IMG/VR virus record: IMGVR_UViG_3300006076_000002
Coordinates: 1 to 64,000 of that record
Source: a virus
Length of the DNA stretch: 64,000 nucleotides
Direction: 5' to 3' (one strand)
Of this stretch, positions 1 to 64,000 are shown piece by piece. Positions within the stretch are counted from its first letter, which is position 1; every line of letters starts with the position of its first letter. A program made the position numbers and the translations under genes. The notes below the pieces were generated by a model. That model searched no databases. It had not been told where the DNA came from and was given only the letters and a program-made list of their open reading frames with translations.

Positions 1-959
1 CCTAATGCATCTAGTGCTGGATAGAAATACATAGCATTCTTCTCATCTGCACTACCTTTCAGGAACCCTACTGCTTCTACATCCTCTACATCATCCACAC
101 TAGCTCTAATGTACATGATACTCTTGTATGGACTATTTGTCTTAACCAGCTTTATTGCATTACTCAGCGCAACCAGTGTCTTACCACTACCACTAGGGGC
201 CTCTACTATAACTAATGGTATCGTATTATCCTGTATAGCTCTACTCAGGAACAACTGCCCACTATTTCTTGGTACTACCTCTTGCTTACGTAGTTCTATC
301 TCACTCTCTTTACCTAGTACATTAATTGTACCTCTCTTCACCGTAGCTAGCTTTACCTGCCCAGTAGCTATATTCTCAAACCTATAGTTGAAGTTGCCTA
401 CAGTATACTCTGAGTCATAATCTAGTATACTCTTACCATGCATAGTTCTGAATGCTTCATCATCATCTACTGTTACATTCTTATTAAACTCTACTTGCTT
501 ATCCTCTACCTCACGTAGCTGTGTAGTATCTAATCCTAACGACTGGGCTCTAATACCACATGCCACATCATTGGTCATGAACACTACTTTCTCGTTAGCT
601 TGTACTACTTTCTTGTAAGCTAATGCACATTCTATGATCTTTCTATCATTAATTACATTCTTCTCCATACCAGCATAACTAGGGTACTCTCTTAAAGCTA
701 CTACAACTATAGTTTTACCTTTTAATTTGTAGTTAATAAATGTTGCATTACCTTTAGTTACCTGCCCTGTATGTTTTGCAGCAGTCATCAGTCTACCAAA
801 CTCTCTTGCCTGGTATGCTAACTCACCTAATCCGCTTTTCTTTGCATCTAGCTCATCTAGCACTACCTCAGGAATAACTATTGTGTCTTCTATATCACCC
901 ACCGTATATACATTATGTGCATCCAGGAGTGGGATATTGCTATCGATAATATACGTCAT
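1..959 (-). CDS. phoH: PIN domain + PhoH-like ATPase (PhoH2/YlaK type), 3' end outside window
   Basis: Not in ORF track. Manual translation from ATG at 959: MTYIIDSNIPLLDAH...IVIPEVVLDELDAKK (PIN), ...DRKII...MTNDVA..., then Walker A EAPSGSGKT near 178-204. TAATG overlap with the upstream ORF. Confidence 0.85.
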   Translation of the reverse strand, partial: MTYIIDSNIPLLDAHNVYTVGDIEDTIVIPEVVLDELDAKKSGLGELAYQAREFGRLMTAAKHTGQVTKGNATFINYKLKGKTIVVVALREYPSYAGMEKNVINDRKIIECALAYKKVVQANEKVVFMTNDVACGIRAQSLGLDTTQLREVEDKQVEFNKNVTVDDDEAFRTMHGKSILDYDSEYTVGNFNYRFENIATGQVKLATVKRGTINVLGKESEIELRKQEVVPRNSGQLFLSRAIQDNTIPLVIVEAPSGSGKTLVALSNAIKLVKTNSPYKSIMYIRASVDDVEDVEAVGFLKGSADEKNAMYFYPALDAL

Positions 960-1207
960 TACACCACCTCCATAACTAGGTTTTGTGTAGGATCTTGTGG
1001 ATGTACTACTAAGAGTAAATCATCTATAACTATAGTAGCTTCTTTACCAACCATCTTATTGATAGTCTGTGCTTCCTTAGCTAGTTGTTGAGCTGTGTGT
1101 TGATTACATATTACATACTTAGGTTCAGTACTCTTTTCTGCTGTACTTAACCTTTTTAGTTCAGCTAGTCTTGTCATTAATGGGGCTACTGACTTTTGCT
1201 TATCCAT
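959..1207 (-). CDS. hypothetical protein
   Basis: 82 aa ORF with AAGGA RBS, coupled to the phoH start. Confidence 0.65.
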   Translation of the reverse strand: MDKQKSVAPLMTRLAELKRLSTAEKSTEPKYVICNQHTAQQLAKEAQTINKMVGKEATIVIDDLLLVVHPQDPTQNLVMEVV

Positions 1208-1261
1208 TTAGTTCCTTTTCTTTAGATAAGTAAGTTTAACTAATGTAGCCTTCAACTAACC

Positions 1262-1771
1262 TTAGAAGGGCAACTCATCTGTACCTTTAGCCGTATCTTT
1301 TTCATTATTAGCCTGCTCATCCATCTTTATAGCCTCACATATTTTACCATACCTATCTATATCCATCCTAGTTTCACCTACTAGTAGTTCCTTATACTGA
1401 AAACTATCCATATAACTAACCAGCTCATCTATATCTACATCGGAGAACATTTCATCATACCCATCGTACTTCTTATCTGATTTATATTTTAGTTCAGCTA
1501 GTAGTTTATGTAGGTGGTTTTCAACTATGTAAGGTATCAGGAACTTTTTAGCCTTAACTATACGGCTTTTAGGTACATATCTATATACCATGAAGAAACT
1601 ACGTAGTACTTCCATCAACCTATCAGTAACTCTTGACATACTATCACTATTAACCATACCTACTTTATGTATCACGGTACCCTCATCTAGTTCTATTTCA
1701 AATATATATACTCTACCGTATGGGTTGTTAGCTACCTCACCTTCTAGTGGCTTACGTTTAACTAGTGCCAT
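1262..1771 (-). CDS. GIY-YIG-superfamily / T5orf172-like protein
   Basis: VYIFEI...HKVGM...RL...VENHLH...YDEMF pattern. Confidence 0.55.
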   Translation of the reverse strand: MALVKRKPLEGEVANNPYGRVYIFEIELDEGTVIHKVGMVNSDSMSRVTDRLMEVLRSFFMVYRYVPKSRIVKAKKFLIPYIVENHLHKLLAELKYKSDKKYDGYDEMFSDVDIDELVSYMDSFQYKELLVGETRMDIDRYGKICEAIKMDEQANNEKDTAKGTDELPF

Positions 1772-2100
1772 AGCATTCTGTATATAGCTATCAACGTAAT
1801 TGTGTGTATTAGCTGATCTAACCCTACAACTATGAAGAAATTGTGTACCTCACCTTTAGCCCACAGCTTTGAACTAGCTCTTGATGTAAAGTAGTCAACT
1901 ATAGTATGTACTATTCCATTAATTAGTGCATACATAGGATTTAGTGTAAGTATTCCCATAACTAATGTGTATGTGCCTGTATGAGCTAATAGCCATTTAT
2001 TACTGCTAGATTTGCCTTTAGCCATTTCATCTGTCTGCATTACAAAGTCAGCTACCCAATGTACAAATAATATATACATTAATACATAACTATCTACCAT
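1762..2100 (-). CDS. DUF3307-family membrane protein
   Basis: HWVADFVMQT..MAKGK, LLAH, HTIVDY, GLDQLIH signature. Confidence 0.8.
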   Translation of the reverse strand: MVDSYVLMYILFVHWVADFVMQTDEMAKGKSSSNKWLLAHTGTYTLVMGILTLNPMYALINGIVHTIVDYFTSRASSKLWAKGEVHNFFIVVGLDQLIHTITLIAIYRMLWH

Positions 2101-2102
2101 CG

Positions 2103-2546
2103 TCAGTCTCCTCTACGTCTATTCAGTTTAGCTTTCTTTTCGGTAACTAGTTTGTCTACAGTCTCTACCATATTGTTGAAGCTAGTGTAGTCTGCACTGT
2201 ATACCATAGCTGACGTGGCATTAGCTACCTCCACACTACCAGTATTGTCAAAAAATAGCGCCATAAATTCATCACCACCTATCCTATACACTTCCCACAA
2301 ACTGTCTATTGCCTGTATGTCCATAGCTATCTGTCTAATAAGTGTATCACCAGCCCCATACCCTTGCTCTCTATTAACCTTATGCAGTCCAGCAGCATCG
2401 TACATAACTAAGTAGAATGTTTGATTCTGCATCTTAGCCCTAGTCTCAACTTCGAAGTCTCTACGCATTTTCATGCCGGTAAGATGGTCATATTTATATA
2501 ACCTAACCATATTCTTATATATCTTTAGCTCTTCTTCACAAGTCAT
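2103..2546 (-). CDS. stand-alone GGDEF diguanylate cyclase
   Basis: DHLTG, YDAAGLHKVN, G.GAGD, YRIGGDEF. Confidence 0.88.
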   Translation of the reverse strand: MTCEEELKIYKNMVRLYKYDHLTGMKMRRDFEVETRAKMQNQTFYLVMYDAAGLHKVNREQGYGAGDTLIRQIAMDIQAIDSLWEVYRIGGDEFMALFFDNTGSVEVANATSAMVYSADYTSFNNMVETVDKLVTEKKAKLNRRRGD

Positions 2547-2548
2547 AG

Positions 2549-2668
2549 TTACCCTTTCTTATAAACTACTGTATCACACTTAGGACATCTAATAACTCCT
2601 GCTATTAGTCTCATCTTCATACCTTTCTTACACTTCCAGCAGTAGTGTTCTAAATATACTATATCCAT
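2549..2668 (-). CDS. 39-aa zinc-ribbon protein
   Basis: Manual translation MDIVYLEHYCWKCKKGMKMRLIAGVIRCPKCDTVVYKKG; two CxxC; GGGAG RBS; fills the gap between neighbours. Confidence 0.6.
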   Translation of the reverse strand: MDIVYLEHYCWKCKKGMKMRLIAGVIRCPKCDTVVYKKG

Positions 2669-2670
2669 AA

Positions 2671-2910
2671 CTACTCCCTACCGAAAGCTAAGTGCCCTAA
2701 CTGATTGAATACCCATTTTGATTCTTCATCATTAGTATGTACAGGTAAACTAATCCATTCTCCACCAACTATAGATCTATCATCTGGTATATTCTCCGGG
2801 AAACTATACTGTACTACTTCACCATCCTCAAATGCTATCTTAACTATTAGTGGTTTTCTTGTCTCTTTATCTTTAATCGCGTACCTATCGTCTATTTCAT
2901 CGTTAATCAT
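2671..2910 (-). CDS. hypothetical protein
   Basis: 79 aa, AGGA RBS, preceded by TGGTATAAT. Confidence 0.6.
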   Translation of the reverse strand: MINDEIDDRYAIKDKETRKPLIVKIAFEDGEVVQYSFPENIPDDRSIVGGEWISLPVHTNDEESKWVFNQLGHLAFGRE

Positions 2911-2935
2911 ATCTAATCCTGTGTTTTGTTATGAC

Positions 2936-2980
2936 ATTATACCATAGCTACTATTATAGGTATATAAGGTTAATTTAAGG
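2936..2980 (-). promoter_or_regulatory. host sigma70-type promoter(s) for the leftward operon
   Basis: Minus strand reads ...TATAATAGTAGCTATGGTATAAT (extended -10). Confidence 0.5.
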
Positions 2981-2989
2981 TAGGGCTTA

Positions 2990-3290
2990 TTGGGTAAATT
3001 TTTTAACTTTTGTGAGGGGTACCATATAAGCTTAAAGTTTTCTTAAGGGCTTATGTTGAGATGTGATTATTTTTTAGGAGGGGGTTAGTATCCACACTTT
3101 CACACTCCAACACCGAACACCCCGCCCCTATATAGACTTACCAGTCATTTCTTTCACACAGCTATCGCTACACACAAGCTCCTCAGCCAACAGTAACACT
3201 TCATCCTATGTCATTGTATACCTATCAGCTTATCGTTCCATATAGAGCAGATATGACTGTCACCTTTCACTAGCATAGCATATTAGTTTA
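2990..3290. other. divergent non-coding region, probable genome end / terminal repeat and first early promoter
   Basis: Strand switch, G-run then C-rich tract (GGAGGGGGG...CACCCCGCCCC). Position before early genes matches N4-like organisation (inference). Confidence 0.45.
3261..3284 (+). promoter_or_regulatory. putative early (vRNAP) promoter motif, copy 1
   Basis: CACCTTWCACTAsCnTAG motif repeated at 3261, 3635, 5876, each upstream of an RBS and early gene. Confidence 0.55.
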
Positions 3291-3355
3291 TGCTTACATA
3301 TAGCTATACCTGTAAAGCTCAGGCATTCCGCAACTACTGCGACGAAGGAATCACT

Positions 3356-3610
3356 ATGAAAGTAATTAAAACTTATGAAGAGTTTACAGCTACTGTAGAC
3401 GCATTAGCTAAACTATACCCTACACTTACTAAAACTGTATGCATCTCACACGGTAAAAGCATATTCACTGATATAGCTATGACTAAAGATGTAGCAGGTC
3501 AAACCCTTACTGATATCTATGGTAAACAAGTAGCTACTGACATCATCGGTGCTCTTATCCGTCATAAAGCCTATGGCTACTACCTAGCTAGACCTGTTCT
3601 TGAGGTTTAG
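3356..3610 (+). CDS. early hypothetical protein
   Basis: Start moved to ATG 3356 (AAGGA RBS). Confidence 0.7.
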   Translation: MKVIKTYEEFTATVDALAKLYPTLTKTVCISHGKSIFTDIAMTKDVAGQTLTDIYGKQVATDIIGALIRHKAYGYYLARPVLEV

Positions 3611-3634
3611 TTAAATGGCTACTTGTTAGCCTAT

Positions 3635-3658
3635 CACCTTACACTAGCTTAGCAAATT
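3635..3658 (+). promoter_or_regulatory. putative early promoter motif, copy 2
   Basis: CACCTTACACTAGCTTAGCA. Confidence 0.55.
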
Positions 3659-3857
3659 TAATTTAAAGGAGTTCTGATGTTTATTGCACCAGACGGAACT
3701 ACCCATTCTTCACTGAATGAAGTTCGTATTTATATGAGCCAAAAATAGCTCGTACTTCAATGATAAAGTATTTAACTAACTCAATAGTTAATTAACCCAG
3801 TATAGTTGTAAAGCTCAACCATTTAATACCACACCAAGTGTGAAGAAAGGCAATATT

Positions 3858-4208
3858 ATGGCAAGATTATTAAAAGATTTATCAACAGCAGTATCACATT
3901 TAGCAGGTGCAACAGTATCAGTAGCAAGTAACTCAGCAAAAGTAATTGACAGCTTAGCTAACAGCACTACAACACTTATTGACGGTACATCAGAATCTAC
4001 TGCTAACCTAATGAAGATTTCCACTAACGCTACAGCAGAGTGGGCACAAGATAGTGAGTATTCATTCAAGAAAAACACTATGGTAAACGAAGCTAAACAA
4101 AAAGCATTAGCTAGTGTTATGCAAGATGAAGACACCTTAACTAAACTACAAGAAGCAGAAAAAGCTTCACTACTAAATGACATCTTCGAAAACTACGACC
4201 TAGTATAG
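3858..4208 (+). CDS. early hypothetical helical protein
   Basis: Start likely ATG 3858 (AAAGG RBS); followed by terminator. Confidence 0.7.
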   Translation: MARLLKDLSTAVSHLAGATVSVASNSAKVIDSLANSTTTLIDGTSESTANLMKISTNATAEWAQDSEYSFKKNTMVNEAKQKALASVMQDEDTLTKLQEAEKASLLNDIFENYDLV

Positions 4209-4232
4209 TGAGCTTCTTCGGCTCACTTGTCT
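4207..4232 (+). terminator. intrinsic terminator
   Basis: AGTGAGC-TTCTTCG-GCTCACT hairpin right after the stop. Confidence 0.6.
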
Positions 4233-4498
4233 ATACACTTTTAATTACAAAGAAGAGAGTTCTTAGAGAGTGGGAATGCTTACATTATTGTTAGCTTTTA
4301 TTTACAAAGAACTACTCTTCGTCTTTTTATGTGGGGTGGTGTTCAATACTCTATATATTATATATATAATAATAGCAGTATTTGATGAGCTATGGGGCAA
4401 AAACCCTTTGAAACCTCGTGCAGTAGGGGCTTACAGAGGATTTTACCCAATCCTAGAAATGTCTCAGATTACGGTTTTCAGACAGAAACCTGTATGAA

Positions 4499-4530
4499 TT
4501 TAAGGTTTTCAGACAGTTTTATGTTATAAT
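4499..4530 (+). promoter_or_regulatory. sigma70 promoter overlapping a 13-bp direct repeat
   Basis: TTTAAG...TGTTATAAT; GGTTTTCAGACAG at 4473 and 4504. Confidence 0.6.
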
Positions 4531-4578
4531 GTTATGAAAAGAAGAGGTAGAAGAAGTACCTCTTATAAGGAATGATAA

Positions 4579-4962
4579 ATGTATTATAACACAAATGAAG
4601 TAAAAAAGCTATATAAGATAGTAAATATGGATAAAAAACGCCATAGAGAAGGACGAAAAGTGTCAGCAGATATTCGTAGAGAAATAATCAAAGAGTTGAA
4701 CCCTACTGCGTATGTACTATACGAGTACTATGTAGAAAAAGTAGAAGCACCAGAGTTTGACTTGTTTAATGATAAAATAATAGGTCAAGTATTAGGATTG
4801 TCAGAAAGAACAGTCAGAGAGTACAGAAATAAGCTAGAAAAAGCAGGTTTTATCAGGCTGTATCGTAAAAAACTAGGGGACATTGAAGCTCATGATTATT
4901 TCATAGGTAAAGATAAAGTCTTAGAACACTCTTTAATGTTAGAATCTGCAGAAACCCCTTAA
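4579..4962 (+). CDS. winged-helix DNA-binding / replication-initiator-like protein (paralog 1)
   Basis: IGQVLGLSERTVREYRNKLEKAGFI HTH; similar to 28974..29429. Confidence 0.7.
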   Translation: MYYNTNEVKKLYKIVNMDKKRHREGRKVSADIRREIIKELNPTAYVLYEYYVEKVEAPEFDLFNDKIIGQVLGLSERTVREYRNKLEKAGFIRLYRKKLGDIEAHDYFIGKDKVLEHSLMLESAETP

Positions 4963-5341
4963 ATAGGGCATTTCTAAGGATAAAACCTAGTGGAATATGT
5001 ACCTAACCTGAACCCTACCTTAATTTCCCTACCATTAAAACCCTCAACTTCAGTTCAATGATGTATCATCCTAATATTTTATACCACACTTTATACCATA
5101 ATATAGGTATATTTTGGTAAAGTTTAAGTAAACAGTGGATAGAAATGTCCGTTTTACGACTACTGTTTAAGTGTATATAATGTTTTATACCAATTTCATA
5201 AAAAGGAGACATAATGACCGCACTATTCATCTTAATAGCAATAGTAACAACAATCACATTCTTAGTTGCTGTACTAGATACAGTCAAACCTAAGTTGCTA
5301 GAAGACCTAGCAGATAAATTCTTTTAAAGGAATACAGTACT

Positions 5342-5593
5342 ATGGAAATATTAGGTATAATTGCGCTTTTAATAGCAGGTATAACAGTACTATTAGCACT
5401 TGTTGTAGATAAAAGCATGTTAGCTATGATTACATTTGTAGTAGTAGTAATAGCGTTTATAGCATTCGAAGTACATAGAAGTGATTTACAGCAGACAGAA
5501 GAGTATAAACAATATAGAGACCATAGTTATCATAACTACTCTAAAGATAAAGAGTATAGAAAATGGTTAATTGACAACCCAAAGGAGAAATAA
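5342..5593 (+). CDS. small membrane protein
   Basis: Two hydrophobic segments, RBS. Confidence 0.65.
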   Translation: MEILGIIALLIAGITVLLALVVDKSMLAMITFVVVVIAFIAFEVHRSDLQQTEEYKQYRDHSYHNYSKDKEYRKWLIDNPKEK

Positions 5594-5844
5594 TGAAAAC
5601 ACTACCATGGAACCGTATCCTCAAGGATATCATTTACAATCACACAGAAGATACAATCGAATTTACTATCAAAGACATAGAAAACCTTGATAGTTATATT
5701 AACCAAAAGCTATCTATAGCTAATCAACTAGAAAGTCAGAACGAAGGCTTAAGAAAACGAGTAGCTAAATTAGAACAACAACTACTAATTGCTACCTTGA
5801 CTAAGTCTACACAGAAAGTGTCAGACTTCAGTACTTACGCATAG
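5593..5844 (+). CDS. hypothetical coiled-coil protein
   Basis: AAGGAG RBS, TAATG coupling. Confidence 0.65.
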   Translation: MKTLPWNRILKDIIYNHTEDTIEFTIKDIENLDSYINQKLSIANQLESQNEGLRKRVAKLEQQLLIATLTKSTQKVSDFSTYA

Positions 5845-5875
5845 ATATTCCCAGTTAATTACCTATCTCTACTTC

Positions 5876-5899
5876 CACCTTACACTACCCTAGATATCT
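5876..5899 (+). promoter_or_regulatory. putative early promoter motif, copy 3
   Basis: CACCTTACACTACCCTAGAT upstream of the RNAP cluster. Confidence 0.55.
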
Positions 5900-5962
5900 T
5901 TATGTGTTACCTGAAATGGTTCCTTACTTTATACTAATTATACATCCGTAGGAGGATACATC

Positions 5963-6781
5963 GTGAAATATACAATCAATACTAAAGCAACAAACCCAGT
6001 TATTAATGAAGAACTTAAAGTACTTAGAGCAACTAACAAAGACTTAGCACTTAACATCCGCAAAGCATATAATTCAATGCTAAACAAAGAGTTTACGGAA
6101 CTTCCACAGACTCCAGAAGACTTAGTTCCTTATATGACTAACAAGAATGTAGCACAATTCGTTAAACCTGCTATTGCTAATGTTATCTTTAATCTTATTC
6201 AGTTCAACGAAGAAGACGCTTGTTGTGCTCAAGAAGAAGCTCCAGTAGAAGTAACTACAGCTCCATTAGATTTAAGTACAGCTACTCCAGCACAACTTAC
6301 TCAAATATTGTTCGATGATTTAGGAACAGAAATCCAATCACAGATTCAAGCTATGACTACAAGTCTCAAACTTAAACTAGATCTCTTAGATGAGCTTAAA
6401 GCCTCTCTCAAAGAACTATACCCAGATATGCAGTCAGAAGTACTTACAGAAAAGTTAGCTAATGCTCTTGCAGTAACTAAGCTTAAAGTTGGCAGTTCAC
6501 TTGCTCTTAGAGAAGGCTCATTAGCTGTATACGACTATATGAATACAGATCTAGTAGTAGACTCTAAGAACTTTGAGTTTATGGCTTCATTAGACGCAGA
6601 TAAGACTAAATCTCTTGATATTCTTATATTGCAGTCAGCGTTCCGTAGCTATAAAGAACAGGTAGCTCAAGGTAATTTACCAGCAACTAGTCCAGAATTA
6701 AATTTAGCTATAGCAAAAGCTATCAGTGGCATTCAAACTACATCGGAGGATACTAAAGCAAAATTAGCAAACCTCTTCTAA
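5963..6781 (+). CDS. hypothetical protein next to the RNAP gene (possible RNAP subunit or accessory factor)
   Basis: 272 aa, strong AGGAGG RBS, GTG start; function inferred from position only. Confidence 0.6.
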   Translation: MKYTINTKATNPVINEELKVLRATNKDLALNIRKAYNSMLNKEFTELPQTPEDLVPYMTNKNVAQFVKPAIANVIFNLIQFNEEDACCAQEEAPVEVTTAPLDLSTATPAQLTQILFDDLGTEIQSQIQAMTTSLKLKLDLLDELKASLKELYPDMQSEVLTEKLANALAVTKLKVGSSLALREGSLAVYDYMNTDLVVDSKNFEFMASLDADKTKSLDILILQSAFRSYKEQVAQGNLPATSPELNLAIAKAISGIQTTSEDTKAKLANLF

Positions 6782-6784
6782 TAA

Positions 6785-6810
6785 GCTAAGCCTTCGGGTT
6801 TAGTTAACTT
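6785..6810 (+). terminator. UUCG-tetraloop hairpin / terminator
   Basis: GCTAAGCC-TTCG-GGTTTAGT. Confidence 0.6.
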
Positions 6811-6839
6811 ATCAGCACCATAATAACAAAGGCGTACTA

Positions 6840-8558
6840 ATGAAATATCCTAAAATACTAGCAAAACACATACAAACATTAAGCGGTCTTAAAGACTCAG
6901 TAATAGAAGCAAAAGTAAAAGAAATAGTTACTAATGATATGACTATAGAAATGTTAGTAGGTAATGTAACTAACGCACTACTTAAGTCTAATAATTGTAT
7001 AGCAACAGTTAATGTACATGATTATAACTTCAAAAAAGCTCTTATATTAAGAGTAAATAATGTAGTTAAAAATATAAACTTTAACTTAACTAAGCAGACT
7101 CATACAAGCATAGATAAGAACGGTACTATGTACACATATACTGTAAACTATATAACAGGGGAACGCAGTAAAAAGGATCAACCTAAAGTATGGTTCTATG
7201 AAGCAGACAGTTTTATAGACTATGCAGAAATGAAAGGTTCATTTGTAAAGTTTGACAATAACTCTACAGAATTACTCAGTAGACGCTTAGAAGTACCTCT
7301 TAGAGTTAAAGAGATAGCACCTAAGTTCGTTAAACTTTACTCAGCTATACTCTATATGGATACTAAAAATGCGGATAGAACAGAAGCATTATCTAGTTAT
7401 CGTAAACGCTTAGAAGCAGTAGCTGATGAAACTATTAGTTGTATGGGTTATGAATACGAAAACTATCGTAAACTAGACTCTAATACTCGTAATTATCCAC
7501 TATCTAGATTTGGATTTGCAGTAGAATACGGAGACGCATTCGAAAAATTCCTTATAGAACCAGCACAAGAATACTTAGTGGATAAAACAGAAGTTAAGTA
7601 CGCTAAACAGTACCTAAAAGCAGAGTTTAATGTAACTTCTATCAAAACATTAGTTAAAGAAGCAGAAACTAAGTTAAAAGTTAATCTTAAACTTCTAAAG
7701 CTATTTAACCAAGGTAAAAAGGTAGACTTTACTATTACTCATAAAGAAGTAGGCAAATTACTCCATATAGTAGATGTATATTATAACATCATCAAGAACG
7801 AGGGTAATATGACTCGTAGTTGTGTTAGCTATGATTACACTAATTCAGGCGGTATAAACGCATCTAACCAATTTGGTGATGAGCAATTCTGTAAGGCTAT
7901 GAACTTATTAGGTGGTAAAGAAAAGTTTGATACTCATCAAGCTATAGCAGACTATTTAGGTATATCTAGAGATGACGCTAAAAAAGTAATGCAAGGGCCT
8001 AATCACGGAGGTAGAGTACCAGCCAACCTTACTGATATGGTAACTACAGTATTTGGAGATAACTATAAGTATATAGGTAAAATAGCTATGTATGGTAAAA
8101 AACTAGCATTAGCAGGAGTAAACTCAGTAGTCTTAGAACGTCTTGACGGTATCAAAGCTGTTTGGTATCCATATGTATTAGGTGCAGAGGTATCTACTGA
8201 AGACGGAGCTACAGTAACTGCTGAAATGCCATTCTTATACAATGTACAAGCTAAAGACCATAAAGCATTAGGTCTAGCAGTATCTTGCTTACATAGCCAA
8301 GACGCATTCACAGAGAACTATGTATTTACTAAATTGCTAGATAAACATAATATACATATGAAGACTACTTTAGATAACTTCTACGGTAGACCTAGCATCA
8401 AACCGTTACTTATTAAGTATACATTTGAAGCATTAGAACTAGCTAAAGGTCACATAGAACGTCAATTACAAGACATAGAAAAACAAACAGGTATCAGTAG
8501 AGAGTGGACACTTCCAACTAGAACTGCTACTTTAGTACCTTCTGAAAACATCATATAG
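6840..8558 (+). CDS. single-subunit T7/N4-type RNA polymerase (middle RNAP)
   Basis: DSNTRNYP (DxxGR-like), YDYTNSG (motif A), RDDAKKVMQGPNHG (motif B), LHSQDA, TLDNF (motif C). Confidence 0.8.
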   Translation: MKYPKILAKHIQTLSGLKDSVIEAKVKEIVTNDMTIEMLVGNVTNALLKSNNCIATVNVHDYNFKKALILRVNNVVKNINFNLTKQTHTSIDKNGTMYTYTVNYITGERSKKDQPKVWFYEADSFIDYAEMKGSFVKFDNNSTELLSRRLEVPLRVKEIAPKFVKLYSAILYMDTKNADRTEALSSYRKRLEAVADETISCMGYEYENYRKLDSNTRNYPLSRFGFAVEYGDAFEKFLIEPAQEYLVDKTEVKYAKQYLKAEFNVTSIKTLVKEAETKLKVNLKLLKLFNQGKKVDFTITHKEVGKLLHIVDVYYNIIKNEGNMTRSCVSYDYTNSGGINASNQFGDEQFCKAMNLLGGKEKFDTHQAIADYLGISRDDAKKVMQGPNHGGRVPANLTDMVTTVFGDNYKYIGKIAMYGKKLALAGVNSVVLERLDGIKAVWYPYVLGAEVSTEDGATVTAEMPFLYNVQAKDHKALGLAVSCLHSQDAFTENYVFTKLLDKHNIHMKTTLDNFYGRPSIKPLLIKYTFEALELAKGHIERQLQDIEKQTGISREWTLPTRTATLVPSENII

Positions 8559-8591
8559 CAGAGCCTTCGGGTTCTGTTGTTTTTTTTTTTT
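8556..8591 (+). terminator. intrinsic terminator
   Basis: TAGCAGAGCC-TTCG-GGTTCTGTTG followed by a long T run. Confidence 0.9.
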
Positions 8592-8673
8592 CGCTACCGC
8601 TTGTTTCCTGCGGAATGCTTTTTATTTTTTACTTATAAATTTGTAAAACAATAAAACTTATAAGGAGTTACAT

Positions 8674-9093
8674 ATGAGTGATGTTATAATCGGATTAATA
8701 GTTATAGGTGCCATTATTTGGTACACTGTTTATGAAATGCTTGAAGAAGCCAAGAAAGATAAGTACAAAGAACAGCATAATTTTGATGTTATGAAAACTA
8801 TAAACGCTACTTCTAAAGGTCATAACTTTGCAGTTCCACGTATTAACTACAAAGAAAAACAAGAGTATTTACAGAGTGAAGCATGGCAAAAACTATCTAA
8901 CACCATAAGAGTACAAAGTGATTTTACTTGTGCTAAATGTGGTAATTGGGGGGTTGAAACTCATCACCTACACTACGTAAACTTTGAGCATGAGCCTTTA
9001 TCTGACTTAGTTTGCTTATGTAGAGACTGTCATCAATCAATACATGATAAGTATGGATACTACAATAAAGAAGATAACTATCCTATTACTTAA
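8674..9093 (+). CDS. HNH endonuclease with N-terminal hydrophobic segment
   Basis: CAKC...ETHHLHY...LVCLCRDCHQSIH. Confidence 0.8.
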   Translation: MSDVIIGLIVIGAIIWYTVYEMLEEAKKDKYKEQHNFDVMKTINATSKGHNFAVPRINYKEKQEYLQSEAWQKLSNTIRVQSDFTCAKCGNWGVETHHLHYVNFEHEPLSDLVCLCRDCHQSIHDKYGYYNKEDNYPIT

Positions 9094-9125
9094 ATATTAT
9101 AAAGAAACACAACAAAGGAGATGCC

Positions 9126-9416
9126 ATGGATTTCGCATTTTTAGGAGTTATTGCATTTTTTAACTTTGCAGTTATTATTGCTAAACTCAACCGATCACGC
9201 TATGCAGATGCTACTATAGATGTAGCTAGTTTATTTTTTCTAAATGCTATGTTTGCCGGATCGTTTGGAGGAGCTGTAGTTGCTACTGTAGCAAGTGCAG
9301 TTATGTCAATATACTTATTCTTTACTCCATTGACTTTTTTAAACTTTGAAAGTAATGAAGAAGATGAAATTGCAGAAGAACCAGAAGACATTTTAGCCAA
9401 ATATGGCATAAAGTAA
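9126..9416 (+). CDS. small multi-TM membrane protein
   Basis: Three hydrophobic segments, acidic tail, AAGGAG RBS. Confidence 0.7.
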   Translation: MDFAFLGVIAFFNFAVIIAKLNRSRYADATIDVASLFFLNAMFAGSFGGAVVATVASAVMSIYLFFTPLTFLNFESNEEDEIAEEPEDILAKYGIK

Positions 9417-9700
9417 AAGTACACTTTTAGCTCTATACTTCAATGACAAAGTTTTTGAAAACTACATATTCACTTCAATGATAAAGTATGCAGTTTAAGT
9501 TAATATTAAGCTATAAAAGCAATTTAATAAAAGGAAAATAGTTATGGCATATTACATAGAAAATACTAAAACTGGTTTAGGTAAATATCTTAATTGGTTT
9601 GAAGGTAAATTTAATGCAGTAGAATGGGTAGAGATTTATAATTTCTACACTAAACATAGTAGTTTTACTATTACAGTAATTAACGAATAAGGAGAAAATT

Positions 9701-10255
9701 ATGACAGGTGGAATGAACTTTGGTTATAATGTAATAGCTAACGGTATAGGGGGTGTATATGCAGGAGGAGTTGAAGGTGGAAGTACTTTTAAAGATTCCA
9801 GTAGTAGTGTCATTAATAAAGTCAGGATACTTGATTGGCTAGTTAAAAACCACAAACAAAATGCTATTAATGATGGCTATATTAAACTTCCAGAGAGTAA
9901 ATAAGCCATTATTAATGAAGCTAAAAAGTACAATGAGGCTATTTTCATTAAAAAACAAAAGGCTAAGACAATACTAAAAATAATGATAGAGGAGTTACTA
10001 GAGACAGTAACCATAGGTTTAAAAGGAAACACTATAGCACAACGACTCGATTATTTCATAAAAGATGGGCATTATAGCAGTTTTTTAAGTGAAAAAGAAA
10101 TAAATAATCGTTTATCTATTATAAAAGAACAAAAGAAAGTTATTAGTAAAATGCGTAATAAGCCTATTAATACTAAAGGTATGTATGTATTAACAGATAA
10201 GGGTTATGATACTTTTAAAGTAATGGTAGAAATTGGAACGTTAACCTATAAATAA
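9701..10255 (+). pseudogene. ORF interrupted by an in-frame TAA at 9902-9904 (or readthrough gene)
   Basis: 9701..9904 and 9983..10255 are in frame and joined by 26 sense codons. Confidence 0.5.
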
Positions 10256-10310
10256 TATTTAACCGTAAAGTTATAAAACTATAAAATTTAATAATCTGTA
10301 GGAGGATGAA

Positions 10311-10751
10311 ATGAAAAATTTAGAAAAAACAATGGTAGTTATTGGGTGTCACTGGCGTTGGGACGTAGCTACTAAAGCTAGATTAGTTGAGTATATCATC
10401 AAAAATGGTATTCATATGCAAGAAGGCACAATTAAAGATCGTTATGAAGCTATAGCTGAGGAATACAGCGTTAATATTCAGTCTATACATAATTGGGTTA
10501 AACAATATCAATTTGTTTATAAAGCAGTTAAAAAAGCTCCTAAAGGTACAATAATTTTTTCACCTTTAACTGTTAAATAAGGCAAAGAAAAAGTTACAAG
10601 AAAAAAGCTTAAAGAACTTCATAAAGAGCTAGCTAAACTACGTAAAGTAGTAGAAGAAGCCTCATTAGCTACAGAAGATGCAGAAACAGTACGTAATACT
10701 ATGAAATCTGTACAAGAAGAGTTATCAGAAGCATCTATTAAATCAGAGTAA
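10311..10751 (+). CDS. HTH-like protein; frame continues past TAA 10578-10580 into a coiled-coil extension
   Basis: IAEEYSVNIQSIHNWVKQY HTH; 56 further sense codons to TAA ending 10751. Confidence 0.5.
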
Positions 10752-10760
10752 GGAAATGTT

Positions 10761-11273
10761 ATGTGTAAATTGTGTAATACAGACAGACCTGCTGTAAAAA
10801 CCGTATACAAAAATAGTTCTAAGCTTAGAAAAGAAATAAATACAATTGTATATGATTATTTAGGAGAATACGCTTGCAATTATTGTTTTAATAGCATATA
10901 TATAAGCTGTAGACATAATAATACGAACCCAGATATGGCAATATTACGAAAACTATACAATGCGTATAAGCCATTTTCATATAAAGAGTTAGATATAGCT
11001 AAGCGTATAACTAAAACGACAGAAAAAGGGGTATTAGGTTGCACTATAAGAATATACACTAAAATTGACGGCAAAGCTACTATTACATACACAGCAACAT
11101 TACGTACACATGAAAGAAAGTATCTTCATGGCAAACCTAGAAATACACTAGAAGAAGCAATTGAAGATAAAATTGAACTTATTAAAAAATACAAAAATAA
11201 AAAAACTTTAGATTTATTTTTAAAGTCCATAGAGAAATACAACCAAAAACTAAGGGAGTCTCAAAATGAGTAA
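10761..11273 (+). CDS. zinc-finger + AP2-like DNA-binding protein
   Basis: CKLC...CNYC; GVLGC...YTATL...TLEEAI. Confidence 0.45.
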   Translation: MCKLCNTDRPAVKTVYKNSSKLRKEINTIVYDYLGEYACNYCFNSIYISCRHNNTNPDMAILRKLYNAYKPFSYKELDIAKRITKTTEKGVLGCTIRIYTKIDGKATITYTATLRTHERKYLHGKPRNTLEEAIEDKIELIKKYKNKKTLDLFLKSIEKYNQKLRESQNE

Positions 11274-11508
11274 TAAAAAACAAGAAGTAAATACAAGTTT
11301 ACAAACAATTCGTAAGGAAGCGGCTGAAACTATTATAGGTCTTAAAGATGGATCAATTACCCCATTAGTTGCAGACACCATCTACAAACAAGCAATTACA
11401 ATTATAGATACTTATCGTGTAGAGCTTAGAGCAATTGAACTAGCTACACGAACACAACCAGGAGTAGACTACAAAAAAGCAACAGCTTTAGTAACTAAAC
11501 AAGATTAA
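11266..11508 (+). CDS. hypothetical protein
   Basis: ORF with RBS, coupled. Confidence 0.65.
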   Translation: MSNKKQEVNTSLQTIRKEAAETIIGLKDGSITPLVADTIYKQAITIIDTYRVELRAIELATRTQPGVDYKKATALVTKQD

Positions 11509-11522
11509 TAAAGGAGATACCT

Positions 11523-11864
11523 ATGAAAGTAGTTAAAACAGAACGTTTACAACAATTTGAAGATAATTGCCTTCTAGGTACTCATTTTGTATGTTCAGCA
11601 ACATATATTAAAAATGGAAACATTAATAATAGTGTAGATATGGTATCTTTATTGACAGATATTAATATATGTAATACTGAACATACTGTAGACCATTTAT
11701 GGGTAAAAAATCAAAAGAAAATTAAAATTGCTCCTTTATGGAGATCAAAACAACATACAACTGTATATTTTATAGCTAAATTTATAAAAGTAAAAAAAGC
11801 CAGTTCTTCTTTATATGAAGTAAAAGAAGACTTAAACTTAAAAATAATAAAAGTATTAGTATAA
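11523..11864 (+). CDS. hypothetical protein
   Basis: AAGGAG RBS. Confidence 0.65.
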   Translation: MKVVKTERLQQFEDNCLLGTHFVCSATYIKNGNINNSVDMVSLLTDINICNTEHTVDHLWVKNQKKIKIAPLWRSKQHTTVYFIAKFIKVKKASSSLYEVKEDLNLKIIKVLV

Positions 11865-12055
11865 ATAGTTAAAAGTGCCTACCCTCGCGAAAATAAAAAG
11901 TAAGCCTTGCTTGCCGACATTGGTAGTAATTCTAGATACTTACTAACCTGAGGTAAGAAGTATACTAGAAAGTAAGCTAGCTACTTACAATCTCTAGTAT
12001 ACTCGTACTACTTGATTGTAGTGAGCAGTAAAGGTAGGTACCTTTAATTATTTAT
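11861..12055 (+). ncRNA. candidate structured non-coding RNA
   Basis: Long imperfect closing inverted repeat plus nested AGTATACTAGA/TCTAGTATACT stem. Confidence 0.4.
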
Positions 12056-12261
12056 ATGTATTAAATTAATAAAAGGATACACAATGGAATTAACAAATGA
12101 ATTGTTAGACATTCTACTAGAAGTAGAAAAAGATGAATACACAAACCAACCTATAGAAGTATCTACAAACTTTTACTATGAGGTGCTAGAGCAATTTAAA
12201 AAGTACTCATTTGAAGAAGAGCTAACTATAGCCTATGGAATAATGCTGTAAAGGGATAACT

Positions 12262-12495
12262 ATGCGATTTAAAGACTTAGAAACTAAAGATGAACATATT
12301 ACTTATTGTTTAAATAATGATAAGGATATAAAAAAGATAGATTCTACAATACCGATTGAAATATATAGATGCTGTAAAAACTGTGGAATACTTACTAGCA
12401 ACTTAGTTACAGTTCATTATACTAACGGTACTGTTACCTATGAAGATATATTAGCGTTAGCTCTTGTAGTGCATAAAAAAGCAGGCAGTGCTTGA
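12262..12495 (+). CDS. hypothetical protein
   Basis: ORF with RBS. Confidence 0.55.
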   Translation: MRFKDLETKDEHITYCLNNDKDIKKIDSTIPIEIYRCCKNCGILTSNLVTVHYTNGTVTYEDILALALVVHKKAGSA

Positions 12496-12678
12496 CACAT
12501 AAGTCCTATCGTTTGCCATAAGGCGCATAATTTCGTTTACTGAGAACAGTATGTCCAGCTCATGACAGAATAACCGAGCATTTAATTTAACGCAGGACTA
12601 GATCCGTAAGCCGGTTTAAAATAAAATCACTCGAGGGCATTTAGGTGCCTTCCTGTAAATTTAATTATAAGGATAAAT

Positions 12679-13089
12679 ATGAAGATAGAACGAGATAGAC
12701 AATATATTACAAGAGATGGCAGAAAAGCCAGAGTTGTATGTAATGATATTAAAAATGCAGAATTTCCTGTTATAGCCTTAGTAGATTGCGAAGAAACAGA
12801 AGTATTAATACTTTGTACAAAAAATGGATATTATCAAGTAGATGAAAAACCAAGAGATCTTGATTTAGTTGCGGAATATAGCCTTTGGCTCGATGTAGCA
12901 GTAGATACGCCTATTCTAGTTAAAAATGAAAAAGATGATGATTGGGAAAAAAGACACTTTGCTAAATATGAAAATGGGAAAGTATGGGCTTGGCTTAGTG
13001 GATACACTTCGTGGTCGGCAGAAAATGAACATTCTGTTATGGATTGGAAACATACTAAATTAGCCGAGAAAGAAGATAATAACGCTTAG
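12679..13089 (+). CDS. phage hypothetical protein (TRDGRKAR type)
   Basis: YITRDGRKARVVC..FPVIALV; DTPILV..W.KRHFAKY. Confidence 0.7.
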   Translation: MKIERDRQYITRDGRKARVVCNDIKNAEFPVIALVDCEETEVLILCTKNGYYQVDEKPRDLDLVAEYSLWLDVAVDTPILVKNEKDDDWEKRHFAKYENGKVWAWLSGYTSWSAENEHSVMDWKHTKLAEKEDNNA

Positions 13090-13116
13090 TCAAGAGTTAA
13101 AGCAAAAGGGGCTATT

Positions 13117-13380
13117 ATGGGAAATAAAAAGAAGATGAAATTAAAAAGTAAATATGATGTTAGGCAAAAAGTGCATTTTATTGATTTTCCTTTTGCACAA
13201 GAAAGAAATTGTTTAACTGTTAAAGTAGAAACAGGTAAGGTTCGTAAAATAATATTTGATGGTAAATCAATTAAATATGACATAAGTACAGATTCTGTTT
13301 ACCATTCCGAAGTAAAAGAAAAACATACTTTCAAAAGAAAAGATAAAGCTAAAATGTATATTTTTAACAAATATACATAA
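13117..13380 (+). CDS. hypothetical protein
   Basis: ORF; alternative start 13135; frame stays open to TGA 13425. Confidence 0.55.
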   Translation: MGNKKKMKLKSKYDVRQKVHFIDFPFAQERNCLTVKVETGKVRKIIFDGKSIKYDISTDSVYHSEVKEKHTFKRKDKAKMYIFNKYT

Positions 13381-13537
13381 ACCACAAAGGTAGAAAAAGT
13401 ATATCTACCAAAGGAAGAAGAATGAAGAAATGGTTAGAGCGTTATCTACAATGGGTAGTAATTAACCCATATACAACATTAGTAGGTGAAGCTATTCTAA
13501 TAAGCACATTATTATGTTTATTTTAGGAGAAGTAAAA

Positions 13538-13996
13538 ATGACAAAAAAAGAAATACTACAACAAATTAAAGAGTTAAAGAAACAAGTAGAGCAATTAGAT
13601 AGCGAATATCCTAAATATATGCTAGCTATAAATCAAGATAAACATAAACAGTTTATAGTTAAATTTATAAGTGAAAAAGAGGGCATAGTCGTAGCAACAG
13701 CAGAAAAAGCACTATATGAAATAGACTATCGTATTAACTTTTGGTCTGAATGCTCTGATACAGAAGTATGGAAAGAGGTATCTAACCCTGATGAGTTATG
13801 TGATAAAGACATAGTTGAATGTTGGGATGATAAATATACACATTGTAGACTTTATAGATTTTATGATGCTAAAAACAATTGTGTATTTTCAGAAGAAGGG
13901 CATAGAAACGGACCAATATATCAACATTACAGAAAACTTATGCCTTGGGAAGAGTTAGATTGGATGGGAGAAGCTAGAGAAGTGTTGGAGAACTAA
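13538..13996 (+). CDS. hypothetical protein
   Basis: Start moved to ATG 13538 (AGGAG RBS). Confidence 0.65.
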   Translation: MTKKEILQQIKELKKQVEQLDSEYPKYMLAINQDKHKQFIVKFISEKEGIVVATAEKALYEIDYRINFWSECSDTEVWKEVSNPDELCDKDIVECWDDKYTHCRLYRFYDAKNNCVFSEEGHRNGPIYQHYRKLMPWEELDWMGEAREVLEN

Positions 13997-14241
13997 AATG
14001 AATAAGTATATAAAAAAGAGCAACTTATTTAGACATCTATTTATAATGGATGATGGCACTCTTGTATCTGTTAGACTCAAAAGTAAACGTGTACGAAAAA
14101 AATTTATTAGTCGTTATGTAGAGTCTAAATTAAAAGAAGATATTTAGCATAAAAGAGGAGCATATAAAAATGATTAGTAAAGAAGATTATAAAAATACGG
14201 AAGTAGCAAGAATTATATATATAAAAATTAAAGGAGTATAA

Positions 14242-14799
14242 ATGCGTGTAAAACTATTACATACAAATGGTCTAGAATTTGCAGATAACGCGATTGGAAT
14301 GTGTTATAATAAAGGTTGTTACAGTGACCCAGAGAAACGGGATAAACGTATAACAAAAGTAGCTTTAAAACACAAACACAGTTCTACTATTGAATTTATA
14401 AATTTTATATTTGAGATAGAAGCATCCACCAAAGTATTATTAGAAATGACAAGACACCGTATAGCAAACTATGCTTGTAAATCTAGTAGATACACACTTA
14501 ATAAAGGCGAAATAGTATTTGAACCTACAGGTGATGAAGACATTGATAAAGCTTTAGACAGTTGGAAACAAACTATTGAGCACTTTGTCAATAGTGGAAA
14601 ATCTAATGAATTGACTTCTCTTATGTTACCTCAAACATATCAATATAAATGGCAAGTACAATTTAATGCTAGAAGTTTATTAAACTTTTTAACATTACGT
14701 AGAAATAAAAGTGCACATTTTATGATTAGAGAAGTTGCCGAAGCTATGTATAAAAGCATACCCGAAGAAATGAAATACCTATTTAATGAAACAGATTAA
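14242..14799 (+). CDS. thyX: FAD-dependent thymidylate synthase
   Basis: HSSTIEF, EMTRHRIANYACKSSRY (RHRx7SxR), NARSLLNFLTLR. Confidence 0.93.
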   Translation: MRVKLLHTNGLEFADNAIGMCYNKGCYSDPEKRDKRITKVALKHKHSSTIEFINFIFEIEASTKVLLEMTRHRIANYACKSSRYTLNKGEIVFEPTGDEDIDKALDSWKQTIEHFVNSGKSNELTSLMLPQTYQYKWQVQFNARSLLNFLTLRRNKSAHFMIREVAEAMYKSIPEEMKYLFNETD

Positions 14800-14817
14800 C
14801 TGTATAAAGGATAGATA

Positions 14818-15048
14818 GTGACTATACAAGAACTAAAAGATGAAATGGCTCAAGATATGCTTGAAGAAGCTAAACGTGATGCAGATTATGAACATCGTAT
14901 GCGTACAGACTGGGAATTCGCTTTAGACCAAGTAGAGAAACCAGACTGTCCTATAGAACGTGCAGTAACTACTCTTAAAGAAGTAGTTAGGCTATTAAAT
15001 GAATATGATTGGAATATCAGTATTGATGAGATATTAGATAGCTATTAA
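14818..15048 (+). CDS. hypothetical protein
   Basis: GTG start with AAAGGA RBS. Confidence 0.6.
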   Translation: MTIQELKDEMAQDMLEEAKRDADYEHRMRTDWEFALDQVEKPDCPIERAVTTLKEVVRLLNEYDWNISIDEILDSY

Positions 15049-15056
15049 GGAAAACT

Positions 15057-15284
15057 ATGCAATTAACAATTAATCGTGATTCTTTAATCACATTTACAGT
15101 GGGTTTATTAGTTGGTATCAATTTTGTAGTAATGTTTACACTTACACATAAAGACCAAACTACTAATTCTTTACATCAACAAATGCAACAACAGCAACAT
15201 ACTATAACAGTATTAACAGAACAAAAAGAATCTGATCTTCGTTTATTACAAGAATTACGAAGACAACTAAAGAAGAAAAGATGA
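15057..15284 (+). CDS. TM + coiled-coil protein
   Basis: N-terminal hydrophobic helix, Q-rich coil. Confidence 0.55.
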   Translation: MQLTINRDSLITFTVGLLVGINFVVMFTLTHKDQTTNSLHQQMQQQQHTITVLTEQKESDLRLLQELRRQLKKKR

Positions 15285-16129
15285 AACTTATAAATGAATT
15301 TACTTATCTACCCTACATAGAAAAGGTTAAATCTTTAAAAACATTAAAAGCTAAAGAAGATTTAGCAAGGGAATTGTGTTCAACACTAAAGATATATAGT
15401 TATAATACCTTTTTTAATAAAGATTTTATTTTAACTTACTCAGTATATTGCCTATTACTAGACTATCATTATCCTAATTATAAGGAAAAGTTACCTAAAT
15501 TTATCACTGAAACAAAAGACTACTTTAGTAATGAATTATTAGAAACTTTTTTAGATAATGTAGAAAAAAATACAACCAGTTTTAATTTTACTATAAATGA
15601 CATACTTGAAACATTTAAATATTCTAAAAAAGTATTTCTAACTATAGATAATACTTCTTATAGTAGATTTCTTAATTTAAATAAGCTACTTAAAGAAAAT
15701 CGCTTAGCAGCAACTATCTGTATTAACCTAAATACTTCTTATTATGTTGACGTAAATAATAACCTAAGAGATAAAATTGTAGATAAATTAGAAGTAGTTA
15801 ATGAAACAAATCTAATATCTTATACTAATGCAACTAATTCTGAACATTTTTTAACTTTTGTTGAAAGTAATAGTTGGAGAACAGATAGTTATAGTGCATA
15901 TGATATGGTAGTTAAAGATAATAACATAGAATATAGTTCAACTTATACACTAGATTTTTATTACTATATTTTATCTAATAGACATTTACTACCTAGTTCT
16001 TACCATTATTATTGGGATACTTTAGCTAAAGAGTTGATACATACTTTCGGTATTGAGCATTTAAAAAAGATGAATGATAATTGGAAAACAAACATAAAAA
16101 TAATGAATAAATATATAAAGGATAATTAA
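15281..16129 (+). CDS. hypothetical protein
   Basis: 282 aa ORF, ATGA coupling. Confidence 0.7.
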   Translation: MKLINEFTYLPYIEKVKSLKTLKAKEDLARELCSTLKIYSYNTFFNKDFILTYSVYCLLLDYHYPNYKEKLPKFITETKDYFSNELLETFLDNVEKNTTSFNFTINDILETFKYSKKVFLTIDNTSYSRFLNLNKLLKENRLAATICINLNTSYYVDVNNNLRDKIVDKLEVVNETNLISYTNATNSEHFLTFVESNSWRTDSYSAYDMVVKDNNIEYSSTYTLDFYYYILSNRHLLPSSYHYYWDTLAKELIHTFGIEHLKKMNDNWKTNIKIMNKYIKDN

Positions 16130-16401
16130 TGAAACATTTAACATTAACATTATTACTAGTTGCAAGTTTATTTGCAGATTTAACATTAACACCAGATGGT
16201 AATTGGGTAAGTGGACAACCTACTTTAACACCAGATGGTAACTATGTAGGTTCTTCTAACGGAGAAGTACAATTAACCCCTGATGGAGATTTCGTAGGGG
16301 TATATGATACGCCTTCTTCTAATGATGGTTATAACAATAGCAATAACTATAATGATGTAATTACACAACCTACACAACCTACACTACCAACATTTCACTA
16401 A
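16129..16401 (+). CDS. secreted protein with 3x LTPDG[ND]xV repeats
   Basis: Signal peptide ending SLFA; three repeats. Confidence 0.65.
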   Translation: MKHLTLTLLLVASLFADLTLTPDGNWVSGQPTLTPDGNYVGSSNGEVQLTPDGDFVGVYDTPSSNDGYNNSNNYNDVITQPTQPTLPTFH

Positions 16402-16477
16402 AATTAATATAAGGGTAAATCCCTTGTATTAGTGTTATACAAAAACTTAAAAATATAAATTAATTAAAGGAAAAATA

Positions 16478-17623
16478 ATGAAGTTATCAATTGTTAAAGA
16501 ATTGACAAAATTAAATATAAAAGGACAACTATCAGGTAAAAATGTTCAAAGTATTATATGGAGTGGAAAACCTGGTGTAGGCAAGTCTAGAACAATTGAA
16601 GCAATAACAAAAGAACTTAACTGTAACTACCTTGACTACTCTCTGCCTTCAATAGTAAGTGAAAATCTTTCAGGCCTCCCCAACTTCATTGACGCTCCTG
16701 ATATGACTGAATATAGCATATCGGGCAGTAAACTTGCACAAGCAACTGATTGGTCAGTACCCATGTTAATTATGGAAGCAAATAGAATGGCTAATGAACC
16801 TGGTAAAGATGGTTGTGTTTTAGTTATTGAAGATATTCATGAAACTTCAATGGGAGTAATGCCTTATTTCTATGCCTTATTAGAAGATAGGCGCCTAGGT
16901 ACCTACAAACTTGATCCTAAAGTAGCAATTGTGGGCACTATGAATGATTCAGATGAAGCAGGGTTTTCTGGGATACCTAGTCCTATTAAAGATAGATGTT
17001 CTATTGTTAATATTGACTTTATGTTTGAGAAATGGTTCGACTCTCACGGTAGATTCTTAAACTATTATATTTCATCATTCATTAAACTATACCCACAATA
17101 TATTCAAGAAGAAGAATCGACAGGTATAGAACAATTTCTTACACCACGTTCATGTACCTATTTTGGTTCAGAGCTTGACCTGTATGCTCCTGAATTCATC
17201 TTAGCTAATGCTAAAGAACTGGCAGAAATGAAAATGTCTCGTAATGCTGCAATAGAATTTGCTAAACACGTAGAATACATTCATAAAATTGATTTCAGTG
17301 GTATTGTCAAACGTAGAGAACTTGTAGATGTATCAGAGCTTAAACCTATTGATGCAATCTTGTATGCTTATATTGTAAACTATATTGAATCAGAAGAGGA
17401 CGCTAAGTATGCAGTTGAACTTATTGAAAAAAATATCAATGAAGCTACATTCTTAGGATTCTTAACAGGTGAACTATATAATAAATACTTAGTTAAACAA
17501 TCTGGTAAACCAATTCCTAAAGGTGCTGATTTACTTATTGATGCAATCATTAAACCTGATTCAGCTAAAATCACAATACCCTCAAGAGAAAAGCTTTTCG
17601 AATACATCGTAGAATTTTTCTAA
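16478..17623 (+). CDS. MoxR-like AAA+ ATPase (N4 gp24-like)
   Basis: GKPGVGKS Walker A, LVIEDI Walker B, GTMN sensor, TPRS. Confidence 0.85.
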   Translation: MKLSIVKELTKLNIKGQLSGKNVQSIIWSGKPGVGKSRTIEAITKELNCNYLDYSLPSIVSENLSGLPNFIDAPDMTEYSISGSKLAQATDWSVPMLIMEANRMANEPGKDGCVLVIEDIHETSMGVMPYFYALLEDRRLGTYKLDPKVAIVGTMNDSDEAGFSGIPSPIKDRCSIVNIDFMFEKWFDSHGRFLNYYISSFIKLYPQYIQEEESTGIEQFLTPRSCTYFGSELDLYAPEFILANAKELAEMKMSRNAAIEFAKHVEYIHKIDFSGIVKRRELVDVSELKPIDAILYAYIVNYIESEEDAKYAVELIEKNINEATFLGFLTGELYNKYLVKQSGKPIPKGADLLIDAIIKPDSAKITIPSREKLFEYIVEFF

Positions 17624-17635
17624 AAAGGAAGAACA

Positions 17636-19066
17636 ATGGTTAAAGAATACTTACACAAAATTGATAAATATGTTTTTAAAAGTGTTGTAAAAGAATTTAA
17701 CAATATGTATGGGCAAAATAAAACTGCACCACTAGCTAGTGGGGTATTTCTTAAGTTACCTATTATAGTAAACTTAGTTAAGATGCCTTCAGTAGATTAT
17801 TCTGAATTAATGACTTCATTTACTGCTTATACAAAAATAGGCAATGAAGCAGAAGTATATTTTGATTTCTTTTATAGTAATGATAAAGATTTACCTAAGT
17901 TATTTAAACTTATTGAAAAACACCAGACTCTCTGGGCTTATATCTACCAACACGAAATTTTACACATACTTTTAAAACACGTAACTACTGCATTTGATAA
18001 ACGTATGGTAAGAATAGCTAAAGAAATTCAACCCAGTTTAGATGACAATACGATTCATCAATATATTAATTATGCTTTTGATTATTTTATTAACTATTCC
18101 ATTAAAGATTTAACTGAAAGTAAATCAGCCGGTTTAAATCTTCTACTTGAAAAAGGTCTATATGATAATACATATCATTCTAAGAAAATGTCTGATATTG
18201 AAATTCTTAAAGACCTTTTATCAAATAGTAAAGTTACAACTACTCAGATAGGTGATACAGGGTATGAATTGCAAGAAATTACTGACAGTAAAGGTAATAC
18301 AACTGCTCAAATAAGAAAAACAGGTACAGGTAGTGATAATACGGAAGAAAATACCAATGAAGGTAATTCTACTTTAACTGATGAACAGTTATCTAACTTA
18401 GCTCAATCAATCAATTCTGTTATTCAGTCCCAAGCTAAAGGTTCGCAATCAGCACAAATGGTTGAAGAACTATTTGAAAGTATTAAAATTAATACAAACT
18501 GGTTTAAAAAGCTAAAAACAACATTTGAGCGTGATGTATACTATATGACGCACAATTACTATACTAAATGGTCTAACTTAAATAATAAATACCGTTCAAT
18601 TTTTAAATCACCTAAAAAGTACTATTTAGATTCAAAACTTGAAATAGTACTTTCAATTGATCATAGCGGTTCAATGAACACTGTAGATTTACAAAAATTG
18701 TTATACTTAATGGAGTCTAAAAGTAAAGACATTAACAAATTAACTGTAATAATACATGACACTGAAATAGTAAAAGAGTTTACTTTAGAAAGTGACGGAT
18801 ATGATATTAGTCAAAATTCTCAATTTAAAGAAGCACTAGCTACTAGATATGCTGTAGGAGGTACTGCACACACAGAATGTTTTAAATATTTACAAGATAA
18901 TATAAAAAACCCTCAAGAAACTATATATATTAGTTTTTCAGATAACTACTCTACAATTGAAGAAGATTGGAATAAATTTCCAATTCTAAAACATATTAAA
19001 ACTTATTTAGTATGTCCGGTTAATAATCCAATGCAAGTACCTGCTGTGAATATTATGATGGAATAG
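17636..19066 (+). CDS. metallopeptidase-like + VWA domain protein (N4 gp25-like)
   Basis: HEILH zincin motif; DHSGSM MIDAS, GGT, FSD. Confidence 0.85.
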   Translation: MVKEYLHKIDKYVFKSVVKEFNNMYGQNKTAPLASGVFLKLPIIVNLVKMPSVDYSELMTSFTAYTKIGNEAEVYFDFFYSNDKDLPKLFKLIEKHQTLWAYIYQHEILHILLKHVTTAFDKRMVRIAKEIQPSLDDNTIHQYINYAFDYFINYSIKDLTESKSAGLNLLLEKGLYDNTYHSKKMSDIEILKDLLSNSKVTTTQIGDTGYELQEITDSKGNTTAQIRKTGTGSDNTEENTNEGNSTLTDEQLSNLAQSINSVIQSQAKGSQSAQMVEELFESIKINTNWFKKLKTTFERDVYYMTHNYYTKWSNLNNKYRSIFKSPKKYYLDSKLEIVLSIDHSGSMNTVDLQKLLYLMESKSKDINKLTVIIHDTEIVKEFTLESDGYDISQNSQFKEALATRYAVGGTAHTECFKYLQDNIKNPQETIYISFSDNYSTIEEDWNKFPILKHIKTYLVCPVNNPMQVPAVNIMME

Positions 19067-19067
19067 C

Positions 19068-19268
19068 TTGAAATACGCAGTATACACTAAGTCTAAAGAG
19101 CATGGACTTTATGGCTACGTATATAGCAGTGAGGGTTGGGTTGTTAATGCATTTAATATAAAACCTAAATTTATGAACATATTTGAAGCTAAAAAATTAA
19201 TACAACATCGTACAAGTGCTTATGAGTATTGGTTAATAGACAAAAATAATAAAAGGGTAAATATATGA
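19068..19268 (+). CDS. small NIFEAK-family protein
   Basis: FMNIFEAKKLI; TTG start. Confidence 0.6.
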   Translation: MKYAVYTKSKEHGLYGYVYSSEGWVVNAFNIKPKFMNIFEAKKLIQHRTSAYEYWLIDKNNKRVNI

Positions 19269-19349
19269 CAGTAGATATTAATGATATCATAGTAGAATAT
19301 AATAAATTACAAACAATACCAAACAACATAAACTTTTAAAGGAGAATTA

Positions 19350-20135
19350 ATGAGTTTTGCCATTGGACAAGAAGTGAACGAAGACATCATTACAAACAAA
19401 GAGGTATACGGAGACGTATCAGCTAAATACATAAACACATCAACTGAGGACGTCATTACAGAATTAAGCCAATACATGGACATTAAACCTGTAGGTTTTT
19501 CAGCTAGCCGTGTACGTAAGCTTGAAAAAGAGAACAAACAAAAGCATATGATTATGCTTGAACCTGAAGATGCACAAATGCCTGAGGGTACATTACGATT
19601 AGTTCTATTCAATTCTCTTGATCGTTCTACTAGTATTCGTATCTACTTAGGGTATTATCGTGACGCTTGTAGTAATGATTGAGTGTTTGGTGAAGACCTT
19701 ATGTCCCCAATCCGTATTAAACACACCTTTCAAGGTTGGAAAGAAACAATAGCTAAGGTAGCTACTGAGTATCAATCAGCTAAATACCGTGCTAACCAAA
19801 CCATTGAACAAATGATGAATACAGAGTTATCGTATGGTGACCAGGGGCGTTTAACAGAAACTATTGCAGATATCATCAATAAAGACATTACAGGTCGTAT
19901 TATCGATCCTATGCAATTAAATATAGCTCATCGTATAGAAGACGTAGGACGTGATAGCTGGCATACTTACCAACGTATCCAGTATAACGTAATGCAAGGC
20001 GGTATTGAACGAGCTATTAAAGTAGATGACGAACAAACAGTATCTAAAACACATAAAGTTACAGACCAACAAAAACAACTAAAATATAATTTAGAAATCT
20101 ACAATGCTTGTAAGTTAGCTATTAAATACAGATAA
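19350..20135 (+). CDS. DUF932/DUF945-like phage protein with an in-frame TGA at 19680-19682
   Basis: KHMI..., LVLFNSLDRS, GYYRDACSN, SW..YQRIQ pattern spans both contiguous in-frame ORFs. Confidence 0.65.
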
Positions 20136-20159
20136 TCTATAAAATAGCAAAGGAAAAAT

Positions 20160-21596
20160 ATGCAATCATTAACTAAGGAGCAATTAGCTCCTATTAATTA
20201 CTTAAAAGAGCATACTGGTGATGACGTTATAGTATTAGTTAACGCTGTAGCTGGCAGTGGTAAATCACATACAGCAACTAAAGCAGTAGAAGCTCTTAAA
20301 CCTAAGAAAGGTCTCTATACTGCATTCAATCGTAGTATTGTAGACGAAGCTAAAGAACTTTATGAAGGTACTAATATTGAATGCCGTACTTTACATTCTC
20401 TCGCATTATCTAAAATCAAACCTAAACTTAAAATTGATAAACTTACTTATGAATGCATACAAGAGGACATTACTTATTACTACAAATCTATTGTAATTAA
20501 AGCTATAGATGAATTTTATCGTTCTGCTTCATTGGAAATGGATGATTATATTGAAGATTATATTAAAAAAGAGCTATCAAATACTAATATCTCAAAAAAA
20601 GAAAAAGCAACCGTAGCTGCCAAATTAACTAAAATATGTACTAAATATATCGATCTTATGATACAAGATAAAGTAAATCCTACTTTTAACTATCTTCTTA
20701 AGTGGTTTCACTTTATGTTAGCTAATGAGGAAATATCTGTAGATTATGATTTAATCATATTTGATGAAATACAAGATTCTACTGCAGTAGCTTTGGAAAT
20801 CTTTAAGCTTATGAATGCTAACGGCAAGTTAGGCCTAGGCGATCAGAACCAATCAATCTATCATTTCATGAACTTAGTTAATGGCTTCGAGATACTAGAC
20901 AACACAGTTACTTTTTCCCTTACTCAAACATTCCGCTGTTCCACTACCATAGCTGAAGCAGTTGAAGAGTTCGGCAAGAAACACTTATCTGCTGATTTCC
21001 ATTTCAAGGGTGTAGAACATCCGGTATTAGACGGTAAGACAGCCTTCTTATCCGCTACTAATGCAGCTATTGTAGAGACTATTAATGATCTTCATCGTGA
21101 AGGTAAAGGATATGTACTAACTCGACCTGTCAAAGACATATTCGCAGCCCCTCTAGCAGTATTAACTGCAAGTACTGGTAAAGCAGTATTTCATAGAGAA
21201 TATAAGTTTCTTGAACGTGAATACAAGCATTTTGTTAAGTCTAGTTATAACTCATTTATGACCTACCTCACAGAAGAAGTTGATGATGAAGAAATACGTA
21301 ATACTGTCAAACTTTTACAAACATTTCGTCAAAAACGTATTAGTATCTGGGATGTACTAACAGAAGCTAAAAAAGCTAAACGTGATCCACGAGTATTAGT
21401 TTCTACAGCTCACTCTTGTAAAGGTTTAGGTTTCGAGACAGTACACATTAATGAGGACCTTAATAATGCAGTATCCAGAGTCATAAATAAAGGTGGACCT
21501 GAAAACGAAGAAGATAAAGTAATACTTAAGCTTTTTTATGTAGCTTGCACTCGCAGTAGGGCTAATTTATACAATGCTAGACACTTAAATCTATAG
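20160..21596 (+). CDS. SF1 UvrD/Rep-like DNA helicase
   Basis: AVAGSGKS, FDEIQD, GDQNQSIY, TFRC, TAHSCKGLG, YVACTR. Confidence 0.92.
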   Translation: MQSLTKEQLAPINYLKEHTGDDVIVLVNAVAGSGKSHTATKAVEALKPKKGLYTAFNRSIVDEAKELYEGTNIECRTLHSLALSKIKPKLKIDKLTYECIQEDITYYYKSIVIKAIDEFYRSASLEMDDYIEDYIKKELSNTNISKKEKATVAAKLTKICTKYIDLMIQDKVNPTFNYLLKWFHFMLANEEISVDYDLIIFDEIQDSTAVALEIFKLMNANGKLGLGDQNQSIYHFMNLVNGFEILDNTVTFSLTQTFRCSTTIAEAVEEFGKKHLSADFHFKGVEHPVLDGKTAFLSATNAAIVETINDLHREGKGYVLTRPVKDIFAAPLAVLTASTGKAVFHREYKFLEREYKHFVKSSYNSFMTYLTEEVDDEEIRNTVKLLQTFRQKRISIWDVLTEAKKAKRDPRVLVSTAHSCKGLGFETVHINEDLNNAVSRVINKGGPENEEDKVILKLFYVACTRSRANLYNARHLNL

Positions 21597-21607
21597 GAGT
21601 TTAATTT

Positions 21608-21877
21608 ATGCTATATTATATTTATTGTATAAATAAAGATGGTTTTAAAACTTTTTACCTAGGAAATGACAATCCTTCTATTAAAGAATGGCGTAGTACT
21701 CCTGTACTTAAACAACCTACATTTATAAATGTATTTAAAGCTAAACATTTAATAGATGGGTTAAAGAAGATGGACATTGAAAATTCAGAAAATAACATAT
21801 ATACATACTCAATATTACCTGTTTTAACGTTTACAAGAAATAATAATGCAAAAATTTGTACTAAAACTAATAAATAA
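21608..21877 (+). CDS. small NIFEAK-family protein
   Basis: FINVFKAKHLI. Confidence 0.6.
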   Translation: MLYYIYCINKDGFKTFYLGNDNPSIKEWRSTPVLKQPTFINVFKAKHLIDGLKKMDIENSENNIYTYSILPVLTFTRNNNAKICTKTNK

Positions 21878-22097
21878 ACAGGGTAAGGAAGTAGACCATT
21901 ATCTAGTATACGCAACTATCATCAATAATCGTATAGTTACAGGTAATAGTATATCTTGGGATAACGATATTGCACAAGCTACTAGATTTACTGACCTATT
22001 CAAGTTAAAAAGAATAAAAGATAAACTTGTAGCAGAAGATAAAGACTATGATATAGATAGTCAATGGGATTATGAAGTAATAACTGTAAAAGATTAA
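21846..22097 (+). CDS. small protein, divergent NIFEAK-family member
   Basis: W..DIAQATRFTDLFKLK...YEVI. Confidence 0.5.
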   Translation: MQKFVLKLINKQGKEVDHYLVYATIINNRIVTGNSISWDNDIAQATRFTDLFKLKRIKDKLVAEDKDYDIDSQWDYEVITVKD

Positions 22098-22146
22098 GCT
22101 TTTATTAGTTATACTTCTACCCCACAAATTTAATTTAAGGATACAT

Positions 22147-24354
22147 ATGACAACATTAGAAATTACTAAAAACTATTTAGAACAACGAGGAGCATTTACT
22201 CCTACTATTCACGAAGTAGTTAACGTAACGTCACAAACAATTGGAGGAGACATACCTGAACACCTCAAGCTATCTATTACTCTATCCGAATTAATTACTC
22301 TTACTTCTCATTTACGTAAGAACATCCAACTTTCTGATGGCACTATAGTTCCTTGTAATGCTATTTCTATTGCATTGGCAGCTAGTGGTGTAAGCAAAGA
22401 TTCATCTATGAATAAAGTACGTAGAGCTCTTCAACCCGCCTATGAAGTCATAGCCCAACGACGCAAACAACTAGCTCGTCAAGCCGCAGAACAAGCAGCT
22501 CTCGACGATGGTCAATCTTCTGAGGAGTGGCTTAACTACTACGAAGCACCACCAGCTTTACAAGTAGGACTAGGAACCCCAGAGGGTTTGGTAAAAAATT
22601 TTGCAATGCTAGAAGAAAGCCCACTTGGAGCAGCATCTATTAACTCTTCTGAAGTAGGTTCTGAGATGCAAACTAATCAGTCTTTCCTAGACATAGTAAA
22701 GACTATTTCAATTGGTTACGACTTAGGAAAAGTACCAATCAAGGTAGTTAAAGCAGCAGAAAATCGTGTAGGTGCTATTGAACACTTACCAATAAACGCT
22801 CTAATGTTTGGCTCTGAGGATGCAATCCTATACGATAACTTTATCAAAGCTAAGTTTCGTTTAATGTTTAATACCCAGTTAGCACGTCGTTCATTGTTTA
22901 GCTTCTCAAAACAACGTCCAGTACCTCGTGTATACAAATCAGAGAAAGAACTTCTTAGATACCACGAATTACAACGTACAAATAGCAAAACAGCTAGATC
23001 CAATATTGAGAACTATTTAGTGGATATGGTAGAATTTACTACTACTACTCCATTGACTTTATCCAAAGAAGCTCAAGCAGCATTTGATATGTACCTTGAA
23101 TACAATGATAACTTATCCCATGATATTAGTCCTCAATTACCTATCACTAAACTATCTCGTAAACATAAGCAGTGGTTAGCTCTTAAGCTATCAGGTAATT
23201 ATGCAATTCTTGATGGTGAGCAGGAAATCAGCGAAGAGAATTATATCTTAGCCATCAACACGGTAGAAGAACTTGCTCCAGATTTAGAAACATTTGAAAA
23301 AGAACTTAATAAGGAATTATATGAACAATTTGTGGATTACTGTAGATTACATATTGGTAGCGACGATAAGCTTAGCCTTTCTATACATGAACTTAAGAAA
23401 CTAGGTTATCTGCCTGCAACTAATAATTACCAAGCTAAATTAGATGAACTATTAACACTTACTTCCTCTTATGATGCTGAAGGTATCTATACGCGTTGTG
23501 ATGATGGTGTATGTTATGAACCAATTATCAAAGACTCTGAATGTGGTTTATCACTACTATCATTTACTAAACATGAAGCAGAATCACCAGCCGAACTCAA
23601 ACAGCGTATGGCTAAATCTTGTAGTTCGGGTTACGAATTCTATGAAACCCCATTTGAGGCCTTAGCAGATGTACTATCACAATATGCAGCTTACTCTCCC
23701 TTCTTATTCAAGAATGGTAAACGCTCTAAGGATAATCTAGCTGGTAAAACTAAATGGATAGTACTTGATATTGATAATTCTAATATTACTTATGAAGAAT
23801 GTCATCTATTATTATCAGATTATAACCATCATATAGCAACTACTAGTGATGCATCTAATGAATTTAAATTCCGTGTATTACTTGAACTAGATAGCTTAGT
23901 AGATATACCAGCAGAGAATTGGAAGTATTTCATTGAATCTATAGCTAACGCTCTAGGATTGAACGCAGATTTACTCCCAAAAAGTCAAATATACTTTTCA
24001 TATGCTTCAGATAATATACTATCAGTTACAGATGCAGAACCTATTGAAGCTAAACAACATGTAATTAATGCATCTAATCATACTAAACCTGAGCAACCTG
24101 CCACTTTATCTGCTAAAGCTAAAACAGCAGCATTAAAAGACCCTAGAGAAACATTTGCATATGCTTATGAATGTACCGATAATGGTTCAGTTAATCTGTA
24201 TAAAGCAGCTAAGCATGCACACGATCTGGGAGCTAGTAAAGAAGAGATTATAAATCTAGTGTGGGATATTAACTCATATTGGACGGTAAGTATGGATCCT
24301 GAGAGAATACAACAAACAATCATCTCTCAAGTTTCACGTTGGCAATACAAGTAA
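22147..24354 (+). CDS. phage primase (N-terminal DUF3987-like NTPase region, C-terminal primase-polymerase-like domain)
   Basis: AASGVSKD; WIVLDIDN, HHIATTS, KFRVLL; size similar to N4-like primases. Confidence 0.7.
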   Translation: MTTLEITKNYLEQRGAFTPTIHEVVNVTSQTIGGDIPEHLKLSITLSELITLTSHLRKNIQLSDGTIVPCNAISIALAASGVSKDSSMNKVRRALQPAYEVIAQRRKQLARQAAEQAALDDGQSSEEWLNYYEAPPALQVGLGTPEGLVKNFAMLEESPLGAASINSSEVGSEMQTNQSFLDIVKTISIGYDLGKVPIKVVKAAENRVGAIEHLPINALMFGSEDAILYDNFIKAKFRLMFNTQLARRSLFSFSKQRPVPRVYKSEKELLRYHELQRTNSKTARSNIENYLVDMVEFTTTTPLTLSKEAQAAFDMYLEYNDNLSHDISPQLPITKLSRKHKQWLALKLSGNYAILDGEQEISEENYILAINTVEELAPDLETFEKELNKELYEQFVDYCRLHIGSDDKLSLSIHELKKLGYLPATNNYQAKLDELLTLTSSYDAEGIYTRCDDGVCYEPIIKDSECGLSLLSFTKHEAESPAELKQRMAKSCSSGYEFYETPFEALADVLSQYAAYSPFLFKNGKRSKDNLAGKTKWIVLDIDNSNITYEECHLLLSDYNHHIATTSDASNEFKFRVLLELDSLVDIPAENWKYFIESIANALGLNADLLPKSQIYFSYASDNILSVTDAEPIEAKQHVINASNHTKPEQPATLSAKAKTAALKDPRETFAYAYECTDNGSVNLYKAAKHAHDLGASKEEIINLVWDINSYWTVSMDPERIQQTIISQVSRWQYK

Positions 24355-24525
24355 GGGAGACTAAATGAAAATAGCTCTTATAATAATAATGACAATGGTA
24401 GCTTATATTTTTGCAGGATTAGCAGGACATTATATCGCACTAGGCGATTATAGTGCAGCTGCAATTGATACTGTAACAGTAATTATAGAGTTGATTTTAA
24501 TATCTAATACCTTAAAGGAGTACTA

Positions 24526-24744
24526 ATGACTAATGAAGAAGAACACACCTTAGCTATGAGTCTTGTGTATGCTTTAGGTGCTAAACGTAAAGTAATAGAA
24601 TTTAAAGATATGTTAACTGATGAAGACATAGTTGAAATAGTAAATGCATTAGTTACCTTCGAAAACTCACATAAAATAGCTAAAGGTTTCAAAGATTCTC
24701 AAGTAGCTTATGCTTTAATGCAAGAACTACAAGCTCAACAATAA
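24526..24744 (+). CDS. hypothetical protein
   Basis: AAGGAG RBS, TAATG coupling. Confidence 0.6.
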   Translation: MTNEEEHTLAMSLVYALGAKRKVIEFKDMLTDEDIVEIVNALVTFENSHKIAKGFKDSQVAYALMQELQAQQ

Positions 24745-25130
24745 CGCTTTAGGTGACGAAATGTAATATGTGTAGACTGCACATGAGTTATAAACAACCG
24801 TATCAGACTTACTGTTTTTCAAAACCATCAGTAATGTAACTGGGGCACCTAATTTTATAGTTATCATAGAATCTCCGAGCATTGACACTACGCTTCTAAT
24901 TAGTGTCTTTTATATATATATATATGTATAAAACTAATTAAAAAAGTAAAAGGAACCTAAAATGAGAATAAAAAATTATGATATATTTTTTGGTGCAATA
25001 GATGGGATTATATCTAAAGGTACAAATAAAGCTATTACTACTTATGTAGGTAAAGTAGAAGCTACAGAATATGTTGTTTATATCTTGTTTTTTATACGTA
25101 TTTTAAAACGTAAATAAGGAAGAATATTTA

Positions 25131-25574
25131 ATGAACTGGATATATAATGATAAAGAAATCACATCTATAGATCAACTACCAGCTAATGCATATGGTTTCA
25201 TATACATGCTAGTTTACGATACAAATAAGGCTTATATAGGCAAGAAAAACCTTTACTCATATCAAACCTTACCTGCACTGAAGAACGGCAAGCAGAGGCC
25301 TAATTCTGAACGTATAGGTAAGAACAGAAATGGTAAACGAGTGTATTTTGATAAAGTACGTAAAGAAAGTGGATGGAAATCTTATAAAGGTTCATCCAAG
25401 GAAATCCCCGATGAAGTTAAAATAGTAGAAAAGCACATTCTAGCTATAGCCTATGACCGTAGAGAACTTACATACTTAGAGACTAAACATTTATTCTGCT
25501 ACGAAACTATAGAATCATCCGATTTCTATAATAGGAATATACTGAATAAATTTTTTAAAGAAAAAGGATTATGA
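25131..25574 (+). CDS. GIY-YIG (Seg-like) endonuclease-family protein
   Basis: YGFIY...AYIGKK, W.SY.GSS, FYN.NI. Confidence 0.75.
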   Translation: MNWIYNDKEITSIDQLPANAYGFIYMLVYDTNKAYIGKKNLYSYQTLPALKNGKQRPNSERIGKNRNGKRVYFDKVRKESGWKSYKGSSKEIPDEVKIVEKHILAIAYDRRELTYLETKHLFCYETIESSDFYNRNILNKFFKEKGL

Positions 25575-25653
25575 AAAAATCAATACGAAATATGGGTTTA
25601 ATTTTACAGTTGAGTCTATTCAAAGCAATACAATTTATGAGAAGGATCGCTAA

Positions 25654-26331
25654 ATGAAAAACATGATGATGAACGCTGAAGCAGCAAAAGCTATTATTGA
25701 TGATCGCAAAATTCAAACGAGAAGAGCTGTCAAAGCATCAGATGCTGGAACAATAAAAGATGTAAAAAATGGATATGTGTATGTTGATGTAAATTATAAA
25801 GTGTTTGTGGACAACTACAAAATACCTATCAATAGTTTTGTTGAAAAAATTTCAAAATATCAAGTAGGAGATATTGTTTGGGTAAGAGAGCCTGTTGAAA
25901 TAGTAGAATTTATTGATACCGATGCTTACTTAGAGTTGTCTTTTAAATATATTGCAGACAGTACAATCGATTCAATCAACAGTGATACTACAGAAGAGCG
26001 CAATCTTATTGATTTTTACGAAGAAAAACTACATGGAAAAAATTGGGTAAAGGTAGGTAATAGAGTTACAAGCGGTTGTTTGAAGGAGATGGCTCGTATC
26101 TTTTTGAAGATTACTGATGTTAGGGTTGAGAGGTTGCAGGATATATCAACTAGCGAGATTGAAAAAGACGCAGGTGTTGTTAAAGATAAATACAAGGTTT
26201 GCCCTAGCTGGGCAGATAGTATGGTTATTGATTTTAGTATATTATGGGACAAAACCTCACCAAAAGGCTATAAATGGGAAGATAATCCTTATGTGTTTGT
26301 ATATGAGTTTGAAAGAACTGAAAATGGATAA
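25654..26331 (+). CDS. ASCH/PUA-like phage protein
   Basis: AIIDDRKIQTRR, GD.VWVRE, LKITDVRVERLQDIS, W..NPYVFVYEF. Confidence 0.75.
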   Translation: MKNMMMNAEAAKAIIDDRKIQTRRAVKASDAGTIKDVKNGYVYVDVNYKVFVDNYKIPINSFVEKISKYQVGDIVWVREPVEIVEFIDTDAYLELSFKYIADSTIDSINSDTTEERNLIDFYEEKLHGKNWVKVGNRVTSGCLKEMARIFLKITDVRVERLQDISTSEIEKDAGVVKDKYKVCPSWADSMVIDFSILWDKTSPKGYKWEDNPYVFVYEFERTENG

Positions 26332-26584
26332 TGAAGCAACTGGAGAATACTTAGAAAGGCTAGACAATAGCTCTCTTTGTCCCGTTTGTAAAGAAGAGTT
26401 AAATGATGATGACGGAGTATTTTTTGACAAAATGGCAGATATTAAAAAATGTCCATATTGCCACACGACAATTGAGTATGTTAAACAGTTAAAAGAAGAT
26501 ACGGGAAATCCCTATTGTAATTATGTATGGGATAAAACTTATATAAAATGGGAAAAGAAAGAAACGATTATAACAAATGCATAA
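26324..26584 (+). CDS. zinc-ribbon protein
   Basis: Real start probably ATG 26324 (MDNEAT...); CPVC...CPYC. Confidence 0.55.
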   Translation: MDNEATGEYLERLDNSSLCPVCKEELNDDDGVFFDKMADIKKCPYCHTTIEYVKQLKEDTGNPYCNYVWDKTYIKWEKKETIITNA

Positions 26585-26801
26585 GGAGTATAATATGAAA
26601 GATTGGGCAGTAGTAGTAATAGCGTCTGCAATACTACTTACTCTTATAATGGGGGCAGTTATTGAGAACGCTAATAAAACACAAATGGCAAAAAATGGAT
26701 TAGAGGAATGTTTAGCTAACCCTAATTCATGGAGTAGCCGAACTATATGGGTAAAATCATGTAAAGAGTATATGAACACAATGAGAAACAATAATGAATA
26801 G
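26577..26801 (+). CDS. small membrane-anchored protein
   Basis: TM helix, two Cys. Confidence 0.55.
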   Translation: MHKEYNMKDWAVVVIASAILLTLIMGAVIENANKTQMAKNGLEECLANPNSWSSRTIWVKSCKEYMNTMRNNNE

Positions 26802-26988
26802 CTTAATTACTAAAAATATAGTTAAAAAGAAATCTGATAATACAACTATTACAGCCAAAGTTACTGAAGAATTCAAACACAAATGGGATAAGTGGGTATT
26901 TGATAATAATATAAATAAAGCTAAAACACTACAAGCAGTACTGACAAACTTAATGGAGAACTATGATGAAATCAATCAAAATAGGTGA
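26794..26988 (+). CDS. possible ribbon-helix-helix protein
   Basis: TTITAKVTEEFK..W strand-helix-helix pattern. Confidence 0.4.
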   Translation: MNSLITKNIVKKKSDNTTITAKVTEEFKHKWDKWVFDNNINKAKTLQAVLTNLMENYDEINQNR

Positions 26989-27241
26989 TACAGTATACTA
27001 TAGAAATGACTTTAATGACATAACTAAAGGTAAGGTACTACAACTGTTAACAAATCATGACCATACAGGAAAACCTTACACAGTAGCCTTAGTTAAAACT
27101 ACTAGCGATAAAATTATTTGGCATCACGTTATTGAAATAAATTATTTAACAACTGATAATACAAAATACAATAAAGAACAAGAACGTATTAAAATTAAAG
27201 AACAAATAGAACAATTACAAGAAAGGTTAAGAACATTATGA
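26963..27241 (+). CDS. hypothetical protein
   Basis: IKIGDTVYY SH3-like start, coiled C-terminus. Confidence 0.55.
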   Translation: MMKSIKIGDTVYYRNDFNDITKGKVLQLLTNHDHTGKPYTVALVKTTSDKIIWHHVIEINYLTTDNTKYNKEQERIKIKEQIEQLQERLRTL

Positions 27242-27669
27242 ATACCGATTTAACTATCACACTAACAGGTAAAGCAGCACGAGATTATGTAAACCAAGAA
27301 GGTAGATATAATATCCTGGTCAATAAGTATGAGGAAGCATTACAGACAATTGAAAAGTTATCTAAGCATAAACCGACTGCTGAAGAACTTAATAATAAAT
27401 ATAACCAAACTATAGTATATGAAGAAACAGAAGAACCTGCACCTATAATCGAACCTAATCCTGTAGAGTTTCCTGCTACTAAACCTAAAACTAAGTCGGG
27501 TTCACACTGGACAGAGGATGAATTAAAGCCTATTAAACACGCTTTAAAATTAAACCATACTCTTGCATCTCTTAAAGTTAAGCTATCTAATCGCAGTGAA
27601 GCAGCTATTAGAACTAAGTTGATTGAGTACGGTGTAGGTGTAAAAAATAATAAATTATATAAACGATAA
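27238..27669 (+). CDS. protein with C-terminal Myb/SANT-like HTH
   Basis: WTEDE...L.NRSEAAIRTK. Confidence 0.55.
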   Translation: MNTDLTITLTGKAARDYVNQEGRYNILVNKYEEALQTIEKLSKHKPTAEELNNKYNQTIVYEETEEPAPIIEPNPVEFPATKPKTKSGSHWTEDELKPIKHALKLNHTLASLKVKLSNRSEAAIRTKLIEYGVGVKNNKLYKR

Positions 27670-27677
27670 GGATAACT

Positions 27678-27890
27678 ATGACTATTTTCAGAGTAGCTTA
27701 TAAACCTGTTATCAATGATAGGGTAATACAACATTTAATAGAAACATATGACCCTGCTATGATTGAATATGATGATAACGGAGTACAGTTTAGTATTGAC
27801 GATGTAATTGAATCTTATCAAGATTTAGGTATTGAAGACAGTATATTAAATGAATTACGTAAAGAAAAAATTGACTATGTGGAGTTTTAA
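27678..27890 (+). CDS. hypothetical protein
   Basis: ORF with RBS. Confidence 0.55.
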   Translation: MTIFRVAYKPVINDRVIQHLIETYDPAMIEYDDNGVQFSIDDVIESYQDLGIEDSILNELRKEKIDYVEF

Positions 27891-27892
27891 TT

Positions 27893-28501
27893 ATGCAACC
27901 TTGTAAATCTGATTATGATTATGAACAATTAGTTACTAACTATATTGAATATAACATCAATAGTAATATCGAATACAATAATGGTGAACCTTTACCAGAT
28001 AAGTTTACATCTACTGCTCAAAGAAGACTTAGTTTTGATGGGCCTTATCTAATTAGTTATAACACTAGAGTAGCTAAATTTGTACATACCAAAAGAGCTA
28101 CGTACTTATTAATAGATATAAATAGTTATTCTAATACAACTACTAAACAACTACGTACACTACAACAAATAGTACTTAATGGTATATATACAGTAACAAA
28201 AGGTGTAATAATTATAGAAACAACGGATATAGACAATTCTTTTAATGCTGTAAAAGATTACTATTTTGAACGTATTACAGATACCTATAAGTACTGTAAA
28301 AAAGCACGTGTAAGTAGACCTCTACAAGCTGCTCTAGAAGCGTATAAGTCCTTTATCCAATCAATTCTACCAGAATTGCATTATAAGACCAGAGAGGCTA
28401 CTCTACGTAAGCTACAAGAGCTACCTAATATACCAGATAAGTTAGATAAGTTTACTAGACCTATTTTGTTATCAGTACTTGAAAGTAAAGGGTTAATTTA
28501 A
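27893..28501 (+). CDS. phage hypothetical protein
   Basis: LISYNTRVA...YSNTTTKQ motif. Confidence 0.65.
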   Translation: MQPCKSDYDYEQLVTNYIEYNINSNIEYNNGEPLPDKFTSTAQRRLSFDGPYLISYNTRVAKFVHTKRATYLLIDINSYSNTTTKQLRTLQQIVLNGIYTVTKGVIIIETTDIDNSFNAVKDYYFERITDTYKYCKKARVSRPLQAALEAYKSFIQSILPELHYKTREATLRKLQELPNIPDKLDKFTRPILLSVLESKGLI

Positions 28502-28973
28502 CCCGGTGTGAAAACTAAGCTGGTCAACATACTACACTACAGAAAGCCTCACCACCTGGCCGAGATACTTCGTATCAATTCGGCTGGCGGTGCTTCGTTT
28601 TCTTTGTGTATTTCTTGCTTTACTCTCCTCTTATTTTTTCTTGAGTGCAGATAAGATACGGTGCGATTTATCGCAAGGAGTAGCTTATTTGAACGAAAGT
28701 AGACAAACCGAAGGTTTGGATATAGTTATAGCCTAGCGCAGCCTTTAGTTATTTCTTTTCTTACTTATGTCGTTTCTATTAATTATATATGTATATATGA
28801 TAACCTATAAAATTAGTGGAAACTACCTAAACTTAGTGTTTTCTAGTAATTAAACCTAGTTAAATATACTGAAATATACAGAAGAAATAGTTAAATTTAA
28901 GGAAGAATACGGTATAATTACTTATATTTAATAGCTCCAACTATTAAGTATAATAACCGTATAAAGGAAAGTC
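28502..28973. other. hairpin-rich then AT-rich non-coding region (origin-like) with sigma70 promoter
   Basis: Several hairpins (GATAC-TTC-GTATC, CAAACC-GAA-GGTTTG), AT tract, TTTAAG...GGTATAAT near 28896-28918. Confidence 0.45.
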
Positions 28974-29429
28974 ATGAGTAATTATACACAAAATTACCTT
29001 AAAGTAGTAACTAAAGGTTACAAACCAAATAACAGTTACCCAATAGATGGTATTAAACCAATAAAGTATGTTAGAGGAGAATACATGTTATCACAAGAAT
29101 TTAAACGAAATATAATAAAAACTTTAGGAGCAGATGCTTATATTTTATACGAGTATTTTTATGATACTACTAGAGCCAATGGTAGAATGATACCCACTGA
29201 TGATGAAGGCATAGGTAATACATTTGGATGGTCAAAATCTAAAGTGACTAGGTTAAAGAGTCAGCTAAAAAAAGCTAACTATTTGCTTATTATAAAAGAG
29301 TCAACTACCAAAGGCACAATATTGTATAAAGTCTTATTAAATCCTAGTATTATAACACAATATAAAAATACTGGAGAACTACCTGATGAAATAGAAGTAA
29401 TAGGCAAGGAAGAACGTGGAACCAACTAA
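28974..29429 (+). CDS. winged-helix DNA-binding / replication-initiator-like protein (paralog 2)
   Basis: AYILYEY, IGNTFGWSKSKVTRLKSQLKKANYL. Confidence 0.7.
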   Translation: MSNYTQNYLKVVTKGYKPNNSYPIDGIKPIKYVRGEYMLSQEFKRNIIKTLGADAYILYEYFYDTTRANGRMIPTDDEGIGNTFGWSKSKVTRLKSQLKKANYLLIIKESTTKGTILYKVLLNPSIITQYKNTGELPDEIEVIGKEERGTN

Positions 29430-29445
29430 CAACGAAGGATAACTG

Positions 29446-29892
29446 ATGAATACGTCAAGCAGAATAAACAAAGTAATATACGAGCTAGTGTCATACTATA
29501 TAGATAATCAACTACCTTTCAATATTATCGCACTAGATAAGGAAGATAGTTTTGATTTACCAAAAGAAGTGTACTACGATAATAGCAACGCAGTATCTAT
29601 AGATATACTAGAATGGAATCTAGAGACTGCTGAGTATGACGATAAACATTTATATGTAACATATGTATATAACAATGAGGAAATACCTCTAACTATACCG
29701 CTAGTAAACATAAACACTATTATGGATATGACACATAGAAGTATAGTATTTGTAAACATATTTGAAACAAATATAGATGATGTAATAGTTACTGATACAA
29801 ATCTAAAAGTAGAAAAATATGTAAAAACACATGAAAAAGAGATAGCTCATTCAATGAGTTGTTTATCTCTATGCAACAGTAAGGACGTATAA
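29446..29892 (+). CDS. hypothetical protein, possibly SspB-like fold
   Basis: Recalled resemblance to a conserved epsilon-proteobacterial protein (LP.E...ETA..DD..L....IPL..I..I...FVN); unverified. Confidence 0.35.
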   Translation: MNTSSRINKVIYELVSYYIDNQLPFNIIALDKEDSFDLPKEVYYDNSNAVSIDILEWNLETAEYDDKHLYVTYVYNNEEIPLTIPLVNINTIMDMTHRSIVFVNIFETNIDDVIVTDTNLKVEKYVKTHEKEIAHSMSCLSLCNSKDV

Positions 29893-30224
29893 TGGCTAAT
29901 ATATTAGGACAAGACGAGATAGATGCATTGTTAGATGTATGCGATGAAACTACAGACTTAGAGAATTTACAATATCTAAGAGCCTTCTTTAGAGAAGCTC
30001 CTGTTGAAGGTACTGTTAATGACACCTATATACGAGTATCTAACAATTTAGCAAAAGATATCATAAAGCAACTTGGTAGTGCTATCATAACATTGGAACG
30101 TTTAACAGAAGATGGTAGTAAGGCTAAAAATAGTTATAAAGAATGCGGTACTTGTACAGTGTGCGGAACATACAACGACCCAGACAGGCAGGTATGTAAC
30201 TGCGCCAATAAGCAATTAATTTAG
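29892..30224 (+). CDS. protein with FliM N-terminal CheY-binding-like peptide and C-terminal Cys cluster
   Basis: MANILGQDEIDALLDVCDE matches the FliM ILSQxEIDALL motif; CxxCxxC...CxC tail. Confidence 0.7.
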   Translation: MANILGQDEIDALLDVCDETTDLENLQYLRAFFREAPVEGTVNDTYIRVSNNLAKDIIKQLGSAIITLERLTEDGSKAKNSYKECGTCTVCGTYNDPDRQVCNCANKQLI

Positions 30225-30245
30225 ATATATTGATAAGGGCATATA

Positions 30246-30470
30246 ATGAAAGATATACTAAATGAAAAAGAAGTAAATGAGATACTAAATATTTTAAGTA
30301 GCTATAGCGAGTTAGAGAACTTACAGCACATAAAAAGCTATTTAAAAGAAGTACCTATATCTGGTACAGTATTTAATTCTTATGTAGAAATACCTAGTAA
30401 TACTGTAATAGATATTATTAAACAACTAGACAGAGTTATTACTATTTTAAAACAAACAGAAAATAACTAA
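30246..30470 (+). CDS. tandem paralog of 29892..30224 with degenerate FliM-like peptide
   Basis: MKDILNEKEVNEIL...LENLQ...E.P..GTV...DIIKQL. Confidence 0.7.
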   Translation: MKDILNEKEVNEILNILSSYSELENLQHIKSYLKEVPISGTVFNSYVEIPSNTVIDIIKQLDRVITILKQTENN

Positions 30471-30661
30471 TGTTTATATTAGAAGCAACAGTAAGTTATA
30501 ACACGTGTAGTACGTTATACTATAGTTATTTTGGAGAATATACAGAAATAACATTAGATAAAAAAGAGGCTTTAAAAATGGATAACATATTTGATGTTAA
30601 ACAACTAATAAATAAACACAATCTTAAAAACTATAAAATAGTTGAAATAAAGAATAGCTGA
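30470..30661 (+). CDS. small NIFEAK-family protein
   Basis: DNIFDVKQLI...YKIVEIK. Confidence 0.65.
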   Translation: MFILEATVSYNTCSTLYYSYFGEYTEITLDKKEALKMDNIFDVKQLINKHNLKNYKIVEIKNS

Positions 30662-31029
30662 TGATTGGTAAAGAATTGTTAAGTGAAATACTGGGCTATA
30701 CTCCTAAAACAATTAAATTTGATAAAAATAGGAATGAAGTTATATGGTTAAAAGAAATCACTTATAAAAGCTACGGTATTGAACAATCAGGTAATATTAA
30801 AATGTATATAAATATCTATGAGTTAGCACATAAGTGTAAAAAGTGGCTAATTAATAGTGATTATTTTATTACTATAAAATATGATCCTCGTATAGGGAGA
30901 ACTAAAATTGAATTAATTGTATCTAAAGATAGTACTACTATATCCAGTGAAGAACACTTTTATACAAACACAGAACAAGATGCTATATTTCAAGCATGTG
31001 AATGGATACTTAAACAAAAGGATAACTAA
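30661..31029 (+). CDS. phage hypothetical protein
   Basis: KELLSEIL, INIYELAHKCK.W, AIFQACEWIL. Confidence 0.65.
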   Translation: MIGKELLSEILGYTPKTIKFDKNRNEVIWLKEITYKSYGIEQSGNIKMYINIYELAHKCKKWLINSDYFITIKYDPRIGRTKIELIVSKDSTTISSEEHFYTNTEQDAIFQACEWILKQKDN

Positions 31030-31214
31030 TGAAGTATAGACTAAGAATTAGTTATAACCATAAATCTACTGCTATAGGCCCTGGTATCCCTCCAAACACT
31101 GAAGTACTGCCAAAAGTATACGATAACATATTTGAAGCTAAGAGAGCTAAAGAACTTTTTATAAAACATAATGATGGGTGTAGTTTTACCATAATTGAAA
31201 TAAAGAGTAGATAA
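31029..31214 (+). CDS. small NIFEAK-family protein
   Basis: DNIFEAKRA...IIEIK. Confidence 0.65.
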   Translation: MKYRLRISYNHKSTAIGPGIPPNTEVLPKVYDNIFEAKRAKELFIKHNDGCSFTIIEIKSR

Positions 31215-31420
31215 TGTCTCAGTTGTATATACTACATACTAATTACCATACAGGTATAGATTTTCAAGTATATTACTATGCATACAGTAAAGATACAGCA
31301 AGTTATGGTGTGTGGGCTACTGATATGGAGTATGCAACTAAACTAAATATATTTGAAGCTAAACAGGTAGTACATGAGTATAAACTTAAAGACTACAATC
31401 TAATTGAAATAAAGGAGTAA
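31214..31420 (+). CDS. small NIFEAK-family protein
   Basis: LNIFEAKQVV...YNLIEIK. Confidence 0.65.
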   Translation: MSQLYILHTNYHTGIDFQVYYYAYSKDTASYGVWATDMEYATKLNIFEAKQVVHEYKLKDYNLIEIKE

Positions 31421-31422
31421 CT

Positions 31423-31935
31423 ATGAGTATTTTACTAAAAGAAAAAATAGCAAAACATAGAAATGGTAGGTATATAGGACTATATAAATGTGATTGTGGT
31501 AACGAATATACAGCAGTACAGACAAAATTCAATTCAGGGCATAATAAAGACTGTGGGTGTAGAATTAATGCAAAAAATAAAAAAGCCTCCCCTGAAGTAT
31601 TAAGGTTAAAACAAATACGCAAAGGTATGCTGCAGAGATGTTACAATGAAAAAGCTGAACACTACGACTGTTATGGTGGACGTGGAATAACTGTATGTAA
31701 AGAATGGGTAAACGATAAGGATACTTTTATAAAATGGGCGCTATCTAATGGGTATAAAATAGACTTAAATGAAAAAGGTATCAATAAACTATCAATAGAC
31801 CGTATAGACAATAATAAAGGATATTACTCTAGTAACTGTAGATGGGTAGATAAAAGTACCCAAATGAAGAACAGAAGACCATATAGAGTAGGTAAACCTA
31901 AATTAACTATAGAATCATTTGACTGGGTAATATAA
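31423..31935 (+). CDS. free-standing HNH homing endonuclease
   Basis: CDCG...CGC, YGGRGITVCKEW, SIDRIDNNKGY...NCRW. Confidence 0.88.
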   Translation: MSILLKEKIAKHRNGRYIGLYKCDCGNEYTAVQTKFNSGHNKDCGCRINAKNKKASPEVLRLKQIRKGMLQRCYNEKAEHYDCYGGRGITVCKEWVNDKDTFIKWALSNGYKIDLNEKGINKLSIDRIDNNKGYYSSNCRWVDKSTQMKNRRPYRVGKPKLTIESFDWVI

Positions 31936-31947
31936 AGGAAATGTGAT

Positions 31948-34422
31948 ATGTCAATAATAAAAGTTAGCTACGAAATAGCTTCTACTAGTTATACTATAGG
32001 TAAGATACTACGTAAGCTAGAATCTGTACCATTATTAGCAGTGGATACTGAAGTAAGAAGTATCTACAGCAATAAAGAAATTAAAGAAGCCAAAGAATTA
32101 CTTAAAGATACTACTAATATGTCTGTAGAAATAGTTAATGAACTAAAACTTATAGCAGGGAGTAGTGGACTTAGTTATCCTAAAATCACTAAAGTAACTC
32201 ACTTTATTTTATCTTACGATAAAGAACATAGTTATATCCTATTACCTAGTACTCCCCAAGAAGAACTACGTATATGGAATTGGTTAGCTAAGTTTCAAGG
32301 TAAGGTATTAGTATGGAATAGTTTATTTGATATGAAAATCATGTATGAACGTATACAACAATTACCTATAGATTTAGAAGACCCTATGCTTATGCTTAGA
32401 ACCTTAATTAATGATGTAGATAGTTGGAAGTGTAGAACAGGTTTAAAAGAGTTTGTAGGCTCTTATTATGACCCTAAATGGGGTATGATGGAAGACTACA
32501 CTAATGAAAACTATAAAGATGTTAGTTTCTTACAGTATTGTGCTAATGATACTAGTGCATTATTATTGGCCTATGAATTAATCTGTGAAGAATCAAACTA
32601 TGATGGTACTAAATCTGATAAACGTCCTTGGGAGATATTAGGTACTCTGCCTGAGCCTAAAGATTTTGACCCTTCAGAAGAAGAACCCTTATATTTTTAT
32701 AAGCATTTTATACGACCTCTTATACCTGATATGATAAAACTAATGTGTAATGGTTTAACTATGAATCAAGAAGCTATACAAGACTTAGATAAAGTAATAG
32801 TTAACGTACTAGACTCAGTAAAAACTACCTTAGCTAATAACACTGTTATACAAGAATTTCAAAAACTCCAGTATAAGAAAAACTATAAAGCACTTGAAGC
32901 AGAACAACGTTCTAAGTTTCGTACACTTGACTACTATCTTAAACCTTATAAGCAAGGTGATATGACTCATCGTACCTACTTAGTTAATTACTTACTTGAC
33001 CAAGCTAGTCTATCTAAAGATAAACGCAGTAAATGGACTGTAAACGACTTAAAGAAGTACAACCAGATAAATCCATTACCTATGTTTAAAGACATCATAG
33101 AGAAGACCGTAGACCCTACCAACGAGGTAGTATTAGATGTTATGAAATGTTTAGCACAAGAAAAACTTGACATATATAACAAATCTAAGCTAATTAAACT
33201 AGAAACTATCACTAAAGAAGAACTAGTTCCTCCTTTTAATGCCGGTAGTTCTAAACAGAAGACAGAGTTATTTAATTGGCTAGGTATTAAACCTTTAAAA
33301 TTCAGTAAAGATACAGGTGAGCCAAGCTGGGGAAGAGAGCAGGTTGAGGAGCTATTAAAAACCGCTGAAGATGAAACACTAAGAGAAGTGTTACAAGCTT
33401 TTATAGATTATAGCTATAGCGCTATTATTAAAAACAACTTCTTAGAATCATTTTCACGTTATACTATTGACGGTACTCTTCACGGAGGGGTGCGTTTATT
33501 CGGAACTAAAACATTCCGTCCCACAGGACAAAACCCTAACTTCCTTCAACTCCCTAGTTCTGGTTCTATATATGCTAAACCTTTAAAGAAATGTATTGTA
33601 GCTAAACCTGGATATCTTGTATGGACTATAGACTATGATCAACTAGAGGATAGAGTATTAGCTAACTTAACAAAGGATGAAGGTAAATGTAATATATTTT
33701 TAAAAAACCTAGATAGCCATTGTTACAATGCCTTAGGTTATTTTCCTGATAAAATCGCAGAACATATGCCATTAACAGGAGATCTAATTGCAGATACTTT
33801 AGAATTTAAAAGTAGGATAGAAAATGGAAATAAAGCTTTAAAGGATATCAGACAGCAAGGTAAAAGAGTTACGTTTGGAATTTCTTATGGAGCATTTCCC
33901 CCTAAAATAGCAGATTCTATAAAATGTTCAATAGAAGAAGCTACAGAAATATTCAACAACTACCACGGTAAACTGTACCCAGGAATTACTAAACTACGTG
34001 AAGATATTATTATACCTCAAACAAGTAAGAATGGGTATGTACATATGGGATTAGGTGCTAGGTTATATACTAGTGATATCAATAAAGATACAAGAACTAT
34101 ATGGAATTCTGTATCTCAATTTTGGTCAATACTAACTCTTATAGCTATGAATGAATTTCATTATAGATTACAAGAAGTAAATCATGACATCACTATTAAT
34201 GCAACCGTATATGATGCCTTATACGGTCAAATTGAGAATACCCCAGAAGCTATTGAATGGTTAAATAATACTTTACCTGAAATAATGAGAAAAGATTTTT
34301 TATCCGATACCTTAGTACACAATAATGCAGCTGTAGAAATCGGCACTAGTTGGGCTAATTTACATGAATTACCTACCAACGCTTCTCTGGAGCAAATAGA
34401 ACAAACACTAAAGGATTTATAA
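31948..34422 (+). CDS. family A DNA polymerase
   Basis: Exo DTE / N.LFD / Y..ND; DYDQLEDR (A), RQQGKRVTFGISYG (B), VYDA (C). Confidence 0.93.
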   Translation: MSIIKVSYEIASTSYTIGKILRKLESVPLLAVDTEVRSIYSNKEIKEAKELLKDTTNMSVEIVNELKLIAGSSGLSYPKITKVTHFILSYDKEHSYILLPSTPQEELRIWNWLAKFQGKVLVWNSLFDMKIMYERIQQLPIDLEDPMLMLRTLINDVDSWKCRTGLKEFVGSYYDPKWGMMEDYTNENYKDVSFLQYCANDTSALLLAYELICEESNYDGTKSDKRPWEILGTLPEPKDFDPSEEEPLYFYKHFIRPLIPDMIKLMCNGLTMNQEAIQDLDKVIVNVLDSVKTTLANNTVIQEFQKLQYKKNYKALEAEQRSKFRTLDYYLKPYKQGDMTHRTYLVNYLLDQASLSKDKRSKWTVNDLKKYNQINPLPMFKDIIEKTVDPTNEVVLDVMKCLAQEKLDIYNKSKLIKLETITKEELVPPFNAGSSKQKTELFNWLGIKPLKFSKDTGEPSWGREQVEELLKTAEDETLREVLQAFIDYSYSAIIKNNFLESFSRYTIDGTLHGGVRLFGTKTFRPTGQNPNFLQLPSSGSIYAKPLKKCIVAKPGYLVWTIDYDQLEDRVLANLTKDEGKCNIFLKNLDSHCYNALGYFPDKIAEHMPLTGDLIADTLEFKSRIENGNKALKDIRQQGKRVTFGISYGAFPPKIADSIKCSIEEATEIFNNYHGKLYPGITKLREDIIIPQTSKNGYVHMGLGARLYTSDINKDTRTIWNSVSQFWSILTLIAMNEFHYRLQEVNHDITINATVYDALYGQIENTPEAIEWLNNTLPEIMRKDFLSDTLVHNNAAVEIGTSWANLHELPTNASLEQIEQTLKDL

Positions 34423-34600
34423 TGAAGCTAGAAGATATGACAACTGAAGAAAGAGTATGTACTGTACTAAACAAACTAAATGAAATAGTGAATAAACCTG
34501 CAAGCACTGAAATTCCGCCATGGTTAGTAGAGTATAGAAAAGCAGAACATGCAGCAATAGAAAAATGGTGTAATTCAGTAATGGCTAAAAAGGATTTATA

Positions 34601-34810
34601 ATGAAAACTGACACTCCATTAACTGATACTTGGGATCACGTAAAAGATATATCTTCTATAGAAGCACAACTTAGTAGAACCTTAAACAATATGAAACAAT
34701 GCTATGTATGTGGAAAGAAAGCTACACATAGTGTATATCACAAAGAACCTAACCAATTTATGGGAAGTTTTATAGGTCTATGTAACAACCATACTAAAAA
34801 GGATTTATAA
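34601..34810 (+). CDS. small zinc-finger-like protein
   Basis: CYVC...LC..H. Confidence 0.55.
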   Translation: MKTDTPLTDTWDHVKDISSIEAQLSRTLNNMKQCYVCGKKATHSVYHKEPNQFMGSFIGLCNNHTKKDL

Positions 34811-35103
34811 TGAGTTTAAAACAAGAACTAGTAGGTTGGGTATTCTTTGATTCAGAAGAGCTAGAAGATAGAACAAACTTAATTAAAACAATAAGTATAC
34901 ATCTTGCAGGATTTAAACGAGACATAGCTAGTTATTCTGATGAATGCAGTGTAATCAAAGGGAAGTTAATTGTACCTGAACACGTAGTAGAGGATTTAAA
35001 ATATATGTTAGATGCTTATGTATATAATTTATTAATGATATTCAAAGAAGTGGATAAAGGTATGTATGATAAACTCATAGAACAAACACTAAAAGAAAAG
35101 TAA
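34810..35103 (+). CDS. hypothetical protein
   Basis: Coupled ORF. Confidence 0.6.
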   Translation: MSLKQELVGWVFFDSEELEDRTNLIKTISIHLAGFKRDIASYSDECSVIKGKLIVPEHVVEDLKYMLDAYVYNLLMIFKEVDKGMYDKLIEQTLKEK

Positions 35104-35113
35104 AGGATTTATC

Positions 35114-35446
35114 ATCGGATTCAGATCAGACGTATACATAAAATGTAAAAAAGAAAAAGTATTTGAATTTAAACATTTCCTACAAACATATAGAGAAAAG
35201 TTTAATGAAGATTTACAACAACAAGAAGAATTCTACACAGACGATGATTACTTATATTTAATTCTACGTGACTGGAAATTTTATTCTAGTTATCCAGAAG
35301 TAGATTTTATTACAGACTTTGTAGAACTAGAAGACTTAGACGAGTATATCGGTATGATAGCTATTAATGAAGATTCTACTAAAGATGAATGGGGAAGTCC
35401 TTGGGATGTAGATTTAAATACCTATATGGAAATAGAAGGAATGTAA
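35114..35446 (+). CDS. phage protein of MG[YF]RSDV type, with ATC at the start position
   Basis: Not in ORF track. 110-codon frame (M)GFRSDVYI...DWKFYSSYPEV...; AAAGGA RBS just upstream; stop abuts the next ATG. Confidence 0.65.
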   Translation: MGFRSDVYIKCKKEKVFEFKHFLQTYREKFNEDLQQQEEFYTDDDYLYLILRDWKFYSSYPEVDFITDFVELEDLDEYIGMIAINEDSTKDEWGSPWDVDLNTYMEIEGM

Positions 35447-35665
35447 ATGGAAACTTTTAATGATTCAAATGAAGAAAAACGAGCACAAGAATGTGTAAAC
35501 AGAGGTAACTTTTGGGTATGTAAGGAATGTGCAGACAAATATAGTAAAAACCTATCTTATGAAGGCATATTAACTATGCATAACGATGAGTGTTATATCT
35601 GTCAACAGCATAGAATGGTAGCTCCTAGCTATAAGCTATTTGGCTTTTATAAAGGAGTAATATAA
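35447..35665 (+). CDS. small zinc-finger protein
   Basis: CKEC...CYIC. Confidence 0.55.
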   Translation: METFNDSNEEKRAQECVNRGNFWVCKECADKYSKNLSYEGILTMHNDECYICQQHRMVAPSYKLFGFYKGVI

Positions 35666-35856
35666 TGACAATACAAATTAAGAACATACAGTATTTCGAA
35701 TGGAAAATACCAGATAACTTAGTTAAAGGCATAGCACCTGATGATTATGATAAATTACAGCAACTAATCGATGAATATTTCATTCCAGATGACTGTACAG
35801 AAGTAGAGCAAATCAGTGATGATTACTACGAACTCGAACAAGTAGAAGCACAATGA
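35665..35856 (+). CDS. hypothetical acidic protein
   Basis: AAGGAG RBS, coupling. Confidence 0.55.
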   Translation: MTIQIKNIQYFEWKIPDNLVKGIAPDDYDKLQQLIDEYFIPDDCTEVEQISDDYYELEQVEAQ

Positions 35857-36035
35857 CACAAGCACAGCTATATCAACTGTATTTAGATGCTACTGAACTA
35901 ATGGTACAAAATGACATGACAGAAGCTTATGATTTAATTGATTATTTAGCTCAAAAATACAATTTAATATTTGATGTATATTTAGCTAATAAATCATATC
36001 TAACAGAAGATAAATATTATCCACCAAAGGAATAA
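35853..36035 (+). CDS. hypothetical protein
   Basis: ATGA coupling. Confidence 0.5.
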   Translation: MTQAQLYQLYLDATELMVQNDMTEAYDLIDYLAQKYNLIFDVYLANKSYLTEDKYYPPKE

Positions 36036-36201
36036 CAATGATAATAGAAATAACAGTAAAACAGGGAAAAGATGTAGAAACTTATACACGTACAAATGTG
36101 AAGTTCTATAGTTTCGATAAACAATATCTAGCAATTACCTATAACGATAATTCTCATGGATACTATAGATTATCTACAGTACTAGTGATAGAGGAGGTAG
36201 C

Positions 36202-37119
36202 ATGAAAGTAGGAACCCCAACCTCTCTTGATTATTATAATGGGCAAAATGAAGTACCTGAAGGTGCATTCCGTATTGGAGCATCTTCATTTAGTACCTTT
36301 GTGTCACGACCATGGCAGTGGTTCAAGGAACAAGTACTAGGTATTGGAGGATTTGAAGGCTCCACGAGCAGTATCTTAGGTTCTGTGGTGCATTACGTCT
36401 GTGAACAAAAAGCACAAGGCAAAGAACCGGATATTAATGAAATCGATCAGTACATCCTCAATAATCGGGGTAACCCTGATGTTGATGCATACATAGTTGA
36501 AAAAGAATGGAAATCTATGGCTATATGTGTTGTCAATGAATTTGTATTACCTAACATTAAACGCTATAGTTCAGTAGAGGAGTTCGTAGTACACGACCTT
36601 GGAGATGGTATCTACATTGGTGGTTCGATAGATGCTGTACTAGATGAATACAAAACCTATAAAGTAAATGGTGCCTATATAAACGGCAAAAAAGAGTATG
36701 ATAAGCTATCTTTAGATAAACAAAACGATTGTACTATAACTTCTACCTCAGGCACAATAGTGGATTACAAAACAACGTCTGGACGTGTACCTACTAATAT
36801 CCCAGCTAACTACAAGCAACAATTACTAGTTTATGCCTGGGTACTTAAACAACTAGGCAGAACTATGGATCGTATACAACTGGTATACATCACCAGAGAG
36901 AAGGATACTCGTGCTATCAGTGAGAAAACTGGCAAATCTATAGGGCGTTTACAGCTACCAGAAACTACTGTGTTAACTGAGCAAATACAAGAATCAGATT
37001 TACAGTGGATAGAAGAGGAAATTATGTTATGTAAAGATAAACTATTACTTACAGAACAACAACCAGATATAGCTAATCTTATTTGGCACTACCCTGAATC
37101 TTATTTAACTAATAATTAA
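36202..37119 (+). CDS. PD-(D/E)XK (Cas4/RecB-like) exonuclease
   Basis: LGSVVH, GSID, IVDYKT, QLLVYA. Confidence 0.85.
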   Translation: MKVGTPTSLDYYNGQNEVPEGAFRIGASSFSTFVSRPWQWFKEQVLGIGGFEGSTSSILGSVVHYVCEQKAQGKEPDINEIDQYILNNRGNPDVDAYIVEKEWKSMAICVVNEFVLPNIKRYSSVEEFVVHDLGDGIYIGGSIDAVLDEYKTYKVNGAYINGKKEYDKLSLDKQNDCTITSTSGTIVDYKTTSGRVPTNIPANYKQQLLVYAWVLKQLGRTMDRIQLVYITREKDTRAISEKTGKSIGRLQLPETTVLTEQIQESDLQWIEEEIMLCKDKLLLTEQQPDIANLIWHYPESYLTNN

Positions 37120-37226
37120 GCTAACCTATTGTACAATTTTTCATAAGTCCTTTAAATAGGCAGTCTTATACGGATAACTATCTACGGTTATCTAAAGCCT
37201 TATTATTTACAATAAGGAATAATCAT

Positions 37227-37955
37227 ATGGAAAAGAAATATAATAGGTCTCATATAGGAGAAACTCACATAACTAAAAGTTCTTTAGGTGGTTACACACT
37301 AAAAGTTATAGATGCAAGTAGTAAACCTGGATACTGTAAAATACAGATAAAAAACTGGATAAAAGAAGTAGTGTATACTCATGTAAAAAATGGTGTAGTA
37401 AAATACCCGTACCACCCAACAGTTTTTAATATAGGCTATTTAGGAGAGGGTATTTACACAAAAACAGCTAAATGTTATAGAGTATGGCAGGGTATGCTAG
37501 AAAGGTGCTACAGTAATAGCTGTCAAGAAAATCATCCTAGTTATAAAGGGGTAACTGTATGCGAGAAGTGGTATAATTATCAAAACTTTGCTGAATGGTT
37601 CTATAAAAAATCAAATTACCAAGAAGGGTGGCATTTAGATAAAGATCTACTGTCAGGGGATAATAAACTGTATAGTCCAGAAACTTGCATCTTTATACCA
37701 CAAGCGTTAAATAGTTTTATGACTAACAAACAAGTTACAAATACAAGCGGATATACAGGTGTAAGTAAAATACGGAATTCTACAAAATTCAAAGCACAAA
37801 TAAAAAAGAATAACAAAGTCTATCATTTAGGAAATTTTACAAGTAAGATAATAGCACGTATAGTATATTTAAAAGCTAGAAGTGATTATGCTTTAGAGTG
37901 GCAACAAAATATGAAAAATAAGCTACCTTTAAAGGTGATACAAAATATAAAATAA
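37227..37955 (+). CDS. HNH homing endonuclease with C-terminal AP2 domain
   Basis: W.GMLERCY, WHLDKDLL...YSPETCIFIP..LN, TSGYTGV...FKAQI...HLGNF. Confidence 0.88.
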   Translation: MEKKYNRSHIGETHITKSSLGGYTLKVIDASSKPGYCKIQIKNWIKEVVYTHVKNGVVKYPYHPTVFNIGYLGEGIYTKTAKCYRVWQGMLERCYSNSCQENHPSYKGVTVCEKWYNYQNFAEWFYKKSNYQEGWHLDKDLLSGDNKLYSPETCIFIPQALNSFMTNKQVTNTSGYTGVSKIRNSTKFKAQIKKNNKVYHLGNFTSKIIARIVYLKARSDYALEWQQNMKNKLPLKVIQNIK

Positions 37956-38131
37956 TAGGCAAATTGGTGCCTCCTACTTGTACGGTTTTAGTTGAGCAAA
38001 TCACTTCAGATGACCTTAAGTGGATTGAAGATATGATTATGCTTGCAAAAGACAAGCTATTAGCTACTGAGCAGTATCCTGAACTACAATCTCTGATTTG
38101 ACATGCGCCTCAGAGCTACTTCGAAGAGTAA
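37955..38131 (+). pseudogene. orphaned second 3' end of the exonuclease gene
   Basis: IGKLVPPTCTVLVEQITSDDLKWIEDMIMLAKDKLLATEQYPELQSLI*HAPQSY aligns to the C-terminus of 36202..37119. Confidence 0.85.
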
Positions 38132-38208
38132 TTTTATTACCACGACTAGTCGATGCCCTAGTCTATATGAAGGTGGTGGTAACCACAAGTCCGAAGGCAT
38201 CACTATAT

Positions 38209-38282
38209 GTACCATTAAGCTCAAAGGTAGAGCTCATTTCCTTTTAAGATTTGGGTTACTGGTTCGACTCCAGTATGGTACT
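38209..38282 (+). tRNA. tRNA-Lys(UUU), weak anticodon stem, no encoded CCA
   Basis: GTACCAT/ATGGTAC acceptor, AGCT/AGCT D stem, CTTTTAA loop, ACTGG-TTCGACT-CCAGT T arm. Confidence 0.75.
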
Positions 38283-38528
38283 ACTGATTCTAAGTTGATT
38301 ACTTGGCACCTACTACGAGGTGAATTCGTAGAATCTCTGGTTAAGCTACCCATGACAAAAATGAAAAGGCTAGAGTAGACTAATCATCTACTCGTACACT
38401 TTATATGTGTAGGCAGCTAAGTTTTTACCTCCTACAATAAATTTTATTACTTGCGGATTTGAACCTCGTATATAACAAATCAATTAATAGATTTTTACTT
38501 AGCTGTCTACTAGTATAAAGTAAAGGCG

Positions 38529-38771
38529 GTGCCAATGAGATGGCTAATACAAATATGGCATAACATATGGAACTATCTTATAACTAAGGATAGAGATCGT
38601 GTATTAGCTCAAATGATAAAAGAAACTAGAGAACAGACAATATCTGAACCCTCTAAACATAAGTGTCCTAAAACAGGATTAACTATAGTTGATAAGCTAC
38701 CAGCTAGACAACTTAAAATAAAAAAGAAAAGGAAAGCTAATGGGAGAACTAGAACAGAAAATGTACAGTGA
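38529..38771 (+). CDS. hypothetical protein
   Basis: ORF. Confidence 0.45.
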   Translation: MPMRWLIQIWHNIWNYLITKDRDRVLAQMIKETREQTISEPSKHKCPKTGLTIVDKLPARQLKIKKKRKANGRTRTENVQ

Positions 38772-38973
38772 AACTCCAGTAGGTGCAGGTTATTATGCTT
38801 TACGTGAAAATACCTCTAAATGTGGTAAGAAGTACACAAAATTAGTTAAAGCAAATCGTTCACCAGAACCAGCTTATGGGGTACTTAATACACCTCCAAA
38901 ACTGACACCTTCAGTAGGGCATAACCAACGTAGACAAAAAATCCTAGATAAAAGGAAAACTAATGGTAACTAA
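38740..38973 (+). CDS. hypothetical protein
   Basis: AAAGGA RBS. Confidence 0.55.
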   Translation: MGELEQKMYSETPVGAGYYALRENTSKCGKKYTKLVKANRSPEPAYGVLNTPPKLTPSVGHNQRRQKILDKRKTNGN

Positions 38974-39637
38974 AGAAGGTATTAAACTACTAATAGTAGC
39001 TCCAGAGAATTCAGGTAAAACACGTCTTATTAGCAATATTGAAAGTGGTTTAGTTATGTCAACGGACAACAAAGCATTCCGTGGTAAAGTACCACACTTC
39101 CGTTATAATATTTACAATGGTTTAGATGACTTAATCGAAACAATTAGTTCTAAACTTGAGGCCTACGAATCTAAATTTGGCAAACTGCCAGAAACATTTG
39201 TAATTGATTCCGTAACTCACTTACAGAATATAATCATCAAATACAATAATGATAAGTACACAGGTTTTAATATCTGGACAAATATTAACCGTGACGTATT
39301 AGCTATTAATTCATTCATTGAAGAGGAACTAATTCCAGCCGGAATAAATGTAGTTATGACTGCTCACGTAGTTTACGACACTGAAGCAGCACGTTGGAAG
39401 ATTGACAGTCCGGGTAACTTCGGTAAAACTGGGAGCTGGCTTAGTATAGTTGACGAGAGTGTGTTTATAGAAGTCAAAGGTAACAAACGTATTCTTCACT
39501 TCAGCACTATGAAGTTCCCATGCAGAACCCTTCAAGCAGATTTACCTGAATCAATCAACGTAGACGATTTTGATATTAATAAACATATTAAACTGCTTGA
39601 ATCATCCGTACAGGAAAGTGAGGAATGGGCGATATAA
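38963..39637 (+). CDS. AAA_24 / Sak4-like P-loop NTPase
   Basis: APENSGKT, FVIDSVT, VVMTAH. Confidence 0.82.
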   Translation: MVTKEGIKLLIVAPENSGKTRLISNIESGLVMSTDNKAFRGKVPHFRYNIYNGLDDLIETISSKLEAYESKFGKLPETFVIDSVTHLQNIIIKYNNDKYTGFNIWTNINRDVLAINSFIEEELIPAGINVVMTAHVVYDTEAARWKIDSPGNFGKTGSWLSIVDESVFIEVKGNKRILHFSTMKFPCRTLQADLPESINVDDFDINKHIKLLESSVQESEEWAI

Positions 39638-39801
39638 GGACCATTTAAGCACATTAGTTGTACAATTCGTACCCAACATTGGATATTACCTATAAAGGAT
39701 TACTTAAGTTATGTTCTGTTATACTTTTAATCTACGCAGGGTTAATATACTGCACCATCTAAACTTTACGGAATTGCCAAATTCTATAAAAAGGAGTTTA
39801 G

Positions 39802-40545
39802 ATGAACTCAAATGAAATTAAAGTACTACATAACAAACCTTTTAAAGGTAAATTTAAGCCACTCAAGCAAGAGAATTATGTTTTAAAGGTATTAGCGGAT
39901 TTAGGTATGCAGTATCCTACTAAATCCTCTAAACAGAAAAAGCGTATGGTACATATTGAATGTAAATGTGGAGATATTCTTACTGTACAAGAAAAGCAGT
40001 TCAGAGATAATCACGCTAGAGTATGTAAAAAATGTTCAAATAAAGATAAAATTATATTTGGAGATAGTTATAAAGACTCTATCGGATTTTATCTTAGAAA
40101 AATACATTCTGGTGTTAAAGGTAGATGTACTAACCCTAAAAATAAAGATTACGAAAAATATAGTAAGTTAGGTATATACCAACCTTGGATGGATTATAGT
40201 GTATTTAGACATTGGGCATTAACTAATGGATACAAACCGGGATTAACTATTGATAGGGTAGATAACAATAAAGGGTACTATCCAAATAACTGTAGATGGA
40301 CTACTAAAAGTATACAAGCACAAAACACTAGAGTTTTACGTTCTACTAATAAATCTGGTTACAGAGGGGTTAGTTGGAATAAAAAAGAGAATATATGGAA
40401 AGTTAATATAATGACGAACGGTAAAAATAAATATTTAGGTAGATTTACTACAGCCTTAGAAGGCGCTAAAGCTTATGATACCTACGTAGTTGAACATAAT
40501 ACTCAACATAATATTAACGGAGTTTTATACTCTGAATTACGATAA
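39802..40545 (+). CDS. HNH homing endonuclease with AP2 domain
   Basis: TIDRVDNNKGYYPNNCRW; NKSGYRGVSW...YLGRFTTALEGAKAYD. Confidence 0.9.
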   Translation: MNSNEIKVLHNKPFKGKFKPLKQENYVLKVLADLGMQYPTKSSKQKKRMVHIECKCGDILTVQEKQFRDNHARVCKKCSNKDKIIFGDSYKDSIGFYLRKIHSGVKGRCTNPKNKDYEKYSKLGIYQPWMDYSVFRHWALTNGYKPGLTIDRVDNNKGYYPNNCRWTTKSIQAQNTRVLRSTNKSGYRGVSWNKKENIWKVNIMTNGKNKYLGRFTTALEGAKAYDTYVVEHNTQHNINGVLYSELR

Positions 40546-40582
40546 GTTAATTTAAAGAATTAAATATAAAAGGAAATAATAA

Positions 40583-41269
40583 ATGAGTTTTTTTAAAACA
40601 AAAAGAGATAGTGAGTCAGTAAAAGAAAGAGTTGGAGGAAGTTCTAAATTTTTAAATAAAGCCGGAATATACGATGTAAATGTAATTGCAGCATTTGTAA
40701 ATGAAGGTAAAGGTGGATCTTTAACAGTTGACTTTTTCATTGAGAAAGATGAGCAACCACAACCATTATACGGATCTCTTAGAATTACCAACAATAACGG
40801 TGACGAGAACAAGATTGGTGCAGCAACATTCAATAAACTACTAGTTATTCTTGATGAAGATGAAGCAGCAGATCCAGAGGAAGCAACTCTACCAATGGGT
40901 AAAGATGGTGCAGACAAAGATGTAGCTGTAATTCCTAACCTAACGGATTTTGAAGTCAAAGTATGGGTAGCTATCGAGTATTCAGTATACAATGGCTCTA
41001 TCAAAGAGAAGAAAGTAATTCGTAACTTTTACCGTGCAAACGATGGTGCATCAGCAGAGGAAATCGTTAATGAAGCAGAACCAGGTCAACAGTACGCTAA
41101 AGATCTTGAGTACCTTGAAACTTCAGAAAACAAAGGTGTAATCTACAAAGATAATCTTACTGCAGACCAAGTACAAGAGTGGATCAAAGGCGGACGTAAA
41201 GAAGGCACTGTAGGTGGAAGCACATCAGCAGCTAAGCCTAATTTCTCAAAACGTAGATTTGGAAAATAA
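40583..41269 (+). CDS. single-stranded DNA-binding protein (N4 gp45-like)
   Basis: Position after AAA_24; GIYDVNVIAAF...SLTV OB-like N-terminus; size. Confidence 0.6.
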   Translation: MSFFKTKRDSESVKERVGGSSKFLNKAGIYDVNVIAAFVNEGKGGSLTVDFFIEKDEQPQPLYGSLRITNNNGDENKIGAATFNKLLVILDEDEAADPEEATLPMGKDGADKDVAVIPNLTDFEVKVWVAIEYSVYNGSIKEKKVIRNFYRANDGASAEEIVNEAEPGQQYAKDLEYLETSENKGVIYKDNLTADQVQEWIKGGRKEGTVGGSTSAAKPNFSKRRFGK

Positions 41270-41467
41270 ATAGTTTAAGGAAAGTTATCAGCCTTAAAGA
41301 GAGACTAAGTCTATCGTATACAGAGACTATAAACCTTGCACCCTAACTTTGTCAGTTAACTAGGTTAAATAAAACTGATCGTCTAGAATTCACAAAGACG
41401 CAAACTTTTGAATCCCACGTCCAGCAGTACGGAGGTCAGTAACTACTGCTATTTATAAAGGAAAATA

Positions 41468-41758
41468 ATGGAAAATAAAGAATTGCAAGATTTACGCAAA
41501 CAGTGCAGTAAATTAGAAAAACAAGTAAAGAAACACTTAAAGAATACGCTTAGTATTTATGCAGAGCTATTGGCAGGTTTTGAAAAACAAGACTCGCTAG
41601 ACCCTGACGAAGTAGGTGTTATCATAGCTTCTTTAGGTTTACAGACTTCACGTGTATTTGATACACTAAACGATAAAGACTTATCCGTACAAGAGTTGGC
41701 TTCTAAGCTTAAACGTATTAATAAAACACCAACTGTTACAACTACAAAGGAAAAATAA
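41468..41758 (+). CDS. hypothetical coiled-coil protein
   Basis: AAAGGA RBS. Confidence 0.6.
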   Translation: MENKELQDLRKQCSKLEKQVKKHLKNTLSIYAELLAGFEKQDSLDPDEVGVIIASLGLQTSRVFDTLNDKDLSVQELASKLKRINKTPTVTTTKEK

Positions 41759-42039
41759 TGAACAAACAACAATTTATTGAAGAACTATCTCTACTAGAAG
41801 ATTTTGAGTCTAAGGCAGCTGCAGCTCGTGCAGTCGAATTAGCTATCGATATTATTACTAAACAAGTAGCTTCCGGTAACGAAGTAGTTATCAGTGGATT
41901 AGGTAAATTCTATCCACATAAACAAACAGGTAAAAGTGGGAAAGTTCCAGGTACTGACAGAACATATACTACTCAAGATAAGATGGTACCTAAGTTCAAA
42001 GCAGCAAAAGCTTTCAAAGACACTGTAGCTGGAGTGTAG
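41758..42039 (+). CDS. hup: HU/IHF histone-like DNA-binding protein
   Basis: MNKQQFIEEL...V.ISGLGKF...G.VPGT...VPKFKAAKAFKD. Confidence 0.9.
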   Translation: MNKQQFIEELSLLEDFESKAAAARAVELAIDIITKQVASGNEVVISGLGKFYPHKQTGKSGKVPGTDRTYTTQDKMVPKFKAAKAFKDTVAGV

Positions 42040-42166
42040 ACTATGTCTACTCTTCAATACATTAAAAATCGGCTAAACGAACAAGTACAATGTACAGTAG
42101 GTTTCAAAGTATTTACTTACTTATCCTTCGCATTAGTATGGCTCACTCTAGCGTTAGGAAAATAGC

Positions 42167-44311
42167 ATGGCTATTGAACTAGCAACTAATAAAACACACA
42201 TAGTTGTCAAACGTGATGGAAGAGAAGAACCTTATTCTGAAGCTAAAATGAAACAAGTACTTATGTGGGCTTGTCAAGGTAGTGAACCATTAGCTGATAG
42301 CATACTAGAAGCGATTGAAATACGCATTTACAACAAGATAGCCATAGAAACACTATTCGATGAAGTAATAGATACTGTATATAATATGATATCTAGACTT
42401 ACACCACAATACGAAGAAGTACTAAAGCGCTTATTCATACAGAAAACCTATAAAGAGTTATGGGGTATTAAGCGTGCAGAGTATCCAACATTAGCACAAT
42501 ATTTTGCTGAGTTTAGTGGACAGGATAAAGAACTAATCGATCCAAAATTATCTCCAACTGAGTTAGAGCAACTTGATTTAGCTATTAAGCCGGAAAGAGA
42601 CTTATTAAGCCCATATCTAGGTTTAACGGTATTCTTTGAGAAGTATTCTATACGTGGAAAAGAACTATTACAGCATGGTTTTATGCGTGTAGCTATTCAA
42701 CCTTATGTAAATGATACTTCACCAAATAGAATTCAGAAAATTATCAACCGTTACAATAACTTATCTTTAGGTTACTATACAGAAGCAACTCCTAAATTTA
42801 AGAACTCTCTTAAGCATAAGTTTTACGGGGCATCTTGCTGTGTACACAAATCAGCAGATAACTCTGAATCAATCAATGCCGTAACTTCTGATATTGGTCA
42901 GTATTCTCGTGCAGATGGTGGTAATGCTTGTGATGTATCTGATTGGAGAGCATCTAACTCAACTATCGGATTAGTAGGTAAGTCTGATGGTCCTATACCA
43001 TTTATTAAAAAACTTGAAGCATCTGTTAACGCATTTAATCAAAATTCTACTCGTCCTGGTGTATGTGCAGTATACTATCAATGGTGGCATGCAGACGTTA
43101 TGGCACTACTTCCGTTAATGGATGAAGGTGGTAAAGAAAACCAACGTGCCAGAGGTCTTAAATTTGGTATCAAACTTAACCGTCTATTCTTACGTGCTAT
43201 TACAGCTAACGAAGATGTACATTTATTTGATCCGAAAGTAGTACCTCATTTGAACAACCTGTTTGGCACAGAATTCGATGAAGCCTATGATCAAGCTGTC
43301 AAAGCTAAGTTGTACACTTCAGTGATACCAGCACGTACTATTGCATTGGCCATAGCTAAAGAGCGTCTTGAAACAGGCAATTTATACATTTTCTTCATTG
43401 AAAATGCAAATGAGCACACTCCTTTCAATGATATTATTCATAGTTCTAATCTCTGTATGGAAATATTTTTACCTACTATTGCTACTGAATTTAATAAAAG
43501 TAGGGTAGTAACAGATTTATCTACAGGTGAAGCCTATACTGAAAGCTACAATAAAACAGGACTAACTGCACTGTGCAATCTTAGTTCTATCAATGTAGAT
43601 AAATGGATAAACATGTCATCAGAAGAACGAGATACTTTAGCTGCTGAGCTATTGGAGTCTTCTGATAATCTAATTGACTTACAAAGCTACCCTACTCCTG
43701 AAGGTGAATTATTCAACCGTAATTACAGAGCAATTGGTATTGGTATGAATAACTTAGCATATGCATTTGCAAGCAGAAATATTAAGTTTACTGATGACGA
43801 TGCAAAAGTATTAATGGAAGAAATATCATCTTCAATCCATGAAGTATTTAACCGTGCGTCATACAACCTAGCTATACAACGTGGTAATTTCCTATGGCAT
43901 AATAAAACTAAGCTATCTGAACCTAGGCGTTTTGCAACATTGTTTGCTTTACCCCCAGGAGCTACAAACAGTTTAATTATTGGTGCTACCGAAGGTACTG
44001 AACCGGTATCTAAACTATTGAGTGAGAAAACAGGTACATACTCATCTAAACAATTAGTACCTGAACTACTTAAGTACGGAATGAACTACCAGTTAGCTGC
44101 GGAGATACCTACAAAAGTATTATATGATTTAGCAGCGATTCGTCAACGCTATCTTGATCAAGGACAATCTCTTAACACATATGCTAAAGATCCTTCAAGT
44201 GCATACGAAGTAGTTAATGCCATTATCTATGCTGAATCAGTAGGGCTTAAGTCGCTTTACTATTTACAATCAAATACGGCAGTCGATGAGTGCCTTAGCT
44301 GTGGAGCTTAA
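42167..44311 (+). CDS. nrdA: class Ia ribonucleotide reductase alpha subunit
   Basis: ATP cone VVKRDG, ASCC, SNLCMEI, KSLYY, C-terminal CLSC. Confidence 0.95.
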   Translation: MAIELATNKTHIVVKRDGREEPYSEAKMKQVLMWACQGSEPLADSILEAIEIRIYNKIAIETLFDEVIDTVYNMISRLTPQYEEVLKRLFIQKTYKELWGIKRAEYPTLAQYFAEFSGQDKELIDPKLSPTELEQLDLAIKPERDLLSPYLGLTVFFEKYSIRGKELLQHGFMRVAIQPYVNDTSPNRIQKIINRYNNLSLGYYTEATPKFKNSLKHKFYGASCCVHKSADNSESINAVTSDIGQYSRADGGNACDVSDWRASNSTIGLVGKSDGPIPFIKKLEASVNAFNQNSTRPGVCAVYYQWWHADVMALLPLMDEGGKENQRARGLKFGIKLNRLFLRAITANEDVHLFDPKVVPHLNNLFGTEFDEAYDQAVKAKLYTSVIPARTIALAIAKERLETGNLYIFFIENANEHTPFNDIIHSSNLCMEIFLPTIATEFNKSRVVTDLSTGEAYTESYNKTGLTALCNLSSINVDKWINMSSEERDTLAAELLESSDNLIDLQSYPTPEGELFNRNYRAIGIGMNNLAYAFASRNIKFTDDDAKVLMEEISSSIHEVFNRASYNLAIQRGNFLWHNKTKLSEPRRFATLFALPPGATNSLIIGATEGTEPVSKLLSEKTGTYSSKQLVPELLKYGMNYQLAAEIPTKVLYDLAAIRQRYLDQGQSLNTYAKDPSSAYEVVNAIIYAESVGLKSLYYLQSNTAVDECLSCGA

Positions 44312-44313
44312 CA

Positions 44314-45339
44314 ATGAAACATATAATCACACTTAACCCTCAAACAGACACATCTCTATTTGGGCAATCAGACGGAGGTGTATTCCTTCGTACTGACAAA
44401 GTACAACATAGAATACTAAAAGACCTATGGGACAAATCTAACGCTTTATTCTGGACTGTAAACATGGTTGATTTCTCTAAGGACTCAATTGAACACATAC
44501 CAGAAATTGGTCAACGAATGTTTAAACTAAACAACGGCTATCAATCTTTAATGGATTCAGGCGTAGTTGGTATTTATAATCACTTAGCTTTATTAACTAC
44601 TTCCAACGAAGTAGCTTTATCTTATCAGCAGATAGCATTTATGGAAACAATTCATGCAACTAGCTATTCTGATGGCTTATTGCAAATGTTTAATGAAAAA
44701 GCTACAGAGATAATTGATATAGTATATACAGATAAAGTAGTACAAAATAGATTATCTTCGGAGATAGACTATTCCGATAAAGTAATTATTGATCCAAGCA
44801 AGCATAACATAGCTTTATCAATAGCTGCGACATATTTGCTAGAATCTATTAAGTTCCCATTCAGCTTCTTTGTAACCTTTTCTATTAATAAAGCTTACAG
44901 TAATTGCATCAATGGCTTCTCTCAGCTAATTTCACGAATAGCTACTGACGAATTGGAAATCCATGTACCAACTAATAAGTACATTCTCAAACAACTGATA
45001 AAAGAAGGTGCGATACAGAAGCAGGAAATCTTAACTATGGCTAATACTATCCTAGAACAAGAGCTTAACTGGAATCAGTACCTACAGCAAGATGGCCCAA
45101 TACCTGGGTACAATAAAGAGATAGGTACACAGTTTATTAAGTACATGCACAATAAGTCTGTACGTGATCTAGGTGTAGATATAGATGTAATAAAACCAAA
45201 CGATACTGTTCAATGGTTCAATCATGTAAGAAACCCAGACAACAAGCAAGTATCTCAACAAGAACAAAAGTCAACGCAATACCAGAAAGGTGTTATGAAG
45301 GATAACTTATTCTTATTAGACAAGGCTGATAATGACTGA
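44314..45339 (+). CDS. nrdB: ribonucleotide reductase beta subunit
   Basis: FW, ETIHATSY, LESIKF, DELEIH, QEQ...QY. Confidence 0.92.
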   Translation: MKHIITLNPQTDTSLFGQSDGGVFLRTDKVQHRILKDLWDKSNALFWTVNMVDFSKDSIEHIPEIGQRMFKLNNGYQSLMDSGVVGIYNHLALLTTSNEVALSYQQIAFMETIHATSYSDGLLQMFNEKATEIIDIVYTDKVVQNRLSSEIDYSDKVIIDPSKHNIALSIAATYLLESIKFPFSFFVTFSINKAYSNCINGFSQLISRIATDELEIHVPTNKYILKQLIKEGAIQKQEILTMANTILEQELNWNQYLQQDGPIPGYNKEIGTQFIKYMHNKSVRDLGVDIDVIKPNDTVQWFNHVRNPDNKQVSQQEQKSTQYQKGVMKDNLFLLDKADND

Positions 45340-45517
45340 ATCTGATATACGTAAAAAGATTGAGCAGTATAGAGTTTCTGATGCACCAATTCACATCAAG
45401 GAAGCAGCTATTAAAGAGCTGGAACAAAAACTAATCTGTAATGACCAGGAAGCTCGTACTCAGTACATTGAGGGCTTACCTGATACATCAGACATACAAC
45501 AAGATTAAAGGAACACA

Positions 45518-46153
45518 ATGAGCGCTAAAAATAGAGGTAGTACAACAATCTTACAAGAATTTTACCCTACACCTACTACTACTGTAGATAGTATACTGGA
45601 TGAAATAAATTGGAGTAAAATTACTACCTTTTGTGAACCTTGTAAAGGTGACGGAGCTGTGTATAATAAAGTACCCCTACTAGATGAGCATAAATACTAT
45701 TTCGAACTAACAGAGGGTACTAACTATTTAGACCCTAAAAACTCAAAACAAGTAGATTTAATTTTAACTAATCCTCCTTTTTCGTTAGCAGAAGAGTTTA
45801 TAACTAAAGCTAAAAAAGAAGCTAAGTGTGTGGTTATGCTCCAACGAGTAAATTTTCTAGGGTCACAAGCACGTAAAGAGTTTTGGAGTAAAAACCCACC
45901 TACCCATCTATTTGTATTAGCAAACAGACCTAAGTTTGTAGCTCGTTGTAATAACAATAAACGCACAGAAGACGGGAAAAAAGTTTGTAACAATAAGGAA
46001 TCTTACCAAATTACCGAACCGGCACAACCGTGTAATACGTGCGGTAAACTAACCGTACCATCCAGTGATGCAACTGAATACGCATGGTTTGTATGGTGTG
46101 AAGAAAGTCATTTAGATATGATTAAAAAAGATAAAGGTGTATATGTTATTTAA
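45518..46153 (+). CDS. N6-adenine DNA methyltransferase
   Basis: FYPTP, EPCKGDG, TNPPF, YAWFVW. Confidence 0.85.
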   Translation: MSAKNRGSTTILQEFYPTPTTTVDSILDEINWSKITTFCEPCKGDGAVYNKVPLLDEHKYYFELTEGTNYLDPKNSKQVDLILTNPPFSLAEEFITKAKKEAKCVVMLQRVNFLGSQARKEFWSKNPPTHLFVLANRPKFVARCNNNKRTEDGKKVCNNKESYQITEPAQPCNTCGKLTVPSSDATEYAWFVWCEESHLDMIKKDKGVYVI

Positions 46154-46177
46154 CACATCTATAAATAAAGGAATACA

Positions 46178-46738
46178 ATGAAATTTAAGAAATTCATGAA
46201 AAGAATTAAGCAGCTACACAAGCATCTACCAGAACAAGTAGAACTGCCATCAGAAGAATGGTTCAAAGCTAATGTACCAAAAGAAGGCAGAATTGATTAC
46301 TTAGCTAGAGGTGTACATAAGTTATTAACTGTAAAGCTACAAGAAGTTGACAATATTGAAGAACCTGCTAAAAACACTAACGAAGATACTACTGAATCCT
46401 TAACTGGTATCGACGCAACTCTAGCTGAACGTGGTTCTAACTACGGTAAATTCGAAAACCACGCTAAATTATCACAAAGTTTGCAAGTACTTTTTGAGGG
46501 GCATGTACGCAGATATGGACAACCAGAGAAGTATACTGACTCTATGAACGAAGCTATCCAGCTAATCATGCACAAACTGGCTAGAATTGCTAACGGTTCG
46601 CCAATGTACATAGAGAACTTCAGAGACATATGCGGATATGCACAACTAATAATAAATGAGTTGGAAACTACTGAGGGTGCTACTGATGCTAAAGTATCTA
46701 AAATTGTAAGAGAAGATAATAAGTGGGTAGAGCAGTAA
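46178..46738 (+). CDS. DUF6378-like phage protein
   Basis: TLAERGSNYGKF...HKLARI.NG...DICGYA. Confidence 0.7.
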   Translation: MKFKKFMKRIKQLHKHLPEQVELPSEEWFKANVPKEGRIDYLARGVHKLLTVKLQEVDNIEEPAKNTNEDTTESLTGIDATLAERGSNYGKFENHAKLSQSLQVLFEGHVRRYGQPEKYTDSMNEAIQLIMHKLARIANGSPMYIENFRDICGYAQLIINELETTEGATDAKVSKIVREDNKWVEQ

Positions 46739-46935
46739 TGTCCTATCTATCTCTTGACTTTCTATTATATTTAAGTAGATGGGTAGTCTCAGCTTTCGCG
46801 GTTATGCCTGTACTATATATATTAGTTAAGTATAACTGTTGCAAAGGTAAATACGAAGAATACATTCACTTAATACTAGTACAAGTATTCGGTGCATTTA
46901 TATTCTTTTATATTGATCAATGGATATTTTCATGA
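46738..46935 (+). CDS. small two-TM membrane protein
   Basis: Likely start ATG 46738 (TAATG); hydrophobic. Confidence 0.55.
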   Translation: MSYLSLDFLLYLSRWVVSAFAVMPVLYILVKYNCCKGKYEEYIHLILVQVFGAFIFFYIDQWIFS

Positions 46936-47570
46936 AGAAGTATGATATAGTTTATATAGATCCTCCTTGGCAATTTAACAAACGATCAAACACAAAAACT
47001 AGTTTTGGTGGAGGGGCAATGGCCCATTACCCTACAATGCCTATGAAAGATATAGCAGCATTAGATTTCACAGTATTTATGAAAGAAAATGCTCTTATGT
47101 ACTGTTGGGTAACTCTAGCTAAACTGCCTGAATGTATTGAAGCTATACAAAAACCAAATCTACAATTTGTAACTACTGGTTTCGTATGGGTAAAAACTAA
47201 CCCTATAGGACACACAAAACCACAAGAGGGTATCAATATATTTAATCCTTCTGATAGTACTTATCGTAAACCTTTTTATGGTGTAGGAAACTATACAGCA
47301 TCTAACGCAGAGATTTGTTTAATATTCCGCAAAGGTAAAATGGTAAAACATAAAGAAAAAGTATCACAGGTTATACTATCTCCAAGAGAAAAGCACAGTA
47401 AAAAACCTAAAGAAGCTTATGACAGATTAGAAACTATGTATCCTTCTAACGAGTTTAACAAGATAGAAATATTTGCACGCAATAGCGCTAAAGGTTTTGA
47501 CGTAATAGGTAATCAGCATAATAACATACAAATTGAAGACTTTATCAAACAGTACGAGGATGCGGAATGA
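46932..47570 (+). CDS. MT-A70 family adenine methyltransferase
   Basis: YIDPPW, HYPTM, FVWVK, HSKKP, EIFAR; start likely at the ATGA overlap (46932). Confidence 0.9.
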   Translation: MKKYDIVYIDPPWQFNKRSNTKTSFGGGAMAHYPTMPMKDIAALDFTVFMKENALMYCWVTLAKLPECIEAIQKPNLQFVTTGFVWVKTNPIGHTKPQEGINIFNPSDSTYRKPFYGVGNYTASNAEICLIFRKGKMVKHKEKVSQVILSPREKHSKKPKEAYDRLETMYPSNEFNKIEIFARNSAKGFDVIGNQHNNIQIEDFIKQYEDAE

Positions 47571-47785
47571 GCTGGGAACCAGGAACACATGTACAAGCAT
47601 TTGGCGCTAAGTCTTTACATGCTGGGCAATCAGGTGTAGTTGTGCGAGATGATGGAGAATACATTATGTTATTAGCAGATGATCCTTCGTATAAACAAGC
47701 ACATAAAAACAGTATAGATGAGCCAGATTCACCAAATAGATATTTCTGGGTCAGTAATCTGTGCTTAAAACAACTAAAGGATTAA
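47567..47785 (+). CDS. hypothetical SH3-like protein
   Basis: Coupled ORF. Confidence 0.55.
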   Translation: MSWEPGTHVQAFGAKSLHAGQSGVVVRDDGEYIMLLADDPSYKQAHKNSIDEPDSPNRYFWVSNLCLKQLKD

Positions 47786-47789
47786 ATAA

Positions 47790-48167
47790 ATGAAATGGAA
47801 AGATAGCCTTAAACACTGGCGTAAAAACCGAGGTTTAACAACACCACAAATAAGTATCAACCAAGAAACAGGCAATCCTGCAATTATAGATATGCTACTT
47901 GAAGAAGTGGAGGAACTCCGCTTAGCTTTACTAGATAACAATGAGCATGAAATCATAGATGCTTGTAACGATCTAATTGTATTATCTGCTAATCATGTAG
48001 CTCAATCAGGATACGATATTGACCTTACAATGAAAGAGACTCTTAAAGAAATCTCATCTCGTGAAGGCTCAATCAACCCTACTACAGGTAAATGGCAGAA
48101 AGACAAAGCTCAAGACCCTTCTACTCTTTACAAGGCTGATTATTCAACCTGTAAATTGAAGTCTTAG
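47790..48167 (+). CDS. MazG-like nucleotide pyrophosphohydrolase
   Basis: WRKNRGL, LLEEVEEL, IIDACND. Confidence 0.75.
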   Translation: MKWKDSLKHWRKNRGLTTPQISINQETGNPAIIDMLLEEVEELRLALLDNNEHEIIDACNDLIVLSANHVAQSGYDIDLTMKETLKEISSREGSINPTTGKWQKDKAQDPSTLYKADYSTCKLKS

Positions 48168-48316
48168 TTTTGACTTTAGAACAATTATTCTCGATTCTAC
48201 GTAATCTTGAGGAACTAAAACTACAAGGCGGTAAACGCTATAAAGCAATTACCTTATTATTGCAGAAGGAAGCTACAACACACAATTGTGCTGAAGCCAG
48301 AATTCTGCTAGATCAG

Positions 48317-51300
48317 CTACAGTCCTCTATGGATAGCCTCAACTAGTGGGATTTCTGTCCCACCATTAAGTAGACTGCCCAAACCGTGGAATGGATTAAT
48401 TCTATTCCAGAATACAGAGAACAAGTTACTATCAAAGATATCCGATTCATCACCCAACACTGCTTGCTCTAATTTACTAGCTGCAACTCTTGCCGGTGAT
48501 TCCTTCAGCATTTTAATATTAACTCTCTGTATATTTGCAAAATACGTCCAAAATGCTTCAGGACCCATTCTCTCTAACCATCTGACAGTTTTACTGTTTA
48601 TAACTTTGCTATAGTTAATAAAGCTATCCGTAACAAACCTGAATACATCCTCCTCATTCTCACCTTTTTCCATCTTAGCCCAATACATAGCAGCTCTAAA
48701 GTGAAAGTCACTCTCTCTAGTAGCTCTCAACAAGAACTTACCTGCTGCACTTCTCTGAGTCAAGAACAACGTCTCAACTGCATCTCTAGCTAATCCTTCA
48801 TCACCTGTAACCTTTTCAGATAATCCTCTCAATTTTTTACTAATTTTATTTGTATCATCATATATTGCAACATCATCAATTACCGACTGGTACAAACCTT
48901 TAGCCATCAATGGTCTCAACGGATTATTATCCAACTTGTACTGCACATCTGATATGTTTCTCTCAAGATTAGCTTTTTTACTCCCACTAGCACCTTTAAC
49001 CAATCTCTGCAATCTATGTAACTCCTCCTCATCTTTTTTCCAGGTATCTAATGATCTAATACTTTTAATCATCAACGTAATTGCCTGTCTCACCGGCACT
49101 CCGCTATAAAACAGTATCCTCATATTCGACAGTATATTATTCCATATAGTACTAGGTAATCTGACAACCACATTACCTTTGAGCAATCCTATGAAATCCT
49201 TCCAGTAACTTTCAACAACCTGTACTTTATATTTAGTTCCAACATCCACCTTATTAAATATTTTCATATCTGTAATACTCGGCTCTTGATATCCGAATAA
49301 CTGAGCTATCAAATCTTTACGTATATAAATCTCTCTCCTTGGATTGTCATCTACACTTTTAAGCTGTTCTTCCATTGTCATACGATATCTTTTATCTGTA
49401 TCATGTATTCTCTTATACACCTCAGTACCAGGCTTTTTAGCATCTTCACGTATTTTAGCCTTATCTACTTCTATGTTATGCTTAATAATATTATCTCTGG
49501 CATCTGGCGGTAACAATCCCCATAGTTCCTCACCTTCAGTTTTAATCCCATATTTACCTTTATCCAGTAACTCTTTATTACCATTCTTATACATCTCACG
49601 TCTAGTCTCTTCACTTAAGTCAAAATCCTTAGCTCTTACGTGTATAAACAATCTCGAAGTATCTTTAGTTGGATCGTTAGACTTAATATAACTATCTGCA
49701 TAATCCTTATACAATATCCTAAGTACCTTTTGATTCTCCTTATCTGTCATCGGTTGTGTGCCTACGTGTCCCTCACTCTTAGCCAACACTTCTGCACCTC
49801 TAGTATCTAATTCTAAATATCTAATTTTGTCTTTCTTGCTAATTCCGTACCTAAAATCTGTTATATACCCTTGATCATTGAACACTGGATGCATATTTCC
49901 TATATTTTCACCATCCATATATTTTTGCACTAATGCACTCCTACTTCTTATATACAACTTCCATACAGCATCTTCAGTCAATCCTGGATTTGACATTCTT
50001 ATCTTATCTCTAAGTAGCAGCCCTTGCACTTTTTCTCTCTGCAGACCTACCGAACCATCTACACGTCCAGCTACCTGCAAGTTACTATTTACATACTTTC
50101 CGTACTGCACTGGATCAGCATCCTTCAAGTCTCTATCTAGCACTTCAACCAGTGTAAACCCTAACTCATTCATCTTTTTCTTCTCAGATACCGGAGCTAT
50201 CTGTAGTTCTCTATTCCTATTGTAAGTATCTCTCACCTGCCCTTTTACATAGCTTTGAGGTTCATACTTATCATACTCCTCTTTCACAGCTACCTGCAAT
50301 CCTTTAGCGTACTCTGTATATGCCATAACCCCATCAGGATCTTTCTCCAGTAATTCCAGCATAGTATCTTTAGCTTTGTCATCTATATGTGTCAATGCGT
50401 ACAACGATATCAGCTTATCCACATCTTTAACTAACTTCTCATCCACTTCTGTTTCCCAGTAAGGCTTCATCTCTATGTGTGTACCAAACCCTCTAACTAT
50501 GTTCTCTGCATTGGTTCTCAACCCTACCCCAGTAACCGCATACTGAGCAGCTTTGTGTGCATCCTTAGTTATCGCTTTATACCAGAAGTCACTACCTTGC
50601 TTAGCTATTTTAGCCTCTAATTCTTTAATATCTTTCCCAGGATTAGTTATATACCCTTTTAAACCATATGCACTCTCAGCATCCAATGCCTGTAGATCTG
50701 CTGACATAATTACTGCTTCCAGTGCATGGTCATACTTCTTATTCTCTTTCTTAAGTAAATCCACTTTCTTAAACATAGTCTTATACACATCTACCAGTGT
50801 ACCTTCATAGTTCTGGTGTCTTAATCTATCTATGTGTGATCTAAACTCCATAGTTAAGTCGGTAACCAGCTCTAATGTCTTTCTACCTGCCGTAAAATCT
50901 GCAAACAACTTTCTCAAGAAGCTATCCTCTGCAATCTTCATAGCTGACAAATAGTTACCCCATAGGATCGCTAGGTGTGGTCTCTGGTACTCATCTGCAC
51001 CTTGTATAGCAGCTTTAAACTTAGGCAGTATTCTAGCTAACTTGATAAACTTGACCAGTATATTGTCACTGTCTTTAGGCCAATTATGCTTTATTGGATT
51101 ATACAAATCATCAAACTCTTGTTGTGTCATACCTTGTTTAGTTACACCTAATGTATTCTGTAGTAAATCATCCACTCTACCCGATATTTTCTTATCTACT
51201 TCATCTAACACTTTATTCAATGTATCTGATACTTTTTCATCTGCATGCTTACCACGTCTCATTGCTGCTTCACTACCGTACTTATCCTTGATAGCCATCA

Positions 51301-52537
51301 ACTTGTATATCGTTTTAACCGTCTCTTCTTCTACATTCTTACCCTTAGCACCTTTAAACTTATGCACCACTTTAGCTAGAAAGTCAGCTATCATATGCAC
51401 TACCTTATCATATGCACTTTTATATTCTTTCTCTTTCTTCTCTGTAGTTATACTTTCTAGTGCATTCTTCATCTGTTTATTCGTCATAGCATATGCCATA
51501 AACTCCTGCAATCTTACAGATGCTGCTCTAGTATCTTCTTTACCTTTTCTACCGAAGATGTAATCATATCTATCTTTAGCAGCATCTTTCTCCGCTTCCG
51601 TATACAACCCATCCTTAACTAAATGTTCTGGTTTCAGAGTCTCTCTAGCCTTCTTATACAGCTCTTGTATCTGTAACTTCAGTGCATCTGCTTCTGTACC
51701 TGCATGTTTATTGTCAAACACCCAATCCAATGCTGCATGTACTACTTCATGTACCAGTGTCTCCTCATTTGTCATAGTTAACCTATTTCTAGCTTCTTGA
51801 CTTAATGTACCTGTCTTTATTTTTATCGGAGCTAGTGGGTCATTCTTATCAAACTGTCCGTAAGGCTCTACCACTTTAGCTATCTGTTCTGTATTCAGCT
51901 TAACTACTGTCTTACCCAGATCCTTACTCAGCTTCATCACATTGCTCAATACTTCATCTAAATGCTTCCCATGTTCACTGTCATACTCTTCACCCATCAG
52001 ACTTTTATCTAGTCTTCTAAGCTCGTCTCTTACATTCAGTATCGTATTTTCTGTACTCTCTTCACCAAGAAACAGTCTATCTATATCCTCATCTGTGAGT
52101 TCATCTTTGTTGTACAGCACATCATTCACGTACCCTCGTTTAATTACCTCTGTAACCCCTGGCATCTCCACCACTGTTCCATTAGCTTTCGTAGCTATAC
52201 TTTTCTCACTACCCCTCTCAAACGTGTACTGGTGATTGTTATCTAGCACAACTGTAGTCTTACCTGCTCTAGGCTTGTATATGACTTTCTTTATACCTAG
52301 TTTCTTACTCTCTCCACTCTTCAGTGGGTCCTTGTTGCTGTAGTGTACCCAGACATCCTTTGGCATGTTATCCTGTAGATATTTCTCTGTAGCCTTTTTA
52401 CGTGACTGCCAGTATACCTTCTCAGCTGTAATCTGCTTAGTGAGAGCTTCTACTTCTCTCTCTAGCTCATCACCTTTATACTTACCTTCTAACTCTTCTC
52501 TTACTTTAGCTTCTATGCTTCTTGTATCACATGCCAT
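48317..52537 (-). CDS. large virion protein, probably the separated C-terminal domain of N4-type virion RNAP
   Basis: 1406 aa, TAATG-coupled to the vRNAP gene; ETLVHEVVH, QEFMAY, FINY; size close to the N4 vRNAP CTD (recalled ~1400 aa). Confidence 0.7.
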   Translation of the reverse strand: MACDTRSIEAKVREELEGKYKGDELEREVEALTKQITAEKVYWQSRKKATEKYLQDNMPKDVWVHYSNKDPLKSGESKKLGIKKVIYKPRAGKTTVVLDNNHQYTFERGSEKSIATKANGTVVEMPGVTEVIKRGYVNDVLYNKDELTDEDIDRLFLGEESTENTILNVRDELRRLDKSLMGEEYDSEHGKHLDEVLSNVMKLSKDLGKTVVKLNTEQIAKVVEPYGQFDKNDPLAPIKIKTGTLSQEARNRLTMTNEETLVHEVVHAALDWVFDNKHAGTEADALKLQIQELYKKARETLKPEHLVKDGLYTEAEKDAAKDRYDYIFGRKGKEDTRAASVRLQEFMAYAMTNKQMKNALESITTEKKEKEYKSAYDKVVHMIADFLAKVVHKFKGAKGKNVEEETVKTIYKLMAIKDKYGSEAAMRRGKHADEKVSDTLNKVLDEVDKKISGRVDDLLQNTLGVTKQGMTQQEFDDLYNPIKHNWPKDSDNILVKFIKLARILPKFKAAIQGADEYQRPHLAILWGNYLSAMKIAEDSFLRKLFADFTAGRKTLELVTDLTMEFRSHIDRLRHQNYEGTLVDVYKTMFKKVDLLKKENKKYDHALEAVIMSADLQALDAESAYGLKGYITNPGKDIKELEAKIAKQGSDFWYKAITKDAHKAAQYAVTGVGLRTNAENIVRGFGTHIEMKPYWETEVDEKLVKDVDKLISLYALTHIDDKAKDTMLELLEKDPDGVMAYTEYAKGLQVAVKEEYDKYEPQSYVKGQVRDTYNRNRELQIAPVSEKKKMNELGFTLVEVLDRDLKDADPVQYGKYVNSNLQVAGRVDGSVGLQREKVQGLLLRDKIRMSNPGLTEDAVWKLYIRSRSALVQKYMDGENIGNMHPVFNDQGYITDFRYGISKKDKIRYLELDTRGAEVLAKSEGHVGTQPMTDKENQKVLRILYKDYADSYIKSNDPTKDTSRLFIHVRAKDFDLSEETRREMYKNGNKELLDKGKYGIKTEGEELWGLLPPDARDNIIKHNIEVDKAKIREDAKKPGTEVYKRIHDTDKRYRMTMEEQLKSVDDNPRREIYIRKDLIAQLFGYQEPSITDMKIFNKVDVGTKYKVQVVESYWKDFIGLLKGNVVVRLPSTIWNNILSNMRILFYSGVPVRQAITLMIKSIRSLDTWKKDEEELHRLQRLVKGASGSKKANLERNISDVQYKLDNNPLRPLMAKGLYQSVIDDVAIYDDTNKISKKLRGLSEKVTGDEGLARDAVETLFLTQRSAAGKFLLRATRESDFHFRAAMYWAKMEKGENEEDVFRFVTDSFINYSKVINSKTVRWLERMGPEAFWTYFANIQRVNIKMLKESPARVAASKLEQAVLGDESDIFDSNLFSVFWNRINPFHGLGSLLNGGTEIPLVEAIHRGL

Positions 52538-55500
52538 TAGTCACACTCCAACTGATCTAGTATTTTATTTGCTATTATATCCATTTCTGGGTTAGTCTCT
52601 GCTTTAACCTCTTGCAAAGGTCTATTAGCTAACGGAGTATCAACCACCTCGTCGGGCTCAACACTATGATTTTCGTACACCAATTCTTTTGGTAATTTAC
52701 TCTTATCTAGTTTATTCTTAGGCACTTTAGGTACGTATTCCTCTTTACCTTCAGCTCTATACTCAGCACCATCTAATGCACTGTGTCCTACACTGAAGTC
52801 AGTCTCAAACAGCACTTTACGACCTTCTTCAGCTCTTTTCTGTAATTGTTCCATCTCTTTCACTGTACTTCTCATTGTAGGTAGATGTGTTATATCTCTC
52901 ATTCTACCAACACTCATCATAGCTATCCTAGCATTATCACTCATATCCATTTCACTGACTGTATTCAGGTACTCGTTGTAAGCATCGCTCAAATCACCAT
53001 CAAGCTTACTCAGGAATGTTTTAACCGCAGCTAACACTTCATTTTGATTCTTACCTATCTCAACTACTAATTCTTTCTGTTCTGCGTATGACAACCCGTC
53101 TAATGCTGTAGGTGCTTCACCTTGTATCATATCGTATATGTCACTTACCGGATTCGTAAGCATCTTTCTAACTACATTCAGTACAGACTCCATAGCCGTA
53201 TCATCTTCTACTTTCTGTATGACTTCTTTATCTACACCATTCAACGTAGCATACAAGCTATCTAGCATCTCTGTAGTTAAACTCCAATCCTTGCTCAAAT
53301 GATATGCAGACTTGTTGTAAGACTTAGTTACACCCATAGCTTTATCTACTGTAGCGAAGTTTGCATCATGCACTCCTAATGCTTCCCACTTAGCTAGCAC
53401 TTCAGCTTGTATCGAAGCATCCTGTGCGTGTATCGGCATTACCGCTCCACTAGTAAACGCAACTACCATCTTGTACAACTCACTGTTAGCTCTCAGCTTA
53501 TCACCGTTAGCTCTCTCTATCTTACCCTGGAGGTTTATAGCAGTGTTCATAGTACCTTCTGTCCAATCACCTTTAGCAGTCTTGAACAGCACCATTTGAT
53601 CCCCATTACCATTGTCTAATGCCATATTTATAATCGGTAAGATAACCTTATTAGCTTTGAGTATAGCATCCACTTCTTTAGTAGTTAACGGTACCCATTT
53701 ACTTTTATGTTTACCCTCATTCTTCTTTTTAGTTTCTATATCTATTTGTTTATTCACTTCTTCTAATGCAATCTTACCTATCAACGCAATCGTACTATTC
53801 GTAGTTCTAGTAGCCTTAATCAATTCTCCATACTGTTCTTCAAATGTATCTCTAATCGGTTTACCAACCACTCTAGCTACATGCTCTTGTACCATCTCGT
53901 AGAAGTTATCCGGTATCTTCATGTTAAGCACATTCATCGGTGTTTTATCTAACTCTGCCCTCAACTTACCTAACCATGCATCTACAGCTTCACTTTGCTT
54001 ATCGTAGTACATTTTCTTACCTGTAGACGGATCTACCATCAAATACGAAGATGCTTTTAATGCTCTCTTCATCAGGTCAAATGCACCCTCTACTTCACTT
54101 ACTTTCTTAGATGTTGCCATCGTAGTCATTAACGCATTCAAGTTACTTTTAGAGGGATATGGTGTACCACTAGTAGATAATGCTCTCTTAGCTATACTAT
54201 TGATAATACCTTTCATACCTGAACCGTAGTTAAGTACCATGAACGGATGTTTCATGAATGCTCTAGATATTTCTTCTATCAGATGTTCTTCACCATCACG
54301 TGTACCTTCTCCAAGTAACTCCATAGCTACTTCCATACCTTGGAGTATACCTTTAGCTCTTTTCTCTATCTCTGCTTGCGTACCTTTAACTAAAGCTGGG
54401 TGTGGAACCGGTTTTCCTATGAAACTTGGTACCGGATCTACAAACTTTAATTCCGCTAACCCTTTACTGTTATCGAGTACTACTCCTTTAATTTCACCCT
54501 TCACATTTATATTTACTTTTTTAGCGTTTTCCACTTTCTGCCTAAATAATTCAGCAGGTTCTTGGTATGCATCTCTCTTAGTCTTATCATCAGCTATTTC
54601 TGAATACTTTGGCACGTGTCCATCTTTTACTCTCATGAATCCACCACGCTCTAATTCTTCAAACGTTTTCTTCATGTCAAGTTTACCACCCTTCACGAAT
54701 ATTGGCATCTGTAGCATCTTGAGTATGTAACCGCTAGTTACTGCATCCGTCTCTAACATGATCGTAGACATATATGCTTCATCACTAGCACTTTCTTTAT
54801 GGTTCATGTACTTGAGTATTTCTATCATACCTTTTATACCATGCTCATCATGCACACCTAGCACATCCACTAACTCTTTCAGATCGTCATTTGTAATATC
54901 TTGTATTGTAGGTATCTTAGCATCACCAAACACTCCATTAACTTTAGCTTCTAACCCTGCATACTGTTTTATAGATTTACCCATAGGTAACTTATCTACA
55001 TCAACACCTAGTGCTTGCCCGATAGCTAACTTTAATATCTTCTCTTCTGTACTACCTAGTTTAACTTCAGCTTTACCCATGTCTGTAGCAAATCTATGCA
55101 ATAGTATTGATTGATGGTCAAATTTACCACCTATGATACCAAATCTAAAGTTTGTAAGTATTCTCCACTTCTGCCAGAATGGTTTCTTACCTTTATCTGT
55201 AGCTTCATACACTTCATCTAGTAGTTTCTTCTGTCTATCTATAGCGTCATTCTTACCTTTAGCACCTTCTCTTTCATTCACATATATCGTATCTGGGTCT
55301 ACTTTACCTAATATCTTATCTAGCAGTGAGTATGGTACATCTTCTCCGTTCTCATCATATCCTGTAGTGTCTGCAATTCCATCTAGCTTATCTAACCCTG
55401 TCATGAAATCTTCACCGATAGTCAATCTTGTATCACTCTGCTTCTTAACTGCTTTAACTCTAGGTTCCGACACTGAGAACAACTTAGACACACTTTGGTG

Positions 55501-58500
55501 TTCAGTAGGCGTATCCTCCATCTCATGCTTGTTATCTTCTGTGTATATACCCAATGAATCCTCAGTAGGTTCTAATACCTTTTCTAAGTCTGTAGTCATA
55601 CCTTTATGTGCTTTAATCAGATCTTTAGCTGTAGTTGTCAAATTGTATGTAACTATATCTGGTTTACCTGCATCTTTATCATTCTCATATATCATTGCAG
55701 CTGGAGTCTTATACCCTTTCTTAAACACCATTTCTTTCTTAAGTTTTATATCTCTATCTTTAGCATTTAGTATTATATACTCAGCTTTCTCTAACGCTAA
55801 CATACCTAGCATACCTAACTCTGCTTTTAGTTTCTGCTCTATATACTCAGTATCTAACCCTTCTGGTGCATCCTTTACAGCTTTAAGTCCTAGTGCTTTC
55901 CAAGCCTTATTACCTATAGTACTTGACACATAATCCATTATTCCATCAAAGTCTTTGATTGACATTCTATCAGTCTGGCTTACCGGAGCATTTTTATCCA
56001 TACCCTTCAACGCTCTTACTGCATTGTTGTCTCTACGTTCTGAGTCAAACTTAGCCATACTATCTGTCAACACTTCTACTGCGCTTGTTGCCAATGCCTC
56101 AGCTACCTTACCGTTTAACTCTAGTTTACCTTTATTAGCGAACTCACCTTCAGGCACTGTATATGCCATTAGCATTCTACTTACACTTTGGAATCCTTCT
56201 ACACTATCTGTACCAAACCACACCATGTTAGCTCTTGCAGATGATAAGTCATTCTCTACTACACTTTGTACACTTCCTGTCAATTTCTTTATAGTTACAC
56301 CTGCAGTAAGCAAGTTCTTCTGTGCTACACTTGACAGTGTTTCCTTTTTCTGTGCTAGTAACTCTCTTAGCACATCTAAAGCTGTAGCATTTAAATTCTT
56401 AGGCTCTGTAGCAGCTTTGAAGAACTCGTGTAAGTAACCTTTGCCGTATGCAACATCTACACCATTTTTAGCTTCAGTAACGTGATGGGATTTATTGTCA
56501 GCAGTCCATGCAAGTATACTACTAGCTACTTTGTTATCTCTTTCAGCTGTTTTATCTATCAGTTCAGATTTCTTTTCTTTGATTGCAGCTTTGGTGTCTT
56601 TTACCTTATTATTAACCTCTTGCATTTGTAATATACGCTTTATGGTTTTCTTTCTAGTTTCTGTTAATTTTCGTTCTTTGCCTTGTGTTTGGTCTTTTAT
56701 GAAATCTTTTTTATATTCAAGCTCATCTTTTTTAGCTACCTTTTTGTCAATAGCCTGTTGTATACTACTTTCTACTTTTTTGTTGGTAGTTTCAGCTAGT
56801 TTATTATACAACGCATCAACACTGCTATCTATGCTTGCTATATAGCTATTTATACGCTTTATACTAGCATTAGACTTTTCTAACTGTTTAGCTGTCCACA
56901 TCCTAGTTTGTATGGCATTTCTGAGTATATGTCTTTTAGTATTTTTAAAGTTATACCCATCTGTCAGTTTATCTAGTGTGTTCTGTTTCTCGTATACTTC
57001 TTTTTCTAGCTCTTTAATTTCAACCTCTAAATTGGCTATTTCTTTATCTATACCTGTTAGCTCTTCTTGCTTAGGTTTTGTGCTCTCTGTATTGCCTTGT
57101 CCAGTACTTTGTTCTGTTCCTGTAGTAGTGCTTTTTTCTTCTGTAACAACTTTAGTTTCTTCATTTTGTTTTGCATCTATTTTTCCTTTATTTAGTAATC
57201 CTAATTTTTTAAGCGCAAATACATTTGCATCTTTTTCATATAATGCAGGATCAGCAGTATATTTTTTTCTGAACTCTTCTTTTCCGTATTTGCCTATCTG
57301 TTGTGTATGTCGATACTCGTGTAATAACAGAAATTTACGTATATCTTGTGGGCTTAGCTTACTTATCGTATCTAAGAAGTCTATACTATAGTCTTTATTT
57401 ATGCTATCTGTAACCTGTTGTTTAGTAAGTATAACCTCTTTAGACTTTTCGTCTTTAAACTCTCTATGAGTACTTAAGTAATCTAATACCTTTTTTGCTG
57501 TAATGTTCTTACTGAGTCTAATTTTACTACCGTCAGAAGAGGTACCAGCCAACTGTCCATTAGAAGCATCTGCCGAGTAGTATCTAATAGGTATACCAGC
57601 TACAGTAGCTGTCTGTACATTCGCATTTTTCTCTTTTACTGCACCTTCTACGACAGGTGCAGCTTCCTCAACCTTTTGCTGCGTAGTTTCAGCTTGTTGT
57701 GGCTTACCTACCTCTAGTGTACCGTTGATAGTGTCTGTAGCTAAACTGTTTATGTCTTGTAGTAACTTGTACTCTTTCTCTAATTTTGCTGTAAACCCTT
57801 CAGACTTTTTACCGTCATACACGTACTTACTTCCAGGATAGTTCACATCTACTTTTAGTTTAGCTAGGTCATTTTTAGCTTTATCTAACCCTGCAGCATC
57901 TTTACCTATAGCCTCTAAGTTTTTGATAGTTTCACGTAAGTTATCAGCCTTCTCTTTATACACTCTTTGAGCAGCTTTAAATGCATCCCTCTTCTCTGCT
58001 TGAGTACTCATAAACTTATTCATAGCTATTATTGCACTATCTCTAGCTGTATCTGATTGAGCGTTTATGACTGCATCTAGGTGTTCTAGCATCCCTAGTT
58101 TTCGCTTACCTTTGTACTCTCCACCAAGCAGCTTTAACGCTAACGATTCATTCTTATTAGCTTTATCTACTACCGTAACCCCATTAAAGTCTTTACTATG
58201 TACCAGATCACTAACCAATTTCTCAGCTTTCAGTTTAGCTAACTCTTTTACCTTTTCACTTTTAACAGTTTCATCTGTTATATCAGCTAACTCTGTCTGA
58301 ACTTCTGCCATATCCTTAGCTATTTCTTTAGGGTCCCTATTCCCTAATATTTCTGATTCACCATTTAGTTTACGTCTAAGGTTCAGAGCATCTTGCAGAT
58401 GTTTAGTAACTAACTCTTTTTCAGTTATTATCTCTGGAGTACTGTCTAATGAATCTAATGTTGTTAAATGAGTCATTAAGTCATCTATATTTTTATTTAA

Positions 58501-60678
58501 CCCAGGTTTACCATCTGAACTACCATTCAGTATAACCTTTTTCATAGCATCTTTAACTTTAACGTTCTTAGGATCATCAACCTTGCTAGCTATACTTTGA
58601 AACGTAGGTACATTTGTCATTGCTCTATTAGCGGCATCTCTACTAGCCGCTAGTTCTTCATCTGTAGTTACCTTGGCTTCTACCGGTTTACTACCTTTAG
58701 GTAATTTACTTTTTAAACTATTCACTGCGTTTGATAATTCTGCTACACCTTGAGTTGCACCTGCAATGTGTCCACCTGCTAGCCCTTCTATACCAGCCAC
58801 TTTAGCATCTAATTGATTCTTCTCATTAGCTATTATGCTTTGTAGGTCATCACCTTTCTTACCAGTATCCCACTGTTTACCTAGTATGTCTGCCCACTGT
58901 TGTAAGTACTCTTCAGTACCTTCTACTGCCATACCCTTACCGCCTGCAGCTGCCATCCTACCTGCTGACTTTAGTACTGAATGCCATAATTTATCAGTTG
59001 CTTTCTTACCTAGTACGCTAACTGAGTCTTTCAATGCTACTTTAATCGGTTTAGTGATTACCATTGCACTCTCTAACCCTATGTAAGTCTGTAATGCTGC
59101 TGATATACTAGCTAATGCAATGTCTTCTCCTCCAGTGTGTTTCTGCCCTTCAGCTTCATTTCTAGCTGCTAAGGTATCATTAGCTATTCCAGTGAACATC
59201 GCAGTAGCACCGGCTCTCTCTATTCCTTTAGCTAGTACTTTCTGAGCCATGTTTAGCTTGTTATTAGCAGCAGCAGTCAACTTCTCTGCTTGCACTACCT
59301 TACCAGCTTTCATTAACTGTGCAGCTTTCTCATATGCCTTACCTATTTTACTGCCATTCTTAACTACCATCATGCCAGCTTTTGCTTCACCAGCCCCTAT
59401 CATGAATGTACCAACGCTACCAACTACGTTACCCACGATGTTACCACTACGCATTGCATGCCATGCAGCCATCCCGTAGTTACCTTTCTTTATGTCATCC
59501 TCTACTTGTGCTTGTTCTCTTTGTGCTTGATCAGTGTTAACTCCGTATGTTGCATCTGCCATCTGACCTATGTTCTCGTTCGTGTAGTACTCTTTCGTAT
59601 CGTTGTACCCATCACCACCTAACCAACTAGCTACTCCATTCATCTTGAAACTGTGGGCTATGGCATCTTTCTTCTCTGCTTCTAGTTTAGCTCTTTCTTC
59701 TTTACTTGTGGCATTAGCTATTTGATGGTCATAGTAAGCTTCTTCTGCTTTACCTATCAACCAGTCAGGTGCGTCATTAGCTACTGCATCTATTGCCTGA
59801 CCTATTGTACTAGTAACTGTACTTGCAGTTCCTTTAGCGACCCCTTCTAGGAATCCTTGATCACCAAATTTAGCTTTGTTTAATGCAGCTAGTAATGCTT
59901 CTCCATTATCTACCGGTTGTATTTCACCTTTATTACCGAATGAGTCTTCGTATGCGAATCTTCCACCTGTATTAACTTGGTTATCATTATGCATTACCGC
60001 ATTTATGTCTACCCCTTCTTTATTCGCTAAGTATCCTAGTTCACGTGACATATTCGATTTTTGTACACCTTTTACCTTTACTGGTATATTCATGCCATTG
60101 CCGCCACTGTAGGCATTTTTACTTAAGTCCGTCCTAGCTCCCGGTATGTATGGTGCTTCCCAGTCACTATTACCATTTACTATATCAGCTAGTTGCTGTA
60201 TCTTATTCATGTTAGCTACATCTAGCATGTCTTGCTCAGTAATGTTAGCTGCAGTCTTGTGTGCATTTGGATTGTTTTGGTTTATTACGTCAGCAACGCC
60301 TTGTCTTTGTGCATCCATTGATAGTGCACTTTTACTGTATTTGTATTTTTCTGGTTGGTTACGCTTTAAGCTGGGTTCTACTCCATACATATCGTATGGA
60401 CGATTACCGTGTAAGGTCTCTACTGCATCTATTCCAGCAGTTCTGTATGTGGATTCTTTACCTGTTGTAGGATCGATTGTAGTGAATCCATCACCGTCAT
60501 CCCCTGTGTATTTGAGTATGGCATCACTGTAAGTACTAAGTCTATCTCCTGATAGTTTGTTAATCTTATCTTGTGCTCTTTGCTGTAAGTTGTCTACTTT
60601 AGTATTAGTTGAATTCGACCCAAATGCTGCTATGTTTTCCGCTATGTTTTCTGCTGGGTCTTGTAGGTATTGAGGCAT
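52537..60678 (-). CDS. virion-encapsidated RNA polymerase (N4 vRNAP type), N-terminal + polymerase domains
   Basis: 2713 aa; ETDAVTSG (A), RAFMKHPFMVLNYG (B), IHAQDA, GVHDA (C); nearly Cys-free. Confidence 0.9.
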   Translation of the reverse strand: MPQYLQDPAENIAENIAAFGSNSTNTKVDNLQQRAQDKINKLSGDRLSTYSDAILKYTGDDGDGFTTIDPTTGKESTYRTAGIDAVETLHGNRPYDMYGVEPSLKRNQPEKYKYSKSALSMDAQRQGVADVINQNNPNAHKTAANITEQDMLDVANMNKIQQLADIVNGNSDWEAPYIPGARTDLSKNAYSGGNGMNIPVKVKGVQKSNMSRELGYLANKEGVDINAVMHNDNQVNTGGRFAYEDSFGNKGEIQPVDNGEALLAALNKAKFGDQGFLEGVAKGTASTVTSTIGQAIDAVANDAPDWLIGKAEEAYYDHQIANATSKEERAKLEAEKKDAIAHSFKMNGVASWLGGDGYNDTKEYYTNENIGQMADATYGVNTDQAQREQAQVEDDIKKGNYGMAAWHAMRSGNIVGNVVGSVGTFMIGAGEAKAGMMVVKNGSKIGKAYEKAAQLMKAGKVVQAEKLTAAANNKLNMAQKVLAKGIERAGATAMFTGIANDTLAARNEAEGQKHTGGEDIALASISAALQTYIGLESAMVITKPIKVALKDSVSVLGKKATDKLWHSVLKSAGRMAAAGGKGMAVEGTEEYLQQWADILGKQWDTGKKGDDLQSIIANEKNQLDAKVAGIEGLAGGHIAGATQGVAELSNAVNSLKSKLPKGSKPVEAKVTTDEELAASRDAANRAMTNVPTFQSIASKVDDPKNVKVKDAMKKVILNGSSDGKPGLNKNIDDLMTHLTTLDSLDSTPEIITEKELVTKHLQDALNLRRKLNGESEILGNRDPKEIAKDMAEVQTELADITDETVKSEKVKELAKLKAEKLVSDLVHSKDFNGVTVVDKANKNESLALKLLGGEYKGKRKLGMLEHLDAVINAQSDTARDSAIIAMNKFMSTQAEKRDAFKAAQRVYKEKADNLRETIKNLEAIGKDAAGLDKAKNDLAKLKVDVNYPGSKYVYDGKKSEGFTAKLEKEYKLLQDINSLATDTINGTLEVGKPQQAETTQQKVEEAAPVVEGAVKEKNANVQTATVAGIPIRYYSADASNGQLAGTSSDGSKIRLSKNITAKKVLDYLSTHREFKDEKSKEVILTKQQVTDSINKDYSIDFLDTISKLSPQDIRKFLLLHEYRHTQQIGKYGKEEFRKKYTADPALYEKDANVFALKKLGLLNKGKIDAKQNEETKVVTEEKSTTTGTEQSTGQGNTESTKPKQEELTGIDKEIANLEVEIKELEKEVYEKQNTLDKLTDGYNFKNTKRHILRNAIQTRMWTAKQLEKSNASIKRINSYIASIDSSVDALYNKLAETTNKKVESSIQQAIDKKVAKKDELEYKKDFIKDQTQGKERKLTETRKKTIKRILQMQEVNNKVKDTKAAIKEKKSELIDKTAERDNKVASSILAWTADNKSHHVTEAKNGVDVAYGKGYLHEFFKAATEPKNLNATALDVLRELLAQKKETLSSVAQKNLLTAGVTIKKLTGSVQSVVENDLSSARANMVWFGTDSVEGFQSVSRMLMAYTVPEGEFANKGKLELNGKVAEALATSAVEVLTDSMAKFDSERRDNNAVRALKGMDKNAPVSQTDRMSIKDFDGIMDYVSSTIGNKAWKALGLKAVKDAPEGLDTEYIEQKLKAELGMLGMLALEKAEYIILNAKDRDIKLKKEMVFKKGYKTPAAMIYENDKDAGKPDIVTYNLTTTAKDLIKAHKGMTTDLEKVLEPTEDSLGIYTEDNKHEMEDTPTEHQSVSKLFSVSEPRVKAVKKQSDTRLTIGEDFMTGLDKLDGIADTTGYDENGEDVPYSLLDKILGKVDPDTIYVNEREGAKGKNDAIDRQKKLLDEVYEATDKGKKPFWQKWRILTNFRFGIIGGKFDHQSILLHRFATDMGKAEVKLGSTEEKILKLAIGQALGVDVDKLPMGKSIKQYAGLEAKVNGVFGDAKIPTIQDITNDDLKELVDVLGVHDEHGIKGMIEILKYMNHKESASDEAYMSTIMLETDAVTSGYILKMLQMPIFVKGGKLDMKKTFEELERGGFMRVKDGHVPKYSEIADDKTKRDAYQEPAELFRQKVENAKKVNINVKGEIKGVVLDNSKGLAELKFVDPVPSFIGKPVPHPALVKGTQAEIEKRAKGILQGMEVAMELLGEGTRDGEEHLIEEISRAFMKHPFMVLNYGSGMKGIINSIAKRALSTSGTPYPSKSNLNALMTTMATSKKVSEVEGAFDLMKRALKASSYLMVDPSTGKKMYYDKQSEAVDAWLGKLRAELDKTPMNVLNMKIPDNFYEMVQEHVARVVGKPIRDTFEEQYGELIKATRTTNSTIALIGKIALEEVNKQIDIETKKKNEGKHKSKWVPLTTKEVDAILKANKVILPIINMALDNGNGDQMVLFKTAKGDWTEGTMNTAINLQGKIERANGDKLRANSELYKMVVAFTSGAVMPIHAQDASIQAEVLAKWEALGVHDANFATVDKAMGVTKSYNKSAYHLSKDWSLTTEMLDSLYATLNGVDKEVIQKVEDDTAMESVLNVVRKMLTNPVSDIYDMIQGEAPTALDGLSYAEQKELVVEIGKNQNEVLAAVKTFLSKLDGDLSDAYNEYLNTVSEMDMSDNARIAMMSVGRMRDITHLPTMRSTVKEMEQLQKRAEEGRKVLFETDFSVGHSALDGAEYRAEGKEEYVPKVPKNKLDKSKLPKELVYENHSVEPDEVVDTPLANRPLQEVKAETNPEMDIIANKILDQLECD

Positions 60679-60731
60679 TTGTAGTCCTTAGTAGATATAA
60701 TATTTATTATCGTATTATACCATAACTAAGC

Positions 60732-62396
60732 TTACTTTAGGTTCTTTCTAGCAGTTGGATTTAGCAAGGTGTTAGCAAGGTTTATATTCCTACTTTGCTG
60801 CAATGCCTTTATATTACGCAGTTGTTCCGCAGATAATGAACTTTTTGAAGGTTCACGATTTATTAACCCATTTAAGAAGTTCTCTACATCTCCCCCATTA
60901 GGTATTATATGCTTAGGGTGGGCTTTATCGTACTTTTCCTTAGCTATGTAGAATGATAAGGTATCAGGATATTCAGTCACCAGCATACCTGGTTTGTAAG
61001 GGTTTAAGGCAGATCTGTTTACCTCTTTACTAACTTCCTTACGCTTTTTATTATTATGGGCAGTATTTACTTTTATTCCTTTAGCTGCTTCATTTAGCCA
61101 TATGCTATCATTTGCTATTGCTTTATTTACTCGACTTTGTTGTTTACTGCCTAATCCACCATACATGCTTGCAAACCCTTCAGGATTATTTACTGCTAGG
61201 CTAGCTAATGCGTGATCCCCTTTAGGGCTGTTCAATGCATCTAGTAGTGCATTACTTGTAGGTGCTTCCTTCTTATGTTGAGTACTACTACTCTGTTTAC
61301 CCGTACTTGTTGTAATTGACTTACCTAATCTGTCAAGTATCTTGTTGTAATTGTTTCTATCAGCTAGTAACTGCCCTAACGACTTTGACGTAACGTAGTT
61401 TGGGGTAATCTTAGCTATCTGTTTATCAGTTAATCCTGGTACTGCTGCTTTATTTCTACCTGCATAACCGTATTCATTACGTAAGCCATCAACGTACTTT
61501 GCAACGTCTTTAGCTATTTTACCATTATTCTGGTATTCGAACTTGTAGTTAGTACCCCATGTACCTGGATCTTTTGAGTGTGTGATGTACTCGTATGCTT
61601 CTGCAGGTGTGTACCCTTTTATGATTTTTTCTTTACCATTTACTGTTTCAGTTCGTGGAGATGTTAGTAAGTTGAACAAGGTCTTAGCTTGTTTATCATC
61701 GTACTTGATCGGCATGTAATCAGGTGAAGCTTTATTAGTTAACAAATCTAGGTATTTTTCATTGTCGCCCGGTTTGTGTGCAAATGTATAATGACCACCA
61801 GTGGACTTACTACCATCTTTACTATTAGCTATGTTAGCTTTCATTCCCATTTGTACTAGGAACTGCTCTCTTTTCACTCTTTTATCTTCCGCGTCGTTGT
61901 ACGCTTTAGTTTGAGCTGCTTCATTAGCTAGTATCTCTTTCTTAGTATCGAATTGTTGACTCAGTAACTTTGCAGCATTAGCTGCTTCCTGTGCAGTACC
62001 ACCAGCAGCAAGCACCTTATTCGATACGTATTGACTAGCTTCACTTTGTGTTGGATTATACCCCTGTGTATACGTATCATTAAATACCTGCATCTCTTTA
62101 GGCGTAAGTTCGCGTTTACCGTTATTAGTTATTTGGTTATACTTATCAACAACAGCAGTATTAGTTCGCATTAGTAGGTCTTCTGGTCTTACTGATTGAG
62201 CATCGAATCCTTTAGCTAAGTCGGAAACTGCACTTTGCACACCCAACTTTCTCTGACGGTCTTCTTGCTCATCCTGGAACCGTTTAGCTAGTATCTGGTT
62301 CTGGAATGCTTGCTGATTTAATGCAACCTGATCTCGCATTCTTTGACGTGATGCATCTTGTAAATTGTGGCTTACCTGTAAAAATTCTGATTGCAT
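60732..62396 (-). CDS. internal virion/ejection protein (N4 gp51 position)
   Basis: 554 aa, Cys-free, Q/A-rich, directly upstream of vRNAP. Confidence 0.6.
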   Translation of the reverse strand: MQSEFLQVSHNLQDASRQRMRDQVALNQQAFQNQILAKRFQDEQEDRQRKLGVQSAVSDLAKGFDAQSVRPEDLLMRTNTAVVDKYNQITNNGKRELTPKEMQVFNDTYTQGYNPTQSEASQYVSNKVLAAGGTAQEAANAAKLLSQQFDTKKEILANEAAQTKAYNDAEDKRVKREQFLVQMGMKANIANSKDGSKSTGGHYTFAHKPGDNEKYLDLLTNKASPDYMPIKYDDKQAKTLFNLLTSPRTETVNGKEKIIKGYTPAEAYEYITHSKDPGTWGTNYKFEYQNNGKIAKDVAKYVDGLRNEYGYAGRNKAAVPGLTDKQIAKITPNYVTSKSLGQLLADRNNYNKILDRLGKSITTSTGKQSSSTQHKKEAPTSNALLDALNSPKGDHALASLAVNNPEGFASMYGGLGSKQQSRVNKAIANDSIWLNEAAKGIKVNTAHNNKKRKEVSKEVNRSALNPYKPGMLVTEYPDTLSFYIAKEKYDKAHPKHIIPNGGDVENFLNGLINREPSKSSLSAEQLRNIKALQQSRNINLANTLLNPTARKNLK

Positions 62397-62406
62397 TATC
62401 TATCCT

Positions 62407-62997
62407 TTATTGTTTCGCATACATCTTAGCAGCTTCAGCATTCGCTTTAGCATAGTTCTCACCTCTAATTTTTCTATCATTTCTAGAGTCATCATACTTT
62501 CTTTTAGCTAGTCCGTAAGTTTTTAACCCTAAGTCATACTGTTTATTAATCTGATCTTGACGTTGAGCTAGTGTTTTATTATTAGAAGTTATTCCGTATA
62601 TATCCATACCTACACCGTATAAGCTCTGTAGTCCTTTGAATCCAGCAGAAGTTGTGAAGTCACCACTAACTTTAATAGGCTCCATTTTACCAGTTTCTGG
62701 GTTAAATTTATAACTTGTTTGCTCTTGTGGTTTCCACGCTTTATCCCATTTTTCAGAGAATCCATCAAATATACCAGAGTTATTTGTAGTAGGTGCAGTT
62801 GTAGTAGGTTTAGCAAAGTATCCTACATTTTTATCATTAAATACTAATCCGTTAGCACCCATCTTAGCAGCTAGTTCTGGGTACTTTTCTGCAAAAGAGT
62901 TAAATTTATTCATATCAATTAATGTAGAACCGTCATAACCTTTACCACTAACTAGTGAAGAAGCTAATCCACCATTATTTAAAAAATCGTAACCCAT
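62407..62997 (-). CDS. virion protein (N4 gp52 position)
   Basis: Gly-rich amphipathic segment followed by coiled coil; synteny. Confidence 0.55.
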   Translation of the reverse strand: MGYDFLNNGGLASSLVSGKGYDGSTLIDMNKFNSFAEKYPELAAKMGANGLVFNDKNVGYFAKPTTTAPTTNNSGIFDGFSEKWDKAWKPQEQTSYKFNPETGKMEPIKVSGDFTTSAGFKGLQSLYGVGMDIYGITSNNKTLAQRQDQINKQYDLGLKTYGLAKRKYDDSRNDRKIRGENYAKANAEAAKMYAKQ

Positions 62998-63046
62998 ACT
63001 ATATCCTTATGTACTTTTATTAAAGTATTTCTATTAACGTATTATA

Positions 63047-64000
63047 TCATAATACTGGCAATTTTGCATCTGCTGATACTATCGGTACCATTACTTCTCG
63101 CATAGTGGAAGATAATAACACAGCAGAAGGTGCTGCTGTATCAGCTTGAGCAGTAACGCTTGAAGTATATACTAAGTAGTCTGGAGAGAAATTAGCACCT
63201 ACTAACCATTCAGGGACATTTACAGGGTCGTAGTTTTCATCTTCTAAGGTACTAACTAATATATCTCTAAATACTTCTACATATGACTCGTGTACACTAT
63301 CTTTTTCAACTAATTTATTTAGTTCTTTATTTTTATGTTCTAATACAGCCATTTTAGTTTTATAGTCAGCATCCATATGTTTCATTTTCTGCTCAGTTTC
63401 GTAATCAGATATAGTAGAAGCTATACCTGCTATAGTACCGATGTTTTGTAGTAACGTTTGTTCAGCAAAGTGATCCACTATTGCTACAGCTATGTCTGAT
63501 ATAGATGCATTCTCAAGCGCAGTCAACAACTCGCTACTAACACCATTACCTATCGCTCCTGCACCCATGGTAAGTGCTGCGACAATTACCATTCTTAGCA
63601 TCGGATTCATATCAGGAGCAAGTATGCTCATACCTATACTTATAGCCATACCACCTACTAATCCTCCGAGAAATGACCCCAATGTTAATGAAGCCCCACC
63701 TGTTTCAGGGGCAGTAAGTATTATGATAGCTATTCCAGCTACTATTAATACAAACCCAAAGAAACCACTTTGGTACCATTTAATATGTACCACCTTTCTA
63801 GAGTAGGTGTACAGAAACAGGTTACTGCTATATAGTACAGTGTATTCCCTAAAAGCTAATTCTTTATTTATAATATCAGGGTATACAATCACTAGTTGAT
63901 CTAACTTGTCTCCACCTTTTATAGTAGTGGTACCCCAACCATTATCAGAACCTACTTGACTAGTAGATATAGAGTATACACCGTCATAGGATTGAAATAT
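63047..64000 (-). CDS. structural protein (N4 gp53-like), 5' end outside window
   Basis: KWYQSGFF followed by TM helices; frame stays open to the window edge. Confidence 0.6.
   Translation of the reverse strand: MFQSYDGVYSISTSQVGSDNGWGTTTIKGGDKLDQLVIVYPDIINKELAFREYTVLYSSNLFLYTYSRKVVHIKWYQSGFFGFVLIVAGIAIIILTAPETGGASLTLGSFLGGLVGGMAISIGMSILAPDMNPMLRMVIVAALTMGAGAIGNGVSSELLTALENASISDIAVAIVDHFAEQTLLQNIGTIAGIASTISDYETEQKMKHMDADYKTKMAVLEHKNKELNKLVEKDSVHESYVEVFRDILVSTLEDENYDPVNVPEWLVGANFSPDYLVYTSSVTAQADTAAPSAVLLSSTMREVMVPIVSADAKLPVL

Follow-up and report, generated by a model that had tools for sequence, protein, structure and literature searches.

The question raised by this locus is whether a very small phage GGDEF protein that lacks any sensor domain can function as a diguanylate cyclase. 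The window analysed comprises the opening 64 kb of an IMG/VR virus record of 92,858 bp, a record with terminal repeats and a completeness rating of 100%. The mini-GGDEF gene (P0001; 2103..2546, minus strand) begins with an ATG preceded by AAGAAAGGG and encodes 147 aa plus a stop; its assignment draws on the open reading frame, a Pfam match, an AF2 model, VIA-align superposition and dN/dS. The initial annotation had given the gene without its strand. Pfam GGDEF (PF00990) matches the protein with an E-value of 1.2e-9 and 38.6 bits against a curated cut-off of 23.8, the match being limited to residues 18-112 and profile positions 2-104 of 161. The reading frame and this above-threshold match confirmed that the product is a stand-alone, GGDEF-only protein, as first proposed, and both motifs that had been described as intact were located, GGDEF in the active-site hairpin read from the sequence (residues 90-94; 2265..2279, minus strand) and DHLTG at residues 20-24. 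The TIGR00254 score of 31.2 bits lies under the cut-off of 37.4, and an NCBIfam search of the protein matched named diguanylate cyclases only below threshold.

The mini-GGDEF gene is a real gene under strong purifying selection. Comparison with its ortholog in a near-identical viral locus (L002; 95% identical protein) gave a dN/dS of 0.039, with approximately 36 synonymous and 8 non-synonymous differences. Twenty-two close homologs of 134-160 aa, sharing 52-95% identity in alignment, are invariant at GGDEF, D50, H55, N58, R59, D67, R88, K138 and R144. An all-against-library search returned 4867 matches; among the top 100, some 70 are proteins of 145-220 aa that stand alone. Conservation extends to an alignment of 112 short relatives with a mean identity of only about 32%, in which D50, D67 and G91 are each kept in 109 proteins, N58, D92 and F94 in 110, and E93 and K138 in 111. 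The GGDEF motif, which the initial annotation had wished to see preserved in homologs, is thus present across the family.

The conserved positions are those expected of a working cyclase. In the Thermotoga maritima diguanylate cyclase tDGC the strictly conserved residues are Asp126 and Asp169, which serve Mg binding, and Asn134 and Asp143, which serve guanine binding (PMC4215984). D50, D92, N58 and D67 of the mini-GGDEF protein match Asp126, Asp169, Asn134 and Asp143, respectively, with identical spacing. The corresponding guanine-reading pair in PleD is N335/D344. Specificity for GTP has been shown to depend on an Asp at the specificity position; the combination of this Asp with GGDEF behaves as an active diguanylate cyclase in GacA mutants, and the fourth residue of the GGDEF motif (Glu) acts across the dimer (PMC6456294). 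The specificity-position Asp, the GGDEF motif and the cross-dimer Glu are all present here. A Hypr GGDEF assignment (cGAMP production) was rejected by the criterion of the same report (PMC6456294), as position 67, which corresponds to the specificity position on the Watson-Crick face, is Asp in 109 of the 112 short relatives and not Ser.

The AF2 model, built from the 22-sequence alignment, has a pLDDT of 87.9 and a pTM of 0.79. It contains helices at residues 3-16 and 28-41, a strand at 45-51, helices at 54-61 and 63-78, strands at 83-88, 93-98 and 110-116, and a final helix at 123-140, an order given as beta-alpha-alpha-beta-beta-beta-alpha. The top Foldseek matches of this model are exclusively diguanylate cyclase GGDEF domains, and 47 sequences of solved diguanylate cyclases are matched by a profile made from the 22 close homologs. 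VIA-align superposed the model on solved diguanylate cyclase domains, among them YfiN (7a7e), tDGC (4urs), PleD (2v0n) and WspR (3bre), with Z-scores of 15-16 and an rmsd of 1.7-2.5 Å over 122-131 residues. The model nevertheless departs from the complete canonical GGDEF fold, as it has neither the helix that follows the GGDEF hairpin nor the terminal strand. A loop at residues 99-109 (2220..2252, minus strand) takes the place of canonical helix alpha3 and the next hairpin in the AF2 element order, strand 93-98 being followed by strand 110-116 without an intervening helix. The stretch matched by model residues 18-143 is 157-160 residues long in the solved domains, so that approximately 25-30 residues of the latter have no counterpart, while the rest of the fold superposes at an rmsd of about 2 Å. 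The shortened C-terminal half that had been noted from the sequence is borne out by the spacing between GGDEF and the conserved Asp of the last helix, which is 36 residues here and 35-37 in most short proteins as opposed to 55-63 in long or canonical ones. The last helix (residues 123-140; 2127..2180, minus strand) carries D131, kept in 95 of the 112 short relatives, and K138, and is followed by a basic RRR tail at residues 143-145; we infer that it is the counterpart of the canonical ADxALYxAK helix.

The trimming extends to the machinery of product inhibition. An RxxD allosteric site is common in GGDEF domains, although catalysis does not require it. In tDGC the inhibitory RxxD motif occupies residues 158-161 and GGDEF residues 167-171 (PMC4215984). 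The claim that the phage protein has no RxxD I-site held, since DSLW (residues 81-84; 2295..2306, minus strand) stands at that position, at the same offset from GGDEF as in tDGC. Among the short relatives RxxD occurs in one of 102, as against 12 of 49 long ones. The PleD I-site presumably also uses an Arg located on the helix that is deleted from the mini-GGDEF protein and, if so, the entire inhibitory surface is absent from the latter. The nearest functional analogy is the R158A variant of tDGC used for bulk c-di-GMP production. This is likewise an isolated GGDEF domain, in which a single I-site mutation removes product inhibition and permits very large yields (PMC4215984). tDGC is also a structural match to the model (Z 15.6, rmsd 2.1 Å over 128 residues), but the R158A enzyme keeps the complete fold and owes its property to an engineered point mutation, whereas the I-site of the phage protein was lost naturally.

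The short N-terminal helix of the initial annotation is present in the AF2 model at residues 3-16 (2499..2540, minus strand), where it forms an amphipathic, putatively dimerising stalk with a lower pLDDT of 68-76. In relatives, an amphipathic helix 14-40 residues long, its hydrophobic positions spaced as in a zipper, immediately precedes YK[YF]DxLTG. According to VIA-align, the model aligns from its first residue with the stalk or coiled-coil helices of Pseudomonas aeruginosa SiaD (7e6g), Caulobacter crescentus DgcB (6ttr), GCN4-WspR (3i5c) and SadC (4wxo), and also with IsPadC. In SiaD, DgcB, the GCN4-WspR fusion and SadC, as in WspR itself, the helix runs straight into DxLTG and GGDEF as it does here; the whole model (residues 1-144) superposes on them with Z-scores of 15-16, and they share its catalytic and guanine-binding residues. 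They differ in having the full nine-element fold, usually an RxxD motif, and upstream control by a sensor or partner, whereas the phage protein is without alpha3, last strand, I-site and sensor. Because the model aligns with GGDEF proteins that have a dimerising stalk, and because the helices of relatives are zipper-like, the quaternary state is likely to be a constitutive parallel dimer.

Taken with the purifying selection, the catalytic and guanine-reading residues, the GGDEF fold, the loss of the I-site and the stalk-like helix fit the proposal that this is a feedback-insensitive diguanylate cyclase. We consider it fairly probable that the mini-GGDEF protein is a sensor-less, catalytically competent, zipper-dimerised, I-site-less and constitutive c-di-GMP synthase that acts alone, its dimerisation, product, constitutive activity and host effect being the parts that we infer. 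Under this model the amphipathic N-terminal helix would pair two chains in parallel, in the manner of the WspR, DgcB and SiaD stalks or the GCN4-WspR zipper, and the pairing would unite two GTP-loaded half-sites. D50 and D92 would hold the Mg ions, N58 and D67 would read guanine, E93 would work across the dimer, and the phosphates would be bound by K138 and the basic tail as two GTP molecules are condensed to c-di-GMP. With the RxxD loop and the post-hairpin helix gone, the product would be unable to lock an inactive dimer, and synthesis would be bounded solely by expression and GTP supply. The c-di-GMP level of the infected cell would then rise whatever the host inputs, the likely outcome being loss of motility and an altered cell surface or matrix. 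Because the enzyme has no feedback site, the infected cell would probably be flooded with c-di-GMP. A trimmed domain without a core palm helix and the last strand might, for its part, lack stability or activity in the absence of a partner.

The incomplete palm fold is also the starting point for a non-catalytic reading, in which the stalk helix and half-site block or hijack host diguanylate cyclases, or the domain just binds GTP or c-di-GMP. Degenerate GGDEF domains that serve as receptors or partners are well known, FimX and LapD being examples, and FimX and LapD domains are among the structural matches of the model. Phage-encoded peptides that bind a host diguanylate cyclase also exist (PMC8085984). 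Nonetheless, some 110 of the 112 relatives keep the metal ligands, GGDEF, guanine readers and K138, although they come from unrelated phages whose hosts presumably differ, and the I-site, which is the usual c-di-GMP-binding surface of degenerate GGDEF domains, is missing. The dominant-negative partner offered by the initial annotation is unsupported for the same reason, as D50, N58, D67, GGDEF and K138 would not be expected to persist so widely among diverged relatives (about 110 of 112) if the protein were a non-catalytic binder. We therefore regard a binding role as quite improbable and retain the constitutive c-di-GMP synthase as the preferred reading.

One part of the active site is less easily reconciled with that reading. 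The substrate residues had been described as variant on the basis of KVNREQGY; the variation is real but the register was off by one, the Lys of canonical FKxxND aligning by HMMER with H55 and not with K56. The variant stretch is therefore L-H-K-V-N-R-E-Q-G-Y, in which H55, R59 and Y63 stand for the canonical K, D and H within the segment that also holds metal-binding D50 and guanine-reading N58 and D67 (residues 50-67; 2346..2399, minus strand; placed by tDGC spacing and conservation). These K-to-H55, D-to-R59 and H-to-Y63 swaps fall close to the phosphate-binding loop, at positions that are highly conserved elsewhere, and count against the c-di-GMP synthase reading. The triad occurs in 58 of the 112 short proteins, while K-D-H dominates the long GGDEF proteins of the same search (53 of 71); the three positions co-vary and mark the short clade. 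Mainly because this clade carries H55-R59-Y63, we keep the alternative that the protein is an active nucleotidyl cyclase that chiefly makes something other than c-di-GMP or serves an end other than c-di-GMP signalling. The remodelled residues might then lead, for example, to linear pppGpG, a mixed dinucleotide or a runaway reaction that drains the host GTP pool. Hypr GGDEF domains show that the fold can switch product (PMC6456294), and with neither I-site nor sensor any turnover would be unchecked. The base-reading Asn and Asp are nonetheless of the GTP-specific type rather than the Hypr Ser type, and the sequence carries no sign of adenine recognition.

A viral locus elsewhere in the family also argues against a different product. 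At L015, a 191-aa HD_5 (HD-GYP-type) protein (L015:5409-5981; Pfam E 4.4e-30) is encoded by a gene that overlaps the beginning of the mini-GGDEF gene there. This neighbour is a hint of c-di-GMP turnover, with paired synthesis and breakdown, and agrees with c-di-GMP as the product. In view of this evidence the other-product alternative seems unlikely to us, and c-di-GMP synthesis remains the reading we favour.

The minimal stand-alone architecture further invites comparison with mCpol/OptS of the Panoptes system, a palm cyclase of similar size that constitutively makes cyclic dinucleotides (PMC12657218). mCpol has no GGDEF motif, uses ATP, is bacterial and always occurs with a 2TM effector. The phage protein, in contrast, has a perfect GGDEF, a DxLTG lead-in and a Pfam GGDEF match, is viral and is without a conserved partner. 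An mCpol/OptS identity was rejected, given the intact GGDEF, a membrane-protein neighbour (DUF3307) that is present only in L002 and in none of the 21 other viral loci, and the result of a PADLOC search, which gave no match at the mini-GGDEF locus with a library of defence, not anti-defence, models.

The distribution of the gene was examined in viral and bacterial collections. Megablast of window positions 1-6000 against the phage collection gave no match, and tblastn of the protein against the same collection returned nine weak records with no N4-like isolate among them. As to Schitoviridae, whose survey the initial annotation had suggested, none of the isolates in that collection has a detectable homolog. 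IMG/VR, on the other hand, contains 39 loci with relatives, 22 of which carry short open reading frames of 141-222 aa, and the nearest ESM Atlas clusters comprise proteins of 154-166 aa that are 90-100% viral where taxa are recorded. Among bacterial contigs (one genome per species), the 79 readable of the best 80 pattern-selected loci all encode multidomain proteins of at least 200 aa. Homologs of the virion RNA polymerase (vRNAP) are present in the L005 and L006 records but absent from G006 (40 kb) and G010 (110 kb), both of which are complete, and the mini-GGDEF gene therefore occurs in unrelated phage lineages. Separately, six loci (L027, L028, L030, L035, L037 and L038) contain viral frames of approximately 2,700-3,900 aa with a segment like the mini-GGDEF protein (phmmer E 1e-4 to 1e-6 against it), which are predicted to be giant multi-domain phage proteins carrying a GGDEF module.

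The mini-GGDEF gene is a mobile single-gene moron of unrelated phage lineages, and this could point to another purpose. Here c-di-GMP would still be made, but the pay-off would lie in phage-phage or phage-defence conflict, either by shutting off receptors such as flagella or pili against superinfection or by blocking cyclic-nucleotide immune signalling. An anti-restriction gene adjoins gp44 of Pseudomonas phage YuA, a related GGDEF gene, and two adjacent small proteins of the present genome (29892-30224 and 30246-30470, plus strand), which start with MANILGQDEIDALL and MKDILNEKEVNEIL, begin with a putatively FliM-N-terminus-like I-L-x-Q-x-E-I-D-A-L-L pattern that suggests a flagellar target. 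The start of the first protein (29892-30224) appears closely similar to the CheY-binding N-terminal peptide of FliM, and a FliM-like peptide together with a c-di-GMP synthase would target two inputs of the flagellar motor. The lack of a PADLOC match (defence models only) and of a conserved partner gene speaks against a conflict role, and we hold it to be rather improbable as the purpose of the gene. Similarly doubtful is the further proposal that the H55/R59/Y63 clade is a virus-specific cyclase to which the remodelled phosphate-binding region and the loss of the back-side helix lend a product or kinetics absent from cellular GGDEF proteins, such as a non-c-di-GMP nucleotide or a runaway GTP sink. 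In this phage it would work with the two FliM-like peptides against host motility or other phages.

For the favoured c-di-GMP synthase the closest known relative is YuA gp44 (156 aa), which is likewise a small, sensor-less, stand-alone phage GGDEF protein, with orthologs in Yuavirus and Vojvodinavirus, and is annotated as 'contains diguanylate-cyclase domain; putative role in host cell conversion'. Alignment of a 62-member mini-family profile with YuA gp44 by hhalign gave 98.8% probability and an E-value of 1.3e-16 over 119 columns, covering the full length. The aligned region includes the shortened stretch that follows the GGDEF hairpin, and the mini-GGDEF protein has the further features of the YuA gp44 type, namely a phage protein of approximately 140-220 aa with a helix, a shortened GGDEF domain and no other domain. 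They differ in that pairwise identity is 26% and that YuA gp44 has SGDEF and the canonical K/D/H (LKWINDNLGH) instead of H/R/Y; moreover, YuA is a temperate-like Pseudomonas siphovirus while the phage studied here is an N4-like podovirus. Bordetella Vojvodinavirus LK3 also carries a small GGDEF gene, and its lysogens are hyperbiofilm formers, a report without enzymology (PMC8471281). By analogy, the LK3 phenotype may be taken as circumstantial support for c-di-GMP synthesis. Our literature search found no paper testing a phage GGDEF enzyme, YuA gp44 included. Judged from these sequence comparisons, the mini-GGDEF gene belongs to a phage gene type that has been annotated since 2008 (YuA gp44, LK3), and its features of interest are the trimmed architecture and the H/R/Y signature. 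If active, it would be about the smallest natural diguanylate cyclase, consisting of one helix and a catalytic core of approximately 125 residues; the helix after the GGDEF hairpin would be dispensable for catalysis, and there would be direct evidence that lytic phages write, beyond reading, the c-di-GMP state of the host. A naturally feedback-free mini-enzyme would also serve as a compact tool for raising cellular c-di-GMP or for enzymatic production, and because the family is widespread in uncultured phages a single assay would annotate many genes.

The genomic setting was analysed for partners and for the timing of expression. A 1406-aa open reading frame matches the PHROG 'virion RNA polymerase', and primase, family-A DNA polymerase and ribonucleotide reductase genes are also present in this genome of approximately 33-34% G+C. 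The gene content marks the phage as N4-like, though distant: the isolates nearest to it in DNA polymerase sequence, Alteromonas phages AD45-P1 to P4 and R22Y, share about 40% identity. The tie that had been drawn to the c-di-GMP-controlled glycan used by coliphage N4 stands, at this distance, as an analogy only.

The GGDEF gene is the third gene of a leftward block and adjoins a divergent intergenic region (2911-3290). The contig start cuts a PIN-PhoH gene and genes lie on the minus strand throughout from 76,000 to the contig end; the block therefore starts at approximately 2910, crosses the contig junction and extends as far as the vRNAP genes at 48,317, and the cut gene also indicates that the contig's own ends are an assembly wrap-around. 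The mini-GGDEF gene heads this long leftward block, which includes the structural genes, and, if this entails late expression, little time would be left for behavioural effects. Directly downstream is a 112-aa DUF3307 membrane protein (1762-2100, minus strand; Pfam E 3.7e-11), whose ATG follows the TGA stop of the GGDEF gene after two bases and whose ribosome-binding site (GGAG) lies inside the last GGDEF-gene codons. Retention of DUF3307 in L002 alone makes a functional partnership improbable. Upstream, between a 79-aa gene and the GGDEF gene, is a 39-aa zinc-ribbon-like open reading frame with two CxxC pairs (2549-2668, minus strand), the stop of which is separated by two bases from the ATG of the GGDEF gene; L002 conserves this frame, but it is not found upstream of mini-GGDEF genes at other viral loci. 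A conserved operon partner was rejected, as DUF3307, a T5orf172 protein, the 79-aa protein and the 39-aa frame are shared with L002 alone and, in part, with L004. When the neighbours at 22 viral loci were clustered all against all, no family was common to the loci, which argues that the mini-GGDEF protein acts alone.

A sigma-70 promoter scan of positions 1-4600 gave 10 sites, fewer than the shuffled mean of 18. A TATA-NN-TGTAAAGCTCA-NN-CATT hairpin motif, in contrast, has two matches on the plus strand (3305-3327 and 3801-3823), a number that none of 100 shuffles reached, and the stems of the two copies (CCTG...CAGG and GTTG...CAAC) are compensatory. Both precede the first genes of the rightward direction and resemble the N4-type hairpin promoters that serve the virion RNA polymerase; the plus-strand motif is absent upstream of the GGDEF operon. 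Within the divergent intergenic region, positions 3000-3290 contain G- and C-rich runs (GAGGGGG, CCCCGCCCC) amid approximately 33% G+C, and this stretch may be a physical genome end or packaging site. The N4-type vRNAP itself (48317-60678, minus strand) is split into two abutting open reading frames of 2713 and 1406 aa, and the PHROG match of the 1406-aa frame covers profile positions 2231-3009 only.

Follow-up and report, generated by a model that had tools for sequence, protein, structure and literature searches.

The flagellar motor is the place where signals carried by c-di-GMP and by CheY meet. Short phage proteins consisting only of a GGDEF domain are known from Pseudomonas phage YuA and the Vojvodinavirus LK3, and they belong to the rare c-di-GMP elements found on phages (PMC10333796). 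Bordetella lysogens of LK3 overproduce biofilm (PMC8471281); we found no enzyme assay of the YuA or LK3 proteins in these two papers. On the bacterial side, YcgR with c-di-GMP acts on the flagellar motor (PMC12713396), and CheY-P is bound by the peptide LSQxEIDALL (PMC6700473). We found no published account of a phage mimic of the FliM peptide, nor of a phage that severs chemotaxis from the motor by means of a CheY-P-binding peptide.

Here we analyzed a window of 64,000 nucleotides from a virus record that contains genes of both kinds. A previous sequence-only reading had noted a GGDEF enzyme and a FliM-peptide mimic in this one genome, and both were confirmed, the former by a Pfam PF00990 match and the latter by the peptide of the protein P0026. 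The same reading had suggested that they form a two-part system controlling host motility. We consider it probable that each is instead an accessory gene of its own in an N4-like phage.

The virus record is complete (92,858 bp, with a 99-bp terminal repeat) and is N4-like in type, encoding a split virion RNA polymerase, a DNA polymerase, a primase and a ribonucleotide reductase. The giant virion RNA polymerase of N4-like (Schitoviridae-type) phages was recognized by phrog_2206 matches on two adjoining ORFs (48317-52537 and 52537-60678; E 9e-117 and 7e-56). When the window was searched with Rfam, a tRNA-Lys was the sole match. Judged from the sequence, a Campylobacterota host is plausible, as hinted by extended -10 promoters, AAGGA ribosome-binding sites, a GC content of 33% and a peptide resembling that of Campylobacter phages. 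We presume that this peptide is also like that of Campylobacterota FliM, going by the Campylobacter phage peptides. Throughout, the host is assumed to possess CheY, FlhG and a c-di-GMP network.

The GGDEF protein, P0001 (147 aa; 2103..2546, minus strand), matches PF00990 with 38.6 bits at a cut-off of 23.8 (36.8 bits in a six-frame search). With NCBIfam TIGR00254 it reaches 31.2 bits, below the cut-off of 37.4 that marks a complete domain. An N-terminal helix (residues 3-16) is followed by DHLTG and by RIGGDEF at residues 88-94. The active-site motif GG(D/E)EF is intact, and RIGGDEF is invariant across 22 homologs. In this family of 22 members (homologs 55-95% identical), D50, N58, D67, R88, K138 and R144 are invariant as well. 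D50, N58 and D67 align with the D, N and D of DgcR and PA0861 in profile alignments; following PleD numbering, we take D50 to be the metal-binding Asp and N58 and D67 to be the guanine-specifying residues. K138 and R144 lie in the last helix, and we tentatively read them as the phosphate-holding C-terminal Lys and Arg of cyclases, the profile alignments ending at about residue 117. Since H55, R59 and Y63 replace K, D and H of canonical cyclases (FK..ND..GH), P0001 could be weakly active, or could be a binder of GTP or c-di-GMP. There is no RxxD I-site, a feature that is common in cyclases yet no requirement for membership; the sequence at that spot, five residues before GGDEF, is DSLWEVY.

The AF2 model of P0001 (pLDDT 87.9) had diguanylate cyclases as its best Foldseek matches throughout, several of them with coiled-coil stalks (SadC, DgcB, GCN4-WspR), and profile searches matched DgcR, DgcZ and WspR. 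Helix alpha3 is absent from the model, with a loop at residues 99-109 in its place. P0001 resembles a diguanylate cyclase in which only the catalytic core and a short helix at the N-terminus remain. This helix would probably mediate dimerization, bringing two GTP-loaded half-sites together. As neither a sensor domain nor an I-site is present, synthesis of c-di-GMP should be constitutive and feedback-free. From its sequence, P0001 is an apparently intact c-di-GMP synthase that could plausibly tamper with host behavior by itself. An identity as a Cas10-like or minimal-CRISPR-polymerase-like protein was also considered and dropped: PADLOC gave no defense-family match for the GGDEF gene (nor for the FliM-like gene), and the fold matches and guanine-binding residues point to a true diguanylate cyclase.

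The GGDEF gene is located near the beginning of a minus-strand block that extends into the virion genes. The first gene of the operon, orf79 (2671..2910, minus strand), has no family match and is 72% identical at the amino acid level in the nearest relative. It is followed by a 39-aa zinc-ribbon-like ORF with a CxxC...CxxC pattern (2549..2668, minus strand; weak Zn_ribbon matches) directly upstream of the GGDEF gene. A gene for a DUF3307 membrane protein (1762..2100, minus strand; Pfam DUF3307, 43.6 bits; phrog_2470) starts 2 nt past the GGDEF stop codon. The zinc-ribbon-like ORF is kept at the equivalent position in locus L002, while DUF3307 is found 8 kb away in locus L003 and is absent near the remaining GGDEF loci. 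Each of the two adjoins GGDEF only in the closest relative, which ruled them out as conserved cyclase partners, and no conserved neighbor of the GGDEF gene was found among the 13 loci compared. P0001 itself is 95% identical to its counterpart in the nearest relative, compared to 62-87% for neighboring genes. Searches of GenBank phages with P0001 detected no sequence match beyond nine weak ones.

Both operons had been proposed to start with host-type σ70 promoters. This is credible for the GGDEF operon, in which orf79 is preceded at a distance of 25 nt by an extended -10 box, TGGTATAAT (2936..2944, minus strand). Six boxes of this type precede minus-strand gene starts by 24-43 nt, and one of these starts is that of the virion RNA polymerase gene. 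By analogy with the late genes of N4, the GGDEF operon is probably transcribed by the host RNA polymerase. The FliM-like operon, however, has only plain TATAAT. Two such hexamers (28913-18 and 28949-54, plus strand) precede the ORF at 28974, which heads the gene run containing P0026. They carry neither a TG extension nor a -35 box and are not distinguishable from chance, the hexamer occurring 149 times in the genome. In the GGDEF region as in the FliM-like one, generic -35/-10 scans gave no more matches than expected from shuffled sequence.

The coordinates given in the sequence-only reading close with the ORF ending at 30470. The FliM-N-like peptide is indeed present, but the true mimic is P0026 (110 aa; 29892..30224, plus strand), identified from its peptide, a family alignment, an AF2 model and motif statistics. 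The ORF ending at 30470, P0002 (74 aa; 30246..30470, plus strand), is a tandem paralog of P0026 (36% identity, E 5e-20); its peptide is degenerate, reading MKDILNEKEVNEIL, and it lacks the Cys tail. P0026 begins with MANILGQDEIDALLD and consists of a FliM-N-like peptide (residues 1-15), a helix-hairpin-helix body (22-78) and a Cys-rich tail (85-104). Its residues 4-14, ILGQDEIDALL, recur without a mismatch (11 of 11 positions) at the N-termini of two FliM proteins verified with Pfam, and residues 5-14, LGQDEIDALL, conform to the LSQxEIDALL type. Neither P0026 nor P0002 matched the FliM middle (CheC-like) or C-terminal SpoA domains in Pfam or NCBIfam (PF02154, PF01052, TIGR01397). In the PDB, Foldseek found no match to the P0026 model with an E value under 2.8; the ESM Atlas gave no usable match, and a PDB sequence search only noise. 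Lacking any FliM domain or fold match, the two proteins are peptide mimics only and stand outside the FliM family.

Seven of the nine members of the P0026 family alignment share the consensus MADILxQxEIxxLLD. The full EIDALL is found in P0026 only, the others having EINILL, EIDELL or EIEALL, and because of this variation the conserved function may be something other than CheY binding. None of the contigs that carry the metagenomic homologs is longer than 4 kb. No relatives of P0026 were found in viral or metagenome contigs with a narrower family alignment as query, none of P0002 when it was used as query for related loci, and GenBank phages yielded no tblastn match to P0026. The N-terminal helix of P0026 is modeled with low confidence (pLDDT ~57-60). 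On this flexible helix, P0026 and P0002 may present a copy of the peptide found at the FliM N-terminus. As soluble decoys they would most likely bind CheY-P, possibly FlhG, and so uncouple the motor from chemotaxis. P0026, which carries an almost exact copy of the FliM peptide on which CheY-P docks, plausibly tampers with host behavior by itself.

Do the two genes belong together? As the sequence-only reading had stated, they are unlinked, lying 27 kb apart on opposite strands. They also belong to different transcription blocks, with no shared transcription unit and differing promoter contexts. The FliM-like pair is part of a variable cassette of eight small ORFs (2.5 kb; 29453..31963, plus strand) amid replication genes. 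In the nearest relative, G001 (~80% nucleotide identity, collinear), the GGDEF operon is kept and the whole cassette is absent: in blastn, G001 470/478 connects window position 31963 straight to 29453, and a search of G001 with P0002 found nothing. Cross-searches of virus records, run with a positive control, detected the peptide pattern in none of 38 GGDEF-bearing records and GGDEF in none of 10 peptide-bearing ones. An independent, patchy distribution had been named beforehand as the outcome that would count against a joint role, and this is what was observed. Since the GGDEF and FliM-like genes are inherited independently, there is no evidence for one system.

A coordinated system, with a c-di-GMP brake and a CheY decoy that blocks steering and so reprograms swimming or sessility, can claim that a complete genome holds both genes, that the two signals meet at the motor and that both features are rare, with 38 loci matching the GGDEF pattern and 27 stretches matching the peptide pattern in 2.9 million viral contigs. 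Against it stand the separation of the genes, the cassette-free relative, the empty cross-searches and the failure to find a promoter type common to both, and we regard it as improbable. Equally hard to credit is a sequential attack on the motor's two inputs, in which the co-occurrence would be adaptive rather than coincidental. Here, a CheY-P decoy co-produced with the replication genes would blind chemotaxis; a feedback-free cyclase with late-gene timing would then raise c-di-GMP, so that motility is braked or shed, and the infected cell would halt and lyse within a dense host patch. A selective pressure common to both could still explain why two rare motility-related genes share a genome, a point that one genome cannot settle. 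Two separate accessory genes remain our preferred reading.

For each gene taken separately, other explanations have to be weighed. The FliM likeness could be explained by a chance amphipathic N-terminal helix unrelated to CheY, as the QDEIDALL core occurs in unrelated contexts, including internally in many proteins. For example, a 180-aa ORF (L112/L129), presumably a tyrosine integrase by that fold's motifs, begins with VLTQDEIDALL. We consider this very unlikely, since 11/11 residues match at the very N-terminal position that they occupy in genuine FliM proteins and since the peptide is conserved in the P0026 family. The strict motif L.Q.EID.LL occurs once in 358 ORFs and in none of 150 shuffled proteomes, and a looser motif matches only the two paralogs (0.013 matches per shuffled proteome), indicating that the peptide is not due to chance. 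Moreover, in 13 of the 27 matches in viral contigs the pattern lies among the 8 residues that open an ORF. Unrelated small proteins in further virus records also start with this peptide, and it is found on a protein unrelated to P0026 in 44/44 GenBank Campylobacter phage records. The peptide might also target FlhG, a MinD-like ATPase, instead of or besides CheY-P, which would disturb flagellar number or placement and, in Campylobacter-type hosts, polar cell division. The FliM N-terminus mediates the interaction of FlhG with FliM/N (PMC12826062), C. jejuni flagellar C-ring proteins help to suppress polar division (PMC6946799), and the peptide is present in phages of polar flagellates (the Campylobacter phages); still, we hold this target to be unlikely. 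For the cyclase, it is conceivable, though we rather doubt it, that motility is not the target, and that c-di-GMP acts on surface glycans or matrix or that P0001 is a catalytically weak nucleotide-binding remnant. A change in glycans or matrix would serve to mask receptors, to exclude superinfection or to retain infected cells within a dense patch. N4 infection needs a glycan receptor pathway under c-di-GMP control (PMC8669472), and in the biofilm-overproducing lysogens of the GGDEF-bearing Vojvodinavirus flagellar motility is raised, not lowered (PMC8471281); the downstream target, however, cannot be read from sequence. A remnant would fit the trimmed domain and the score under the TIGR00254 cut-off, but no family member departs from the catalytic and guanine-binding residues, and this speaks for a functional enzyme.

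If the peptide binds CheY-P, it would be a simple, repeatedly evolved means by which phages sever chemotaxis from the motor. With the same peptide present in cultured Campylobacter phages, the idea is open to immediate testing. P0001 adds a further case to the phage c-di-GMP genes, a class that is known but biochemically untested, in an N4-like phage, N4's own infection being dependent on host c-di-GMP. A combined system would matter only if joint action were shown, and the present evidence points in the opposite direction.

Like the YuA and LK3 proteins, P0001 is a stand-alone, sensor-less, phage-encoded GGDEF protein; unlike them, it is encoded by a phage of the N4 type, and it is the shorter protein (147 aa, without helix alpha3). 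It shares its fold and A-site with the stalk and coiled-coil cyclases SadC (4wxo), DgcB (6ttr), GCN4-WspR (3i5c), DgcZ (3tvk) and PleD (2v0n), which provided its best Foldseek (TM by query 0.66-0.73) and best profile matches, and, as in these, the N-terminal helix runs into the DxLT motif. In contrast to them, it has no sensor or receiver domain, no RxxD I-site and no helix alpha3, and differs at H55, R59 and Y63.

The N-terminus of Salmonella FliM is DSILSQAEIDALLNG, and P0026 matches its ILSQAEIDALL at 9/11 positions. As in the FliM segment with its 'EIDAL' motif, the peptide of P0026 is at the extreme N-terminus and retains the Asp that pairs with K119 of CheY. Unlike FliM, P0026 has an orphan helix-hairpin-helix body with a Cys cluster, and without the middle and SpoA domains it cannot belong to the C ring. 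A phage counterpart is ORF149 of Campylobacter phage NCTC12673 (AEA86491.1), which has orthologs of 121-128 aa in all 44 GenBank Campylobacter phage records and is annotated as hypothetical only. In contrast to the phage described here, these Campylobacter phages have no GGDEF. The bodies of ORF149 and P0026 are unrelated and their alignment is limited to the first ~23 residues (13/23 identical), where ORF149, like P0026, displays a FliM-type start, M-A-x-ILSQEEIDALL.

The window covers the first 64 kb of an IMG/VR virus record that is complete at 92,858 bp (~33% GC) and whose ends carry a 99-bp terminal repeat that looks like the overlap from a circular assembly. The phage is N4-like, with a giant virion RNA polymerase and a plus-strand replication block. 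The polymerase is split into two abutting minus-strand ORFs of 2713 and 1406 aa (52537-60678 and 48317-52537), both matching phrog_2206, and the plus-strand block encodes an ATPase, a helicase, a primase, a DNA polymerase, and a ribonucleotide reductase. The genome has two blocks that diverge: one on the plus strand, from ~3290 to 48167, and one on the minus strand, which starts at 2910, passes through position 1 and across the junction of the record, and continues down to the polymerase gene. In one relative, the DNA polymerase gene contains an insertion of ~1.2 kb (L186:1597-2780), which may be an intein or homing element and is missing from the window gene (point 32693/32694).

The sequence-only reading proposed that this phage controls host motility with two unlinked genes, one for a GGDEF enzyme and one for a FliM-like CheY decoy. 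Both are indeed present in the complete record. They belong to different blocks on opposite strands, with 27 kb between them.

The stand-alone mini-GGDEF protein P0001 (2103-2546, minus strand) has 147 residues. It scored 38.6 bits against Pfam GGDEF (cut-off 23.8), but only 31.2 bits against the stricter NCBIfam domain model (cut-off 37.4). Its family consists of stand-alone metagenome proteins of ~147 aa with 55-95% identity, in which D50, N58, D67, R88, GGDEF (90-94), K138, and R144 are invariant. In a profile alignment to solved cyclases, D50, N58, and D67 align with the Asp that binds metal and with the Asn and Asp that specify guanine, while the canonical K, D, and H correspond to H55, R59, and Y63. 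AF2 gave a confident model (pLDDT 87.9, pTM 0.79) with an N-terminal helix (3-16) running into the GGDEF domain and a loop (99-109) at the usual position of helix alpha3. All top Foldseek matches were diguanylate cyclases; those with coiled-coil stalks include SadC, DgcB, GCN4-WspR, DgcZ, and PleD. No RxxD I-site was found in P0001. The protein would act as a constitutive, feedback-free c-di-GMP synthase and would dimerise via its N-terminal helix. In the nearest relative, P0001 is 95% identical, compared to 62-87% for its neighbours, which points to strong purifying selection. Related mini-GGDEF genes were found at 38 viral loci. The homolog on an 11-kb viral contig (L004:1704-2144) is split into ORFs of 84 and 55 aa, and may represent a frameshift or a decaying copy.

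The GGDEF operon comprises orf79, a 39-aa zinc-ribbon ORF, the GGDEF gene, and genes for a DUF3307 membrane protein, a T5orf172 protein, orf82, and a PIN-PhoH protein. The zinc-ribbon ORF (CxxC...CxxC; 2549-2668, minus strand) is an unlisted ORF that is kept in the nearest relative; the PIN-PhoH fusion, downstream on the minus strand, spans the record junction (window 3-959, then genome 92345-92857). Across 13 viral loci, no conserved neighbour of the mini-GGDEF gene was detected.

Both genes had also been assigned to operons with host-type promoters, and this is credible for the GGDEF operon only. There, orf79 is preceded, at a distance of 25 nt, by a TGGTATAAT box. The minus strand of the genome contains 13 TGnTATAAT boxes, six of which (2944, 60722, 63049, 68458, 76378, and 87771) precede the start of a minus-strand gene by 24-43 nt, the virion polymerase gene being one of these; on the plus strand, only one such box precedes a gene. 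This placement suggests that the late (virion) minus-strand block is transcribed by host RNA polymerase. Host RNA polymerase reads the late genes of N4, and Campylobacter phage NCTC12673 likewise has annotated promoters of the "extended -10" type. Taken together, these observations make a host-type promoter for the GGDEF operon credible. The gene run of the FliM-like proteins is preceded by a non-coding gap of ~470 bp (28502-28973), upstream of a weakly DnaD-like ORF; the gap contains only plain TATAAT hexamers, a motif occurring 149 times genome-wide. Generic promoter scans stayed at shuffle level, and Rfam gave no match in the gap. The gap and the DnaD-like ORF fall in one blastn block (28492-29453), which shares 89% identity with the nearest relative, compared to ~80% for longer blocks; the gap may serve in regulation or as an origin, or may encode an RNA.

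The peptide mimic is the 110-aa protein P0026 (29892-30224, plus strand), which begins MANILGQDEIDALLD, and not the 74-aa protein P0002 (30246-30470, plus strand) with which the proposed locus ended. The CheY-P-binding sequence of FliM is LSQxEIDALL (PMC6700473), and the Salmonella peptide reads DSILSQAEIDALLNG. In 185,579 species genomes, a degenerate search located ILGQDEIDALL in four places, two of them N-termini of proteins with both Pfam FliM and FliMN_C domains. The FliM Asp that pairs with CheY K119 is retained in P0026 as D11. Among the 358 ORFs of the phage, P0026 is alone in having the strict motif, and the loose one is limited to P0026 and P0002; shuffled proteomes gave 0 and 0.013 hits, respectively. 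The two proteins are paralogous (36% identity, E 5e-20), the P0002 peptide being MKDILNEKEVNEIL. When 1.84 billion representatives were searched exhaustively with HMMER, a small P0026 family of 55-86 aa proteins emerged, all from short metagenome contigs; seven of nine members share the N-terminal consensus MADILxQxEIxxLLD, and P0026 alone has the full EIDALL. Its AF2 model (pLDDT 64.9) shows a low-confidence N-terminal helix (7-18) and a helix-hairpin-helix core (22-78, pLDDT 72-84), with the Cys-rich tail left unmodelled. Since Pfam, NCBIfam, PADLOC, fold, and Atlas searches gave no match, both proteins lie outside the FliM family and carry its docking peptide only.

The distribution of the two genes argues against a joint role. 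The nearest relative, IMGVR_UViG_3300003873_000030, is collinear with the phage (~80% identical) and retains the GGDEF operon in full. In that genome, the counterparts of window positions 29453 and 31963 abut, so that an eight-ORF cassette with both FliM-like genes is missing. A second relative has different small ORFs upstream of its polymerase gene. PF00990 was found in none of ten peptide-bearing virus records (seven at least 90% complete), and the peptide pattern, which recovered the window's own site, in none of 38 GGDEF-bearing records (12 at least 90% complete). Such independent, patchy occurrence had been named beforehand, together with a lack of motility effect from either gene, as what would refute a two-part system; the joint system is unsupported. 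The observation itself is real, apart from half of the promoter claim, and it is plausible that each gene alone affects host behaviour.

The targets may differ from those proposed. FlhG is a rival target of the peptide, because it also binds the FliM N-terminus (PMC12826062). Infection by N4 requires a c-di-GMP-controlled receptor glycan (PMC8669472), so in an N4-like phage the cyclase may target the cell surface instead of motility. Phages are already known to encode short GGDEF-only proteins: a review lists phage YuA for one (PMC10333796), and lysogens of Vojvodinavirus LK3 make excess biofilm (PMC8471281). Against GenBank phages, P0001 gave nine matches, all weak.

For a phage FliM-peptide mimic, our literature search found no published description. 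Scanning IMG/VR with the pattern L[ST..]Q[DE]EIDALL yielded 27 stretches, 13 with the motif in the first eight residues of an ORF. ORFs starting with VLTQDEIDALL were set aside as a false-positive class, which we take to be tyrosine integrases from their fold motifs. The peptide is N-terminal in a 152-aa Cys-rich protein (L071, L154) and in a 130-aa protein beginning MSDGSLSQDEIDALL (L104:6722-7114, minus strand), encoded on a 94-kb record classed as provirus by IMG/VR. The latter weakly matches the FliM model TIGR01397 (positions 3-95, E 3e-5) and may be a 5' fragment captured from fliM. Peptide-bearing proteins of 121-128 aa, from virus records of 132-183 kb, are those of cultured Campylobacter phages. 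In GenBank, such a protein, annotated as hypothetical and starting M-A-x-ILSQEEIDALL, is present in every one of the 44 Campylobacter phage records, an example being ORF149 of NCTC12673 (L184:4001-4387). Its likeness to P0026 is limited to the first ~23 residues, and it provides a cultured system for the CheY-decoy idea.

Follow-up and report, generated by a model that had tools for sequence, protein, structure and literature searches.

Why does a virus carry a small gene whose product starts like FliM, the flagellar switch protein, and then continues as something else? The question is raised by a locus in a stretch of 64,000 nucleotides (hereafter the window), which spans the initial 64 kb of a virus genome that is complete (92,858 bp, with direct terminal repeats) and has a G+C content of about 33%. 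In flagellated bacteria the N-terminal peptide of FliM (FliM-N) is the high-affinity, phosphorylation-dependent site for CheY (PMC7957414). The initial annotation of the locus proposed that such a peptide is borne by a phage protein of 110 amino acids (aa) and, in an eroded form, by its neighbor. Several questions follow. Is the likeness to FliM real? Is it maintained among relatives? Does it occur elsewhere in phages? What could the protein do with it in an infected cell? The features of the locus are as follows, with positions in the window.

29881..29885, plus strand: Shine-Dalgarno-like AAGGA, 6 nt before the ATG, read from the sequence and putatively functional
29892..30224, plus strand: gene of the 110-aa protein, with a FliM-N-like peptide, a helix-hairpin-helix body and a Cys-rich tail
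29892..29945, plus strand: residues 1-18 (MANILGQDEIDALLDVCD), the FliM-N ('EIDAL') look-alike peptide
29952..30107, plus strand: residues 21-72, the family-conserved body, with the end of helix 1, a beta-hairpin at the invariant G40 and helix 2
30144..30200, plus strand: residues 85-103, a Cys cluster (C-x2-C-x2-C ... C-x-C)
30246..30470, plus strand: tandem paralog of 74 aa, with the same body, a degraded peptide and no Cys tail

The 110-aa protein begins MANILGQDEIDALLDVCDE. The ATG of its gene overlaps the stop codon of the ORF at 29446-29892 (TAATG), which suggests translational coupling of the two. In an AlphaFold2 model based on an alignment of 12 sequences, a helix (residues 7-35) is followed by a beta-hairpin around G40 (38-47) and a second helix (51-81), with pLDDT values of 81-90 in the body, 64-71 in residues 1-20 and below 50 in the Cys tail. 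The peptide is modelled, at the moderate confidence just given, as continuous with helix 1, and therefore its exposure as a free peptide is an assumption. Five Cys residues lie within residues 85-103, in addition to C17, and this cluster is confined to the 110-aa protein, being absent from all homologs. It is possibly a small zinc-binding tail: in this poorly modelled region Zn_ribbon_RanBP scores 14 bits, below the cut-off of 27. Pfam gives no match in the protein, and no DNA-binding or enzymatic domain was found in it with Pfam, PHROG, Foldseek or the ESM Atlas. Foldseek of the model against the PDB returned nothing at E <= 0.001, and the ESM Atlas gave no usable feature match, its structural rows being uninformative.

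How specific is the likeness of the peptide to FliM-N? The pattern M-A-[DENK]-I-L-x-Q-x-E-I-x-x-L-L was scanned in one genome per prokaryote species, which gave at least 120 loci. All of the matches listed (at least 120) stand at the start of ORFs of 325-370 aa or of ORFs cut by the end of the locus, and a FliM body is present in 118 of the 118 evaluable loci among them, so that the pattern is diagnostic of FliM in cellular genomes; one of the matches, in a Sulfurimonas genome, shows Pfam FliM at residues 41-231 together with FliMN_C. A hidden Markov model (HMM) of FliM-N with 20 positions was built from 64 distinct FliM N-termini among the matches listed. Against the 358 ORFs of the phage it matches only the 110-aa ORF, at 33 bits (E 6e-10; the next ORF reaches 3.9 bits), with the caveat that the pattern used to choose its training set was itself derived from the window peptide. 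A loose form of the motif has a chance probability of 2.8e-9 per residue position.

The motif begins at residue 4, and the consensus [IL]-L-S-Q-x-E-I-D-x-L-L is kept except for the change of S to G at position 6, where FliM has a near-invariant Ser among the matches listed. The likeness goes on beyond this core, as LL-D-V-C-D-E resembles [DE]-V-V-[DE]-[DE], which is found in Campylobacterota FliM only, among the matches listed. The best identity of the N-terminus to a real FliM is 15/22 among the matches listed, and all FliM proteins with this value belong to Campylobacterota. The initial annotation was thus right to see a look-alike that extends past the core motif, and the start that it gave for Campylobacter and Helicobacter FliM, MADILSQEEIDALLEVVDE, agrees with real FliM N-termini. 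When window 20001-40000 was compared by BLASTN with 401 Campylobacteria genomes, window 29887-29938 was matched in dozens of them, and the two matches that were checked are the first bases of fliM. Nucleotide identity between fliM 5′ ends and the phage gene is at most 48/66, so the likeness is kept at the protein level, with no sign of recent capture. As far as sequence comparison can establish it, the likeness to FliM is beyond chance, and residues 1-18 or so are a molecular mimic of FliM-N.

By its domain content the 110-aa protein itself is not a FliM. The FliM middle domain (PF02154) has no match in it or in the complete phage genome, where control genomes do match, and the C-terminal FliN-like domain (PF01052, SpoA) is absent from it; Sulfurimonas FliM shows both domains. 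The description of the peptide as fused to an unrelated body and a Cys cluster therefore stands, with no FliM domain found and five Cys in residues 85-103. Moreover, neither a receiver domain nor a FliM middle or FliN domain is encoded anywhere in the complete genome of the phage, so that any receiver partner of the protein must be a host protein.

Could the ORF be an orphan that resembles FliM-N by chance, or not a real gene at all? Very many windows were screened, so that lone chance matches are expected somewhere, and relatives of the protein are rare, metagenomic and all on short contigs. A word-indexed search of 5.8e9 proteins returned the entry of the 110-aa protein only, the word-indexed protein searches as a whole returned only the window's own proteins, and no match was obtained in 50,697 phage records by tblastn or megablast. 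Candidate relatives that were discarded comprise 23-aa tblastn matches, which were only chance matches to integrases, and a single IMG/VR 'relative' (L001), in which a chance 8-mer lies in the acidic tail of a 370-aa protein. Homologs were found only by profile search: a profile of the two paralogs against 1.84 billion (1.84e9) representative proteins yielded ten small homologs of 55-86 aa. Eight of the ten have the N-terminus MADIL-x-Q-..-I-..-LL-x-V-C-[DE], and the ninth (P0009) has a mate in its 90% cluster, P0013, which carries the peptide. For P0004-P0008, homology to the body of the 110-aa protein holds with the N-terminus left out (E 3e-13 to 9e-6).

These homologs establish that the peptide is conserved. 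In the secure set of seven sequences, which includes P0013, pairwise identity is 66% in residues 1-18 vs 38% in the body; across all 14 peptide-bearing sequences it is 69% vs 24%. Constraint is thus stronger on the peptide than on the remainder of the protein. None of the 14 sequences departs from M1, L5, Q7, I10, L13 and L14, and the homologs conserve I-L-x-Q-x-x-I-x-x-L-L. The initial annotation had staked its proposal on conservation of the peptide in related phages; on this point the proposal survives. Other positions are free: in the secure homologs the Ser position of the FliM L-S-Q is occupied by G, K, P or Q, and in the family the Asp of E-I-D is D, N or E and the following Ala varies. 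The phage peptide is therefore a relaxed copy of FliM-N, not an exact one. These conservation data effectively refute a chance origin, which we consider highly improbable; the tandem paralog, the ribosome-binding site with translational coupling, the confident model of the body (pLDDT 81-90), the 33 bits obtained with the FliM-N HMM and the recurrence of the peptide in other phages, described below, speak against it as well.

Most members of the family are about 70 aa long and contain nothing beyond the small body, and P0003-P0013 all lie on contigs of 0.6-5.4 kb. Bodies that are nearly identical may bear the peptide or lack it: the start of P0013 is MADILGQEEIN.. and that of its cluster mate P0009 is MVKNYNKN..., and P0003, with a body 78% identical to that of the 110-aa protein, has its start just after the peptide. 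P0009/P0013 and P0003 may represent paralog pairs like that of the window, or they may be artefacts of gene calling. Four further proteins (L033, L039, L236 and L237) are probable distant members of the family, although their scores with the body alone are weak (E 1e-4 to 7e-4 with the 12-sequence set); the fragments that carry them come from much larger phages and are without a related polymerase.

The ORF that follows the 110-aa gene was also annotated correctly as a paralog with an eroded peptide. It begins MKDILNEKEVNEIL, is 36% identical to the 110-aa protein over 70 residues (E 5e-20), differs in the peptide by Q7E, I10V, D11N, A12E and L13I, and terminates ahead of the Cys tail. It has no score with the FliM-N HMM. 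An AAGGG lies 6 nt upstream of its start, so that both genes have a purine-rich ribosome-binding site.

Is the peptide a peculiarity of this family? Scans of IMG/VR and JGI metagenomes with IUPAC patterns for small ORFs headed by the peptide revealed further small ORFs that begin M-A-x-I-L-S-Q-x-E-I-[DNE]-x-L-L; such scans select for the peptide by construction, and part of the evidence for its recurrence rests on them. The peptide stands at the start of at least five further types of small phage protein, which are apparently unrelated and whose bodies show no similarity to the window's family nor, for the most part, to one another:

Campylobacter phage protein: 121-128 aa
L040, L233 and L234: 102-113 aa
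Types with one member each: 114, 168, 152 and 83 aa

The Campylobacter phage protein is a 'hypothetical protein' in 29 records, from the CP220/CP21/CPt10 and the CP81/NCTC12673/PC14/F3xx groups. It corresponds to phrog_8774, in which the peptide is retained on bodies that are about 36-42% identical, and its truncated copies correspond to phrog_31201. The weak N-terminal matches of the 110-aa protein in PHROG are to these families; with phrog_8774 the match covers residues 1-23 only (15.8 bits), and BLAST of its body alone against phrog_8774 gave no match, so that the two do not belong to one full-length family. The earlier remark that no phage example had been described holds for the literature searched, in which we found no paper on a phage FliM-N mimic (full texts, from a part of all journals); unnoticed, however, the peptide is present in cultured Campylobacter phages, on this conserved protein annotated as hypothetical.

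Some further observations concern these proteins. CPt10 has a full CP220-type copy and also a truncated CP81-type copy of 45 aa (L031:1016-1150), and another CP81-type record has a truncated copy of 33 aa (L026:621-719). Three of the other types have a similar short motif at the C-terminus (..E-Q-P-E-I-F-I/L, ..E-H-P-E-Y-K-I, ..K-P-H-L-G-L), its bearers being the following:

L040:1766-2104
L233:3390-3695
L034:1936-2277
L021:5728-6231

This motif may be a second docking motif that would make its bearers two-ended adaptors. A Cys located 2-5 residues past the L-L of the peptide (residue 17 in the 110-aa protein, window 29940-29942) recurs, also in other body types: LLSVCED, LLDICED, LLECGS and LLNGLGC (the N-termini concerned include those of L233/L234, L039, L011 and L007). 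A disulfide bond with CheY is unlikely, as the Sulfurimonas protein lacks Cys. A 501-aa phage protein (L019:1331-2833) starts M-Q-L-N-Q-I-E-I-D-A-L-L-K, without the I-L-S part; this partial match to EIDALL is probably due to chance.

The loosened positions of the peptide bring up another explanation, namely that the helix is functional but not for CheY: it could serve a phage partner, a different host protein or the stability of the protein, and its resemblance to FliM-N would then be convergence on a common helix pattern. Indeed, the family does not keep the Ser and Asp that are invariant in FliM, and C17 occurs in 13 of the 14 members where FliM has Val. Against this stand the exclusive association of the pattern with FliM in cellular genomes (all 118 evaluable loci among the matches listed) and the flanking residues, which follow the FliM variant of Campylobacterota. 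Campylobacter is a flagellated bacterium, and the peptide recurs on unrelated phage proteins that include those of its phages. Some of these phages depend on motile flagella: F341, one of those with the phrog_8774-type protein, requires them for infection, and NCTC12673 has a gene for a flagellar-glycan-binding protein (PMC9266447). We therefore regard a function apart from CheY as quite unlikely.

If host CheY is the target, which host and which phage are concerned? The phage is, by its gene content, an N4-like podophage. It has a pair of ORFs of the size of the virion RNA polymerase (2,713 aa and 1,406 aa, both on the minus strand), and its DNA polymerase, of family A, shares about 40% identity with the polymerases of Alteromonas N4-like phages. 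The genes of the 110-aa protein and its paralog stand just upstream of the DNA polymerase, within a run of small ORFs that is bounded by a DnaD-like ORF on one side vs an HNH endonuclease and the DNA polymerase on the other. Two contigs have a DNA polymerase 78-86% identical to that of the phage; because both begin at the polymerase, the upstream region is absent from both of these relatives. In one of them (L229:851-4512) the polymerase, 86% identical, spans 3,662 nt for a match of 824 aa, and therefore has an insertion of about 1.2 kb that the window lacks, possibly an intein, an intron or a homing endonuclease. Sigma-70-like promoters between 27.5 and 32 kb were at chance level (28 found vs 27 expected). 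Other genes of the window that deserve mention are the following:

2103-2546, minus strand: stand-alone GGDEF-domain protein, 147 aa (Pfam 38.6 bits, cut-off 23.8)
25131-25574: SegE-like GIY-YIG gene of homing-endonuclease type (Pfam 68 bits), in the replication region
31423-31935: HNH endonuclease of homing-endonuclease type (phrog_374, E 7.5e-40), directly upstream of the DNA polymerase
38209-38282: tRNA-Lys, anticodon TTT, the sole tRNA gene in the window

The GGDEF protein has an intact R-I-G-G-D-E-F motif, and its closest clusters in the Atlas are short viral GGDEF proteins. With this protein and the FliM-N mimic the phage may touch two motility inputs, there being no link between the two genes.

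The flank of the peptide, the low G+C content and a weak gene link are compatible with a host of the Sulfurimonas type among Campylobacterota. The gene link concerns an ASCH-like gene (window 25654-26331), which has a 42% identical homolog at L238:297-878 with patches of about 80% nucleotide identity; it was the best other match of the 20-kb piece, which was compared with Campylobacteria genomes only. The homolog lies beside dUTPase-like, excisionase-like and integrase genes, at the end of a contig. The genome is one of Campylobacteria, its CheY shares 91% identity with Sulfurimonas CheY, and the homolog serves as a weak clue to the host. In this candidate host clade, a Sulfurimonas genome encodes both an ortholog of CheY1 (E 5e-62 to 3GWG) and FliM. 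A predicted complex of Sulfurimonas CheY with residues 1-75 of the family scored 0.00, a value that counts neither way on binding.

Taken together, the best reading of these sequences is that the protein is a decoy or adaptor for host phosphorylated CheY (CheY-P), and it probably interferes with the control of host swimming. We favor, at a probability of about 0.57, the following mechanism: the peptide would occupy the FliM-N-binding face of host CheY-P and so uncouple the motors from chemotaxis, with the body adding stability and perhaps avidity. An outline of the proposed process is as follows. The 110-aa protein would have an accessory role in its N4-like podophage. When a flagellated host (probably one of Campylobacterota) is infected, the exposed peptide would bind to the face of CheY-P that is normally taken by FliM-N (alpha4-beta5-alpha5) and compete with the motor for CheY-P, and the motors would therefore lose chemotactic control of their reversals. 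The helix-hairpin-helix body would be a scaffold, possibly an oligomerization module that adds avidity, and the Cys-rich tail would be a lineage-specific addition. The peptide-less paralog would be a duplicate in decay or, alternatively, a partner by which the peptide-bearing form is diluted or regulated. Binding to CheY-P, an effect on swimming and a benefit to the phage are what we infer from the likeness, its conservation and its recurrence. Affinity sets a limit on the mechanism. The values quoted in PMC7957414 for FliM-N are a Kd of about 27 uM for CheY-P and 680 uM for CheY; on that quoted figure the affinity for CheY-P is only moderate, so that a pure sponge would need a high copy number or avidity.

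An alternative in which CheY-P is not sequestered is that of an adaptor or sensor. Here the peptide would bind host CheY-P or another receiver (CheV, CheA-Y) either to recruit it to the body and Cys tail or to tie a phage function to the chemotactic or phosphorylation state of the host. In a variant, CheY might be potentiated at the motor, by analogy with E. coli, in which FliM-N fused to CheY raises clockwise output; FliM-N thus potentiates CheY rather than merely holding it (PMC7957414). The occurrence of the same peptide ahead of very different bodies agrees with an adaptor, as does the Cys-rich, possibly zinc-binding tail that the window protein alone has added; the ends of three other body types (..P-E-I/Y-x-I/L or ..P-H-L-G-L) hint at a second docking motif. 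Most family members, however, are about 70 aa with the small body only, and no DNA-binding or enzymatic domain was found in the 110-aa protein with the tools named above, so that we consider an adaptor unlikely.

What would follow if the decoy reading is true? By copying the peptide on which CheY-P docks, a phage protein would give the virus a direct hold on chemotaxis signalling in bacteria. Eukaryotic viruses characteristically mimic short linear motifs; to our knowledge, such mimicry has hardly been documented for phages. A broader proposal is that the FliM-N peptide has been copied repeatedly by phages that infect flagellated bacteria, on at least six unrelated small proteins, as a general and unpublished strategy of motif mimicry against a two-component signalling protein. 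The window protein would then be a tunable, CheY-P-dependent adaptor that couples the chemotactic state of the host to a phage function, or would lock the direction of the motor to exclude flagellotropic competitors. As a whole this proposal seems to us rather unlikely. The matter is readily testable, since cultured Campylobacter phages have an analogous gene and the CheY-FliM pair of their hosts is well studied. What the window contributes is a separate, conserved family of proteins, the context of a complete N4-like genome and a natural control in the peptide-less paralog. In addition, the positions that are invariant in FliM and free in phages (the Ser of LSQ and the Asp of EID) could separate the needs of CheY-P binding from those of motor switching.

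How does the phage protein compare with known systems? With FliM it shares a peptide at the extreme N-terminus with the same I-L-x-Q-x-E-I-D-A-L-L core, followed by an acidic D-V-x-D-E of the Campylobacterota type; it differs in having neither a FliM middle domain nor a FliN-like domain, in having Gly for Ser at position 6 and in having Cys for Val at position 17. The complex of FliM-N with CheY has been solved in E. coli, 1F4V being among the CheY entries matched. Other docking peptides for CheY-P in the cell are the N-terminus of FliY (Bacillus, spirochaetes) and the C-terminal peptide of CheZ. These too are short helical peptides, attached to proteins of other functions, that bind activated CheY on the same face, but FliY and CheZ are cellular components of chemotaxis with a phosphatase or ring domain, and the phage protein has no such domain. 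Among viral proteins, the nearest parallel in design is the phrog_8774/phrog_31201 protein of the Campylobacter myophages CP220, CP21, CPt10, CP81, NCTC12673, PC14 and the F3xx series, likewise a small phage protein, which starts M-A-x-I-L-S-Q-E-E-I-D-A-L-L and in which the peptide is invariant and the body diverges; its body, however, is unrelated to that of the 110-aa protein, and its carriers are large myophages whereas the present phage is an N4-like podophage. Tip and Aqs1 of Pseudomonas phages inhibit PilB, the ATPase of the type IV pilus. They resemble the proposed decoy as small early phage proteins aimed at a motility machine of the host, but they act on the assembly of the pilus, whereas the decoy would act on a signalling protein by means of a copied docking peptide.

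Follow-up and report, generated by a model that had tools for sequence, protein, structure and literature searches.

The giant N4-type virion RNA polymerase (vRNAP) of a distant N4-like phage is encoded as two proteins whose only cysteines sit at the two ends that face each other, a rule kept at all 49 genuine breaks that we found in relatives. While no chemistry was tested on this phage, a disulfide bond that ties the pieces head to tail into one thread for injection is probably the best reading of this pattern.

A virion RNA polymerase encoded as two genes

The DNA analyzed here (the window) is a stretch of 64,000 nucleotides, positions 1 to 64,000 of IMG/VR record IMGVR_UViG_3300006076_000002. 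The upstream ORF, 52537..60678 on the minus strand (2713 aa), ends in QLECD with its TAA stop at 52539..52537, and the downstream ORF, 48317..52537 on the minus strand (1406 aa), starts at the ATG at 52537..52535 and reads MACD, so that the two ORFs, which are in different frames, overlap in TAATG (52535..52539, minus strand). An exact count gave one Cys per protein, Cys2712 of the upstream product (codon TGT, 52543..52545, minus strand), one residue from its end, and Cys3 of the downstream product (codon TGT, 52529..52531, minus strand), and thus 2 Cys in 4119 residues. The plus-strand ORFs of the window hold 1.39% Cys, which predicts 57 Cys in a sequence of this length; the Poisson probability of 2 or fewer is about 3e-22. 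The original prediction, which had noted the single Cys on each side of the split and proposed that a disulfide or metal bridge could join the halves, was therefore correct in its count, and its background statement that N4 gp50 is Cys-free was confirmed directly, as gp50, gp51 and gp52 of NC_008720 each have 0 Cys. However, the terminal CD that it read as a motif is not general, as only the Cys is conserved in relatives.

Both ORFs are parts of an N4-type vRNAP. The first piece comprises the N-terminal domain and a T7-like polymerase domain; PHROG 2206 matched its residues 853-2691 to profile positions 687-2001 (E 7e-56), residues 27-2547 aligned to positions 19-2132 of a profile of 13 fused vRNAPs, and a profile of 12 polymerase pieces, with the window's first, hit N4 mini-vRNAP 2PO4 at E 1.6e-43 over chain residues 244-1083 of 1104. 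The second piece is the C-terminal domain (CTD), for which PHROG 2206 matched at E 9e-117, tblastn found the CTD of annotated N4-like vRNAPs, and a profile of 40 relatives hit the solved N4 vRNAP (9PNR) at E 8e-120 over N4 residues 2440-3450. It carries an HExxH motif (H263, E264 and H267; 51737..51751, minus strand) that is nearly invariant in 40 CTD homologs and is also carried by N4 CTD subdomain C1 (PMC13434306). Only profiles reached N4 among the PDB sequences, as phmmer searches with either whole protein found nothing; Pfam found no family in either piece, and megablast of the 12-kb region against cultured phage records gave no match. The break lies in a poorly aligned stretch between the end of the polymerase domain and the HExxH motif, and the placement of the split at the domain boundary, as originally predicted, holds only to within about 100 residues.

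Given that a frameshift error can split one gene in two, and that GenBank flags the corresponding region of the relative AltAD45-P1 as "potential frameshift", we considered whether the break was an artefact. Contigs of three other runs, from three other hydrothermal-vent studies, cross position 52537 with substitutions but no inserted or deleted letters, and a 77%-identical relative (locus L001) is split at the same place with an in-frame TAG-ATG instead of TAATG. The break is real. Translational bypass or frameshift fusion was also rejected, as a TGA lies two codons before the ATG in the downstream frame and leaves no room for such a fusion, there is no slippery site, and junction layouts differ among relatives.

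Upstream in the same operon on the minus strand lie a 554-aa protein (60732..62396) and a 196-aa protein (62407..62997), in the positions of N4 gp51 (ejection protein) and gp52, respectively, and further upstream an ORF at 63047..63892; all three have 0 Cys. The gp51 and gp52 assignments rest on position only, as neither protein had a family hit in Pfam or PHROG and the 554-aa protein showed no BLAST similarity to N4 gp51. The third ORF matched PHROG 2220, of unknown function, at E 1.8e-13; Pfam found no family in it.

Cysteines at the facing ends of split polymerases in relatives

To determine whether the terminal Cys follow the split, we examined ejection operons in 79 related loci. Among 100 distinct same-strand gene boundaries, 49 are capped by Cys on both sides, and all 49 are vRNAP-internal breaks, found in 30 split loci with 2 to 4 pieces. 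The upstream Cys is 0-6 residues from the end and the downstream Cys is at position 2-7 (one at 18, from a doubtful TTG start), and none is capped on one side only, apart from one start-codon artefact. Middle pieces have exactly one Cys at each end (L002, L004, L006-L009, L011-L015, L018, L019, L031, L072 and L076, with four pieces in L008), while first pieces never have an N-terminal Cys and last pieces never have a C-terminal one. In total, 79 pieces with 115,082 residues hold 100 terminal and 7 internal Cys, a few pieces having one extra internal Cys. In contrast, 25 fused proteins with 92,251 residues hold 11 Cys; 21 of them hold none, and four carry internal Cys (L020, L057, L059 and L075).

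A consistent picture was obtained from representatives of 50%-identity clusters. Of 117 CTD-sized representatives, 104 have a Cys in the first 10 residues (102 at position 3-5), and for 100 it is the only Cys, while 13 lack the N-terminal Cys; 14 of 15 fused representatives have none. The loci share ancestry, and the 49 junctions are not 49 independent events. Nevertheless, on a CTD tree the split state changes at least 5 times and the Cys follow it; for example, the fused, Cys-free L039 is sister to the split, capped L052/L058.

The caps persist whatever the gene layout, including overlaps of 1-13 nt, gaps of 0-20 nt, a gap of 187 nt (L013), and 3.5 kb of unrelated genes between pieces (L033), which rules out a nucleotide-level signal such as one for translational coupling. 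Pfam found no family in ORFs inserted between pieces in relatives. Some metagenomic loci do show error-like breaks, and these carry no Cys; breaks without Cys (L037, L074 and the second break of L033) lie inside conserved domains, two of the four with overlapping frames, as sequencing frameshifts do. Artefact or chance is for practical purposes refuted as an explanation.

It could also be argued that each terminal Cys works on its own, linking its piece to a second copy of itself or to another virion protein. Single terminal Cys could in principle form homodimers, and N4-type polymerases may be present in more than one copy per virion. However, we consider this very unlikely given that the caps come in facing pairs and outer ends are never capped, that the neighboring presumed ejection proteins have no Cys at all, and that most fused forms, which would have the same need, have none.

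A proposed disulfide clasp between the pieces

The window carries the probable ejection operon of a complete 92.9-kb uncultivated N4-like podophage from hydrothermal-vent metagenomes, in which the vRNAP is encoded as two translationally coupled genes instead of one 3500-codon gene. Both proteins are purged of cysteine, like all known ejected proteins of this family, with the exception of the two terminal residues. We propose that these two thiols form an intermolecular disulfide in the virion that replaces the missing peptide bond, so that the pieces again form one linear chain that can be packaged together and pulled through the roughly 35 A tail channel one after the other. The strictly terminal position keeps the joined chain thin enough to thread. 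After entry into the reducing cytoplasm the bond would be reduced and the pieces could part. That the bond forms in this phage, when it forms, and that it is later reduced, as the original prediction also suggested, are inferred. This proposal is consistent with the description of N4 vRNAP as three globular units joined by flexible linkers and threaded as beads on a string (PMC13434306), and the breaks map to the stretches that contain those linkers.

Virions assemble in the reducing cytoplasm, so the bond must form late, in the capsid or after lysis, and the source habitat, hydrothermal vents, can be sulfidic and reducing. It is possible, though unlikely in our view, that the bond is not present in the virion but is made during infection, for example by the periplasmic disulfide-forming enzymes of the host as the chain ends pass, or that the Cys act as redox sensors after entry. 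Indeed, published comments explain the lack of Cys in vRNAP by passage through an oxidizing periplasm (PMC3715699; PMC11445570). On the other hand, pieces that leave the capsid separately would gain little from being joined afterwards, and in cyanophage A4 a bond of this kind is seen inside the intact virion (PMC12002296). A search of the 92.9-kb genome for a phage-encoded sulfhydryl oxidase (PF04777) or thioredoxin (PF00085) found none, although the PF04777 search also found nothing in any control genome and is uninformative.

The pattern of two facing thiols does not by itself tell a disulfide from a shared metal site (Zn, Fe or Cu) or another thiol chemistry, which would give the same head-to-tail topology. 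The habitat is metal-rich and may be reducing, and an Asp lies next to each of the two terminal Cys. However, two thiols make a poor metal site, no second ligand is conserved, as residues next to the Cys vary freely, and the one solved case of this signature is a disulfide; we therefore regard a metal bridge, the alternative raised in the original prediction, as unlikely.

Structure prediction was of limited help. In an AlphaFold2 model of the head module of the second piece (residues 1-200; 51938..52537, minus strand; mean pLDDT 72, with residues 11-130 at 74-89), Cys3 is predicted to lie in a short coil before helix 5-16, followed by a long helix 22-57 and a small beta domain 61-124; Foldseek against the PDB gave no match below E 0.08. 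The model of the last 200 residues of the first piece is poor (pLDDT 54), and its terminal helix 184-198 just before the Cys is only a hint. Complex prediction with the tail of the first piece (220 residues) and the head of the second (620 residues), both as alignments, gave scores of 0.31, 0.33 and 0.29 against a mark of 0.32, and counts neither for nor against binding.

How a protein of about 380 kDa leaves a capsid through a 35 A channel is an open question, and the current N4 model treats it as beads on one string. If split polymerases are re-chained by terminal disulfides, covalent continuity of the thread, not the single gene, would be what selection keeps, which is strong natural support for the threading model; a redox switch that separates polymerase, anchor and inhibitor after entry is also suggested. 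The pattern further provides a criterion to tell genuine split vRNAP genes (capped, in linkers) from frameshift errors (uncapped, inside domains). More speculatively, terminal Cys pairs might be a general, reversible coupling by which podophages build very long ejected threads from separately encoded beads, allowing lineages to cut the polymerase at any linker and to insert extra cargo beads (the capped 224-776-aa pieces and the capped 204-aa Cys-rich protein). Reduction in the cytoplasm might then free the polymerase from its membrane-anchored N-terminal domain and its auto-inhibitory CTD, and the signature in the unrelated A4 proteins would be convergence on one design principle. This broader idea remains tentative.

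Comparison with known systems

Split inteins also involve two separately made halves of one protein with Cys at the junction. However, there is no Hint domain here and no room for one, as only 1 residue follows the upstream Cys and 2 precede the downstream Cys. A lipoprotein signal was likewise rejected, as the downstream Cys is residue 3, directly after Met-Ala, and residue 2 varies over 13 amino acids in relatives.

Coliphage N4 gp50 and other Schitoviridae vRNAPs (for example, Pseudomonas phage DEV gp71) share the homologous polymerase domain and CTD and the general purge of cysteine (PMC11445570). They are single chains of 3400-3500 aa with no Cys, against two chains here with one Cys at each facing end, sequence identity is only about 21-25%, the genome is 92.9 kb instead of about 70 kb, and the proteins in the gp51 and gp52 positions show no detectable similarity.

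A split vRNAP has been published for Alteromonas phages vB_AmaP_AD45-P1 to P4 (ORF127 and ORF126, about 2481 and 1404 aa, in a genome of about 100 kb), where the split was verified by re-sequencing and both polypeptides were seen in virion gels (PMC3821669). Notably, in the AltAD45-P1 record we find the same terminal Cys pair, with one product ending in SKHCKQ (Cys 2 residues from the end) and the other beginning with MTICT (Cys at position 4). It lies on the same CTD tree but belongs to a different clade from the window. The authors read the cysteines as a sign that the protein is not injected, an inference that our reading, if true, would correct, and did not note the terminal position or a link between the pieces; we found no paper stating the rule for split polymerases.

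The closest precedent for the bond itself is cyanopodophage A4 (Anabaena phage A-4L), a 41.7-kb phage of another family (Saffermanviridae). Its ejection proteins gp27 and gp26 include no RNA polymerase and show no detectable sequence similarity to vRNAP pieces (hmmsearch with three vRNAP profiles found no hit, and hhalign of gp26 against the CTD profile gave a probability of 0.25%), and the precedent is therefore an analogy. The proteins are encoded by adjacent genes on one strand, and the upstream product has its only Cys 2 residues from the C-end (Cys1715 of 1717) while the downstream product has its only Cys at position 5 (of 1114). Cryo-EM of the virion shows these two joined by a disulfide, beside a C-terminal helix docked into the partner (PMC12002296), a bond reported there as one structural detail rather than as a rule, and the arrangement of the Cys is the one found here in Cys2712 of 2713 and Cys3 of 1406.

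Two adjacent ORFs with one terminal cysteine each

Two long minus-strand ORFs fill positions 48317..60678 of the window. The upstream ORF (52537..60678, 2713 aa; piece 1) ends …ILDQLECD and stops at a TAA at 52539..52537, while the downstream ORF (48317..52537, 1406 aa; piece 2) starts at an ATG at 52537..52535 and reads MACDTRS…. The two share one base (TAATG) and lie in different frames, and in the downstream frame a TGA sits two codons before the ATG, leaving no room for a frameshift fusion. Just downstream of these genes, on the other strand (42167-48167, +), lie a ribonucleotide reductase large subunit (714 aa), a DNA methyltransferase-like ORF (216 aa) and a MazG-like ORF (125 aa).

An exact count gave one Cys per protein, at residue 2712 of piece 1 and at residue 3 of piece 2. 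Given that the 38 plus-strand ORFs of the same window hold 1.39% Cys, 57 would be expected in the 4119 residues of the two proteins, and the Poisson probability of observing two or fewer is about 3e-22. The three ORFs upstream in the same operon (554, 196 and 200-281 aa) likewise contain no Cys.

Assignment to the N4-type virion RNA polymerase

Both proteins match PHROG 2206, annotated as virion RNA polymerase. Residues 853-2691 of piece 1 match profile positions 687-2001, and residues 136-952 of piece 2 match positions 2231-3009 of 3406. In addition, piece 2 finds the C-terminal part of annotated N4-like polymerases in 323 phage records at 21-25% identity.

While the single sequences did not reach solved structures, profiles did. 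A profile of 40 C-terminal-domain homologs hit N4 vRNAP (9PNR and related entries) at E 8e-120 over N4 residues 2440-3450, and a profile of 12 polymerase pieces hit mini-vRNAP (2PO4) at E 1.6e-43, ending 21 residues before the end of that 1104-residue chain. An HExxH motif (H263, E264, H267) is nearly invariant, as described for subdomain C1 of N4 (PMC13434306).

To locate the break we built a further profile from 13 fused, Cys-free homologs. On this profile piece 1 aligns up to the position equivalent to N4 residue 2045, and piece 2 aligns from the position equivalent to N4 residue 2362. The cut therefore lies in a poorly conserved stretch of about 320 residues that contains the unresolved 2102-2123 linker of N4 between polymerase and C-terminal domain, and the original prediction that the gene is split at this domain boundary is correct to within about 100 residues. 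Notably, the HExxH/EFxAxxxTN block of the C-terminal-domain profile matches two places in N4 gp50 (PDB 11fw_A), at residues ~2223-2331 and ~2440-2535, one with the motif intact (in C1) and one in which it has been lost (start of C2); this suggests a tandem duplication in N4 and makes residue-level mapping of the break ambiguous.

The record is a complete 92,858-bp virus genome with direct terminal repeats, and its DNA is found in hydrothermal-vent metagenomes.

The split is genuine

Contigs from three other runs of three other studies cross the junction with substitutions but without inserted or deleted letters; across positions 51900-53200, related strains (about 88-96% identical) occur in hydrothermal-vent metagenomes of at least three other studies. 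Furthermore, a related locus, L001, which is 77% identical in piece 2 and has 43% G+C against 34% here, is split at the same place but with an in-frame GTG-TAG-ATG layout, and again has one Cys per piece (…ILDKCKDV and MGCS…). In L001 (9995-10003) and a second locus, L002 (5799-5810), the junction has the layout sense codon-TAG-ATG in one frame, so that readthrough of TAG would give a fused protein with both Cys a few residues apart; other junctions change frame.

Split polymerases are also published. In Alteromonas phages AltAD45-P1 to P4 the stop codon was re-sequenced, and polypeptides of 270 and 175 kDa were seen in virion gels (PMC3821669). GenBank leaves the AltAD45-P1 polymerase region (KF005317.1, 90623-102305) without CDS and marks it "potential frameshift", and while the paper reports two cysteines in ORF127, we find one in the longest ORF (2495 aa).

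Terminal cysteines at the breaks of split polymerases

To determine whether this arrangement is general, we collected 79 loci from IMG/VR with a profile of C-terminal domains (locus handles beginning with L refer to this set), added the window and AltAD45-P1 (KF005317), and walked upstream from each C-terminal domain. This gave 100 distinct same-strand gene boundaries. Of these, 49 carry a Cys on both sides (are "capped"), and all 49 are breaks inside the polymerase, with the upstream Cys 0-6 residues from the C-end and the downstream Cys at position 2-7, apart from one at 18 that follows a doubtful TTG start. A further 50 carry no Cys on either side, and one is capped on one side only, which is a start-codon artefact.

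Of the 50 boundaries without Cys, 46 lie upstream of the first piece of the polymerase (for example, between a gp51-like gene and the polymerase N-terminus). The remaining four are breaks inside conserved domains with contiguous profile coordinates (L037 twice, L074 and the second break of L033), and two of these four have overlapping frames, which is the pattern of frameshift errors. Polymerase genes broken inside conserved domains without any Cys, partly with overlapping frames (L037:3376-13653, L074:2-7713, L056:1-5519 and L026:1617-13249), are probably sequencing frameshifts or decayed genes, and serve as a useful negative control for the rule.

Split loci have two, three or four pieces. 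Middle pieces have exactly one Cys at each end, first pieces never have an N-terminal Cys, and last pieces never have a C-terminal one. In L008 (850-13960; also L010 and L021) the polymerase is in four pieces (in L008, 1038, 1515, 374 and 1435 aa), and all six Cys are terminal, giving three facing pairs.

The caps persist across gene layouts. They remain with a 187-nt gap between pieces (L013), and also in L033 (1-11902), where the N-terminal piece (ending …NLKGCALK) and the polymerase plus C-terminal-domain piece (starting MALKDC) are separated by three unrelated ORFs (3.5 kb); the further, Cys-free break downstream in this locus (2087 and 474 aa, overlapping frames) looks like a frameshift error. 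Interestingly, in L030 (2177-2791) a 204-aa ORF with six Cys lies between two polymerase pieces, starting MC… and with a Cys 6 residues from its end, so that it looks like an extra capped bead with internal, perhaps metal-binding, Cys; it has no Pfam or PHROG hit.

In total, 79 distinct pieces (115,082 residues) hold 100 terminal and 7 internal Cys, while 25 fused proteins of 2800 aa or more (92,251 residues) hold 11 Cys, and 21 of them hold none. N4 gp50, gp51 and gp52 have none. Two polymerases with Cys are of note. The fused 4400-aa ORF of L020 carries …EILTC-NGAS-CTINSK… in frame (7640-7660, residues 2547-2552), inside a 243-aa insert that is absent from its 94%-identical, Cys-free relative L024; the flanks resemble an upstream tail and a downstream head, as if a clasp junction had been fused or not yet cut. 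In L059 (788-11047) a 3419-aa polymerase runs to the end of the C-terminal-domain profile but ends …SWSCDC, with two Cys at the extreme C-end and no N-terminal cap, which may be a cap towards a further downstream piece; the locus ends 490 nt later.

An independent sample came from a full HMMER scan of 1.84 billion cluster representatives with residues 1-1100 of piece 2, and gave the same picture. Of 117 C-terminal-domain-sized representatives, 104 have a Cys within the first ten residues, 79 at position 3 and 23 at position 4, and for 100 of them it is the only Cys; 14 of 15 fused representatives have none. Representatives of 2100-2440 aa that begin MxC or MxxC (P0109, P0122, P0126) are polymerase plus C-terminal domain, cut only from the N-terminal domain. 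Only the Cys is conserved: residue 2 takes 13 different amino acids, and the flanks show only a weak helix-like spacing of hydrophobic residues. The "CD" noted at both termini in the original prediction is thus not a motif.

Repeated association of cysteines with splitting

On a FastTree phylogeny of the last 1150 residues of 66 proteins, the window sits in an all-split clade of 16, and across the tree the split state needs at least five changes. For example, the fused, Cys-free L039 is sister to the split, capped L052/L058, which carry about 290 extra residues around the break. Cys gain or loss therefore tracks splitting repeatedly, although the events are still fewer than 49.

Breaks occur at several places: between the N-terminal domain and the polymerase, where pieces start about 77 residues before the start of mini-vRNAP, inside the 907-1007 linker of N4; between the polymerase and the C-terminal domain; and on either side of extra pieces of 224-776 aa that have no counterpart in fused proteins. 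The last are small capped middle pieces between polymerase and C-terminal domain (L004:8535-9617, L009:9327-10001, L031:8055-9281, L072:6785-9115 and L076:6155-8089) with no match to a profile of fused polymerases. The window lacks such a piece, its tail aligning to the end of the polymerase piece of L009, L004 and L008.

A proposed disulfide link between the pieces

N4 gp50 is described as three globular units on flexible linkers, packaged and ejected N-terminus first as beads on a string through a channel of about 35 A, and its C-terminal domain inhibits the polymerase when in contact with it (PMC13434306). A break in the string would leave downstream beads with nothing to pull them, and a disulfide between the extreme C-end of one piece and the extreme N-end of the next would restore a nearly linear covalent chain. 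Such a bond would explain why the caps are terminal, why they come in facing pairs, why outer ends are bare, and why every other Cys is removed, since a stray Cys could mispair.

The bond is inferred from the Cys pattern, as no experiment shows it in any split polymerase, and any reduction after entry is equally an inference. Assembly is cytoplasmic and vent fluids may be reducing, which bears on when a disulfide could form. A metal bridge, bond formation during passage, or separate roles for each Cys remain possible, but fit the pattern less well. An AlphaFold2 model of the first 200 residues of piece 2 (pLDDT 72) places Cys3 in a free N-terminal coil before a helical hairpin and a small beta domain, whereas the model of the tail of piece 1 is poor.

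Relation to known systems

The Cys-free, single-chain polymerase is established, and the absence of Cys in the ejection proteins is a known family trait (0.00075% in 191 vRNAP homologs; PMC11445570). A split polymerase is likewise known from the AltAD45 phages, the authors of that study having taken the cysteines as a sign that the protein is not injected (PMC3821669). In full-text searches, which did not cover subscription journals, we found no paper that states the rule for split polymerases or links it to a terminal disulfide published for two ejection proteins of phage A4 (PMC12002296). In the A-4L record these proteins, gp27 (1717 aa) and gp26 (1114 aa), are encoded by adjacent genes, and each has the Cys of this bond as its only one. 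They show no sequence similarity to polymerase pieces, and so constitute an analogous precedent and not a homolog.
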